A stretch of DNA of 64,000 nt, from contig NW_026929981.1 of assembly GCF_032062105.1 (NCBI RefSeq), positions 124,001 to 188,000 of the forward strand, written 5' to 3'. This DNA comes from Saccostrea cucullata (taxonomy: Eukaryota). Position 1 is the stretch's first letter; each line of letters starts with the position of its first letter. The notes beneath the pieces were generated by a model. That model made no database searches. It was not told the origin of the DNA and saw only the letters and a program-made list of their open reading frames with translations. Both the position numbers and the translations under genes were made by a program. This document shows, piece after piece, positions 1 to 64,000 of this stretch.

Positions 1-94
1 GAGCGAACGTTCGCGAGTGCTCGCCAAAATTACTATTGGAGGTAGAAGGAATTTTGGCGAGAGCTCGCGAACGGTCGCTCTGCTGAACAGGCCT
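1..94. repeat. GC-rich palindromic element (MITE, left end probably outside the window)
   Basis: GAGCGAACGTTCGCGAGTGCTCGCCAAAATT (1-31) pairs with AATTTTGGCGAGAGCTCGCGAACGGTCGCTC (50-80). Confidence 0.65.
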
Positions 95-1439
95 CAGGTC
101 TCATCCGAACGATCCTTAACTTTCACTTCTTCTGCCGTGTGCTTTGCAAAAGAACAATCATTACCCTTTCTGAATAGTCGTAGGTATGACATGGTGCAGC
201 GAACGATCATCAAATACAGATAACCCGAGTAAGAAGCAAACATCATAAAACCCCCTACCATTAGGCTACCGCGACCGATGGGTGTGATCTTAAAATAATA
301 TTAAAAATATATTTTTTTTTTTAAAAAGGGAGAAAATCAGATTCAAATTTTATTTACATGAAGATGATTTGTAAGATTTTCGTCCATTAACTTTCTGGAA
401 ATATTTTGTCAGTCAAAACACTTTTCCCTGCTAAGTTTTAGAGCTTCTAACAAAATTATTGATAGTACCGAAAGTGGGACTTTCGGCTGAAGAGAAGCTC
501 TGATTGTTAAACCATAATTCCTTTAGATCATAAGTGTAAAGACAAGCCTAAGGCAAGATTTATTAATATTACAAGTTCTTTCTAAATTGAATAGTTAAGT
601 AAATTCGATGATTCTATTTAAGATGTTCCAATTTTTTTTTTTTTGAAAGCTTTGAATGAGAAAAAAAAAAGATTATTGAGATTTTTAGGTTAAAATTTTT
701 TCTCCTTTTATCTATTGTTTTGTATTTTAGTTTTATTTTCTCTTCATACATGTAGAATGTTTTTGAAACCTAACTTGTATTTATGTACTTATATGAAAAG
801 TTGAAGGAATTTTGCATGAATTTTTTTTATATGGTTTCGCTGCGCAACGTTGTGCAATGTGATGACTCTCTTGATTGATGAATAGTTAGAAATCTTTATT
901 ATCCCGGTTTGGAATTCTTTTGTTTAAAAACAAAGTTAGTCAGCGTTTTTTTCCTTCCTTTTTACTAATTGATTGTGGTTGTTTGAGAGATGGCGAAAAT
1001 AATTGTGAGGAAATGTAATCACGTGAAACTCTTTACTTTTACATATACATTTCTTTTAGTTTTTTGATGAACTTTATTTTACATCGTTGATTATATATAT
1101 AGTACTCCAAAATTAAGAGCGACAGTTGTCGGTCAGCCAAGGGTTCTGAACAATTCATTATGTAATACAAGCATTACTATTTTTAAAAATGCTTAAATAA
1201 GACGTATACTGTACAAAGCCGATACGAAAATGTTATGATGTGTAAATAGAAATTATTTTTTAAAAATGGTTCAATTTTTCATATTTTGGTTTTGTAGAAT
1301 GACAAGAAGTTTTAACCATATCAATGACATATTACATGATTGATAAAGATGAATACTCATGCACTTAAAACAAGCAAGTGAAGTTTTTTAAAATTTAGAT
1401 TAATTAAACTATTTTATGCAATGATATTTAGCACTGTTT

Positions 1440-2065
1440 GAGCAAAGACTTTTACATGAAAAGAGGGTTTCTTCCTGTGGCCTAAAACTCGACATTAAGA
1501 TATATCTACGACGTTTTATCAATTAACAGTATTCATTTTCTTCAAATTCTGCCTCAGCTCGTATCCCACTGAATTCGGAATAAAATACACCACGTCTTAT
1601 ACTTCTGTTTCATATTGGTATATACTTCTAGAGAAAGACATTGCTGGCAGACTTAAAACTTAACTAAATGATAACTGAAATGACTTCAACTTTCCACTGT
1701 CAACTTCCTCTTATTGATAAAGCAATTTACCATTAACCATTACCATTAACACCTGCCAACAGGTTTTGTGTCTCTCAATTGATTTGACACACAAAACAAA
1801 CAATATCTAAGAAGAGGTAGGCTACTGAAAAAGTAATTGATGTTTTAAGAATATCAACAATGTTGTGTAAGTAAAACTTTCGAAAATCCTCGATAAAGTG
1901 ACTTTCTTTTCAAATACAGTCTATCATTATATTGAATGTTGACTGAGGTCTTTCATACTTATTGTTAGGCCATTATTATAACATAGAATTGACTACGTAT
2001 TTTTTTTAGTTTACCCCATGATTAGAAGGGAAACGTTTGGTTTGACCGTCGACAAGTGCTTAGTT
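1440..2065 (+). mobile_element. Decayed Penelope-like (Naiad-type) RT fragment
   Basis: Degenerate coding for ..VAFNSTLRYI.DVLSIN..SYLDILLEKD..GRL.T.L.D...DFNF.., with many stops and frameshifts; homologous to the other copies in the window. Confidence 0.65.
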
Positions 2066-3169
2066 TAAGTATCAATTTTGACAATCGAGTTTGAGTCTGA
2101 TAAAACTTTTTTTTTGAAAATCATTACTTAGAACAGTTGCAGAACTAGGTAGTACGTAATTAACTAAAGTCTTGACATTACATGAAATGCGAATTAAAAG
2201 TAAAATAAAATTTTATGACAATCTTAATGTCCTTTAAAATCTCGCATAATAACATAATCCATTCGTCCAGAAATTATCTCATCTTGACCACTTTCCAGGG
2301 CGTCTGTATTTGAAAAACAAATCTGGTTTCTTATAAATCATCACTTTGAAATCTTAACATAAATAATTGCATAAATAAAATATTATCGTGACATTTTGCA
2401 AGAAAAGTGTATAATAAATCACAGTACATTATTGATTTCATAAATACTTCATATAATGTTCACAAATGAGTTCATTAATTCACTTCAAACAGAATATATA
2501 CACTAAACATGTTATTATTTCCTGCAAAGAATTTAATTAATATTGTGGCTGGAATACAATTTAAAAAAAGATATATATCTTTTCATCACGATAAATATTA
2601 AAATATAAGATTCCTTTATGCTATCACAATTTTGATACATACTTAGTTTTTTTTTTTAAACTTACCTTTTCAATCTGTTTATAACTGTATTTAATCCTAA
2701 ATATGTTATATTGTTAATAACATGTATGCTGATATTGATGTATTATTCAGAAAAAGAGAACTGCACAAGGATGTGCCTACAGGACGATCAAATAATTATG
2801 TATATATTTTTAAATCCTATATAAATAAGTCTAATTTGCATATTCTTGATTTTCAACACATTTTACCTGCCACATCTTCCTTATAAAAGAAACAACGTCT
2901 CGTTTCAATGTCGGACATGCTTTAAAACACGTATGCATACATTTGCCAATTAATTTTTTCAATATAAACCACAATCTGAATTGTACCTGGTATAAATATG
3001 TAAAGCATTGTTATTGATGATTAGTACGAACGAATGATTAGTTTGGCATTTTTTAATTCTGATGAAGTTTTGCAGTATATCAAGTAGTTTCATGATAAAT
3101 AATTAATATTCACTTTGGATCATGATGTTTTAAAATATTAGACTTACATTTGTCCCAAATATTCGACAG

Positions 3170-3195
3170 CTCTCTCTCTCTCTCTCTCTCTCTCT
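3170..3195 (+). repeat. (CT)n microsatellite
   Basis: About 13 uninterrupted CT units. Confidence 0.9.
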
Positions 3196-3974
3196 TCTCA
3201 CGAAGAACAAAAGACTATTTTTACATGGCTAAAAGAATTATGATAACTTAAATGTTGATTATAAATCTTTAGAGCAGAAGCTCTGTCGTTGTTGTCTATG
3301 TAAAGTCACCAACAAATGGGGAGCTGAACTGTGTCTTAGTCTGATACTGATTTCACTGCAATTAAGTACTGATGCCCCAAAAATATCTTTCCATGAGATT
3401 AAATTCATGTCTCGCCTGTTTTTTAATCCTGGATACAATCTGAGGCCAAATTTTTAATATTTTTTTTGTTTTGGTCACCAGATTTCATTTTATGTATTAT
3501 AATGTCTAGGAACGGTACATTCTTATTATCAAACCTTGATGTATATTGATGTATGACTCTTCATCAAAATAATTTGTTAATCTAAATTCTCCCATAGAAC
3601 GTCTCTGCATTTACATAATTTTAAAAAGAAGAAAATAATAATGAATTTATAAATGCTCACTCCTGGAACGTTTGAGAAGTTCAGGGATCCAAGTTTTTGT
3701 AAAGTGGTAAACGTCGATTTGAGCATGCAACCCTCATTAGACACACGGTGTAAAAATTAAAATTCCCTAAATCTTATTGCATATCTAAAGGGTACGACCA
3801 CAAATACCTTTGACTCCTGGGAAAATGAGAAAGGAGTTCTGAGAAATTCAATAAAAAATTCCATCGGCCCATGTGGTCCTAAGGATGAAATCGAAAAAAC
3901 TGAAACCTTATTGCAAATCGCCATGACTTCGCGATATTCGTTACTGTTGAATAAGGGGAGTTAAAATAATGAAA

Positions 3975-4815
3975 CATATGGAGATAACGAACGGTTTTCA
4001 AGATCAAAAATCCATTATACAATACAAAATAGGAGCAGAGCAAACATGGACCTCCAAACATCAGAAGTGGGATCAGGTGCCATGGAGGAGTGAGCTTCCT
4101 CTGTAGATCGGTCACACCCGCCGTGTTCTCCTTGTCATAATCGGGAAATAGCGGAGAAATTCGTCGTCAATTCAATGTATAAGTAATGGACTAACAATAA
4201 GTATGAAAAGTGTCAGTCAGCATTTGACGCAATGTTAAATTGTATTTGCTGACAAGGTAATTGTATCGACCATAGAACTTACTAAATAATGACTTTAAAA
4301 GTGACTGCTAAAATTATTGTTTCATCAAATTGTTAATAATTTACCTCAATTTAGATATTGTTCATACGTAGAACGTGATCTTGCGTATCAAATCAACAGA
4401 GATATATAATCTCCTTATGCAGGTAAATAACGTATATTGCTGCATAAGTCGGGGAAGCTGACGATAGAAAAATTAAAGTCATCATGTTTATCATAATGCT
4501 TGGTTGCATCAGCCAATTTTAATGTTTACCATTAAAGTCTTTTTCAAAAAGTAAAATATTAACCAAATATGAAATCAGATGTGTAAACAAGGACGTGCCT
4601 TGTTTTTGTTTACATACAGATATCATATTTATAACAAAATGAAGTTCAGCAAATCAATAGTAAGGATTTAAAATTCTTTTATTTGTATCGACATATAAGA
4701 ATGGAAATTATCATTGTTAACTGACAAAACGTCGTCGACATATCAAAATGTCGAGTTGAAGGCCACAACAAGTCTTTTCTTCTTTTCACGCTCAGCATTT
4801 TGCACAAATTCTGGT
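3975..4815 (-). mobile_element. Decayed Penelope-like (Naiad-type) RT 3' fragment with tail
   Basis: Contains the family tail (GGAGCAGAGCAAACA.GGACCTCCAAACATCAGA.GTGGGATCAGGTGCCATGGAGGAGTGAGC on +) and a degenerate RT thumb region. Confidence 0.7.
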
Positions 4816-7013
4816 CAATGATTACTGTGTTTGCTGAGAGTTAATTTTCTGTATAATATCATGACTTATATGTTGTAATAGCATTTCACACGAAAATCAT
4901 CTTATTTCATTTAAAATATACATTTTTTAGTTTTAGAACATTGTTCAAATTTTAATTTTTTTGTTAATGCTTTTGCAAAAAGTTGTAAATTAATGAAAAA
5001 TATTAAAAGAATAGAAAAATACCCGGGTAATAAAGGCAATTGGTTTGAAAAATGGGGCTTACTCGGAACCGTTTTTTTGACATAATAAAGGCATTGAAAA
5101 AGCCCCCTACTTTCAATTAGCCACCCAACATTCAATTTGCTTTCTATGATAAAGATGAAAGTGTGACAGAAGGCCGGAATTTGATAGCAAAACTATGATT
5201 ATATAATCTCTCTCTGTAGAGTATGGGTCTGAACAATTATGATGATAAATCTTAAAGTTTTTACCCCAAGGCTATCATGATTAACAGGCAATCTAATCTA
5301 TGCCAAGGTTGGTTTCAGCCTTTTATTACATTTTTTTTAAAAATTTATAATCATAATTTTTTTTTCTGACTGCACATAAATCCAGGAATTAAGAATAAGT
5401 TGCTTTAAAGTATATATTTTAGCCGAAAGAAAATCAAATTTTATTGCAAGTCAGTTCGGAAATTAAACTTAAACTCTTTTCACAACACCTCTGTTTAAGA
5501 GGAGTCGATGCGTTTCATATATATTATTCTCTGTATTAAACTGAAAAAATTAAGACAATTTTACATTATTAAAAGAAATCATTAAGTTGTGTCTGCTTTT
5601 GATTTGATTTTTATATGAATCGGAAAAGAAATGGTTTTTTTTTTTTACTTAAACCACTATACGTTTCATTTCTATTCATTGCGGCATTAAATGTCACATT
5701 TTTACTATACAATAAAAAGATTCGGATTGGTTAACATTTTTTTCTGAGAAAAGGAATATAATTTTCCGCTGCATTGTTTCGAAAACATTTGTAAGTAATT
5801 TGCCAATTAGATAATTGTTTTCAAAACAAACATTTTTTAGTATTCAGTCTGTAAAATGTGGGATAAAAAGTTCAATTGTAAAATGAATATATTAAATAAA
5901 GTGCGACTTATCGGAAGAAAACTATCACGCCTTTCTGTGTTTTAGTGATCGATCATTTGAATTGTTTGACATTTTCAACAAATGCATACTTGATTGCTAG
6001 AAAGATACACCCATTGATGATAAAAGGAATAAATCCACCAAATAAACCATTTCAGCTGGAAGACATTTTGCTCCACTTTCTACATGTTTTTGTAGTACCA
6101 TTATGTTATAGAAAATATTTTTCTGTTTAGTGCAAGGCCCTAAGTAAAATTCATTTTCCCATTGAGCAAAGAGAAATTATGTTATTCAAAGATTATATCA
6201 TTTATTATTTTATTTTAGTTATCTTTATTCTCTTCAAAAATAATCTTGGTTTAATTATCTTAAAATATTTAGATTAAAGGAGCATGCAGCCCAGAACATA
6301 AAGAATTTCTGTAGAGCGGACGTGACTCACGTTTATTTGTACTTCTCTTGTTTTATTTCAAGGTATTAGGATTACGTGATTACCTTTAAGTAAAAATTCC
6401 CTAAACATGATGTTTCACATTTTGTTCATCTGACCCTTAAGGTCTTTTTTCCCCTGAAATCTTGTTTAGTGGCAAACATGCTGTTAAGCTTACATGTACA
6501 TGTTGTGGGAAGGTATCATCTTTACAAGATTTTTTTTAAATATTCGAGACTTTTTCTCTCGATTTAAATTTATTTTAAAGTTTAAAATGGTAAACGCACG
6601 TAGAAAAATCACTCTTATAATTATAATTTACAACGTATTCGCGTTGCATTGTAAGAGAATTCTCGTGATGTTTTTTAAAGAAATCTTTAAACGTCTTTGA
6701 TTGGTTTTTCCATTTGTTCGCATAAAGTTTAAAAACAGGGTTTCATTTGCATTTTGAAGTCGCATTGGAAGCTTATAAGGACAGATATAGTCTAAATCAA
6801 ATAAGGATATGTCATATATTTGTAAAATCAACGTACTAGTATTCAATACACGTGTTGAAGAATTTATTGCAAAGAAAACCGGGCCATTGCACACAAATAT
6901 ACTGCAAAACAGGAACATTGTATTTTTGAATGCACAAGGTTATGTATGTAGAGAGGGCACCATTTGTTCTAACTTGGGTGTATAAATGTATACACCTTTG
7001 GATGAGAAGCATT

Positions 7014-10000
7014 TTAATCAGCACCAGCTGCCGTAGGCTCAATTTCCTCCGAACATGACCCAGGAACACACCGGTGGGTAGTGACGTCATACATTGTTCC
7101 CGCTTTACATTTGTCCGCCACGTATTGTCCATAGATACAGACTGCGTATTGGTCACAGCTATTTTGACATTTTTGAACAGTTCCAACAAAACAGAAACCG
7201 CATTCTCCAGGCACAATGCAGCCTTCACCTATATCACAAGCTGTAAATGAGAAAAAGAGAAAAAGTTACCTTAGACATTTATTAAGATAAACACTTACAT
7301 TGTGAGTTAAGTTTCAGGAAATGTAGTTCTAACTTGCAAGAACATAAGTTAAACAAAACGGGGTGTCAAGAATAGATACTGAAAGATACAATTATATAAA
7401 TTAATGGGCTATCAAATTAAAAATGAATAAATAATGTAAACTAAGTAAGATGAATATTTCTATAACCTATCTTGCACAATCTCAGACTCATTTTTTCCAA
7501 ACAAAAAAAAAACTATTTTTATTGTCAAAATTTAAGTGATTGATTAATACATTGTATATGTATATACATGTATTCGAGATGAATACAACATACCGTTTGA
7601 TAGACGAATTTACTTACTTGCGTCAGCTGAAGGTTGTTGTGTATTCATGGCTCTTGGAATCAACAGAATAGGTATAGGTGGTGGGGTGGGCATATTGACA
7701 GGAACCACACCAGGCATAGGCCAGTCTTCCTCATAATCGCAATAGAAGGTCATGTACACCTGCCTACTGTCCTTTGTTGGACAACTATTACCAAGACTCC
7801 AGGTTTTGTATACAGCCTCTCCATAGTCATTTGCGTACAGCTTTGGGTACGATGAGGTGACGCGCAACATACCAGAACAGGGTTGCGATTCGCCCGTTTG
7901 GGATGTAGGGATTTTACAATATGGACGACAAATTCTACCACAGGAATCGTAAGCAGAAAGCATTACATCTGTGGCTCCATAGCCTGGGTTCTTAATTGCA
8001 ACGAATGCTGTTGAACTAGAAATGGCTAATCGGTGATCGACAATTGCATATTCTTTGTACGTTCCAACATAGTTAATACCATTGGACTGAATAAATACTG
8101 CACCAGCTCCAAACTGGCCAGTGTTACAAGATGCGTAAGAAGCTGGTCGACCAGTATTGAGGGGTGTTCTCAAAGTAGCATATGCCTCTGGTTCATAAAT
8201 GTCTGTCCTTGTTAATGGCCGCCCACCAATAACAGGAAAAGCGTTGTATCTTTCGTAATCTGGGGGACGCTTGTACACTACATCTACTGGAAGGTAGACC
8301 CACTGCCTCATGTCACTAATACCGTTTATATTGAAGGTATTTTGATAAGGTCGGTTAACAGGAATTACTGGACAGGTTTCTTGAGAAGAGGTAACTGGAG
8401 AAGGAGATGGTGGTAGCATGGAATTTTGAATTCTATTCTGGCTCATTCCATGTATCATTCTGTTGATATCTGTTCCTGTACCACGTATTCTAGGAATGTT
8501 TGTATTCATATGCTGGAAAGTTGTATGCTGTGGCTGAGACGGCATCTGAAAGACTTCAAATCCCATTGGCTTGGCTCTGTCTCTTCGAACAGACATAAGA
8601 ACGTTGCGACCCAGATGAGAAATCACTGCTGGATGTGCATTTGGCATTGTGTTAGGCCCAACTCTATGTATGTTGATATTCATATTTGGAACTCTCAATC
8701 TACTTAACTCCACTAACCTCTGTTGGAAAACCCTTTGCTGTTGTTGCTGTTGCATTTGCATATTATTAGCAAACATTGCATGATGTTGTAGAGGAGGCAT
8801 ATGGGCTTGATCAACGGATACACATATCCACTCATTTTGTTGGTTAATACACTGAAGGTATGAAGAACCACAGTTACGATTAAATGCTGAGCATGATGGA
8901 GAATCTTCATATCTGTATATTCCGTTCACGATGTATTCACTAAAACTGTCAATGTTTCTAAAGGTACCAAGTCCCAACATGGAGGTCGGTAAATGCAAAG
9001 TATGGTTAACTACAGAAGGGTAGTCACGGGTTGGGTCGATGCCGTTTCTTCTCTGCTGTGCCCTAAATTTCTCCCAAATGTAATCGATATAAGCGTGATG
9101 GAGGAAGAACACAGGATCCATGGCTGCAGTGGTAAGTTCTCCCATTTGTCCGTCTACCCACATATGTACCTCGCCATGATGAAATTCAAGGTTGAACGGA
9201 GTGTAGGCATGAGGTTCGGTAATCTCACCGATTCTTTTTCGCGTCAGAATATTTTGAATTACTCGTCTGTTGAATAACTGTCCTGTGTTAGCCAAGTTTC
9301 GAATTAAAGGGCCTACAGGAGTTGACCAATCAGCAAATGGACCAGTGTTTACGAGTCCATTTCCATTTCCAAGGAAACGTGAACTCCAAATAACTGATGC
9401 AACAGGATTTGCCATTGGCTCATCAAGAGTTGAATCCCAGTATGGTAGCGTCACATCCGGGATCTTTTCTCGCATAGCGTTCTCAAACCTTTGTATAATC
9501 AATAGAAATACTATCTAAGAATCTTAATAGAAATACAATATAAGAATCGTAAGAAAAAGAATTTATTTAACAATAAATGGTTTTTTTTTTTGTATCTTAA
9601 GAATTAACTGTTCCAACTATTGCAGAAAACTGCATTATAAAAGTAACTGAGGTATGCAGTTTTTTCTGCAATTGTTGCAGATACATCGACGTATGTTTCG
9701 ATGATTATATCGCCTTCACTTCGAGAAATCGTTTCATAAAGGTGGGTATTACAACTGATATAAGTAAGCGGTAAGGGATTAAGGGAAGTGTTTTTGAAAT
9801 AATGAATTAAATATTAAGTGGATGTTAATATATTTGAGTTAAAGATAACACAGGAAAAATACTTTACATAATTAAGAAAACTCTGTGCCATCCCAGAAAG
9901 TTGGGTCCTCCATGGGCAGCTGTTTCCGTAATACCCTGATGTAAAGCAGCCAGCGCGTCATATTTATTTGGATAGATGCTCTATAAAAATATTGTAATTT

Positions 10001-11032
10001 GATTTAAATGTATCACATGATCTAAAATATTTTTATCCATCAAAATTGTTGATAATTAAAGGGAAATGCATAAAATAATCTTTTTTCTCTAATAAAAGAA
10101 AGTGATCTCTTCGATAAATTTACACCCCGACAGATTTTCTGATTGTTGAAATTATTTCATATTACTTTGCGGTAGAGAAGGCCACTGGCGCCCCTCAAAA
10201 CACAGACGTTTTTAAGGTAATTATATTGAGTAATTCTTCTTTTTATAAAAAGAAATCAAGATCGTTTAAAATTCAAACCTCTGACTGAAGTTTGAATTGT
10301 GATTCATAATTTCAATCTGACAAAATGGTACAAAAAGAGACAAGTTTCCTTTCAAATTATTGACTTTTTCCAAAGATGCTTCAATTTGTATACTGGAATG
10401 GTCAATATGATAACAAACCTTATCTTCTTTCAACATCTGTATTGCCTTCAGAAATTTTTGTCGCTCCATGTCCGATAACATTCGAATTTCTGTCCTTATT
10501 TTTGCCGCTCTTGAATTCGTTAATGTTCTCCGGTTTGGAAACACCAGCAGACGGCTATACCACATATTTGTGTTAGACGTGACGTTGTAATTTAGCCATT
10601 TATGCATTCCATTTTGCTGCCACATATACTGGTGAACACAGATCCAGTTGATAGATTGTCCAACAGTATGTCGGATGCTGGTCTTTTGTGCATATCTAGT
10701 AAAGCAATCGTCAAGTCCTTGTGGAATTGCCATATTATGAATCATTCCACGGGCTACGGAAACCAAAGCGAGAATTGTAGATAACAGAAGTTGTAACTAA
10801 AAATTCAAAGAAAATGACAAATTAAAGAACCTTAATCAAACAACACGAACTTAAAATCCAGAATAACTTTATAAAACATCACAAACTTAAAACAAAAAAT
10901 ATCATCTTTAAGCTTATTTCTGTGTCATTGAGGCTCTGCAACTGTAGCTTTTTTGTTTCAAGAAATGAAATGAAATGAAAGTTTTGGGGGTTGAAACATA
11001 GACCTTTCATTTGTTACCTTCCATTTCTTCAT
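7014..11032 (-). CDS. Secreted tyrosinase-like type-3 copper protein (Tyr-A, ~867 aa) with low-complexity linker, Cys-rich C-terminal domain and terminal chitin-binding type-2-like domain; 5 coding exons
   Basis: Exons (minus): 11032-11018 (MKKWK|GTAAC), 10796-10419, 9980-9868, 9488-7618, 7240-7014 (TAA). All junctions are GT-AG and in frame (phases 0,0,2,1). Signal peptide MKKWKLQLLLSTILALVSVARG. CuA: ALHQG..AAHGGPNFLGWHR; LPYWD motif; CuB: EFHHGEVH..DPVFFLHHAYID. Last exon has CQNSCDQYAVC..DKCKAGTMYD..RCVPGSC. Confidence 0.93.
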
Positions 11033-11112
11033 TTTGTCGCTTAAGGTTTCCATAACTGTCCTCTTACGTTTGGAAAACGCTTATGAGCAGGTTCGAATTT
11101 GATCAGCGCCAC

Positions 11113-11120
11113 CTATATAG
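11113..11120 (-). promoter_or_regulatory. Candidate TATA box of Tyr-A
   Basis: CTATATAG about 80 nt upstream of the predicted ATG (11032) on the minus strand. Confidence 0.5.
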
Positions 11121-12299
11121 TTTTATTGTCAACTGATGTGTCATGGTGGCTTTGAGACGGAAAAGGATCTTCGGTGGAAATCGTTAAAACCATGTCTAAG
11201 GAAACGCATCTATGTTGACACAAGTTTTAAGGCTGTTTTTAAAGTTGGTCATTGTACCTTTACCATGTTTAACAAGATTGCTTCTTCAAAAAACGTTCAT
11301 TATAGCATTTCTTTCTCACCAGAAAGAGGCTTTTCTATACTTACAACACGTTAGGTTCAAAAAGACGAGCGTCAAAAACAAGCATTACAAGATGTTTGGA
11401 GAAGGTTGTCGATATTTTTTTTTAAATATATAAAACAATGAAAGGACTTGAGGTGAAAAACATTAATTAAAAACAAAAGACGTGAATATGTCTACATGTT
11501 ATTGGACATTTTCTTTTCTTTGTTATTCTAAAATTTAATTTGGTGAATAATTTTTATGGGGGAAGATAGCTCTGAAGAAAGTTGTCTGCGAGGCGTTGTT
11601 TAAACAAGACAGGTGTTAAAGGTAGCACAATATAAAGTGAAAGCAAAAAATTCCAAGAAATCCAAGAAGGTGGGCGAATGGCCTCTTACAATTTTCATGG
11701 ATATTCTTTTAATCTGAAAAAGCTTATTAGATAATTTGATTGTTAGGTTCTGAAATAGATGTTTTACATGTGTACTCATAACTTTTATTTTTCATTAAAG
11801 GATTACTTTAAAAAGCATGCCAAGACAATTATCACCATAAAGTATTTTAACAGTGATAGAATTTCAAAATAATGCCAAGAGAACATAAGTACTCCACATT
11901 CTACGTCTAATGACCATGCAACCTTGTCAGGTGATGTAAATGGAAAAAGGGGTGTGTCGCAACCCAAAAAATGCTACACTGGCCTCATTTTGGTACTACT
12001 AATTAGGTTTACAAATTTAGAATCTTTGGTGCATTTACTGTGTGGCTTAAGACCAACACACTGTTCTATTGATGTGTGTCGCTACCATAAATATGGTATT
12101 TTATTTCAGTGTCGTTACACGTGACATTATAGGATGAGTACTTGAACTACGAATATGCCAGAATACATGTAGAGTTATGCATATTACAGATCTCGACGGA
12201 CTTATCTTGTCCACTGCGGGTATGATATAACGTTATTAACTGAAATGTATGTTGTGCACGTAAAGAGTTCTGAATACAAGAGAAATAAGAAAATAAAAA

Positions 12300-12800
12300 T
12301 TATGGATAATGAATAGTATTCAAGATCAAAAGTTCATCCACACAATACAGATTAGGAGCAGAGCAAAGATAGACCTCCAAACATCAGAGAGATAAGGTGC
12401 CATGGAGAACAAAGCATCCCATGCCGACTGATCATACCCGCCGTGTGTCCCTTGTCGTAACAGGGAAAAAAAGGAAAATTCCGTAGACAAATTAATATGT
12501 AATAAATTGCCTTACAATAAGTTGAAAAAATTTCAGTCAGCACTTGACTTAAAATTAATGATAAGCTTATTTATTGACAAGCTCGTTGTACCGACAATAG
12601 AACTTGCAAAATGATGAATTTAGAAGAAACGTTCAGATCCTTGTTTCATCAACTTATTTTTCAATTGTTTGTTTCTTTTTAAAACTTGTTTATACGTAGA
12701 GCATGCTTTTGCGTATTGAATTTATTGAGAGACATAAGTTCTATATGCTGAAAAGACATATTGTTACAAAAGTGAGGTAAGTTGATGACTGAAAAGTTGT
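12300..12800 (-). mobile_element. Decayed Penelope-like fragment between Tyr-A and ApoD-1
   Basis: Same tail and downstream sequence as 3975-4500. Confidence 0.7.
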
Positions 12801-13292
12801 AATCTAGTTACTTCACATTTTGACGGGTACATGTATAAACTTTAAAGACGTCAAAACAACACCGTAGTAAAAGTGCTGAGAAAAGGCACTTATTAAACCT
12901 GTTATTCAATGAATACAGTATAGATAAATGTTCTGTCTAGTTTAGACACAAAATTATCCGTAATTTTTTAATTATTCTCGTTGTATATAAAAATCTTAGA
13001 TAAAATAAAAAATATACATTTCTACGATACATCCGGATTAATACCTTTTCATCACTTTATTAAACCTAAATATTCTGACTGTATACGAGGTTAATGTTCG
13101 AATTCTTGTCCTATCAGAACTTGGTCTTCGATAAGAACACACGTACTTAGGAAGAAACATTTCATGTTTATTATGAAATTAATCTCTCCCTCACTTTGAC
13201 TATCAGTCAAACAAGCAGAGTCCGAAGTTGAACCCTGTCAGGACAACAAATTTCCAAATTCCACGCTTATCTTGATTATAAAAGACCTAATA

Positions 13293-13340
13293 TCACGTGT
13301 GCCATCACCATGTGTGATGTAACTTTCTCAGAGTATATAT
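13293..13340 (+). promoter_or_regulatory. ApoD-1 proximal promoter: E-box CACGTG block plus TATA-like
   Basis: TCACGTGtgccaTCACcatgTGTGAtGT followed by TATATAT; the block aligns with the ApoD-2 promoter. Confidence 0.5.
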
Positions 13341-13396
13341 GTATCTCCGTTTTCGTGTAATTTTATATTGATATTGTATGTTTAACCATCAAAATC

Positions 13397-14629
13397 ATGC
13401 TACCTCTACTTTTTGTATCTCTTTTACTCTTCGGTGTTTCGCAGGCCCAGGTTTTTGGTTTAGGGAAGTGTGCTCAGGTGAAAACACAGGAAACTCTCGA
13501 TTTGAACAAGGTGAGACTAAATGTTTTCGATTCTATTTATTTTTAAATAAAAGTCTATTTGACCAAACTTTCCAAGGATGTCAAGAACTTGTAGTTAAGC
13601 AATTATGTCTTTTCATTCGAATCTTTTTTTCAATGTTTACAACTTTGTTTTATGAATCCTATTTTCGTTTGCAGTACCTGGGAACTTGGTATGAAATATA
13701 TAAATTTAAGGCCAATTTTGAGGGAAATCAGAAATGTGTCTCAGCAAACTATCAACTCAAATCAGACGGGCATATTCGAGTCGATAATATAGGATATGAG
13801 TAAGTTGAAGTTATTTTTTAGATACAGCCATCGTAACTTAATCTCAAAAATTAGTAAGCGAATTTTATTCTGTCACAAAGTGCTTCAGGTGTCGTTTACT
13901 AGAACTAAAGTGTTAAACAATAGACCATTTCAAAAACAGGAACTCTAAATGATTATCAATATTGCTTACTTTATGTAACATTCAAAAGGTGTCGTGATGA
14001 AAACTTCTTACATAAAATAGAACTGTTTCCCTAATCAGAAATGGACAAAAGAAAGAAGCTGTTGGTGATGGATACATTCCAGACCCAAACTATCCATCGA
14101 GACTTGGTGTTAGATTTTCAAATTGTAAGCATTTGTATATAGACAAAGTCTATCAAAGTCCATTTTAATTTTCATTTTGTTTTGTACTTATTTTAAATAA
14201 TTATTTAGATCTTTTACTTCCTCTATTGCATAAAAACATAGATTTTAAGTTTAGAAAATATTTTATGAAAGTAAAAGAGTATGAAAGAAAAATAATTACA
14301 AAATCGCAGTCTGAAATGCATGAAATGAAAATTTCAACGAGACAAGAGATAAAACATTTTCATTATACCTATACATCAGTAAAGTCTTTTATATTTTCTT
14401 TTCAGTGGCTCCATATGGAAGATACTGGGTCCTAGATACTGATTACACAACCCATACAATGATCTACTCCTGCAGCGATATTCTAGGAATTTTCCATATT
14501 TCATATGCCTGGATCTTAAGTCGTGAGAGAACACTGGATGAATCCGTGAAAAACAGACTTTTTGCCAAGGCCGAGTCCTTCGGCATCGACACATCAAAGT
14601 TCTTAAAAGAAGATCAAACTGGATGCTAA
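13397..14629 (+). CDS. ApoD: Apolipoprotein D-like lipocalin 1 (182 aa), 4 coding exons
   Basis: Exons 13397-13510, 13675-13799, 14039-14124, 14406-14629 (114+125+86+224 nt, GT-AG). Signal peptide MLPLLFVSLLLFGVSQA. Lipocalin motifs YLGTWYEI, LDTDY, AWILSR; four Cys in the ApoD pattern; ends DQTGC*. AATAAA at 14687. Confidence 0.93.
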
Positions 14630-17579
14630 GAGTCATTAATTGTTAAGGTCCTTTTTTATTACTTTTTTTAATATATTTTGTTTACAAATAAATTTTTATA
14701 AAACAAAAACAGTTTTCATATTTGTCTGGTTTACAAAAATACAGCAATGGGTTTAATTAATCATGATGAAATGAAATATTGCATGAAGTACACAGTGACC
14801 CTGAAAGAATGGGTTTGTGCTAAATAAAGAGATGTCAAAATTTAACCTAGAAATCTAAAATTTGTTCATTCAGTAATGAAATTGACAATCTTGGGCTTGC
14901 CAAATCGAGGTACAAAAAAGACAATTACTTGTATGGAGATTCTGCTTACATTGCTGAAACTCCAAAGTCTTTAAGAAGGAAAAAATCATGCATCAACATA
15001 CTTTAATTTGCTGTCTAAATTACATGTAAACCATAAGGATTAAAATTAGATTGCCTTTTTATGGTAAATTTATTTATTGGTTTGATATTTACTGAAGATT
15101 GACAGATTTTTTTTTTCATTTAACAGTACCTATTTAATAATAATAAACTTTTCCTATTTAAAACTGTAAGCATATTGTGTTGTATTTCATGGAACAAAAC
15201 AGTTTTGGTGCAAAATTTAAAATACAGGAATGTATTTTTAAAACGTTATTATACGATTGCATTAAAGTGAATATTGTGTACAGATTCTTTACATTGCCTT
15301 ATGCACATTGCGGGCCATCCAATATTTTTGCCAAAAAATATTATACTTTAGAAACCAGGGCTATCTTATATTTATTGATTTAATATTAATATCTGATGAC
15401 TTTTTTTTTGATCAGGAATTTTTGTTAGATAGAAGGCCTCCCATCTGAAAGTAATATCATACACACATCCCTAATCTGAAATTTTCCTTAGGGGCCTGTT
15501 ATACCATACTGTTATATTAAATTGATCAAAAGAAAAAATTAATTCGTCAAAATGTTAAGATTTTGGCAAAAGATGTAGAAGCTCTCAACAGATTCTGTTC
15601 AACGAAAGAAACACAACATTGTTTTTGTTTTTTAAAGATTTCAATATATGATTGCTGGATGTGCAGCATCCCTTTTATTTGATTAAAAAATAGAGACATA
15701 ATTGGAGAAAAATTGAGAACACATTTTTTTCTATTGATTTTATTCATAATTAACACCGTCACAATGGAAATGATTTAGTTACCTTTTTAAAGATAAAACA
15801 TTTGATGACATACTACTCTCAGTATTTGCTTGCTACAATATACATCGAATCAACTTTTGTGCACATTTAATCTAACATAACCTGATTCACCTAGTTAGTT
15901 ATTTTTCTCCCTTCGTATTTTTTAATATCAATGAGTAAGACATTCTGTAGTCTTTTGTGTATTAAAAAATAATATTAGTTAAATTATTAAGACTTATACA
16001 TGTATCTATAAAATGCATTTTAGGAATTTACATCAAAATCATAATTTGTAATCACATTAATTCACTTTCAAATTCATGTTCTTTCCCCTGGAAAAAAAGA
16101 TAGATCCTAGTACTTCTTAAGATCCAAATGAGAAAAATATGGAAGAAATGTGACACATTTATTTATCCCACAACGTATGGGTTCTCTCTTTTATCATGTC
16201 AATACCCCTTATTATCAGAACACCTGTACCTGTCATATAGTCATATAATACATGTAAGTCATGTTTCAAGAAATTCCTGACAGTATTGGAGAAAAGTTTA
16301 AATAAATGATGCCATGGACATCGTCATTTTTTTAAGCGTGGATTGAATACATAATTGATAAACTTTCAGTTCAGTTTTGATATCCTATCATTCCATTTTA
16401 CGTGCATTTTTTTTATTGATTCTTCTGATTTTTTTTCTATTTTGATTTCGCTAGTCTTTGGGTAATGACTTTATATCTTATTTCTAATTTTTAAGGGAAC
16501 AAATTATGAAGATAGCAAGGTGATACAGTTTGTTATAATAATATACCAATGGTTTTTGAGCCCTGAAGGTAACCATCATGTGGACACACAAAAGATTTCT
16601 TTCAGCTGGTAGCCAAAAAGAAAAGTTTTAAGTTATAATGTACGAGTATTTACATTATGTACTTATATCATTTTAAAAGTATATACATGTAATACTATAT
16701 AAATGTATATTTCTCAGGTTTAGGTACAAGTTTGGATATTAATATTGATGTTGTAAATTACAAAAAGAACTTTTTCTTGATCGTTCGGTATCGTTCTCAA
16801 AGAATGATTAAAAAGGATGTTAAGTTTCACTTTAGTTTAATGTTTTAAATACTGATGCTTTTATGACTTTTATTTACTCTAAACATAAATAAAATGAAAG
16901 CAATTCCTATTTGAATGGGATGTATAAAAAAAACAGTATTGGGTTTATCCGAAGACACAAGCACATGGCATGAATTGTCTCTAATTAAATCAATTATTGT
17001 AAAACAAAAATGCTATGATAGGTGACACGGTATTCATAAGGTTTTGGCTTAATGATGATGTGTCTTCAAAGTGAAGAATACACAAAGGTAGAAATCAGAA
17101 ATGTCAAATTTCATCATAATGCTTACTGTAAAAGATAAACAGGTTGTAGAGTAGGGTTTCCCATACAGAAATCCCACACCAGATTCAGTTTTCCAAGGGA
17201 AAATCCTACTCTGTGAAATAGTTTTAGTGTGCGATGTCTCTCATAGCTAATTTTTCCTTAATAATAAATGAGTGTAGAGGTGAGAATTGTCATAAATATG
17301 TGTCTACATTATGTACGTACGTAGAATGAAAATGTTGAATTTTGAATTTCACTCTTTCATTAATTGTCGAACTGGTTTCTGAAAAAAAATAATGGTACAA
17401 TGAAATCATGGCCAAATCATAAACTGTATCTTTGGAAACAAAAAAAGATTGTTATTTCAAAAATTAATGTTTTTTTAAGTTGTTTTTAAAACTAAATGGT
17501 AAGACTTTTCTTTTACATTAAATTATATCTATGGATTTTCGATTTTCGATTGCCTAATCATTTCAAGAATCACATGAAG

Positions 17580-17700
17580 AATGTGACGGGGGTTAACAGG
17601 GGTTAGTTATTCTTCATGGTACCGGATACCATCTCAGGTGTTTTAAGAGGTCTTTGTTTGCTTTGAACCAAATTTGCATAATTTCAATGGCCTCTGGCTA
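17580..17700 (+). mobile_element. Highly decayed Penelope-like tail fragment
   Basis: GTGACGGGGGTTAACAGGGG..TCTTCATGGTACCGGATACCATCTCAGGTGTTTTAAGAGGTCTTTGTTTGCT resembles the family tail in sense orientation. Confidence 0.45.
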
Positions 17701-17754
17701 CTTCAGCTTTGTTATCTTCACATGTCATGTGCATTTCATTATTTTTAAATGTAA

Positions 17755-18465
17755 GTGAAAACTATGGAGATAACGAACAGTATTTAAGCCCAAAAGTCCA
17801 CTAAACAAAACAAAGTTGAGGCAGAGCAAACACAGACCTCCATAACATCAGAGGTGGGATCAGGTGCCAAAGAGGAGTGAGCTTTCCCGGACACACCCGC
17901 CGTGTGCTCCTTGTCATGATCGAAAAAATAAAACAAAAATATGTCGACAACTCTGTGTCCAAACAATAACCTAACAATTAATATGAAAAGCGTCAGTCAG
18001 CATTCGACGCCATAGAACTTACGGAATGATGACATTTAACGAGATTGCTGATTTTCATCAACTAGTTTGTTAATAATTTACTGTTTTAGAAATTGTACAT
18101 ACATAAAACATGCTCTTACGTGTCGAATCAACTGAGTTAAATAAACCTTGTTTAGGCGTGCAGGCGACAACTTTAGGTATACTGCTGCATAAGTAAGGGA
18201 AGTTAAAGTCATTCCGTTTATCATAAAGCTTGGTTATTAGATTACCAGAAACATCTTTTTCAAGTAAAATATCCAAATATGAAACAGATGTGTCAGACTT
18301 TATGGTATCTTTTATTTCAAGCTCACAGGGATATATCGTATTGATTTATGAAAGGAAATAACAATTGTTAATTGGAAAATACGTCGTCGATATATCTAAA
18401 TGTAGAGTTAAAGGTCACAGCACGTGTTTTCTTCTTTTCAGGATTCAGATTTTGGACAAATCTTT
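17755..18465 (-). mobile_element. Decayed Penelope-like (Naiad-type) RT 3' fragment
   Basis: ORF 18070-18276 LDILLEKDVSGNLITKLYDKRNDFNFPYLCSSIP matches the RT thumb motif (TKLYDKRDDFNF..NFP..SNIP); family tail at 17760-17925. Confidence 0.75.
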
Positions 18466-20579
18466 GTTAATGATATATTTGTCATTGCTTTTGATGTAAA
18501 ATATTGATCTTTTTTTAAATTGAGAATTTGTAAATGTTTCAGAAAATATTTTGCTCCATGTTTTCCCGTCCCATATTACACTGCTGAGGTTGAGGGGACA
18601 AACTTATGTCTAAGCTTGCGAAAGCGTGTTTCTCGCATTTTTTTTATTACGGCGTCCACCTTTTTTCCCTGTGAAAGACTTCTTGTTTCACGTACATGTA
18701 ATCACAAAATATTATGTAGTATCTTTCAATACCATTTTAACTTTTTCACTTTTGTGAACAAAAAATATCCATAGCATAAAAGATACCGTATCAAAATATT
18801 TTATTCTTATTATTAATTGAAAGTCTCTTCCTTGAAATAAATTTAAACATCAGATACAAGTTATTATCGAAAACAAATCAGTAAATACATTATAAATGAT
18901 ACAGAACAATTTCAGTAACAAGAGAGACAACTCTATAAAATAGTAATGCAATAAAGAAATTATTAAAAAAAACAAGTTTTAATGATATGTCGGACAAAAT
19001 GGATGTAGCTAATACATAATTTTGCATTTATATTTGTTATTCATAAAGATAATGTGGATTTATTTGTCTCTGGTTTTAAGAAATGATATACTCATGCAAA
19101 AGCTTTAGAGATGCAGCATTATAATTATTAAAGCTACATCTGTGGCAAAGTGTAATTTTTATAAACCTGAATTGTTTATTTGGATGTTAAATTCATTTTG
19201 CATTTTTTATAAATATTTAAAGAAATTGAAGATATACAAATTGGAAAAAATACTTTTGAATACGGTTTTTAAGTGTGTAAATTCAAATAAAATTAAAGAA
19301 ATTTAAACAAATTGGTATTCCTTCTGAATATATTAACTGTGAAATTATCTTTTTAAGCATCTGAATACTAATCAGCAACTAATCATCAATTTGATATTCA
19401 CATTAAATGTCAATTTATAGGTCTCTAACATTCAAACTCAAAACTCTACATCTCCTTAATAATCAATATATACATATATACATCTAATATTTCTCATTTA
19501 TTATTGCAGACTTCGGGTTTCGCAAGATACTGTAAGATAAAAAAGCAAACAAACAAAACAAAAAACAAAAAAACAAACAACAACAAACAAAACAAAGAAA
19601 ACATTAAATTATTTTAAATACAAAGTGTGACCGGCATTTATCAAGTAAAAGTGTGGGACGTCTTTCAATGTCAAGAAAATTCCACATGCACTTACCCTAT
19701 TCAAAAAATACTTCAAAAAATTATACATAGTTTTTTTTTTTGAAAACAATATGAAAACAAGTTCAAACTATATTTTTATTTCCAATTTTTTGAGAACATA
19801 ATTATGTTTGGAGTTTCTTATCAATTATATTGGAAAATGATAATTCCTGAAATACATTGTAAATACATGTATACGGTATTGTTAACATTTATAAAGTTCG
19901 GTGTCGGAATACCTGTCCATCTATCCAAGGATTTTTGAATATATTTAATTCTTATTTTAAAGCTTTGAAGTACTCTGTAAAAGATGATAAAAACTAACAG
20001 ATTATAACACTTTCTGGACGAGATGGGTTCTTAATTTTAATTATTTCACTTTTTTATTATTATTATTACTATTATCAATTTTTGGGGTAACGACTAAAAT
20101 GTTACTAGTAAATCCCTCAAAACGTCACCGTTGTATTCTCTATTTCTCCCTTCTTTCTTCCTTCCTTTCTTTCTTTTTTTCTTATGGTAAGGTTAAACGA
20201 AATTGGATATGTTTTAGGACACGATATGTAAAGATAGAGCTTTCCTCTCTCACTTAATCTCTCTCTCTCATTCTTAATAAACTTTTACACTGGATTTGAA
20301 TAAGTTTTAAATAAAATTAGTTCTTTTCTGATTCTGTTTTTGTAACACATATTTATACAGAAATTTGAACATGTGTGAAAGTTTCAATTAAAAAAAATGA
20401 CAGAAAGTAAATATCTTAAACTGTGCGCAGTGGGGCTTGAAATTTGTAGGGTTAATATAAAGGTTAATCTATTCCTCAAATAGCCATAGCTTTAAACTGC
20501 CCATAAAGCAAAATAAACGTTGTTGAAATACCCGGTAAGGCAAAGTCTCACATCTTCTCTTGTTTACACTGGGTATTAC

Positions 20580-20628
20580 TCACGTGCATTGTCACGTTTT
20601 GTGAAGTGAGATCGTATTTATATAAATA
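20580..20628 (+). promoter_or_regulatory. ApoD-2 proximal promoter: E-box CACGTG block plus TATA
   Basis: TCACGTGcattgTCACgtttTGTGAaGT followed by TATATAAATA about 75 nt before the ATG. Confidence 0.55.
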
Positions 20629-20698
20629 CCCCATATCATCCTTGCCCAGTCCAATTTATTATTACATGTACTAATGCACAGGCTTTCAAATCATTAAC

Positions 20699-22505
20699 AT
20701 GCTGCTGTTACTGTTTGTATCGGTGATTTTATTTGATATATCTTACGCTCAAGTCTATGGTTTTGGGAGATGTGCTAAGGTGAAAACCCAGGAAACATTT
20801 GATCTTTCTAGGGTGAGTATTATTTTAATTTGCCTTTTTTTTTTAAAGAGCAAGGTTCACCTTTGCCTTTTTTGGCCCTGTGAATTTCTGAAAAACTGAA
20901 ACTGCTTAGTTTTAGTTAACAATGCATTGAATATAACTTAAATCTTTGGTGATTGCGTATCTATCAAAAATGAAATAATTTTCCGGCTAGTCAATGCATT
21001 GTGACGTCACTAAATGCGTCAATTTCCTCATATTCGGAAAAGTCTACAAATACAGCCAATTCCTAAAGCTATTTTTCGGTATTTGATATAGAGCGCAATC
21101 TCTGATCTTAAATATGCAACTAGTAAATGATAGAACTGATTCTAAGGATTAAAAGAAATGTTTTATTTTTTAGATCAGAGAGTGTGCTCATATTATTATG
21201 AAAATTAATATAAACTAATAAAATTTCTTTCTTCACTGAAAGTACTCAAATATACCTGTTTACCTTAAAATTCAAGAACATTGCAATTTCATAAAGTCAG
21301 TTCTCTAAGACCTGGACTTTTAGGAGAAAATTTTTAATAGGAGGTGAAACCACTAAGTCTATTTTATTTTAATGCTTGAAATGAAACATCAAGTGGTAAT
21401 CAACCAGTTGGTATATCTACAGGGCCATTTTATGCATAATATGAACCGAGCTCTTTTTCAAAATTGATGACAAAGGCTGATAAAATAAAGGTCTTTTGCA
21501 GAGATATGTATTAAGCATAATTTTTTTGTCTTTTTCTTATGGAACATTATTTTTTTATTTGTAGTATCTTGGAAATTGGTATGAAATATATAAATTCAAA
21601 GCAAACTTTGAGGGAAATGCCAAATGTATATCGGCAAATTACCAGCTAAAATCCAATGGACATATCAGAGTCTATAATTCAGGAATTGAGTGAGTTTCTG
21701 TTCTTTCAGTATTCTTGCTATACTAAGAAAATTATAGACACGAATTCAAGGAAAATCATATACAATGTACAGAAATGTATTTTTGGTAAAATATTTGTGA
21801 AATATACATTCTTGGCTTTAAAATAATACAAATTGAAACAGAATATTCAAAACAACAAAATATTCATGCTTCTCGTTCAGAAATGGAAAAATCAGAGACG
21901 CCATTGGGGATGCGTACATACCTGACCAAACATATCCAGCAAGACTAGGCGTTAAATTCTCCAGCTGTAAGTTGCTGTTGAAGGATATTTAGAAATAATT
22001 TTTAAAGCTTAAATACAGATCAAAAAATAAATATTGTTTACCAAGTTATATTGCAGTCCTTGCACTTAAAAATTTATTGGATGGATATTTGTAGATATTT
22101 GCAGATTTCATTGATACTCGGAATACTTTTTGTCTTTCTTAAAGAAATCTTATCTAACATATAAATGAAAAATTGCGAGAAAAAAAAATAAGCGTCATCA
22201 TTTAAAATATAAGTATATAAACAAATAATCTGGCACTTGAAAGTTTAAGTTTCATGCATGTGATTTTTACAGGGGCTCCATACGGAAGATACTGGATCCT
22301 AGACACTGACTATACAACCCATACATTGATTTATTCCTGCACGGACATTTTGGGGATCTTCCACTTCACATATGCCTGGATCTTGGGTCGTGAAAGGACA
22401 ATGGATCAGGCCGTAGTAGACCGACTCTTCAACAAAGCTGCTTCATTTGGCATCGATACCTCAAATTTCTTAAAACAGGATCAAACTGGGTGCACAACGT
22501 CTTAA
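20699..22505 (+). CDS. ApoD: Apolipoprotein D-like lipocalin 2 (185 aa), 4 coding exons
   Basis: Exons 20699-20812, 21565-21689, 21881-21966, 22273-22505; exons 1-3 match copy 1 in size and all intron phases match. Motifs YLGNWYEI, LDTDY, AWILGR, DQTGCTTS*. Confidence 0.93.
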
Positions 22506-23349
22506 GTTTTAATTTCATATTTTGTTAGTTTTTGTTTATGTTTTAATTTTTTAAAATAAAAAATACAAAATTCAATGGATCTCATTTGTGCAACAGAATA
22601 AACGTTTGAAAAGAGAATGAAAAGGGTTGATGAGATTCCATTTTACGATATAATACCTTTTTTGTTATTTTATCGCCACTATATGTCATGTAAAGTTTGA
22701 ATTTACTGAGTAAGGAGCACATAACTCGTAATCATGTAAATTCAAAGTTTACAATATGATACACTCCTGCATTCTCTACTAAAGAGTTTGATCTTACTTG
22801 ATCTTAAAGAACTCCATAAAGACAATAATTACAGAAAGGGATATCATATCACAGTTACTCATTTTTATGCTAATTATTCGTCGAAGTACTTTATGACTCA
22901 AATGTTTTTCACTCTTCATATTTCTTGCTTTACATGTACTTGCTATTCTTGTGCAAAATAGTACAACTGTTACGGGTATCTTCATATTGAGCGTCAGGAC
23001 TAAAAGTTTTGTACTTTACAAATTTAGTATTTTCCAAACTTGATAAATTAAAAAATTTAAAATACACTTTTCTTTGCATCGTCAAAATTTAAATGGAGAT
23101 AAAGAATTAAAAGGTAATAATACGTAGTTCATAAATAACAGTAAAAAGAAAGACAACCCATTCAACTTTCTACTTAACTTTTTAACTAATTAGCTTTCTA
23201 CTACTATTATTTCATATGAACAAGAAATATATTTGAGCATGGCCTACAAAAATCATTAAATAATGTACACATCTCGGTCATTTTTATCATGAAATATGAA
23301 GTTTGTGAACATTAACCATGCTAAAAAGTCTAATGAAACTATACAAATA

Positions 23350-24185
23350 GCCAACAGATCAAATATGAACCTCTGAAATACTAGAAAAGTAAACATTCAT
23401 TGTCGTCTGCCACATGAACCGTGTTTCGTTTGTCATGATCGGGTGAACAGAAAAAAAACCCTTATTCAATGCGGTATGAAAATAACCTAACGTATTGTGT
23501 GATGTTCGTCCTTATCAATTTAATTGTATAGTTGTAACACGTCATTTGATTGGGTAAAAGATTTTATCCATTTTGTATCACATAACTTGTCTACGTCACA
23601 ATGAGTTACGTCAAAAACGTATTATTTTACTCAGCTTGACGTTTCTTTTAAAATATCCTATATTTGAAGGATTTTTCTAATTGTCTACACTGAAATTAAT
23701 ATATAAGGAATGGAGCATATTTCAACTTATGTTATACGATATAACAATACGATATAACAAAACGCTTTTTTTATAAACTGCTTCGCAGTTTATTAAGTGT
23801 TAACTGCCCCAAGTTATATCGTATAACAAAAGTTGAAAAAAGCTTCATTCCTTAGATAAAACAGTAAATCGTATTTGCAAACTGAGACATGAGTCTACCA
23901 TAGAAATACAAAATGTTGATTATAAAACTGATGTAGATACACTTGCATCATCAACCTTTTTATCAGTTTTTATCAGTAGTTTTCTCGTCTACAAATTGTT
24001 TGTACGATGGCCATGCTTTCGCGTATCGAATCAAGCTTGAGATATTATGGTATCATTACTGCATAATTAAGTGATGTTGAAGAAAAAATAGAAGTCATCA
24101 TTTTTTTTTTAAAGAATTTAGTCGTTATGATTTTTTTTCTCCAGAAAAATAAAAAAGAAGGAGATATGTCAAACTCTGTTGTGTT
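23350..24185 (-). mobile_element. Decayed Penelope-like fragment split by a later insertion
   Basis: Tail relic ~23355-23450 and body ~23865-24180 flank an intervening segment that includes the 23704-23854 foldback. Confidence 0.5.
23704..23854. mobile_element. Small foldback/MITE with ~42-bp imperfect TIR
   Basis: TAAGGAATGGAGCATATTTCAACTTATGTTATACGATATAAC ... GTTATATCGTATAACAAAAGTTGAAAAAAGCTTCATTCCTTA. Confidence 0.65.
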
Positions 24186-24789
24186 TTATGATAAGAGTTC
24201 CTTAAAACAGCATAATCATTTAATCATTTAATGAATATTGTTATTTTTTTCCAAGGTAATTGTAAGAAAATAAGGAAGAGACAGATATGTTCTTTCCATT
24301 TGTTTATTAGGGGGTTATTGTTTTTCGCTAACATTAATACATAAACCATACATGTATTTTTGAAAAGAAGAGTACTAGTATATGAAAAAAATATAGTGTC
24401 TAGCTAACATAGTACTCCAGCTCTATTTTTGACATCATTGACAGAGGCTTTTTTAAGTTTCATAAACCCTCTGCTCACTCATGTTGCTTGAACTTCAATG
24501 ATTTTCCAAAAGAAATGTATTTTATAAGTAAAAAAATACAAACAATTATAGCATAGCTTGCGGGGCAAAATTGGACAAAAAAGACACTTCAACTTGGCAA
24601 ATTTATAAAGGAATAATAGACATTTATGTCATTAAGAGTTATCTCTCATATCAGAGTATCGATGAACCTTAAATAAAAATGAAACTCGTAAATTTACTTA
24701 CCTTGTCATTAGTCATTTGCAAAATTACATCTTTAAAAACAATTTTATTGTGCACACAAGTACTCTGATGTTGATATTAGAAAAAGCTA

Positions 24790-25155
24790 GAGTATATATA
24801 TGTCGTTCTTGGAGACAGCAATCTATTGGAATTCCTAAGGGTACTAATTGCGCCCTGTTATGAGTAGTCCTATTTTTTCATTTGAAGCAGAATTTGTTCA
24901 AAATCGTTTATGTAAAAGAAAAAGAAACATTTGCTGTGGCCTTCAACTCGACATTTATATCGATAATGTAATGTATAGTTATTTCCATTCTTATTCTTAT
25001 CAATAAGTCATTGATGTGTTTACATGGCAGGGGATGCTGACTCCTGCATGGCACCTGATCCCACCTCTGATGTTTTAAAGGTCCGTGTTTGCTCCGCTCC
25101 TATTTTGAAATGTTAAATGGACTTTTAACTCGAATACTGTTCCTTATCTCCATAT
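24790..25155 (+). mobile_element. Internally deleted Penelope-like fragment
   Basis: CAGCAATCTATTGGAATTCCTAAGGGTACTAATTGCGCC = QQSIGIP(K/M)GTNCA, RT motif; then EAEFVQ; joined directly to the family tail (GGGGATGCTGACTCCT..GGCACCTGATCCCACCTCTGATG). Confidence 0.7.
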
Positions 25156-25735
25156 ATTTTAAGTTATGTATTCAGATAAAGAAATGAACGTTTAGTTACA
25201 ATAACTTAAATCTCTGTCCTAAAAATACTAAAATTAAAATATAGTAATCTAAAGTTTACGAAAGACAGCTGTAATAAATAAAAGATAAGTATTTTTGCTT
25301 TTATAAATAAAAGTTTCTACATCAATTAGTGAATTAAACTAAATAAATGTACTATATATCACAAATTACAACTGTTTGATTCTGCACATATGAACTTGCA
25401 GCTAGTTGTTTTGTGTAAGTGCTGCAAATTCCAATATATGTAATTATATGTAAATGATTGAGAGCAGAAAAATTAGAAATTGGTTGATTGAAGTTGTACT
25501 TTTGTATCTGCTTCTTTTAAGACCTGCTTCCGACGCCCATGACCCTGGTAATGATAAATAAAAACTTTTTTTACCGTACACTCAAATTCATAGTAATGTT
25601 TGTGCTTAATTAACATTTGTTTATTCATTTAACATAAAATATGTTAAGACACGTGTATACAATTAAGAGATTTTATATTATATCTTCTTATTAAGTCAAC
25701 ATCATATGATTATCCGTTAGGATATTCTTTCTTTC

Positions 25736-25925
25736 CACGTGATAGAAGGACATTAATTTATATAAACTACTTATCTACTTACTTGTATATAAGGTGATGT
25801 AAGTTTCATTTTGTACTGAGAGATGTTTTCGTACTTTTATAAAAACATTACTGTAATTTATTCTGTTGTAGCTTTCCAGGCTCAGATTTTAAGTTTGGAA
25901 ATGATAACAATCCGGAAATTTTAGG
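25736..25925 (+). pseudogene. Possible relic of an ApoD promoter plus exon 1
   Basis: CACGTG (25736), then TTTATATAAA (~25757), then ATG (25823) with a short ORF containing VVAFQAQILSL, resembling ApoD-1 VSQAQVFGLG and ApoD-3 RTQVFSLG. No downstream ApoD exons seen. Confidence 0.35.
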
Positions 25926-26588
25926 TTAAAGAAAATTAGATTTAACTTTTTAACCTTTTTCTTTTCTAGCATCAAATTTTTTATCTACATGCTTTTTTAT
26001 AATTGGAACAGCTTTTTGTCAAATAAATTTGCTGGGCGCAGATTGCATTTGTAGAATATCTTCTAGAAAAGAAATGTATACACAGCAATAAAAAACATAC
26101 AATATTTTTTCTTTTAGTTCAAAATGATGGTTTACTTACCCGAAAAGTACAATATTTACTGAACTGAATGATATGCATATGGTAAATATCGTTCTTCTTG
26201 GTTCGCGTATAATGATATTAACCTATAAATAAACAGCATTGATTGTTTTATGATATATGATATAAAATCGTCGAAAGAACCTTTCCATCTCTTATTTTTC
26301 ATTTATTGAGGACTTGATGTTCAAATGCTGAAATGGCTGAAAATGAATATAGTAAATTAATTTTGTTGAATTTTTTTACTTTCATTTTTTTTCTTTTTTC
26401 TTTGTTCGATGTATAAAAATTAATTGTTTCTTATATTTATGAATGTATTTTTGAAAAAAATATTGATATTTGTTGAATAAATTAACATATTACCTTTTTT
26501 GACAAATTATGGAAAAAGACGAAGTTAACAAAAAGAGATCGATCTTAAAACAAATTTACAAAAGATGCATATGTGATACTTTGGTGAA

Positions 26589-26741
26589 TACAGTCTGATT
26601 AAAATCAAACCTTCACTAGCTCCTTCTTATTTTGTTTGTCGCGTGACGCACGCGACAAACAAAATAAAAAGGAGCTAGTGAACGTTTGAGACAAACAAAA
26701 TAAAAAGGAGCTAGTGAAGGTTTGGTTTTAATCAGACTGTA
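26589..26741. mobile_element. Palindromic MITE with internal 36-bp duplication
   Basis: TACAGTCTGATTAAAA.CAAACCTTCACTAGCTCCTT...GTCGCG folds back on itself. GTGAA flanks both ends (26584, 26742). The right arm has GACAAACAAAATAAAAAGGAGCTAGTGAA twice (26654, 26690). Confidence 0.75.
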
Positions 26742-28862
26742 GTGAATAGGACATAAAATAGGGAAATTCCAGGGATGGAATCAGGTGTGTAGTAGGAGTA
26801 AGCAACCCTTGTTGACAGTTCACGTCGATCAAATTCTTTATGTATCCCTTTAACCTACTTCTGATTTCTGAAATATTATCTGATCAGAAGAAATTTTATA
26901 AGCTGGAGAAATTTACATGACTTTTAACATTGTCCGTTTTGACTTAATACACATTTTTTACTGCTTCCTGAAGTAAGACATATACATTTGTTATATTAAA
27001 TAAGATGTTATTCTGAAGGTTAAACTATCACATAAGAAGCATACAATAATAAGGAAAACCAACATGAAAGCCAGGTACGTAGAATCACTTTGAACGTTTG
27101 ACTCCAGCCAGTAAAAAAAATGACATTTTCCTTTGAAAAATAAATTAAACTTTCACAAGTAAAAAATAATAAAAAAAATTTTGATGGACAATTTTCCTGA
27201 GAAGAAAAAAATCTATTTGCTCGACTTGTAGGGAGTCCAAACTTCTTTTGTAGCCACGTTTTGTTCAAACATTACCAAAATAACCAGAGTTGTATACATG
27301 TATAGTGTAACAACAAATTGAGAGGGGGTCAACTACCTTTTTATTGAATTTTTTCAACAGTTTAGGGTTATGGTTGGAAATATTTGGGGAGACCCCCTGC
27401 TTCTTTATGTCTGAAAACAAATCATTAAAAAGATTGAGTCCTTTATTGTTTTGCTAAGCATTGCACCTTACAGGCAATTGATTGGTCATTTAAAGGTCAA
27501 GAATAGTGACTGTTTCATCTTGTATATATTCATGCGCCAACAAAAGATAATTGTACAAAAAAGCAAATGGTTTATGTCATCCTCAGTGTGTTATGGATGT
27601 TGGGGTTATTTTTGAATTGTGGTTAGAATATATGTACATATAAACCATAAATTCATTATAATTGTAGATAATTCACTTAATGAATTTGTAACAGTCAGTC
27701 AAGCATAACAACTGAAGATTTATATTTTATATGTATACATGTATATAAAAGAACAAATGCTTGTGTTAATCATTGTCATGTTGTTTAACAATTTCTTATT
27801 TTGTAAAGTTTGAATAATAATTCCAACTAAGGTTTTTTTAAATACACTCTATTTAAACATTTATTAATAGAAAAAAATGATAAACTAGTAATCATCCAAG
27901 ATTTTTTCGCTATGTATATCGTGCTTTTATGTTCAATCGAGAATACAATCGAGAATAAGTCAAAATTTTAAAAGTATATTACAGTAATTTTTTATATAAA
28001 TCATTAATAACGCGTCGTATTTCTAAATGTGATTGCAGCCTTATATGTTTGAGAAAGATATTTTCTAATCAATATAAAGAAAAAAATGCACATTGTATTC
28101 TTTATTTCTTTTTTATTAAATATAAAAAAAAGTTTTAAATAAGGGGGGATATATCTAAATTTTTTTTATTAATTTATAATAGAGTTAAAGAGCATTCTTT
28201 TTTAAATAAAAAATATTTGTTTTTCCTATAAAATTTACACCTGTTCTCCTGATAAGAATTTGTTTATTTGATCTTATGGGTAATTTTAAAAAGATCTTAA
28301 TTTTTAATATTTTTTTCTAAAATGAGTCGGAAAAATAACAAAAGGTTTTTTTAAAAAAAAATTAAATGAAATTGTCTGAAACAACGGTTAAACAATATGG
28401 AAAAATATTCAATGAAAAATAGACATCGGCAGTACATCTAGAAAGTATGTGTGATATGTAACAAAAATATACATGCATATAATAAAATTACGAAAATATG
28501 GAGTATTAGACATAATTCAAAACGTTGTCTCCAGAACATTAACGAGAAGCAACACATGAAAAAATACTTTGAGTGAGTTCATCGAAGATTGGCCATGGTA
28601 ATGTATTCAAAGTCAAATTATAATAATTTCTGTTTAAAAGACTCTCAATGTTTTGTTTTGTTTGTTTGTTTTGTTTTTGGTTGTTTTTATTATTGTTTAT
28701 CTTTTTTGATGAGAACAAATCGGGAATGAAATATGAAGAAAACAAAAGTAATGGAGCTTAAGCAAGCACGGGTCACTGAGAACATCAGAGGTAGGATTAC
28801 ACGGCATGAAGAAATAATCATCCTCTTTAGACCAGATACACCCGTTATGTGCAATCTGCTAA

Positions 28863-31800
28863 AGGTGCATAGACACAGATTTGAAGTTAATATTTTCTTA
28901 AATTTTCTGCATAATGTCATGACTTATATATTGCAATAGCATTTCACACGAAAATATATAAAAAATCTTTTTTCATCTAAAAGTTATTGAAACTTCAAAT
29001 TTTTTGACGGGTTTGATTGACACATCCTTGCACTTTCACAAACTTTACGTTTATTCTTAATACTTAGGAAAAGTGGCAATGTTGTTGTGTATTACTAACA
29101 AATATTAAAACTATAATCCAGAAAATTCAGAGTAGAACTGTTCTAAAGCAAAACATACACACAGTATATTGTCAGTCCGTGTTGTTTTGGTGAGCAGACT
29201 TTAACAATAGAACACACCCGGTAAATCGTAAACCTTAAGAATAACAGAGCCCGTGCCCTGTTTACAAAAACTATGTGTGTTTCACGGGTGTGTTCAATTT
29301 GCGAAACTCTGTACACAACACTAAGCGCGGAATGACGATACTTGTAAAAGTGTTTTGCTTTCGAACATTTCTACTCCGAATATAATACCGCATATTTGAG
29401 TTCATCTCACAATATGCGCCGTTATCAAAGCTCTATCCTTTTATTGTATGTCATCATTCAATTCCTTTTGTGGCAAAAAAACTAATAAATGTGATAAGCC
29501 GGAATTTATTTATCCATCCATACAGTGTCGGTACTTAGTCACTAGGTTTACGGGTTATCTCCCCTTTTCTATGCATCAATGAAAGTGAAAGGTGGGTGAT
29601 GAAAGTATCCGATTTATGTTTTTGTATTATGAAATATTTTATAATAATTTCCAGTTTTTAAAGTTAAGTTTCAGTCAAAGAAGTAAAACAGATTATCTTA
29701 TTAACATTGATATTGCTCGATGGCAAGTATTTTATTGGATTGAAACAGATCGAGTTGCCACCCGTCCATCCGTTTAAACACTGGCACATGGTACAAGAGA
29801 TTACAATGTGGTAATAATAACCAACTTCATCAGCAGATGTTGAATGAATAAAAACTAACTTAGTGAAATAATATATAGACAAAATGAGCTAATGTAAAAA
29901 TAGGTATGAACTTCAACTTTATTCGGTCCATGTTATTCAAGGTCATTTGCCAATAAACATCCGTACACATGGTGGCCTATATTTAGTTACTTAGATTCCT
30001 TAGCCTATCTTTAGGGGATTTAAAAATGGGAATATCCATAATTATAATTCTTACAGTATGAGTATGCTTTTGTAACTTTGGGTTTGGTGCATTTATCAGT
30101 TTATTTAAAATATTGAGTGATTTTAAAAAAAAAAAATAAATAAATGTTCAAGGATAGGGTTACCCTAGCTGTACCATACCAGTCTACCTTTTGTCCTAAA
30201 AACAGGGAATAAATTAAAAAAAAAAATACAGATTGAGAAGTAATAAAAGTTTGACAAATCTTTAGAAATGTTATTTAGCTAGATTCACAAAGGGACAGAA
30301 CTCTAATTAAAGTATATAAATTTCAATCAAGGCCATTCAACTTTAACAAGGGTCCAAAGAGAGGCATGAAAGGTATGCAATGGTGACAAAGGCAGTAATC
30401 AATTGTGAAATAAAATAGTTTGAAGTAAAATACATAACAAGTTTTGGTGCTTTTGAATGTAACATTATAATATTGCATTTTATGATATGAATGAAACATC
30501 AAGTAAGATGTGTATTTGTTTATACATATTAACAGTTGTACACATGCTATATGACAAAACTCAAGGTAAGTAAATATGAATGATGACTAAAAAGGTAAAT
30601 AGATTTTGAGTAAAAAAAAAAATTCAGTTGGATGGAAGCATTACAATCAACAATTCAGGCTGTAAAATCTGGGAGGCATACCCGGTATAGGTAACATGCA
30701 CCAGAGTTGAATTGTACATTGTCTGTCAAATCCACATAATAATAATAATACATTAGGACCAGCAGCATCCTCACCTATTCGATATCACTTCTCTTAAGGG
30801 GCTTGACAGGGAGGACAACTTCAGATTCAACAAGAACAATAACAATGTGGGCATAGTAATTTAGGACCTCAATGGTTCATTAGTAACAGTTGATATAAAT
30901 AGGATTCCCCAAATTTTATTTTAATTAACTACATGTAATATCTAGCTAGGCTAGCTACTATTTTGCTGGTTAATATATATCAAAGGGTTCAGATTAAGTA
31001 AGATGGGGCGAAGGGCATGTTTCGCATTATATATTCTGTGTTGTCATTTTGGTCAATGGTGTAGTTAAAATTATACATAAAGGAAATAAAGGAAGGCCAT
31101 GCTGTTCGTTCCTTGGAAGCCGTCTCCAGTGTACATGAGCATAATCATGAATTTCTCTAACAGCACCTCTACCTTAATTGTGAAGGTTTGATTATAACCC
31201 AATATAAACACATACATTTAAAGGGGCTGGGTGGTTGTGGCCATTTTTAGGCTATTTTGATCTTCTTTAGAAGAAGAGCTCAATAAAGATATAACTGATC
31301 AAATTTTAAAACTAAAATTTATGAAATTTTTCTTTGCCAAATGTTAGTTGACAGCTTAAGATATCATATCCCAAAATTTAAATTATATCTGGTGGTTAAT
31401 AATTGTTGACCCCCTAGCCTCCTTGATGTCTTCTCACCCCTTAACTGCATAAAGGCCTTGTATCCTAGAAAGTTGTGTTTAGTAAATGAAAAGTTTTGTA
31501 CCATCTTAAGTTAACATGAAAAATCAGGTAAACTTATTTTACTAATTTATTATATATAGATTATTTCACAAATGTTGATTATTTACACAGAGATTAATTT
31601 CAGCATGGGCTTTTATTTCCGGACAATGTTCTAAAAACATGGGTCTAGTCACTTGTTTAATATTTATACAAGAAGAGAACTTTGGGTATTGAAATACAAT
31701 TCTACAAATAAAAGACTATAAAAAGAAGTTAAATAATAATAATTTATAGGCTAATTGAAGCACTGTGAAATAAATAAATTTTCAAGAGTATTTAATTAAT

Positions 31801-34800
31801 TAAATTAATTATTAAGAGAAATTAACATAATTAACATTTATTCCTTTGAGTTATCTTTCTCATTGGGGAAAGTGAACTTTAAAATAGGAATTGCAACTTT
31901 TATTTCCTGAACTTTTACCAATTTTCCTCGATATTCATTTTGGCATTGGGAATGAGGGACAATTTACAGAGTTCTTCAGGTGCTACAGTCAAAGCATATG
32001 CAGGTTCATTTGAACACAGCTCACAGTGGTGAATGGTCATGATAAATAAATCGATAAATAAATAAAATAGAAAGGGTAATAATGAGACTTGTAAGGTATA
32101 AATTGGGGCTTTTTGTCAGTGTTGGTTTCTGCTGTGTCTCTAAGTTGTTAAGATTTGCTATTTCACACAGATAAAAGTTGCTTTAGTTAAAATTCTATAT
32201 TCACAGTTTTTAAACTTGCAAAGGGTAAATTGTTTAGGTAACTAGTTTTCTTTATCACTAATAAACACTAAAGGCGAGATTACCTAACTACCTAACAGCG
32301 GGGGGGGTTAGACACATATTTTTCCACAGGCTAGGTTACAATTCAAACCATTTCCTACAATATTTTCTTTTTAATAGCATGTGCTTACTGTTGGAAATTA
32401 AGACACATATGCATGTCTCGGGGCATTTTCCCATTGAAAATATCAGTTCAAACCCAGGTGCATTTGCATGTAATATGATAGGTGTTTATCTCTCATCTGA
32501 GCAGTTACATATAGCATAATTATTTTATGTTACTTTACACATTTATCTCTATGGGATTAAAATGCATAAATCGGTGCATATATATATGTACATGCAGTTA
32601 ACATCCATGCATATAGCTAGTGGGTACAAATACAGGTTAGCTAGGGGATACAAATACAAATCCACATGTGTGTAGGAGTTACAAGATTCATAGTACTAAG
32701 ATTAGATAAACTTCTCCCGCATTTTAGGGTATTAGATGTAGGATAGGTTTCCACTGACTTAGCACATTAATTTTTATGCTCTTTATCATATATCCATTTT
32801 CTACAGCCTTAAAAAGATTATGAAGTCTATTATTTAAATAACCTATTCCATAGCATATTTTTGCGGGGGTGGGGGGGGGGGGCTTAAGGTGTAAAAAGAT
32901 CATGCATTTTTGATAGAGCATCAGCTGGGAAGGGGTTTAGAATAAAGGATTTAGTCAAATGTGCCTTCAATGTCTGCTGCAGTCCAACTACATTTACAAA
33001 TGAGCAGTAAATACAAAGTCCTCTATTGTGTGTCTTGGTTTGAAAGGTACTTATTATATACAAGATTTAATCAATTTTAAATGGTCGTTTGAAGAATTCG
33101 TTTTCATGATAAGTGGTACATGTATAACATCATTGACATTCCCTCAGAACTGGCAAGATACTTTACCAAATATCACAAAACATGTTCTGCAGTTTACATA
33201 TTGGGCATGTGAACACCTTTAAAATTTTTGTCAACAATACAGGAATAGCATAATCATGCTGAAAGGGATAGGGGAAGGGGGGGGGGGGGGGTTAAAGAGT
33301 AAAGGTGCTCATTCATCTTGTTTCTAATCTCTGCATGAAAGTATTTTATCACCTAAAAAATAAATAAATAAGAAATAAAATTCAAATTTATAAACAAATA
33401 AATAAAAAGGGGGGAAGGGGAATCTAAATAAAACGTTTTTCCTACATAATTTTCTTACATTAGTCTAGGTAGTAGTTCTCTCTTGCCAGCTGGATATTAA
33501 TAATGGAATCTGAGACCCAAAGCAATATACTAGTAACTTGGAAAGATATAAATTCAGGAGGGGGGGGGGGGTTAGGCCCAATTAATTTGAAGGGAGACCA
33601 GAATTATTTTAATGCAGGATAGTTCTACAGTGGGTTGGCAATGAGAGAGAGAGTGATGTTCATGATGGATGGGTTGCTGAGGGTTTTGAGTAGGCTAGGA
33701 GTCCATGGTGGGTGGTTAAATTGAAGTTGCCTACCCCCACCAGGTGGCGGTGGGCACCTACGGTGCCCATGTGGCGAAATCGTCACCTTCAATTTAACCA
33801 TTGAACTGTTGATTTTGTTGACTTTTTGTGGTTGATGTTGATATATGTGATGGTTGATGTTGATATATGTAATGTTGACTTTGAAAATTATATCTTATAC
33901 AATGCAAAGCTAAAGCAAAATAATATAATTAAAAGATAATTTGTGTTGAAATGTGTCCGTAGCACGATTGAGGTCAACCCAGCGTGCTACTTTTCCCGTC
34001 AGGGAGGGCACAACTTATGTTGATGTTGGGGGTATGCCATTTTGCCGGCTGCCCCACTGTTATGTAGACCACTGTGGACAATACCTGCCAACTCGAATAA
34101 AACATTAAACTTAAATACGTAGCATTTGTTTATTATATATATATAGGTCTTTGATAATACCGCATATTTGAGTTCATCTCACAATATGCGCCGTTATCAA
34201 AGCTCTATCCTTTTATTGTATGTCATCATTCAATTCCTTTTGTGGCAAAAAAACTAATAAATGTGATAAGCCGGAATTTATTTATCCATCCATACAGTGT
34301 CGGTACTTAGTCACTAGGTTTACGGGTTATCTCCCCTTTTCTATGCATCAATGAAAGTGAAAGGTGGGTGATGAAAGTATCCGATTTATGTTTTTGTATT
34401 ATGAAATACCCTCCCACCTCAACCCTTGAGCTAGGTGTTAAGTATATACCCTTTCTCCTTTTGTTTGTTTAAATAACGTTTTTCATTGTTTTACATGGTT
34501 TGGCTATACCAAATTTATTAGAGTTATGCAAATGTTATTTAGAATCTTTTTCTGCTGTGGGTTTTTGTTTTTGTCTTTTCAGATATTAGAGATTTCGTTG
34601 AAGGAGACTAACGATGCTGATCAGAATTCCTGCTGTTTCCGTTTTCTGGGACCTTTGGAATGATCTCTGGCCGAATACCATGCATGACAAGGGTCAACTG
34701 GGCGAATTATCCATTCGAGGAGTTCGGGGAAAGACAGTAAACTTTACTTCACAGTGGTCGTTTTGTCGAAATCGTCACCTTCAATTTAACCATTGAACTG

Positions 34801-35401
34801 TTGATTTTGTTGACTTTTTGTGGTTGATGTTGATATATGTGATGGTTGATGTTGATATATGTGATGTTGACTTTGAAAATTATATCTTATACAATGCAAA
34901 GCTAAAGCAAAATAATATAATTAAAAGATAATTTGTGTTGAAATGTGTCCGTAGCACGATTGAGGTCAACCCAGCGTGCTACTTTTCCCGTCAGGGAGGG
35001 CACAACTTATGTTGATGTTGGGGGTATGCCATTTTGCCGGCTGCCCCACTGTTATGTAGACCACTGTGGACAATACCTGCCAACTCGAATAAAACATTAA
35101 ACTTAAATACGTAGCATTTGTTTATTATATATATAGGTCTTTGATAAATATTTTTCTGGATTAAAGTTTTAATATTTTTCACTAATACGCAACAAGATTG
35201 CCACTTTTTTAAGTATTAAAAATAAAATTAAAATTTGTGAAGGTGCTAGGATGTGTCGATCAAACCCATCCAAAAAATTGAAGTTTCAATAACTTTTAGA
35301 TGAAATAATATTTTTGATTTATTTTCGTGTAAATGATTTTACAATGTATAAGTCGGGTATTATACAGAAAACATTAACTTCAAATATGTGTCTATGCAGC
35401 T
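28863..35401. mobile_element. Kolobok-like long-TIR MITE (~770 bp when rejoined), interrupted by the split-repeat element
   Basis: Left arm 28863-~29155 (AGGTGCATAGACACAGATTTGAAG...) is the reverse complement of 29350-29381 plus 35150-35401 (...CTTCAAATATGTGTCTATGCAGCT). Flanks are CTAA / TTAA (TTAA-type TSD) and the termini are AG..CT. Confidence 0.7.
29382..35147. mobile_element. Non-autonomous element with split direct repeats (A1-internal-B1A2-spacer-B2), TOC1/PAT/Ngaro-like architecture; alternatively tandem Helitron2-like units
   Basis: A1 29382-29636 = A2 34154-34408 (255 bp, identical by eye). B1 33775-34157 matches B2 34767-35147 (~380 bp; one substitution and a TA-unit indel seen). 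ATAA is shared at all three junctions. No credible ORF inside. Confidence 0.75.
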
Positions 35402-38400
35402 TTAAGGCTTCTGCGTGAAAATAACACAGTGTGAAATTTACAAACGACTGTAAGATAGGTTATATTTACTATTAACAAGGTCATTGTATTGACCATTGAA
35501 TTCAGCATATTGTTGAATTTAAACGCGTCTATTGATATTCTTATTTCATCAACTTATTTGTCGATAGGTTGCCTCGTTTAGGAATTTGTTCATTAAGCAT
35601 GCTCTTAAGTATCGAATCAACTGGAAGATATAACTGCATATGCAGGTAATATTGGCATATTTGTTAAGAGATATTTTTTGTTTATAAATTTTGGTTAAGT
35701 GCAAGAAAAGCATCAAATAAACTTCTTTCAAATTAATATGTGAAGAAAATTGGAGCAAGTTCAGACATTGCTCTAAGAAACATCATTTCACACATTCTCA
35801 TTATGATAATCATTTTACAGATCATCTGCCACACAGAAAGAAAAAAAAAAATTAAAAGATCATCTAAAAGTTATAAACAGGCATTAACAATTTATAGACA
35901 AGTTTTGATATAAACTTTATGTCTGTCAAAATGTCAGTTTCATTGATCCACGTGCGTCAATCTTGGCAAAGCATGTAAGTGCACTAGAATAACCGACATT
36001 CTTGTAATATTCTTTCTGAAACTTTAAAAAAAACAGTCTAAATAGACATAAATGATCATTCGTTTGTTTACACATGTTACTTGTAAATGGTTTATTTTTA
36101 CTTTTTTATTTCCAAGTTTAGAATCAACACATGTTTCTAATTAAAATAGAAAAAGGTTATACACTTTCAACTTTGTTTAATTTATCAAAAAAGTGAGACC
36201 AATTTTATTCATTCAACATTTTTAGAATAATGTGATGAATGATAAGAGTAAGATAATTCTTATAACTTTTATGTATAATCATAATATGAAGGAAAGTGTT
36301 CACGTTGTGAAGCATATATGCGTTCCACATACGAACATATTTTTTTTCTAAATAAACATGATTTTCCCAGCATTTTTTATCTATATATAGAGAAACAAAC
36401 TATTCGACAATAGTCAGCAACAAAATTCATAAAAATTCAAATATCATTTTTTTTAACTTTATGAAATAATAGATGTTAATTTTGTCATATTATGTACCGT
36501 TCTTTAAGTATTTATCATTCATGAATGAAAAAGAAAATCACATTTTTTTCCAGAAATTTGTATAGTTTATAAAAATGATTTTACTTACCTGCCATAGACC
36601 TTTTCAGTATTCAATTATGCAAATTATTTATTAAACCTTATTTTTCCTCAATCTGTTTGTATTGTAAAGTAAATAAACATAGTGTAGAGGATTGTGTTTG
36701 GTGATATTTGATTTAAATAGATGACAATAGATAAGTAATTCATACTTAAAACTTACCAAACACTTTGAATAAACATAATTTTGTGAAATATTAATTCTGG
36801 TTGATAAAGTCGTCCTTTGTAATCATGCACAAAAGTAACCTTATATCATTTCCTATTAAAATGTATCATGCATGAATTCCGTTGTTCCTAGTACACATGT
36901 GTACGATTTAATACATAAAACCGGGAATATATTTCATTTTGACCATTAAGAAGATATTAACACGATTATATATTTTATTATTTATTCATTACTTTCAAAC
37001 AATTAAGGACTTCTGAAACTACGTTTCAGCAAATAAAAAATTAGACAAACAAAGGATAATAATTTTCAAAGTGACATTTTGAGAAGATATGTAAAAAGTT
37101 CAACATTGGCTAGTTTCTGGTTTTATGACACTTTGTTAAAGTGCTTCATTCTCAGAAAAAATGATGTAGCTTGAGTCGTAACAAACAAGTTTTGTCCATT
37201 TTCAAAACTTTGCACTTTAAGTATTATGTAGGTTTCCTGCATAATAGGGCTTTGCTAGTTGTCCCGTTAATATACTGAAAATATATAAGAATATATTTAT
37301 AGCCACAATAATTTATAAATTCCCATAGTTTTTTTTTCTCTGAAAAAGATATCTCCGAAAGGTGATTAGAATCATTTATATGTATGAGCTTAATGTGGTA
37401 ATGTTTTATTAATCTTAAACTAATCTAATGTTTTCTCTCTTTACCAAACTGCAGAAATGATGGAAAATTAAAACACAATTAAAATAAAAATTAACATTAC
37501 AAAAATAATAAGTCTTTAACCTGAAGCTTGAAGAACAGTACAATTTTTTTCTTAATCTTCTTTTAAAAGCCGCATATAACCAATTCAAATATAATATATA
37601 ATGATGGGGTGTACTAGTACTTCAGTCTGTATATCTGTAATATACTTTGGAGAACTTATCTCTATCCGTAGACCTGTCGATGGACAGATATTTGGGGTTT
37701 CCCAAAAGCAAAAAGTGGACTTCATCATTAACATTTTTGATACTTATATGGGAGTCTGTTAGGTGTGCTCTTTGCTTACAATACTTCTAGTTAATTTTGA
37801 ATATTTTTTTCCTAAAATGATTTTGAAAAATAACAACGGTATTTTTGGAAAAACCTAAATGAATTCGACTGAAACATCGGTTAAACAATAAGGAAAAATA
37901 CTCAAAGAGATATAAAAAATATCAAATTTATTGGAGGTCATTATATCTATAAACCTAGCAAATTCTACAAATAAACACATCAAGCATATTTGTCACGTGA
38001 TGTAAGATAACGTTGAAATACACTTTTAGACATGGAAATCTGACCTAAATATAACTTTCTTCAAGATATACATTATTGAAGGCATGTATATCACAAAAAT
38101 AGTAATAATTCAGACAAAAGAGTCTTCTATGTTTGAAAGAAGGGGAAAAAACTTATTATAACATTTCAGATGCTCAGCAATTCAACAAGAATTGAAAATA
38201 TAGAATTTCAATTTATGAAGATAATATCCCTGACCCTCTTGAAATGAGTTACTTGTTAAGTGACAATTATTTAAGGTCCATAAATCAATTGATGTTTTCC
38301 CTTTCCAATTCCAAATCTTGTCGATGTATTGTGTGATTTCCTCTCACGAGAGTTCAAATTATCGTAATATTATAGTTTATTTAACCTGTATACATGTATC

Positions 38401-38418
38401 ATATTTCTTGACCGAATT

Positions 38419-38484
38419 GGTCACATGTCGAAATCTTATCTAAAGCAGTTATGTAAGAATAATCCACGTGTTTCTCTCTATAAA
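38419..38484 (+). promoter_or_regulatory. ApoD-3 proximal promoter: CACATG, CACGTG and TATA
   Basis: GGTCACATGT (38419), CACGTG (38465), TATAAAG (~38478); ATG at 38542. Confidence 0.5.
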
Positions 38485-38541
38485 GGAATATGTCATGTTT
38501 TCAAGTCTTTGATATTATTATTGTCCTTCCAAAGCATTACA

Positions 38542-39608
38542 ATGCTTCTGCACGTTGCTACTTTTAGCTGCTTTTTAGCTGCAGTCAGAACGCAGGTTTT
38601 TAGTCTTGGTAAATGTCCCACAGTTAAAACTCAAGAATCCTTCGACATAAATAAGGTAGGAATCAAATTTGTTATCTTAAAAAGTTTGAAAAATAAAATA
38701 AACACTTCATGTATAAATGGAAAGAGAGAAACATAAACCATAATTATTATTGGCAGTTATTTAATATATTACATGAAATATTTTCAAAACACAATATTGC
38801 ATTAGAGATACTTCCACAATTTCTGCTGTCTAGCGTACTTATAAGATAATCTCTCATATTTATAGTCTTTAACTAATTAATTCTTTCCAGTATTTGGGAG
38901 ACTGGTATGAAATATACAAATTCGAAGCAAGTTTTGAAGGAAAACAAAGATGCATACGTGCTAATTATCAGGCTAAACCGGATGGTCATATTAGAGTGCA
39001 GAACACTGGAATAGAGTCGGTACCATTGCTAATATTTTTTAAGAGTATCAAAATGATATAAATTGAAATTTTATTATTTAACCTTAACCAGCAATAAGTA
39101 AAAGGCTAGCAATATGTTGTACGTCATCTTTCCAGAGATGGTAAGACCATCACAGCTGTAGGAGATGGATTTGCACCTGATAAAGATTTTCCAGCAAAGC
39201 TTCAAGTTAAATTTTCAGAAAGTAAGTTAATTAATATCTAAAAAATAAAACGTTAGCAATGTCTTCACATTTTTTTTCTGTTTAACGTTTGGTTTGTGTT
39301 ATAGAGTATATGAATATCCTAATATATTCTGTTCATTTCTGAAAAGCTACATTGGCTAAGATTTTTCAATACTATTTTCAGAGGCTCCATATGGTAAATA
39401 CTGGGTGTTAGACACTGACTACGACAACTATACGTTGATCTATTCATGCACAGACCTAGCCGGGGTCAGCCATATAGAGTTTGCATGGATCCTAAGTCGC
39501 AAACGGACATTAGATGAACAATACAAAACAAAGCTATACGACCTCGCCACATCCTTCGGTATCAAGACATCGAACTTTCAAACAGAAGATCAGACTGGGT
39601 GTTCTTAA
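38542..39608 (+). CDS. ApoD: Apolipoprotein D-like lipocalin 3 (183 aa), 4 coding exons
   Basis: Exons 38542-38655, 38891-39015, 39136-39221, 39382-39608; exon sizes 114/125/86 conserved. Motifs YLGDWYEI, LDTDYDNY, FAWILSR, DQTGCS*. TATAAA at ~38478. Confidence 0.93.
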
Positions 39609-40959
39609 AATTAACTACATGTGTCTCTTTTCATCACTGTCTGTCTGTCCAACAAATATATGTATTCACTGACTTTTTGTAAATATTTTTAAGTTCTGTA
39701 AATAATAGCTTCATTAAAGTGTATGATTAATAACTTCCTAGCCGTCTGCGTCTATGGGTTCTATTTGTGGACCATGTTTGATGGCCCACACTGCAAATAC
39801 TTGAAAGTAAACAGTGACTCATGAGACATCTTCAGGAACTACAAGAAGGAAATGTTGGTGGAAATTAATTTGTGATTTTATGGTAGCTAGCACTGCACTG
39901 TAAGAAACGCAGAAAAAGACAACCGAAAACTTGTTAAACGGATGTTACTGATTGATAAACAAGAGCATGCAACGTAATTCACTGACCTTTCTTTTTTTAA
40001 AAAAAATCTTTTTTGAGGCAGTTGCCTTAAACGATGCATTAAACAACTACGTGGCACTTTCTTTGATTAGAGGGTGTATTCATCAACGTAAACATAATAC
40101 TTTGTGTAGCTCGATTAAATGGTTGATTTTCCTTATCAGGTGAAAGACCCTTGGTAAAAGAGTTATTTGTTAGTGTATTATATTATATTAAATGGGTTTG
40201 ATATAAGTAATGACATAATCCATGTCTTTACTTTTTTTGAAGAAAATAGTCCTAAATTTTTAAGTTTATCGTGAAATATGCATCAAATATGCATGCTAAT
40301 GAAACTTTTTAAAAAGAAATTTTAGAGAAATTGTCTCAACGACTGCAAAAACAATATAATACACGAAATTTTGTACTATTTATATTGGAAAAAATCTTAA
40401 AACAGTTCGCCCACTAATGTTTAGTACCAAGTCTATTAACTGGATTTTATTATCATTTTAATTTCCCTAGATTTAAAAAGATAATTGGTGTTTTATTGTG
40501 GTCATTTCTAGAAGCATACTGTTTTGAATTGATTTTTCTATTTACTTTTTTAATACAGTACATGTATATGTCTTTTTGTAAGTTTTGTAAATAAACCAGC
40601 AAGTATTATGAGTATAAAAGTTGACAGAAAAACATTCCCTTTGACTGGCATTTCAAAGTTCCGAGATTGCTCTACGACATATTGGGGTTAATTCCAGCTG
40701 CAGTCACTGTCCTTTGTTGATACTTCCATTCTTTTAAAAATTTTCACCCAAAGATATTAAATTCATTAGTGGAAACGATAAACTAAAGTCAATGTTTTGT
40801 ATAGCATAGACAACTGCTTTTGCAATTTAATGGAAATCGTCAACATACTTACCTTCTCATTGATCATTTGCGAAATTATTTTGTCAAAAACCATTCTGAT
40901 TATATCAAGTTGGAAAAGATGCAGTTTCTGTTAGGTAGCTCAGGGATACATGTATCAAT

Positions 40960-41560
40960 TTTTGTAATCATATGAAACAGAATTGGTTCAAACACTTTTA
41001 AATAAGACAAAGAAAACATTTGTTGTGACTTTTAACTCGAAATATAATGCATGTATATCGACGAAGGTATTGTCATTAATAATAGTTACTTCCATTGATA
41101 AGTCGACTCTGTACATCCCAGTAAGTTTAAAAGCAAAATTTCAACAAAGACTGACACATCGTTTCATATTTTGATATTAAAACTAGAAAAAGACTTAATT
41201 AGTAACATAACAGCAAAGTTTTATGATAAACGTTATGACTAAAACTTTTCCTGTGTCAAGTACCCCAGCAACATTATACAGCAACATAAATATCCCCTTG
41301 TCATCTGCATTTAATGTTTATTACTGTCAAACGAGCGGATTCCCAAAAGCATGCTCTACGTATGAACAATTTCTGAAACAGAAACAGAAAAAGCTATTGA
41401 CAAAGAAGTTTGATGACACAAAAATATCAACAGTCTTCATTATTTCGAAAGTATTTGGTCAATACAATAGCCTTTTCAGCAGATACAACCTATCACTGAG
41501 TCAATGCTGAGTGATTTTTTTCATACTTATTTATAGACAATTCTTTACCCACTGAATTAA
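40960..41560 (+). mobile_element. Decayed Penelope-like RT fragment
   Basis: Degenerate YET.LVQ.LL..KK.FVV.FNS..; SNINIPLSSAFNVY..; KACSTYEQFLKQ. Confidence 0.6.
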
Positions 41561-41599
41561 TTTTTTTTCTAGATTCGTTTGTTTCTCTTAATAAGGTCT

Positions 41600-42125
41600 A
41601 CTTGGACCAGATGCCATAGAGAAGTAAGCATCTCCTATTGATCGGTCGTTTTCGTCATGTGTCGCTTGTCTTCGAAATGTTAATTTAAAACCAGATTGTT
41701 GTTGATATTCTTGAGACATCCATAGTCCGGCTCCTTCTAGATACTGTAATGTCCTAATTTCAAATTAAATGGGATTATCAAATCAATGCTGAAATGAAAT
41801 AGAGTAATGTTGATAGAAGAAATGCCGTCGATAAAGCTAAAGGAAGAAACTTTTTAACGTTGATGTTTTTAAATAAATTTTAGGCTTCATATGAATACAG
41901 GTCAGAGCCACAATTAGTACTCATGAGAATTCCAAAAGATTTACCGAAGACAGGTTCTCCAAAAACTACAGAAAAATTACCAAAGAGAAAATCAAGTTTT
42001 TTTTTAATATCAACCTCGGAATACTGTGTGAAAAACGATAATGTATTTAAAGCATTTTTAACAGAGTAAGTTGACAGATGACTGACACTGCATAACAAGA
42101 CATGCACATTCACACGCTTTATCAT
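41600..42125 (-). mobile_element. Decayed Penelope-like fragments (opposite orientation)
   Basis: ORF 41880-42137 YSEVDIKKKLDFLFGNFSVVFGEPVFGKSFGILMSTNCGSDLYSYEA is a degenerate RT GIPMGTNC motif; tail relic ~41600-41670. Confidence 0.6.
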
Positions 42126-42169
42126 TTTATTGAACAATTGTCTATGATGTTAAATAGACGACCTGGTCT

Positions 42170-43115
42170 TAATCTCGTTTTTTTTTCTAAATTTCAAAAG
42201 CTTAAACTGATTTCGTACATTGAAATTCAATATTTTTTGTTCCAAAACCTAAAATTTCAAATTTCCAAACATGTATTATGTTTCTAATTTTTTTTATTTT
42301 TGCCTTAAATATTCAAAATTCAATCTTCCAAAAGCGATTTTGGTATTTTAAAATTTTTCGATTTTGATTTATTGTTCCTTCAGAAAATTCAAATTCTACA
42401 ATCTTAAATTCAGAACCATATTTCGTATTTTGATATTTTGGAAACGACTTCAAGCTTATTAATTTCATCTTTCAAACGTTTTATAGTTTTTTTTAAATCT
42501 TAGAATTTTGAATCAAAACTGACACTTTTTATAGCCAAAAATTCTTTTTATATTATGAGTTTTAAAAATTTTACTTCAAATATCACAAATATCAAATTCC
42601 AAACTCGATTAGAATTTTGAAACTGTGTCAAAAAGTTTTAGGTCAAGCGAAAGAGCTTTTTAGAAACTTAGAATACTAATACAGACATTTTTTCAAAATT
42701 TTAAAATCAGATCCGGTTTGGATATTTGATACTTTGGATATTTGGACTGAAATTCTAAAAAATCAAAAGTGTTTGGGTTATTTGAAATTTGAATGTTTGA
42801 ATCAAAGTCCAAATCTTCTAAAAATCTAAATCGTTTTAAATTGAAGTTTGTAGTAAATTTCAAAATACAAGAAAGGTAAAAAATATATAGTACTGAACTT
42901 AGATTGTTATGTTGTAAACTTCCTGAAAAAACGATAGGCTAAAAACTCAAAAATACCGAAATCTTTTCTTTTTTTTTATTTGATTTTTTAATCATTAGGG
43001 TAAAATGTAAAAAAAAATTTAAACATTTTAAAACGTGCTTGGAAATTTTTAAATAGAATTTAAATTTCATATTTACGAAATTAGTTTGAATTTTGGAATT
43101 TAGAAATTTGACCCA
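42170..43115. mobile_element. Degenerate AT-rich foldback element
   Basis: TTTCTAAATTTCAAAAGCTTAAACTGATTTCGTACATTGAAATT (~42184) is an imperfect inverted copy of ~43064-43107; the interior has TTCAAA/TTTGAA-rich mirrored composition. Confidence 0.5.
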
Positions 43116-44218
43116 ACGTATAAATATTCTTCAACTTTAAACCATTCTTAAAATTTGAATTCTTAAGTGTTACTCGGACCAATATTTTAAGTAGAAAAGA
43201 AAAATCATAAATGGCTCTAGTTTTAACAAAGTAATAACATATTTTCAGTTGTGTAAACAATTTTAAATCAATTGGATAAATTGTCTACATTCAGGACATG
43301 TTCATGTATGGAACTATTTGAGTCTAAGATCTTGCAGTGGTTTGTATTGAAATTAAATATTCCTTAATATTGTAACCCTGTTTACAATCCAACGTTTAAA
43401 CAGATTTGTAAAGTTTAAAATTACATAACAGGAAAAACAATGATAAAAGATTTAATTGCAAATAAATAATGGCAACATTTTAATAGAATGTAACAACATA
43501 TGCATATGACTTAGAAAACCAATCAAATATCTTTTGATTGACAATCACATAAAACATCACATTATTTACTCATCTTCACAACTTAAAGAGACTTTTTAAT
43601 GATATCATGACTATTCATTAGATTTGAGGGCGTGGACTAGAATGAATGACTAAAACACATACTCACTACCTACAAAATTTTACAATTGAACACCTAAACT
43701 TCAAACGACATTTTCTACATGGACGTGGACAAACACAAGGTACAAAAATAAACACATTCAAATTAAAATCAGATGGGAAAAATGATATTTTTAAAAGGCT
43801 GTTTATGTTGCACAGCTAAATTGGTACCTCTGTTACCAAATCAATTTTTCTTAGCATATAGTTCTTAACCCCAAAAACATTACTTTCAAAAAATCAGAAA
43901 ACTGCTTTCATATTTCTATTCATAAACCTAGAAAAATTTGTGTCTTGGTAATCTAAAACACAGAGAAGATTAAATTTGGGGGCGAAACGGTACGAGCTAC
44001 TCTGCAGCCAAACTGTCCTCCCTGACGTAACCTGCGTCATCATTTCAACGTCATAAACATGAAGAGGACAAGCGGATTATTGCTCCACAACCCTAACTGT
44101 TGAGAATCTGTTCCATTTTCGCATTCGACCCTCTGGTACAAGAGATTCCCTTTTACCCAAGACCCAAATTGGCACAACCGATGAGAGAGACTAAACCAAG
44201 AGAATTATTTTTATTTTT

Positions 44219-47200
44219 TCAACCAAACAGCCCATTATTTCTTTGTGTAAACCTCGTCCACCAAGGTACTTGTTGCACAGGCCCTGATGCAACTCCATTA
44301 TTTGGCCTGTTGCTCATAATTAAAGGTAAACAAGTCCTTGTTGACCAGTTACATCTTATGTACGGTGAACCACAGTGATTTGTACCCGGAACGCATTCGG
44401 GTCTCCTCTGACATCTATATATTCTCCGTGTAAATATATCATTAATTCCATCAACCACTAGAAGTCTCCCAAGACCCATGGAAACAAGAGGTTGATGACC
44501 TTGATCGCCTACTATTCTTGGATAGTCTCGGCCAGGATTTATTCCGTTTTGCCTTTGTCTTTGTCGAAATTCTTCCCATAAACAATCAACGAAAGCGTGG
44601 TGAGCAAAAAATGCCGGGTCATACGATGAAGATTCTATGCGACTCATTTGCTCTCCAATCCATACGTGAACATGATTGTGTAATAGTTCTAAGTTATAGC
44701 GATCCTCAGCACTTGGATTGGAAATTTCCCACATCCATCGGCGGCTTAATACATTGTCCACATCAGTTTTCGTCATTAACCTACGGTCAGCTCCGATGTC
44801 ACGGCGGAGGGGTCCATACGGAGTGGAAAATCGCCGGAAGGGACCTGTTACCACAGCTCCATTTCCGTTTCCTAAAAAAAGCGGGGACCACATGATAGAT
44901 CTTCGTGGATCTGGAAGCTCAGCGTCCAGTGTGTTATCCCAGTATGGAACTGTTACGTTTGGTACCTTTTCACGAAGGGCGTTTTCGAACCTAAAAGGAG
45001 ATTTATGTTTATAAAAGTTTTCTGACAGATTTATTTATAATAATCTCTTTTAGTCACCTAAAACAGCAAAATTATGGTACAAGACAATTTTATGACACAT
45101 TACTCGCCTACATGGGCCAATAGTATATATATTTTTTGAAAGTCGTTATATAAGATAGGACTCATTTTCTAACATCACAATACCATTATAATCATAGGAC
45201 ATGATAAGTGCGTTCATTGAACAGTTCTCTTTGCTGTCTTTGTCCAAGTTGAGGCAAGCAATGTTATGAATCGGTAAAGTAAATGACTGAGTGATAAATG
45301 TCCGCCTCATACATGTATAACGACACCTTTAATCTTGGACAGTGAGATATTGGTGGATAACCAAGTAAATTACGTGTAAAGTACATGTTCACCCCCTCCC
45401 TCTTAAAAAATTACGATATATGATTTTTTCCATAAGCATCCTTTATTACTATTATTGTAAACCTAGTCACCAAAGATCCATCATTTATGAGAGAATCATA
45501 CAAAAGTGTTCTCTTTGGCTAAGATCCTGCCATAAAAGAGCTATAAATGAACCCTGGAAATGACTAGGAATGACGAACCAGTTTTTATCTGATCTATCAA
45601 AAACAAAACATTACGTATCTCGAATGTACAAATCCTGTGTTGGGTCAAAAATAAAGGTCATATTCTGAATGTTTTCATTATTTTATCAGTTCATGTCTCA
45701 AATTTATTCAATTTATTCAATTAATTATTTATAAATACAGGTTTTAACTTATTGTGAAGTAAAATGAAAAAGGGGAGTGTAAATTGAAAATATGGATTCA
45801 TGAAGATATACGTTTCGCTTTAGGATTGATATTTGGTTTTCTGATGTGCCATTTTGTTGACCAATCAAACCAGAACTTACAAAATTCAAATCATGACAGA
45901 GTTTCAATAGAGAAAACAAGAAATCTCAAAAAAACAAAAAAACAGATCTACATGTATTAATTACTATTGTACTTTCAGTTTCAACAATATACACAGTATT
46001 GTTGTCTGTAAATACTTACAGCGTGAGATAAATTCTGTGCCATCCCAAAAATCCCGGACCGCCATGCGCACCGGAAGCTGTGTTCCGATGATGAAGCGAA
46101 GCAATGGCGTCGAATTTATTTGGCAATACAGTCTGTGAAATATAACGAAAGAAAGAAAAACCATTACTTAACTTTATGATAATACAAAGCACCATAAGGC
46201 CAGCATTTTTTTATTTTTAGGTTTACAAACCCGCCGCTCAAGTTTTTGCATTTTCAGAAAAAAAATAAAATTGAGAAAAACAGAATTTTTTCTTTCCGAT
46301 GTCAAATTTGAGTCGGGATCGAGGTTTCAAATTTACGAACTCGTACTTCCGGTTTTAAATTTGTGTCAAGTCCATAGCAGCACCTTGATTTAATGTAAAT
46401 ATTTATCGGTAGGAGTGCCATTCAAAACGTTTCACCCGTTCAGAGAACAATAAAATGCTGACGACTTTGTTGCAAAGTGACATGTTGGTGAGATAATTAT
46501 GTATCCGTATTCAAAAGTAACTGTGTCTGTAATTGTAAATTATTTTCCTCCCACAGGTTTAAAACTGCCCATGGTAGCTATTGTCAGAGACATTGTTTAT
46601 GTTTCTGTCATAGCTTACAGTCTTAGCATCATTCTTCAGAAAAGGGTCGCATAAAGGCGCTCTTCATCATTTATGCATCAGATGTAATGAATAAAACTAT
46701 ATTGGGAGAAGTTAAATCCATTTGAGGAAGAAATAAACAATAGCCTAAAGAAATGAAATATTTCAACTATTTAAAAACAAGAATATACAAATATATACAG
46801 GCATATAGTATCGTTTATGGCGGCCAGAAAAATTATTTTACACTTAATTGAAAAAATTCCACCCTACTCCTCAATAAAACTCCCTGTCTGTTTTATGAAA
46901 GGAATTATTACTTTTATAGGTCTAGAGTAAATTAATATTTTGGATTAATTTCTACCTAACACACACATTAAAAACAAAAATGAAGATATATTAAAAGAGA
47001 TTAAAAAAATTGATTTTTTGTTTTAAAAAATCTGTATTTTGTCCAACATCAAAAGATTTATATCACTGCCCCCAACTGGTAGATGATGAAATAAACAATT
47101 AAAGGTTGTATTTTCCCCTTTGTAACCCTTATGTGTCCAAAGGCAAGAAGCCTGTTAGGAGAGCATAAAAAAGAAGAAAAATTAATGTAAAAAGTCGATA

Positions 47201-47643
47201 ACTTTTCCAAAATTTATATTTTTTTCATTTCCTCCTCCTACGGGACTTTTTCATTCTGATGTTCGTAAACCTAAAAATAAAAAAATGCTGGCCTAATGTT
47301 TTTAATTTTCATATGATAAAGGCGCATTGCATTCATTTAAAGGCCGTTAACAGCATTAAAAATGTTGTGCAAAGTGTGAAAATGAGTGAATGAGGTTCAT
47401 GTGTACCCTGTCGTTTTTAAGAAGTAGAATGGCTTGGTGATAGTTCCTGCGCTCTTCATCTGACAGTAATCTGTACTCTTTGCGCACGCGTAGTTCGTTT
47501 CCCCTTGGAAGGTAGAAGAGGCCATTCATCCATTGCACAAACCGGGAATTGGCGTTAGTCGGTGTCCTGATTTGCAGACGACTTATGGGGAATATCGCCA
47601 TAAAAAGGATGAGCACGTGCAATAGAGACATAAGTGACGGCAT
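44219..47643 (-). CDS. Compact secreted tyrosinase-like type-3 copper protein (Tyr-B, ~373 aa), 3 coding exons
   Basis: Exons (minus): 47643-47407, 46132-46020, 44990-44219 (237+113+772 nt, GT-AG). Signal peptide MPSLMSLLHVLILFMAIFPISRL; RVRKEYRLLS. CuA: SLHH..GAHGGPGFLGWHR; VPYWD; CuB: ELLHNHVH..DPAFFAHHAFVD. A TTTCAG acceptor 3 nt before the ATG implies an upstream non-coding exon. Confidence 0.93.
46198..47293. mobile_element. PIF/Harbinger-like non-autonomous DNA transposon in a Tyr-B intron
   Basis: Perfect ~29-bp TIR GGCCAGCATTTTTTTATTTTTAGGTTTAC; TAA duplicated on both sides (46195-46197, 47294-47296). Confidence 0.8.
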
Positions 47644-50600
47644 GATCTGAAATATAATTAATATATTGTTAATTAAACAGTTTCAGGATATGTACATAAC
47701 GATGGAAAACAGCATGAAATAAAACTAGAGTTTAATTCAAACTAGGAAGTAAAAAATTTGCATTTAAATTTTGCATAGAATGTATTCCTTTAGTGTTGCA
47801 ATTAAACATTGATGAAATGAACAGCTACAGATATATGAAAGTAATAGATAGACGAACGGAGGTATAAACATAATATTTTTATGCTTTGACACGCTTTTCG
47901 TCTTATGATGAGCACTTCATTAACCAAGCCACTAGAGAACGATAAAAATATGAACTTGACACATCTGACATATACATTGTACTGCGTCCAAAATCTCTGC
48001 TTATACATGGTTTACGACTCAACATTGCGCTAATACCTGTCACTACCTGGCTGTATCTATAGTACGTTTTGAACGAATTAGGTTAAACTGGATGATCAAA
48101 AGTAGCCGTATTTTTTTTTCTTGTGTTTGCGTTTTGGGCAAAACGAAGAAACAAATTCTTAAGAAAAACTTCGTATATAACTTCTGTGAAATCTTCGCAA
48201 TATTTTCTTTTGGTGGCGAGTACCACGAATCCTTGTTCTTCACGGAATGATATATGTTTTAATTAAAAGAACAGTCTAATGGTTTTTCTTCTACCACTAT
48301 ATTCAGTTCCTCCCACGAACCAATATATCTTCATTAAACAACGAAAATATAAGAAAACGAAATTCAAAAGTTTAAAAGTATTAATTTTGTGTCAGCAAAA
48401 TTGTATAGTCAGCAATTTTTTTTCTTCGAGTTCGTGATTAGAATTTCAGAAATGGGTCCAAGAGAAATGTTGATATATGCAAAGTTGTAAGTTAAGAATA
48501 CAATACCTTTATTAATTTTTTTTTAATTTTCAGCTTTTTTTTTTTTAGCAGACTCAAATATTTATTTTTCAAACAAGAACATCAAACGTCTACAGCAACT
48601 TGAAAAATTGTTAGCCCATTTATATCTGCAGACATAATTACATGTTCCTAAGGAATTTATATCTAAAAGTATAGGTGAATGAACTCTTATGCAGATTTTT
48701 CATACATTCAGGTCAGGGAGAAAATACATGTGTCAGGTTCTAGCTTGTAATGAGAAGATTCTACCACAAATAACGACTTAAACGATGTACCGGTATGGTA
48801 CATGTACAACCAGAGAGCAGATTTATATTACAGTCTCACAAGTAACAATAGTCCAAGAAACACTATTCAGAACTATGCATTTTGTTTGAACAGAAATGGT
48901 GTGCCATATTGAATTTTATAAATAATGTGTTGGTAGTAAGTACAAAGTCTATACCCCCCAAAAGTTACCCCACAAAAGTTTTTATAAAGATTTTAAACAT
49001 GACCTTTCTCTCAAATACATTTTATGTATGGATAAGATGTCTGCAACTTGCAAATTTATTTCTTTCATATTTTTTTTGTTTGTTTGCTGATTTTGCATTT
49101 TTTTTCTTTTCTTTGCTTGACTGATTTAAAAACTTCTTTAAGAAATAAAGTCACGTAATGGCCATGGTACATTACTGTCTTTTAAAATCACAATGGGTAA
49201 AGAATCGTGTTTTACTGGTTTAGTTTTGCCGTATGACTAATGACAGTGGGAATCTACGGTGCCTAGATACCTTAGTGGTTAAGGTCCCTGACAGAAAGAC
49301 GGACAGAAAGGACACATGGCCTTGACCCAAAAAGTCATCCGTAAAATTCTCCTTAATGGTAACCTTATCACTACCTGCTAACTGATATTTTAATGTTGTT
49401 AAAATAATTATAAACCTCGTTTTTTCTCGGTTTTGAACAAGGGACCCACTTTGCTTCAGGAATGGAGACCAATTTAATTCTGAGTAAAATCTTTAATTCG
49501 ACATTAACTTCTTCAATACTTCATCTTCAGATATTCAAAAACTAAAACGTTAGAAATAGTTCTACGGTAAATAAAAGATTACATGACAATGGCCTTTGCG
49601 GTAAAAACTATATTACCATATCGTGGAGGAGCAGGTGCGCGTTCTAGGTTTGACCTAATCTTTGTTGATGACTATTTGACCATAATATGGCCAAAACTGT
49701 CACGATATTGCTAAGAGACCTCAACAATTTATACTAATATACCATTATACATAATCATTATTGGTAAAATCGTCAGATATATGTTTGAGTAATTATTTCC
49801 CCCACAAAGTGTTTTTGTAATCAAATACTTCTGTGTCTAGTCAGGCTAAGTATTATTTTTTAGCTATATAGCGAAAACCTAGAATCAAGATGTGCTTAGT
49901 GTTAAGGCAACTTTTTCGTTTTTCCTACTTACATTACAAATCGTAATTTTTTTTGGTTGTAAAATTATGCTGTAATTTTCAATTTTCAATCTATCATACA
50001 CTAGGAATGTATACGAGTTATCACAAAATAATATGAATTATATTTTTTTCATATAAATATAGTGAAAACAAATATAATTGAAGCTTACACATTTTGTTCT
50101 TTTTTTCTGAAATACTTATTTTTAATGCATAAATACCGCAGCTTGTAGATGATTTAGATACAACAAATTACTTGACGAGTCTTCATGATCTATTGGTATC
50201 TGTAACACATCTCTCAATCATTATTCATATGACTACAATCAATGTCATAATTGTGTGTTTTGTCACAGTTTTGCTCTTTAAAAAAGCTTTAACATTAATT
50301 TTTATTCCATTTACGACATTCATTTTTCTAGTGGATCAACTGGGAATAATTCATTATGAAGAAAAATTTTTGTCAATCATGTCACTATCGAACTCATTAT
50401 TTATGTGTTTTACAACATTGTAAATAATAAGCAAAAACTTTGATACTTAATGTGAGAGGAAAACAGATTCACGGGTCAATCAAATTAGTTTAATTTTATG
50501 GCTTGTTTTGATTTCCTCTTGGTACATGTACATATTCTGGATTTCGAGTTTTACTGCCTAATATACAAATTACTGGGATATGTGACACAGACACTTGTTT

Positions 50601-50965
50601 CATATGTGCAGAACACATCCTACTTGTACTTATTTTAACCGCAATATACCTAACACAATTTCAGACACCCCGATTTCAAACTCGTATGAGTTCATTACCG
50701 TCCTCCCCGGCAAGGAAGACGGTATACATGTACAGATTTGAATTATCTTGCAGTCTTCAGCTTGTATCTTTCCTCTAATTTGATTGTGGAAGATGTGTGA
50801 TGTAAAAAAAAAATTAAATTACAGTATGCTGTTCAAGGGAAGGAAGATTATTTTTGGTGATTGAATAAATATTCGTACGACTTATCAATTTTTCAAGCTT
50901 TCGATCTTAAAAAATATCGACAAAACGAACAAAAGAAAATTACGGTAAATGAAATTGACTCTTAC

Positions 50966-51247
50966 CAACTGTTATCAAGCTTTTGTATATATTCATGGTT
51001 AATGGGATATTTTCGGTATATATTTTTGTAAGCAAGCATTAAAATTTGTGTCTGTTCTTCTTTCGCTTCTATAAATGGTGGTTCTAATTGTCCGTAAAAG
51101 ACAATAGAAGATGTACAAAGCCAAGAACTCCAGTACGTACTCAATGATAATACAGCTTGATAAAGTAGGTGTTTATCAGTTAACTGTTTTAGTTTGTTAC
51201 TAACGATTTCTTTCTTTTCCAGATCTCTTTTATCGACTCCCTTTATA
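50966..51247 (-). other. Candidate promoter and non-coding first exon of Tyr-B
   Basis: Minus-strand TATAAA at 51247-51242 and a G|GTAAG donor at 50966/50965; Tyr-B needs an upstream exon. Other donors exist, so this is tentative. Confidence 0.25.
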
Positions 51248-51979
51248 GTAATGTATTTTCAACGATATCATTTACAAAGGAAGAAATGAAAATAGTTGCT
51301 TTCCTAGCAATAGATTTCTGTAACATAACTCATTATTCTTTTTCGAGACAATATATGGGCTTTAACGAATTTTTATTTTATGACCTCCATTCTTGATCTT
51401 TCTTACTATCGAGTTTTTTTTTCTTGCATACTTGATACAATTTTCTCTTCATACAGTCAGTTTGTGACACGTTTTTAAAGGATTTTTTTAGTTACAGAAT
51501 ACCTTTTTACAGAGAATATTGAATACTGAATTCCATATACTAAGCCCAGAGTGACCCCAAGGGTTGATATCATATTTGTTATCATGGATTTGTTAATAAT
51601 GCAAAAACTCTATTTAACATATATTTAATTTATTATGCCAGTTCACATGTATACACACCAAAGATGTTTCGTAATTCATGTTTATGAACTTTTTCGTTGA
51701 AATCTTATCGAGTTATTTTTTTTTAACAGATGATCATTGAGTAGTGAAAACTTGTTCGTGCTAGTACCTCTGCGAAATGGGACACTGCTTTATACGGTGT
51801 TTTCCGCAGGACTGGTCTCCAATTCCCACACCGGGATTTGCCTGCATTGTGCATGGTTGGGGTATAGTTCTGTTATATGTGCAGGGCGACAAAATGTTCC
51901 TTCACAGGTCACTAACACGTGAAATATGTTGGAACTATTTACATCTAATAATAACTGTCAGAAATGCATAAAATTAAGA

Positions 51980-52400
51980 AGGAAATGTCTACCGTAGCAA
52001 TACTTTTTGAACTATCCTATGATGGCACTTATAGGAAATTGCTGTCATGGCAATATTGTGGATTTTTTCTACACCATAAGGACGTAGAAATTGTCTAACG
52101 CAGCATTAAATGGGAAATGTTTACCTTGGCAGTGTTTTGGGGTCTTACTATGGCAGTATTATGGGAAAAAATACCATAGCAACATTTTTGAAGAAAAAAA
52201 ATCTACCATAACAAAGTTAAAAGTGACTATCATAACATTAGGCGGGACGCCGTAACAATCCTATAGTCGTGGGGGAACTGTCTTATTCTCACTATGTACC
52301 GTAGAAAAAACATGGGAAATTTCGCCCTATGTCTATACCATGGCATTAAGTGGACAATGTCTTTAGTGGCAATATTGCGGGGAAATGTCAACCATAGACA
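51980..52400 (+). repeat. Degenerate minisatellite (~30-bp units, GGGAAATGTCTACCATRGCA-like)
   Basis: Repeated GGAAATGTCTACCGTAGCAATA, GGGAAATGTTTACCTTGGCAGT, GGGAAAAAATACCATAGCAACA, GGGAAATGTCAACCATAG. Confidence 0.5.
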
Positions 52401-54804
52401 AAAACGACAAAGTTTTCTGTAGGAGGACAGAATAAAAGATTTAAATTGATACACGTACAAACTCACAGTTTTGACACTTTTCATAGCTGGGGCACAAAAG
52501 GTTAGTAACTTCCTGTGCATAAATTTTCACAATCGTGTCTCTCCTATCACTTGCGCTTAATGCATTACAATCTTCGGGCAACTCTGTGTATGCTTACTTC
52601 ATCACTTCAAAGTCACTTGTCAGAGCTTGCAAAATTTTACAAACATTAATTTTCTTCACGAGATGTCCGACACGGAAAAAGAGACGATTGCACTTGATTG
52701 TTCAAGCATTCTGCACACAAAAAATGTCATCCATGGCCATAATTTTCAAAAAGGAGGTGTACATCCCAAATGCAGAGTTTATTGCTGTCACAAAATTCTT
52801 TTTAATGAAGATTAAATTTCGTATTTATAGAAAGCCATTTGAAAGAATGTAAATCATGAGAGATGGGAAAGATGGGAAAGAATTTTGTATTTTTTATTCT
52901 TCAAACTTTTTCAAAAAATTGTCCACATTCTGTTTGAGATTAAAGAAAACCTATATCGAGTCAGTCAAATCTTCTACAAAACTTGTATTTGACGTAAAAT
53001 AACATTTTCTGATTCAGTGAAACATCCAGTGAAAAGTAACTTTATACTGAGTAATCTGGTCGCTTTTATAAGACAATTACTTTATTCCTTTTTCCTTAAT
53101 TATTCATCAATTAGTAATGAAAAGAAAGTACCTGCTTTTAAGTCAATTTCCCCCTTAAATCCTGTACTATCCAGATAGAACGAAGTACACACAAAGTATG
53201 AAATTAATCATAATATGCTCACATGTCTAAAACAATGCTCTTTCTAAACAACAAAAAGACAATGGAAAATGATCTGCGGTTGTCATTGTATTTTTTTGTT
53301 TATATTTCTCTCATTTATTTAAGCCCAGTCTACGTAACACGGTTGATTATAGGTGATAAAAATGGTATAAAACTTTACAAGCATAACGCTTTTAGTTCTC
53401 GGGGGTTTGGAATGCAACAATGCCTTACACTTGTCGTTTCGTTAATTTATCTGTCATATTTTCGCTGTTTTAGATCATCGTCAGACATTGACGAGTGAAG
53501 GAATTTTACAGAACATGTTCATGGCACTTATATCTTGGTGCGGACTTTGATATTTGTACTTGTTCCTTGCATTTCCTCAATATAGAGAAATAAGTTCCTA
53601 TTTTGTCAATGTCCCCCCGTGGAAAGTGTATTTCAATGAGTCATTTGGACAGTCACTGAACTTTAATTGCCCACAGTGCGGAATTTTTACGTTTAAGTTC
53701 AAAGTGAAACAAAAATTAAGATATGTGTTATTTTTCTATTTCGGCGGTGGTCCCTTTTCTCAAGAAATGTTGTTGGTTATGCTCCTAATGAATTCATAAA
53801 CCCATTTCAAGACAACTCAGTCGGGATTTATCGCTTCATATCTACGAAGCCTAAACTTTGCTTGATTTATATTACTCTTATTTATTCGAATTGTTCATTA
53901 TTTTATATAACTAGTGGTAGGAAAACATAAGCATCACGATAGTCACACTTTTCTTCCATAAAACAGTGTCGTTTTGTTCGTGACTATTGTCATGCAATGC
54001 ATGACAAGGTCTGGAGGCTATTTTAACATGTTTTGATGCAACCGTTAATAGACCAACAGCCTCATGTGTCAATTTCAACACATGTAAAACATTTCGAAAG
54101 ACATATAATTTTGCAAGAAATTAATTACCCAAATAGTGATTAATGTGGACCATTCCAGTTTATTGAAGTTGGAAAATTTAAAGAATATGGCAAATTATAT
54201 ATAAAAATTAATGCAAGTTTTTGTATGTACAGACATTAATTAATAACAAGGTAATTGGAAAAAAAACAAGAGCGATACAATCGACATTTATTCCATTTTT
54301 TTTTTCAATGATAATCTTCAAGGTTTGTCTAAAGAGATGGCAAAGAAATGGTGATGAATGTGTGCAGCGTTTTATGATTAGGAATCGTCCAAGCGATTTA
54401 AGTGTGTCCGTGTACAAGTCGCCGATAAATCCCTCACAACCGATCTTTGACACCTTTATTACCTCCTAGAGCAGAAGAACGGAGGTATTGTGCAGTATGG
54501 GTTATAAAAATGCAATATTGCCGAACAATGTGTATTGTAGAGAAGAGAGGGTCAAGCTAAACTTTGCACGATTAATATTACGCAATGGTGTATAGACTCT
54601 GAGGAATTCCTTAGGTTTTAGTATCTTTATAAATCTATAAAACAACTGACAGGTCCATAATACCAAAAATTCCACAGATGTCAGTATAAAATTATTTTTG
54701 AATAATTACTGATTAATTTTCTTTTCTCACTGGTATCGTATATCGAAGGTAGATATTTTAATCTATATTTATCATATGGATCTATGTATTCATGGATTGA
54801 AATA

Positions 54805-54954
54805 CAGTAAAACTCAGTTATAATGAAGTCATTGGGACCTGTGAAATTACTTCGCTATATCCATAATTCGTAATATTCATATAAGGAATTCGTCAAATTC
54901 ATATAGTAGGAATATAGATAATTTATATCCGTAAAAAATAAATGAGTTTTACTG
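54805..54954. mobile_element. Tc1/mariner-pogo-type MITE
   Basis: TA|CAGTAAAACTC ... GAGTTTTACTG|TA: 11-bp TIR with TA TSD. Confidence 0.75.
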
Positions 54955-57499
54955 TAATTTTTGACATTGAAATTTTAATGAGTTCATTTATATAACATAG
55001 TTAAATATTATAAAGTATGAATACATTTTTGTCAAAAAGAAAAAGGAAAATTAATAAATTTTAAAAATTAAAAAGATCACATAATTAATAGAATCCAAGA
55101 AAACTTTCACAGATGAACATTAAATCTACATTCTCCATAATCATAAGGCCTTCTGTTAGATTTATTTTATCTATGATAAATTACTTAACAGGTATATTAT
55201 ACTCTTTTCATTTCCCCATATCGAGTGTAATAAAGTATGCATAAAGACCAAATGTCCTCGATACAAATAACAAGAATTAAGACGGAAGATTGTAAACATC
55301 CTTTGTTTTAATAAATAAAAAACATATCTCAAGTTTAAACCATGAGATGTTAACCTTTTTGTCTTGTTTTTCTCTGAAGCTGTCGACATAATTCTAAACT
55401 GACTTCCTCTGGGACATTAAAACAAAACGTCACGTAGACAAAAAAAGAAAACCATTGTTTTAAAAATGTCTCCAAAAGTCCGACTTTATATGCATTTTTT
55501 AAGGGTGTTATGACTTAAAAAATTACCAAACTGATGGTCATTGATATGACTCAGCAAATATGATTTTACCGGTGATTTAGAAATTCGGGGGAATTTTAGG
55601 TCTTATTTATATCTTAGTCCAATTGTTCTTGTCGACCAAAAATGTTGTCGAACACACAAAAGAAATGTCGATAGCTTAGAAAGCACGTGTTTTGTCCAGA
55701 TTTATGATTAATAGTGTCTCTGTTTCGCAATCTAGACAACCAACAATAATGGTTTGTCCCGCATTGAATGCACCGGCATCTTTTGGTCATCTAAGATGAC
55801 GTCATGCATCATTGCCCACTAAGTGACTTTCTAAAGATCAATGATCCGCCTCTTTAATTGTTGTAAGCTGATAACATTGCACATTTTGACTCTAATTTTG
55901 TAATTTTTAAATAGAGTGAAAACTATTCATTTACATAAAGATTGTATTGTAATTTAAGAAATTTATTGGAGATAGTTTGGGAGGTATTTCTTGATATTGT
56001 AAAAGTTAATCCCATTCTTATTTAATTTCTATCGATGTTTAACATTGAATCATTTGAATAAATTATAATTAATCATTAACTGATAATATCTGATTGTACA
56101 GCATATTTAAGATGCTCCACAAATTGCAGATGTATACTAAAAGGTAAAAAATAAAAGGTTTAGTTTTGTCTGAAATGAAAACCAGGAACAATAAATCCGA
56201 ATCAGGCATGTAAACCACTCTGATCTAGGACCTAAAGTTTAGCACCAGATGACACACTTATCTTCTTGATGAATTATAATTTAATGTTTAAAGCAAGAAA
56301 AATGAAAAGTAAAACATTAAACTATTATTGATCGAGTTTACTACATGACTATTATTATTTTTAATATGTTGTTTGATAAATGCTTTTTCAAAAGACAAGA
56401 CAGTTCAGTGGTATACATTGCCTGTAAATCATTGTTGGGGTAAAGACTTTTTTCGAAAACATAAAGAGCAATTGATAATTATCAGGTGATTTACTTGTTA
56501 ACATTTTGTCAAATTTTTTCTTCAAAGGTTAACCTTCAAAATTAATTGCATAATTATTTTGAAATCATGGCATAGCATAAACAAAATTGAAATTCACAAA
56601 AAATCCAAAGTTTAAAAATACATGAAAATAAATTCTTCATTTGAAACAAAAAAGGTGTCATTGTTATTCAACATATGATAGGATTTGCTGTGTCAAAAAG
56701 AAGAGCCATCTCGCAATATTTGACAGTCTATGAATGCTAAAAAACACACTATGCTAATGACAAAAAAATCAAAATACCAACCTTTCAGTTGTATAAATAT
56801 TTATCTCCTTAACGTAATTCCTCATAAAATTTTCTACTACAGACTTTTGTGCAAAAAACTTTGGGTATTGAAGGAGCTTGTAATATTCCTTATAATATCA
56901 TGCCGACACTGGTCTTAGAGAGTCTACCTCCACACTGGTAAGGCCCGCGAACGACAGAATCTCGTCTGCCTAGTGCGTTACAGGTAAAGCTAGCATTCAC
57001 CTGGAATCCACCAGATCGCATTTGTCATCACACCTGTCAAATAAATACGAAAGAAGACATGTTTTGTCTTAATTTATAGTTCTTCAAACCCCGATCACTG
57101 ATTTCAGTGGTCAGATCTATAACATCCTATCAATTTTGCAAAATCACCATTATCATCCCTTTGAACCGAATTTTTGCATGTCGCAGTGATAAATTTTTGA
57201 ACATTGGCTATTCACGTTTTATTTCATATCAATTGATATTGAACTGACTTTTAAATAAAAAATATTAAAATAAACAATTTTTTTTTTTAATTCTAATAAC
57301 AAAGTTTTTGCTAATTAATTACTTGACAGAACGCTTAAATTTTCATAAAGAAAAGAAGACAAAATTATTTTCAATGTGTTTAAAATTATTTCTTAGATTT
57401 TCATTTTCATTTCCTTTGATCATATATTTTTTTTTTCAGTAAAACACTTTCACTATATAACAAATTTCTCTTAAAAAAACAACAACAGCAAACAAAACT

Positions 57500-58435
57500 C
57501 CTTCAAAAGTTATAAATAATTTTAAAATTAGTTTAAAGTTTAACTAGGTTAAAAAACAAGGCTAGGGACATGAAGTAAAATATATATTTTGTACCCTAAG
57601 ACAGGTCTTGTCACAAAGAATACACGATGAAAAATGAATGTCCTTGACCTAAGCATTCAAATATTATGGTCAAGGTTGAGCTTTTGCGACGAACAGAAGG
57701 ACAAATAGACGTACATATAAAAAAAAAACTATACGTTCCAATAGCTATTTTAGCTAATAGATATTTTATAAAACTTGATAAGGAAACGTGCTACAAAAAA
57801 GTGAGTGCATGGATTGATTTAGAAAATTATCTTTTTATGTTTGTTTATAAATGAAGCAAATATCTAATTCTTCAATTTTCATTTATAAAAATAAGATTTC
57901 TTTGTAAAACCCCGATGACCTCGTGTGGCAGATTATGGCAAAGGTTAAAGTCTCTCAAATGAAAGTCAAACTTCTAGGTCAAGTGTTTAAAATTGTTGGT
58001 ACACATAGAAGGAATGACTGTCCAATTAAAATATACTTGTGGATACGAAATACCAGGCTACAACCTTTCAAACGTGGTGGTTATTTTTTAAGAGGGTCAA
58101 ACGTCAAGGTCAAATGGTCGAAATATATTGTAACCAGGGGAAGGATGTAATACAAGGAATGCACCTGTGAAATAAGAAAGTCCCTATAATTCTAACCATT
58201 CAAAAATTGCAGCCAAGGTTCAAGTTGATTTAGGCCAAGGCCAATGTCAAATGGTAAAAAAAAATATATGATTATATATATACCCAAGAAAGGCATTGTC
58301 ACAAGAAATACACATGTGAAACATGAAAAACTTAGAACCCCTTTTTTCAAAAGTTATAACCAAGGTTAAAGTTGGGTAAGTTTTTGGCAAGAGTGGGTCA
58401 AAGTCAAAAGGCCAAATATTTTTATTACCAACTAC
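57500..58435. repeat. Degenerate Helentron-associated satellite-like repeats (~140-150 bp units)
   Basis: Recurring AAGGTCAA/AAGGTTAAAGT and GGTCTTGTCACAAG.AATACACATGTGAAA motifs (57604, 58143, 58291); GACGAACAGAAGGACAAATAGACG microsatellite relic at ~57690. Confidence 0.55.
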
Positions 58436-61400
58436 AAAATGTCTTTTAGATTTAATAAACTTTTATGAATTTGAATAAATGTTTTCTTGTACAGCTGTTG
58501 TAGCTATTTTTCTTTTTCTTTATTTAAATTTGCAACGTGTATGTATGGAAAACAATTACTTAAGTACTACTTTTGCAACCACCAAAATATATATTTGGCT
58601 TTTTTATTACAAATATTCATTCTGAGTCTATATATTAAGAATTGATGTATGATGTTTGCACACAACTTGTTTGCAAAATAGAAATTTATCCGTTTAATAT
58701 TCCCACGTACGCACCTAACAATTAACAAATACAAATGCACCTGCGCTCTATTTTGTATAAATATATATATTTGGTAACATGAAACGGTGTTTTCAATGTT
58801 TTGTATTTCGATTAGCTAGAATTTCTTTCTAATTTTAACCAACAATATACCACGGAACTAAATTTACATTCCCTCAAAATAATGGTGTATACTGGAATAT
58901 CAAGGAATGCATGTATCAACACGTGTAAGTTGCAATTTGACCATGCTCCCTCAAAGTTCAGCAAGTAACATGCAAAATTCCTGGAAACAAAACATTTAAA
59001 ATCAAAATGCAACGGCGCACTAGGAAACAAAATAATCTTGTCAATTACTTGTTTTACAATGTCAGTACCTGGTCCAATAGTTAGTGTATACTCGAGGAAC
59101 AATCGGACATTGTCTGATCAAGATTTTGATCCCTCGTAACGTCTGTTGTTGAATAATTTATTAAAGAAAGAAATCACTCAAGGATCTTTTTCACTTCCCA
59201 AAAAGTCATAAGAATCTCAAGCATCTATTTGATATCAACTTCAGGATACTTGTGCTTACAATCAGAGTGTTTTTAACAAAGTAGTTAATGAGCATTTGCT
59301 GTGGACAAGTCACACCACCTACATATTAATAGGCAGGCAGATTGTTCCAAAGTTTAAAGTAGGAAAGCATGGAAAAATCATAAAAAAGGACATAACATTA
59401 AGGATAGATGATATAATAGTTGCTTTGAATGAAACTTAATAACAAGGGAAAGTTTTAGGGAAAAGTGGATTATTATTTAAATTGTTCTCCTTAGACTTTG
59501 TGAATGAAAAACCTACCATATTTCCCCCCAAAAGCAAATAACCAGAGTAATCATGGTAAAATTGTTTAATATTTATTAATTTACCCTTTTTTCGCCTCAA
59601 AAATTTTTCTAAAGAAGCACAAAGTGAACTGACATTTCATTTACTTAATAACCTGTCGTATTTTTTTGCATAAAAGTAATGATACCCGGAAAATATGAAC
59701 TAATACTTTAATAATATAACAAATGTCCACAAATCACACTCAGTAAAAGTGAACAAATAAAAATAATTTCAGAATATGTTTGTTTGGTGCTTCTAGCGTA
59801 ATATAAACTTTATAAACTTAAGAATTTTATAATCTAGGAAAAGCAAAACGGTGAAAATCAAAAAAATTGAATAGGATGACTTTTTTTTGCAATTTTACTT
59901 TTCCTCATAAAATCACTTTGCTTGGCATATTTTTTAAATGTTTATATTAAACATAAGCACCATGCTAACATCTGTAAACCTTTACGGAGTGTGATGTGTC
60001 AATTTTTATAATTCTATTGAAGTATTGAAGTATTTATTAATATTTTCCAAGTGTCATTTCTTTTATGCAAGAAAAAACAAAATTAAGGTTATTGAGTAAA
60101 TATAATATCAGTTCACTTTATTCTCTTTTCGAAAAATATTTTTGAAGACAAAATTTTAAACGAATGAAGGTTAAGCAATTTTACCATGATTAATCTAGTG
60201 TGTGCTTTTGGGGGATAATAAGGAAGGTATTTCATCCTCCAAGTCTAAAGAAAAAATTCAGAGAATTATCTATTTGACTAAAATTGTAACATGCTATCTC
60301 GTAAGTCTCTTTCAAAGGAAGTCATACAAATTGATAGAAGACATGGTCTCCGAAGACTACAGATACGATATCAATGAAGAACTCCAGCTTTCTTTTTATA
60401 ACTACACATGTAGTTCAGAGAACGATTGTTTAGAATCAGAGTGATTTTGTTGATGGCCAATCACAAGATAAAAATGTCTGAAATTGCTTAAAAAATAAAT
60501 TTCTAACGTACATAGAAATCGTAAGTTTTCTTTTGGAATATATGCAAGTTTTGGACTATACCTTATTTTTTAATCATTATTACAAAATTTCACTAACGTA
60601 CCTTTGCAGACAGTTAACGTATTAGAACAAAAATATATATGAGATATATTGCGGATTTTTTTTAAATTGTCTGTGTCATTTATCCTCAATGAAGCTCATG
60701 GGAACTGCTTTAAACTTACAGCAATTTTCTATTCGCCAACATACTGGTATTCGAAAAAAATTGTCTTGAGTTAAGTAACCACCATCAATTTGTTTATGGT
60801 CTCCCACAATAACAAGACTAATGGTTTACATAATTTTCTTGTTAAACATTTATGGTGGTATTGCGATAGGGAAGGGTGTGTACAAGTATTGTATAAATTT
60901 TGCATAAGGTAACTCATCTTAAAAGATGAGTGGATTATCGTCAACTAAAAAATATTGTACAAGTAGTCTTCTTTGATTTAAAGAATATATATACTTTCTA
61001 ATTTATAAAGAAATGCCTGTCTCTAAAATTTTACTTTTACTCATGTCTGAGTTTTCGACCTAGGAATTGCTCTACTATTTTACAGATTCCGCACTAGAAT
61101 TCTTCCCCAAATGGTGTGCAGAGAATAAAATGTCATAGCTATCTAAAAAGTACACTCATATCGAATGAATTCACATGATTACTGAGCATCTTCTTTCACA
61201 TTAAAAGTAACAAACGAGACCTCTCAATCTTTTTAAACGATAACCTATGGCGTATTCGAAATGCTTTTTATTTCCTTTTGGTAGTTATTTTTACATATAG
61301 AGATTTAAATAAATGAATTTCAAAGATGAATTTCCGCTTTTTCTGTCACGTGCTTTAATATACTCGTTGTACTTTAAAGAAACGCCTAGCAAATGGAAAG

Positions 61401-62219
61401 AACTTTCTATCTTTTTATCTCAGAAAGAGATTTCACGAACTTTATTAATCGGTTAATCATGATTTAAGGCGGAAGTAGACACTTCATTTTTTTTTTACTC
61501 GCGTAATCCTTGCAATTCATACCTAGGAATGTCCAAAATAATCATTAATAACATTTCTTACATAAAGTCCGAGTCATTTCAATACGCTATGTGTTTTAGA
61601 TAATAGAATTATGTACTATTTCGAGCAATGTCTGACAATTATTTGGCAGTTGATTAAAATTTTCATTATAATATATTAAAAGTGCAATTAAGCACCGAGG
61701 AAAATGAAATGCAGTGCGCAGCTAGAATAAATAATTTTTTTTAATCAATACCTCCTGAGTGTAACAAAGACTCTTTGAATTCGGTCTGGTTCATTACAGT
61801 AAGGTAAAGAGATGGTTAATTAATTAATTAAAATTTTAATTTCTTATGATTTTGATGCGTGCACCGTGGTGTATATGATTAAGTTCTTGTCACATTATAA
61901 GTACAATCTAAGCAGAATCATTGCGTTACACTTCTGTCTTGGTGCAGTACAGATTTCTCTAATTTTCAATAGAAAAAGTACTTTGAAAAATAGGTATTTA
62001 CATAGTAAATTTGACATATGAAACCTGTAAATGTGCATGGACATAACAAAGTTTTTAACAATTTTCAGATTATGTACGTAAAACAAGTACCGGTAGAAGC
62101 GAACTTGGCAAAAATTCTTCTGCTTCCTTTATGCTATACTTGTAGCACAGTTTATTTTATGAGAAGGGTATTTTCATTTTTTTTTTTCAGTCAAATACTA
62201 GTATAATTTGTTTTACTTG

Positions 62220-63465
62220 AATACATCTTGATGGAAAGATGCGTGGTTCCATTCTCAGGTAGATCCTCCTTCATCGGCTGTTTCAGCGCTGTCCAGAGGT
62301 GCGCCGACTGGGGTTATTCGGTCCCAGTCTGGAACCACTTGGCTCTCAACACTGCTGTTCTATTTTACTGTCTTTTCCACTACTGTTTATTGTATTTCTA
62401 CTTCTTTGCTCTTCTTCTCCACTACTATATGGGCGCTGATTCTGTCTCCCTGCACTGACTCCCTCTCAATCTCCTTCTCGCTGCTCCCGTTATGACAATG
62501 ACTCTCAGTGCCCTCCACACAGACTGTCCCACGAATCCTCTACAACCCATTTCCACTGCAAAAAACGATCTTTCATCCATTCTGCTGACAATCCTTCAGA
62601 AAGTCATGGTACTTTAGATTTTTCCTTTCGTACGCATCCTCCAACCTATCTTCCCATGGCACTGTTAATTCCAAAATAATTGTTTGTGTTCTATCCACTG
62701 ATTAAATGACTATATCCTGCTCTCGTTTGTATCTATTATTTCAGATGGAAATACTAATCTTTCCTTGAGGTCTGCCCGCATCTGCGCGCCAAACTGTTGA
62801 TGTTCCCTGCAGTCCACTTTCTTTAACACTTACTTTATAACCTTTTCACCTTCTTTCAAAAAGTTGAAAAATCGGAGGCCCTCTGCGGTCTTCTCTGGCT
62901 TTTTGGTACTTTTCTCCAAGGTGTCAGCTATACTGGCTAGGGTTCTTTCATGTCTCAAAGGGTATCTCCCATCTTTCAAAGCCTCTGAACAAGCTGATAA
63001 TATGTGCTTGAAGTTTGCCGGTTTACCACAGAAGACACACTTTGGATCATCTGTCACCCACCCCCCGCCCATGTTACCAGATTAGTTGGGCCGGGAAGAA
63101 CAATATAAACCGATTTCAGTTTAAACTAAAGTCTGAATGGTCCCATCTTCCAAATATCATTCCATCCCAACTTTACTTGACATGCATTTTCCCAGTTCAA
63201 CCGGCTACCTTGTTTTTTTCATTCCAACTGCTTTTACAGTTCTTGAATCTTTCTCCAATGCATGTACTTCTCTCTGCACCGAACTGCGCTTCTCTTCTCC
63301 TGAAGCTTTTCCCCATCTTGCTGTTGCTGTGACACCAAGCCCTTGCCTTCCTATTGCCAGTTTTTCCATAATGTCACCGTGTCTCAATTGGGATTCTGCT
63401 TCTTCAATAGTTTTCTGTACTGACCACTTTCTCCTCGTGTCCTTATATCTACTTTTGCTGTCCAG
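62220..63465 (-). mobile_element. 5'-truncated, frameshifted non-LTR retrotransposon with restriction-like endonuclease (HERO-like)
   Basis: RKWSVQKTIEEAESQLRHGDIM..GRQGLG; LKSVY.VLP.P.NL..W; zinc knuckle CVFCGKPANFKHILSAC; LRHERTL; ELTVPWEDRLEDAYERKNLKY; VEMGCRGFVGQS. Stops and frameshifts are present. Confidence 0.8.
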
Positions 63466-63789
63466 GCCTTGAAATTATCCTTTTTTCTGTTGAAAAATAT
63501 GAAGCAAGGATCCACTGTATTTTAAAAATGTTTTTTTAGGACACGATATTTGTATCTTTTAGGGAAGTACTAGTATTTGGACTTCAGTTATAAAAGAGTC
63601 GTCTTACAAATGTCACATGAGTTATGAATTACTAGTATGTGGTTTGGTTGATAAAGTAACTTTCTCTGACACATGAGATTTTTTGGCCTTGGTTAAACCC
63701 CCACCGAACTCACCGAAAAGTTGTTGCCTAAAATATTTTCTGTTATAAGTTATCTTAGTCTTACTTACATATCATTTGATGAAACATAT

Positions 63790-63985
63790 AGATATAACGA
63801 ACAGTATTGAATATCAAAAGTCCATAAAACAATACAAAATAGGAGCAGAGCAAACACGGACCTTCAAAACATCAGCTGTTTGATCAAGTGCCATTGACGA
63901 GTGAGCATCCGCTGCCGACCTGTCACATCCACCGTGTGCTCCTTGTCATGATCGGAAAATAACGGGAAAATCCGTCGATATCAGA
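63790..63985 (-). mobile_element. Penelope-like family tail
   Basis: AATACAAAATAGGAGCAGAGCAAACACGGACCTTCAAAACATCAG..GTCACATCCACCGTGTGCTCCTTGTCATGATCGG, as at 4021 and 17820. Confidence 0.7.
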
Positions 63986-64000
63986 ACTTTTCTCTTAATA

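What the first reader, a model, noticed from the sequence alone, without database searches (positions are those of the whole stretch)
7014..47643. Tyrosinase-lipocalin sandwich: candidate shell/pigment gene cluster (<-TyrA | ApoD x3-> | <-TyrB)
Seen: the only genes in ~41 kb are two secreted type-3 copper oxidases in the same orientation, flanking three secreted ApoD-like lipocalins on the opposite strand. Tyr-A and ApoD-1 are head-to-head (start codons 2.36 kb apart). Known: molluscan tyrosinases act in periostracum tanning, shell matrix and melanin; invertebrate ApoD-like lipocalins (crustacyanin, insecticyanin/bilin-binding proteins) carry pigments and hydrophobic ligands. Inference: this may be a co-regulated module in which the oxidases make quinones or pigments and the lipocalins deliver, capture or buffer substrates or chromophores at the mantle edge. 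I know of no description of such a linked enzyme-carrier cluster, but I cannot search to confirm that.
Basis: partly seen in the sequence, partly recalled or inferred. Interest (0 to 1): 0.8.

Follow-up and report, generated by a model that had tools for sequence, protein, structure and literature searches.

The report
Lipocalin triplet inside oyster tyrosinase array
Three real lipid-carrier (ApoD-like) genes sit between two members of an old row of at least four shell-enzyme (tyrosinase) genes in oysters; the layout is kept across oyster genera, but the evidence so far points to neighbours that are regulated separately rather than a joint pigment module.

Summary
The five genes are real and placed as described. 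The window is from the oyster Saccostrea cucullata; my TyrA, TyrB, ApoD1 and ApoD2 models match RefSeq proteins. The 'sandwich' is a framing effect: two more same-strand tyrosinases lie just left of the window, so TyrA and TyrB are members 3 and 4 of a tandem array already published for the Pacific oyster (mapped by gene order and primers). TyrA-TyrB tandem order also holds in Pinctada, so it is older than oysters. Each oyster adjacency (TyrA-ApoD1, ApoD3-TyrB) recurs in other genera (Magallana, Ostrea, Crassostrea). It is absent in Mytilus and not seen within 10 kb of either gene in Pinctada, where 43 kb stay unseen. Co-regulation is not supported: one raw RNA run has spliced TyrA and no ApoD1, another assembly has ApoD1 and no TyrA; the two genes have separate TATA boxes with a high-copy repeat between; ApoD promoters carry an E-box shared with unlinked mussel and pearl-oyster ApoDs; a published shell/mantle list holds both tyrosinases and no ApoD. 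Best reading: nested tandem duplicates kept by ordinary microsynteny. I found no paper on the nesting, and no earlier scan finding of it.

The parts
7014..11032 (-). TyrA: tyrosinase-like type-3 copper protein, 867-874 aa; exons 11032-11018, 10796-10419, 9980-9868, 9488-7618, 7240-7014; six copper-ligand His positions present; Gln/Met/Asn-rich linker, Cys-rich C-terminal region shared with the array members TyrC and TyrD, terminal chitin-binding CBM14
   Evidence: introns 2 and 3 seen in RNA; ortholog clade across bivalves SH-aLRT 97
11007..11396 (-). Conserved non-coding block = TyrA first exon edge, 5' UTR and proximal promoter (TATA-like box about 11119); 74-81% identical in M. gigas and O. 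edulis; no CACGTG/CATGTG
12300..12730 (.). High-copy interspersed repeat in the middle of the TyrA-ApoD1 spacer
   Evidence: 7,497 first-look candidates genome-wide; 40 scored at 75-77% identity
13290..13345 (+). ApoD1 proximal promoter: E-box CACGTG at 13294, CATGTG about 13309, TATA-like box about 13334
   Evidence: E-box also in M. gigas, O. edulis, Pinctada and one Mytilus ApoD
13397..14629 (+). ApoD1, 182 aa lipocalin; exons 13397-13510, 13675-13799, 14039-14124, 14406-14629
   Evidence: (identical to XP_062621008.1); all three introns seen in RNA contigs
20699..22505 (+). ApoD2, 185 aa, 74% identical to ApoD1; exons 20699-20812, 21565-21689, 21881-21966, 22273-22505; E-box at 20581; orthologs found only in Saccostrea
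29382..35147 (.). Young repeat element with near-identical internal duplications (255 nt at 29382/34154; 300 nt at 33772/34764) in the ApoD2-ApoD3 gap; no gene
   Evidence: noted separately as s1-725341
38542..39608 (+). ApoD3, 183 aa, 56-60% identical to ApoD1/2; exons 38542-38655, 38891-39015, 39136-39221, 39382-39608; upstream TCACATG at 38421 (kept in C. virginica) and CACGTG at 38465
   Evidence: (88% identity of last exon to the C. virginica gene next to TyrB)
44219..47643 (-). TyrB: 373 aa tyrosinase-like protein, ortholog of Pinctada maxima tyrosinase A2; exons 47643-47407, 46132-46020, 44990-44219; the ATG follows a splice acceptor, so the 5' end lies further right
   Evidence: clade SH-aLRT 100
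47862..57218 (.). At least nine collinear conserved non-coding blocks upstream of TyrB (70-84% identity, up to 476 bp), outside the sandwich; likely TyrB enhancers and untranslated exons (inference)

Best explanation
Two independent tandem-duplication histories overlap. An old row of secreted mantle/shell tyrosinases (TyrD, TyrC, TyrA, TyrB, all on one strand) existed before oysters. An ApoD-like lipocalin gene came to lie in the TyrA-TyrB gap on the opposite strand, at the latest in the common ancestor of Saccostrea, Ostrea, Magallana and Crassostrea, and duplicated locally (ApoD3 versus ApoD1 early; ApoD2 seen only in Saccostrea). The tyrosinases most likely oxidise tyrosine/catechols to quinones that tan or cross-link periostracum and shell matrix, TyrA being tethered to chitin by its CBM14 (inferred from family knowledge and published oyster data). 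The ApoDs most likely act as general secreted carriers of small hydrophobic ligands under their own E-box plus TATA promoters (inferred). The arrangement persists because gene order is slow to change among oysters, not because the proteins work as a unit. Shown: genes, array, synteny pattern, separate promoters, TyrA/ApoD1 decoupling in four runs. Inferred: timing of nesting, biochemical roles, absence of shared control for ApoD2/3 and TyrB.
For: Four same-strand tyrosinases on contig C12118, only 42-47% identical in the catalytic region. TyrA and TyrB orthologs in the same order and strand 63 kb apart in Pinctada with no lipocalin within 10 kb of either; locus tags five apart in Sinanodonta and both on a 208-kb contig in Ylistrum. 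Mytilus: TyrA and TyrB orthologs 6.8 Mb apart, ApoDs 28-35 Mb away, closest relative of ApoD1-3 on a different chromosome in three assemblies. Unrelated neighbours are kept at least as well: ApoD4 next to an ABC1/ADCK kinase from Pinctada to Saccostrea and a DEAH helicase next to TyrB in M. gigas (fused gene model). RNA: X17 raw reads TyrA present with two splice joints, ApoD1 depth 0; X20 ApoD1 depth 80, no TyrA; X1 ApoD1 607 versus TyrA 7-11; X19 neither. Separate TATA boxes, conserved block only at TyrA, repeat between, spacer 2.4-6 kb variable. E-box in 8 of 10 ApoD promoters including unlinked Pinctada and Mytilus genes, none within 600 bp of TyrA in three oysters. CGI_10011913 and CGI_10011916 are in the 76-protein shell-and-mantle list, ids 14/15 and any apolipoprotein are not (PMC5379566).
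Against: Both adjacencies have survived across four oyster genera and the ApoD3-TyrB distance is 4.6 kb in both S. cucullata and C. virginica. RNA test covers only TyrA and ApoD1, four runs of unknown tissue from a species label that is a relative or divergent population (reads mostly under 95% alike), and contigs drop rare transcripts. The middle 43 kb of the Pinctada gap was not seen and my word search missed ApoD3-type proteins, so nesting could be older. The mapping of CGI and LOC ids to TyrA and TyrB rests on order plus one primer pair. MITF E-boxes can act from 1.6-1.8 kb in a bivalve tyrosinase promoter (PMC8173187), so E-boxes in the spacer could serve both genes.
Confidence: 0.7

Rival explanations
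1. Bystander in a regulatory block: the ApoDs have no biochemical tie to the tyrosinases but are locked in place because enhancers of the tyrosinase array lie among them, or they borrow mantle expression from those enhancers.
For: TyrB has a rich conserved non-coding landscape over at least 10 kb; arrangement kept in four genera; TyrA-TyrB gap is large (33-94 kb) yet order is kept.
Against: In the parts of the gap that could be compared, conserved non-coding DNA is limited to the TyrA promoter and the TyrB 3' end; the rest are repeats. The TyrB blocks lie outside the sandwich. Only parts of the gap were compared.
Confidence: 0.17
2. Functional enzyme-carrier module: oyster-specific ApoD1-3 were recruited to mantle-edge pigment or periostracum cells, switched on with the tyrosinases by a MiT/TFE (MITF-type) factor, and carry chromophores, substrates or reactive lipids/quinones.
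For: Conserved E-box in the nested ApoD promoters (local chance of one CACGTG per 100 bp is 0.017); MITF activates a bivalve tyrosinase promoter through E-boxes (PMC8173187); the second-closest solved structure is the biliverdin-binding fish lipocalin sandercyanin; flanking tyrosinases are probably shell/mantle proteins and CGI_10011916 is up in black muscle scar (PMC5600958); nesting and expansion appear confined to oysters.
Against: TyrA and ApoD1 decoupled in RNA; the E-box is ancestral, found in unlinked ApoDs, and missing from the conserved TyrA promoter; no ApoD in the shell/mantle list; no ApoD mention in the text or held supplements of two oyster colour transcriptome papers (files partly cut); the proteins are far closer to ApoD (104 bits) than to crustacyanin or insecticyanin (51-57 bits); no ligand known.
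Confidence: 0.13

Closest known systems
Crassostrea (Magallana) gigas four-tyrosinase cluster on scaffold43702 (CGI_10011911/12/13/16; LOC105320006/07/08/11, Tyr-11 to Tyr-14)
   Same: Four tyrosinases on one strand with two other gene ids between the third and fourth (PMC5379566, PMC5600958 Table S6, PMC9656583 Table S2). Tyr-12 primers encode peptides found in TyrC of this contig, which places TyrA as the third member (CgTyr2, mantle edge) and TyrB as the fourth by order.
   Different: Those papers do not identify the intervening genes or discuss lipocalins. The id mapping for TyrA and TyrB is by order only; the listed length of CGI_10011916 (1,824 nt) and its primers did not match TyrB directly.
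Pinctada maxima tyrosinase A2 / bivalve 'tyr-1-like' ortholog group
   Same: TyrB last exon 78% identical; 93% to M. gigas; 60-73% in mussels, scallops, clams and freshwater mussels; one well-supported clade.
   Different: No lipocalin within 10 kb in Pinctada, Mytilus, Argopecten, Dreissena or O. edulis; present in C. virginica.
Apolipoprotein D / Lazarillo-type lipocalins (human ApoD 2HZQ; fish sandercyanin)
   Same: Best solved-structure match E 8e-29; four conserved cysteines, GxWY motif, TDY motif, four coding exons as in chordate ApoD.
   Different: No methionine at the position of the antioxidant Met93; ApoD1/2 lack N-glycosylation sequons; locally triplicated; ligand unknown.
Crustacyanin, insecticyanin and bilin-binding protein (pigment lipocalins)
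   Same: Same lipocalin superfamily, secreted, disulfide-bonded.
   Different: About half the bit score of ApoD (33-57 versus 104); no evidence of pigment binding or of expression in pigmented tissue.
Tandem shell-matrix gene arrays of bivalves (PMC4759782)
   Same: Tandem duplication of shell genes, tyrosinases included, is reported as common.
   Different: Here an unrelated duplicated family is nested in the array.

Membership tests
Type-3 copper tyrosinase, secreted (alpha) molluscan type | Pfam Tyrosinase domain above cut-off | tested here: met
   TyrA 125.7 bits, TyrB 130.3 bits, cut-off 22.6
Type-3 copper tyrosinase, secreted (alpha) molluscan type | Three His at CuA and three His at CuB | tested here: met
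   CuA LH..AH..GWHR and CuB H-x3-H..FFxHHA motifs intact in both proteins
Type-3 copper tyrosinase, secreted (alpha) molluscan type | N-terminal signal peptide, no transmembrane anchor | tested here: inconclusive
   Hydrophobic N-termini and no obvious C-terminal hydrophobic run by inspection; no predictor run
Type-3 copper tyrosinase, secreted (alpha) molluscan type | Monophenolase/diphenolase activity | not testable with these tools
   needs enzyme assay
ApoD-like lipocalin | Lipocalin domain with ApoD as closest characterised relative | tested here: met
   Pfam Lipocalin_2 79-89 bits for ApoD1/2, last exon of ApoD3 51 bits; human ApoD best PDB match
ApoD-like lipocalin | Four cysteines for two disulfides; four coding exons | tested here: met
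   C25, C59, C131, C182 in all three; four exons; criteria from PMC8530192
Chordate ApoD (strict) | Antioxidant Met93 | tested here: not met
   No Met at the aligned position; filed as ApoD-like, not ApoD
Pigment-carrying lipocalins (crustacyanin, insecticyanin/BBP, sandercyanin) | Closest sequence relatives are pigment carriers | tested here: not met
   ApoD 104 bits > sandercyanin 85-90 > insecticyanin 57, crustacyanin 49-55, BBP 33
Pigment-carrying lipocalins (crustacyanin, insecticyanin/BBP, sandercyanin) | Binds a chromophore in vivo | not testable with these tools
   needs ligand pull-down
Functional (co-regulated, non-homologous) gene cluster | Linkage conserved across species | tested here: inconclusive
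   Met within Ostreidae; absent in Mytilus; Pinctada gap partly unseen; unrelated neighbours equally conserved
Functional (co-regulated, non-homologous) gene cluster | Members co-expressed | tested here: not met
   TyrA without ApoD1 (X17 raw reads) and ApoD1 without TyrA (X20 contigs); ApoD2, ApoD3, TyrB not tested
Bidirectional promoter pair (TyrA/ApoD1) | Divergent starts within about 1 kb sharing one promoter | tested here: not met
   TATA-like boxes about 2.2 kb apart, high-copy repeat between, spacer about 6 kb in O. edulis, conservation only at the TyrA end; threshold from general knowledge; true start sites not mapped
Functional (co-regulated, non-homologous) gene cluster | Products act in one pathway | not testable with these tools
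   no ligand or knock-down data found (paper searches)

The most novel reading that the evidence does not exclude
The oyster-restricted ApoD1-3 clade was recruited into mantle-edge pigment/periostracum cells and is held inside the tyrosinase array by shared MITF-type control (E-boxes in the TyrA-ApoD1 spacer, or TyrB's distal enhancers acting on ApoD3), carrying tetrapyrrole or quinone-related ligands into the shell: an animal enzyme-plus-carrier cluster for shell colour.
Probability: 0.13. Interest if true: 0.65.

Novelty: new member of a known kind. Interest (0 to 1): 0.27.

Why it matters
If the best reading holds, this is an ordinary case of two tandem families interleaved and it matters mainly as a caution: any shell-colour QTL or selective signal at the oyster CgTyr2 cluster also spans ApoD-like genes. 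If the module reading were true, it would be a rare physically linked enzyme-carrier pair in an animal and would give a named candidate for the unknown pigment-carrying proteins of oyster shell. The conserved ApoD E-box and the TyrB non-coding blocks give concrete, cheap targets for testing either way.

Tried and rejected
Assembly artefact or pseudogenes: rejected; no N in the window, frames open, introns confirmed by RNA, models equal RefSeq. A two-tyrosinase 'sandwich' as a unit: rejected; array of at least four. Recent inverted or segmental duplication making TyrA/TyrB: rejected; 45% identity, separate bivalve-wide clades. Bidirectional promoter: rejected on spacing, repeat and conservation. 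Pinctada ApoD FSP39_002937 as the ortholog of the nested genes: rejected; it groups with S. cucullata ApoD4 on contig C21702 and both flank an ABC1/ADCK gene. Hidden genes in the 16-kb ApoD2-ApoD3 gap: none found. Conserved blocks upstream of TyrB as coding exons: no codon periodicity, no long frame. Dead ends: accession-number and keyword paper searches gave nothing on oyster ApoD near tyrosinase; a search for TyrA2 names returned unrelated papers; published CGI_10011916 primers matched nothing fetched; the sigma-70 scan is irrelevant to an animal. The ApoD up-regulated by retinoic acid in PMC9656583 (LOC105331368) lies outside the LOC105320006-11 series and could not be assigned to a paralog. 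No structure prediction was run because family assignment was already clear.
Full report
Observation. The window has no N and is contig C12118:124001-188000 of a 1.17-Gb genome. The TyrB model is identical to XP_062621053.1 of Saccostrea cucullata, whose contig length (1,073,782) equals that of C12118. All five genes were rebuilt exon by exon in scripts with canonical splice sites. TyrA (867 aa; RefSeq 874 aa) has a tyrosinase domain and a terminal chitin-binding CBM14; TyrB (373 aa) is a compact tyrosinase. Both keep the six copper-ligand histidine positions. ApoD1-3 (182, 185, 183 aa; 56-74% identical) share four coding exons with phases 0/2/1 and four cysteines. RNA shows two TyrA introns and all three ApoD1 introns. 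No other gene was found in the interval. Spliced models were joined only inside scripts; database searches used single exons by reference or protein ids returned by the tools, and the joined-model search step was left out.

The sandwich is part of a larger array. The genome has about 32 tyrosinase matches, and two more lie on the minus strand of the same contig just left of the window (TyrC at 112.1-114.6 kb, TyrD at 93.7-97.4 kb). The four are 42-47% identical in the catalytic region. TyrA and TyrB each belong to a bivalve-wide ortholog group (SH-aLRT 97 and 100, quick tree); TyrB is the ortholog of Pinctada maxima tyrosinase A2. In Pinctada the TyrA and TyrB orthologs are on the same strand, in the same order, 63 kb apart. 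In Sinanodonta their locus tags are five apart and in Ylistrum both lie on a 208-kb contig. The array is therefore older than oysters. It appears to be the cluster already published for the Pacific oyster: four minus-strand tyrosinases CGI_10011911/12/13/16 on scaffold43702 (PMC5379566, PMC5600958) and LOC105320006/07/08/11 (PMC9656583). Primers for Tyr-12 (LOC105320007) encode HHGAA and GTVKGR, which match TyrC; by order this makes TyrA the third member (CgTyr2, reported high in mantle edge) and TyrB the fourth. That last step is inference.

Synteny of the ApoDs. TyrA head-to-head with an ApoD1 ortholog recurs in Magallana gigas (2.5 kb) and Ostrea edulis (about 6 kb; TyrB 94 kb from TyrA, same orientations), and an ApoD3 ortholog is convergent on TyrB at 4.6 kb in Crassostrea virginica. 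Copy number and content vary: ApoD2 orthologs were found only in Saccostrea, O. edulis and S. echinata have two ApoD1-type proteins, and M. gigas has a RecQ-like helicase model 6.7 kb after ApoD1. Outside oysters I found no case. The Pinctada ApoD I found is 11 Mb away and is the ortholog of a fourth S. cucullata gene (ApoD4, contig C21702); both sit beside an ABC1/ADCK kinase gene. No lipocalin lies within 10 kb of TyrB in Argopecten or Dreissena. Limit: about 43 kb in the middle of the Pinctada gap could not be fetched, and the word search that found Pinctada's ApoD4 ortholog also missed ApoD3-type proteins, so an older origin of the nesting is not excluded. Two controls show that such retention needs no shared function: ApoD4-ADCK has lasted since the split from pearl oysters, and a DEAH helicase next to TyrB here is fused to TyrB in an old M. 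gigas gene model.

Regulation. One read-laying run on 8750-14700 with four runs gave all four states: X17 (raw reads, 1.9 Gb read) has TyrA at depth about 5-13 with splice joints and ApoD1 at zero; X20 (contigs) has full ApoD1 at depth 80 and no TyrA; X1 has ApoD1 at 607 and TyrA at 7-11; X19 has neither. X17 is the firm one, since contigs drop rare transcripts. Tissues are unknown, the reads are mostly 85-95% alike to the window (a relative or divergent population), and ApoD2, ApoD3 and TyrB were not covered. The spacer is not a shared promoter: the only conserved non-coding block (11007-11396) abuts TyrA, each gene has its own TATA-like box, and a high-copy repeat lies between. Eight of ten ApoD promoters examined carry an E-box 60-120 bp before the ATG (CACGTG in seven; local chance 0.017 per 100 bp), including the unlinked Pinctada and one Mytilus gene; the TyrA promoters of three oysters have none within 600 bp. 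The motif is thus an ancestral ApoD feature. It leaves a door open, because MITF drives a bivalve tyrosinase through E-boxes 1.6-1.8 kb upstream (PMC8173187) and the spacer has CACGTG at 12118 (not in a conserved block) and 13294. TyrB's many conserved non-coding blocks lie on its far side, outside the sandwich. In a published list of 76 C. gigas proteins that are both in the shell proteome and mantle-enriched, CGI_10011913 and CGI_10011916 appear, while ids 14/15 and any apolipoprotein do not. PMC5600958 reports that only one member of this cluster rose in black muscle scar and that co-expressed tyrosinases were not in the same cluster.

How it most likely works. Shown: intact secreted-type tyrosinases in an old array, and a locally duplicated ApoD-like family nested between members 3 and 4 in oysters. 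Inferred from family knowledge: the tyrosinases make quinones that tan or cross-link periostracum and shell matrix, TyrA being anchored on chitin; the lipocalins carry small hydrophobic ligands. Their closest solved relative is human ApoD (104 bits), then sandercyanin (about 90), far ahead of insecticyanin and crustacyanin (49-57). They lack the antioxidant Met93 of chordate ApoD, so that specific mechanism does not transfer.

Novelty and verdict. The genes are annotated in RefSeq and the tyrosinase cluster is published. I found no paper that notes the nested ApoDs or their E-box, but the library is incomplete. Earlier scan notes in this genome concern other lipocalin-like barrel genes and a repeat inside the gap, not this arrangement. 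Interest 0.27.

Noticed in passing
window 47862-57218: At least nine collinear, non-coding blocks conserved with O. edulis and C. virginica upstream of TyrB (the largest, 56748-57218, is single-copy); the TyrB ATG directly follows a splice acceptor. An unusually rich regulatory landscape for a shell enzyme gene.
   Followed up: partly
window 13294, 20581, 38421/38465 and orthologous promoters (L028, L029, L030, L037, L026): E-box plus TATA architecture conserved in bivalve ApoD promoters from oysters to Pinctada and Mytilus, suggesting control by a bHLH-ZIP factor (MiT/TFE or USF); lost in S. cucullata ApoD4.
   Followed up: partly
window 29382-35147: Young repeat element with 99-100% identical internal duplications of 255 and 300 nt, flanked by inverted repeats at 28943-29125 and 35152-35333.
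   Followed up: no
window 26589-26741: 153-bp near-perfect palindrome (MITE-like).
   Followed up: no
window 62800-63470 (minus strand): Broken open frames resembling the C-terminal zinc-knuckle region of a non-LTR retrotransposon (resemblance from memory; Pfam gave no significant hit).
   Followed up: no
G000:C12118:198000-248000 (L014-L018): Tandem array of at least three very large, nearly single-exon DEAH-box helicase genes with KH, RRM and IBR domains to the right of the window; adjacent to TyrB also in M. gigas.
   Followed up: partly
G000:C12118:86518-87891 (L009): Single-exon SK-type calcium-activated potassium channel gene just left of the tyrosinase array.
   Followed up: partly
G000:C21702:799233-800342 (L033-L034): Fourth close ApoD paralog (ApoD4) next to an ABC1/ADCK kinase gene, an adjacency shared with Pinctada.
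   Followed up: yes
P0225-P0237: The protein library holds very long proteins made of up to 19 tandem lipocalin domains (1,200-3,500 aa); origin not looked up.
   Followed up: no
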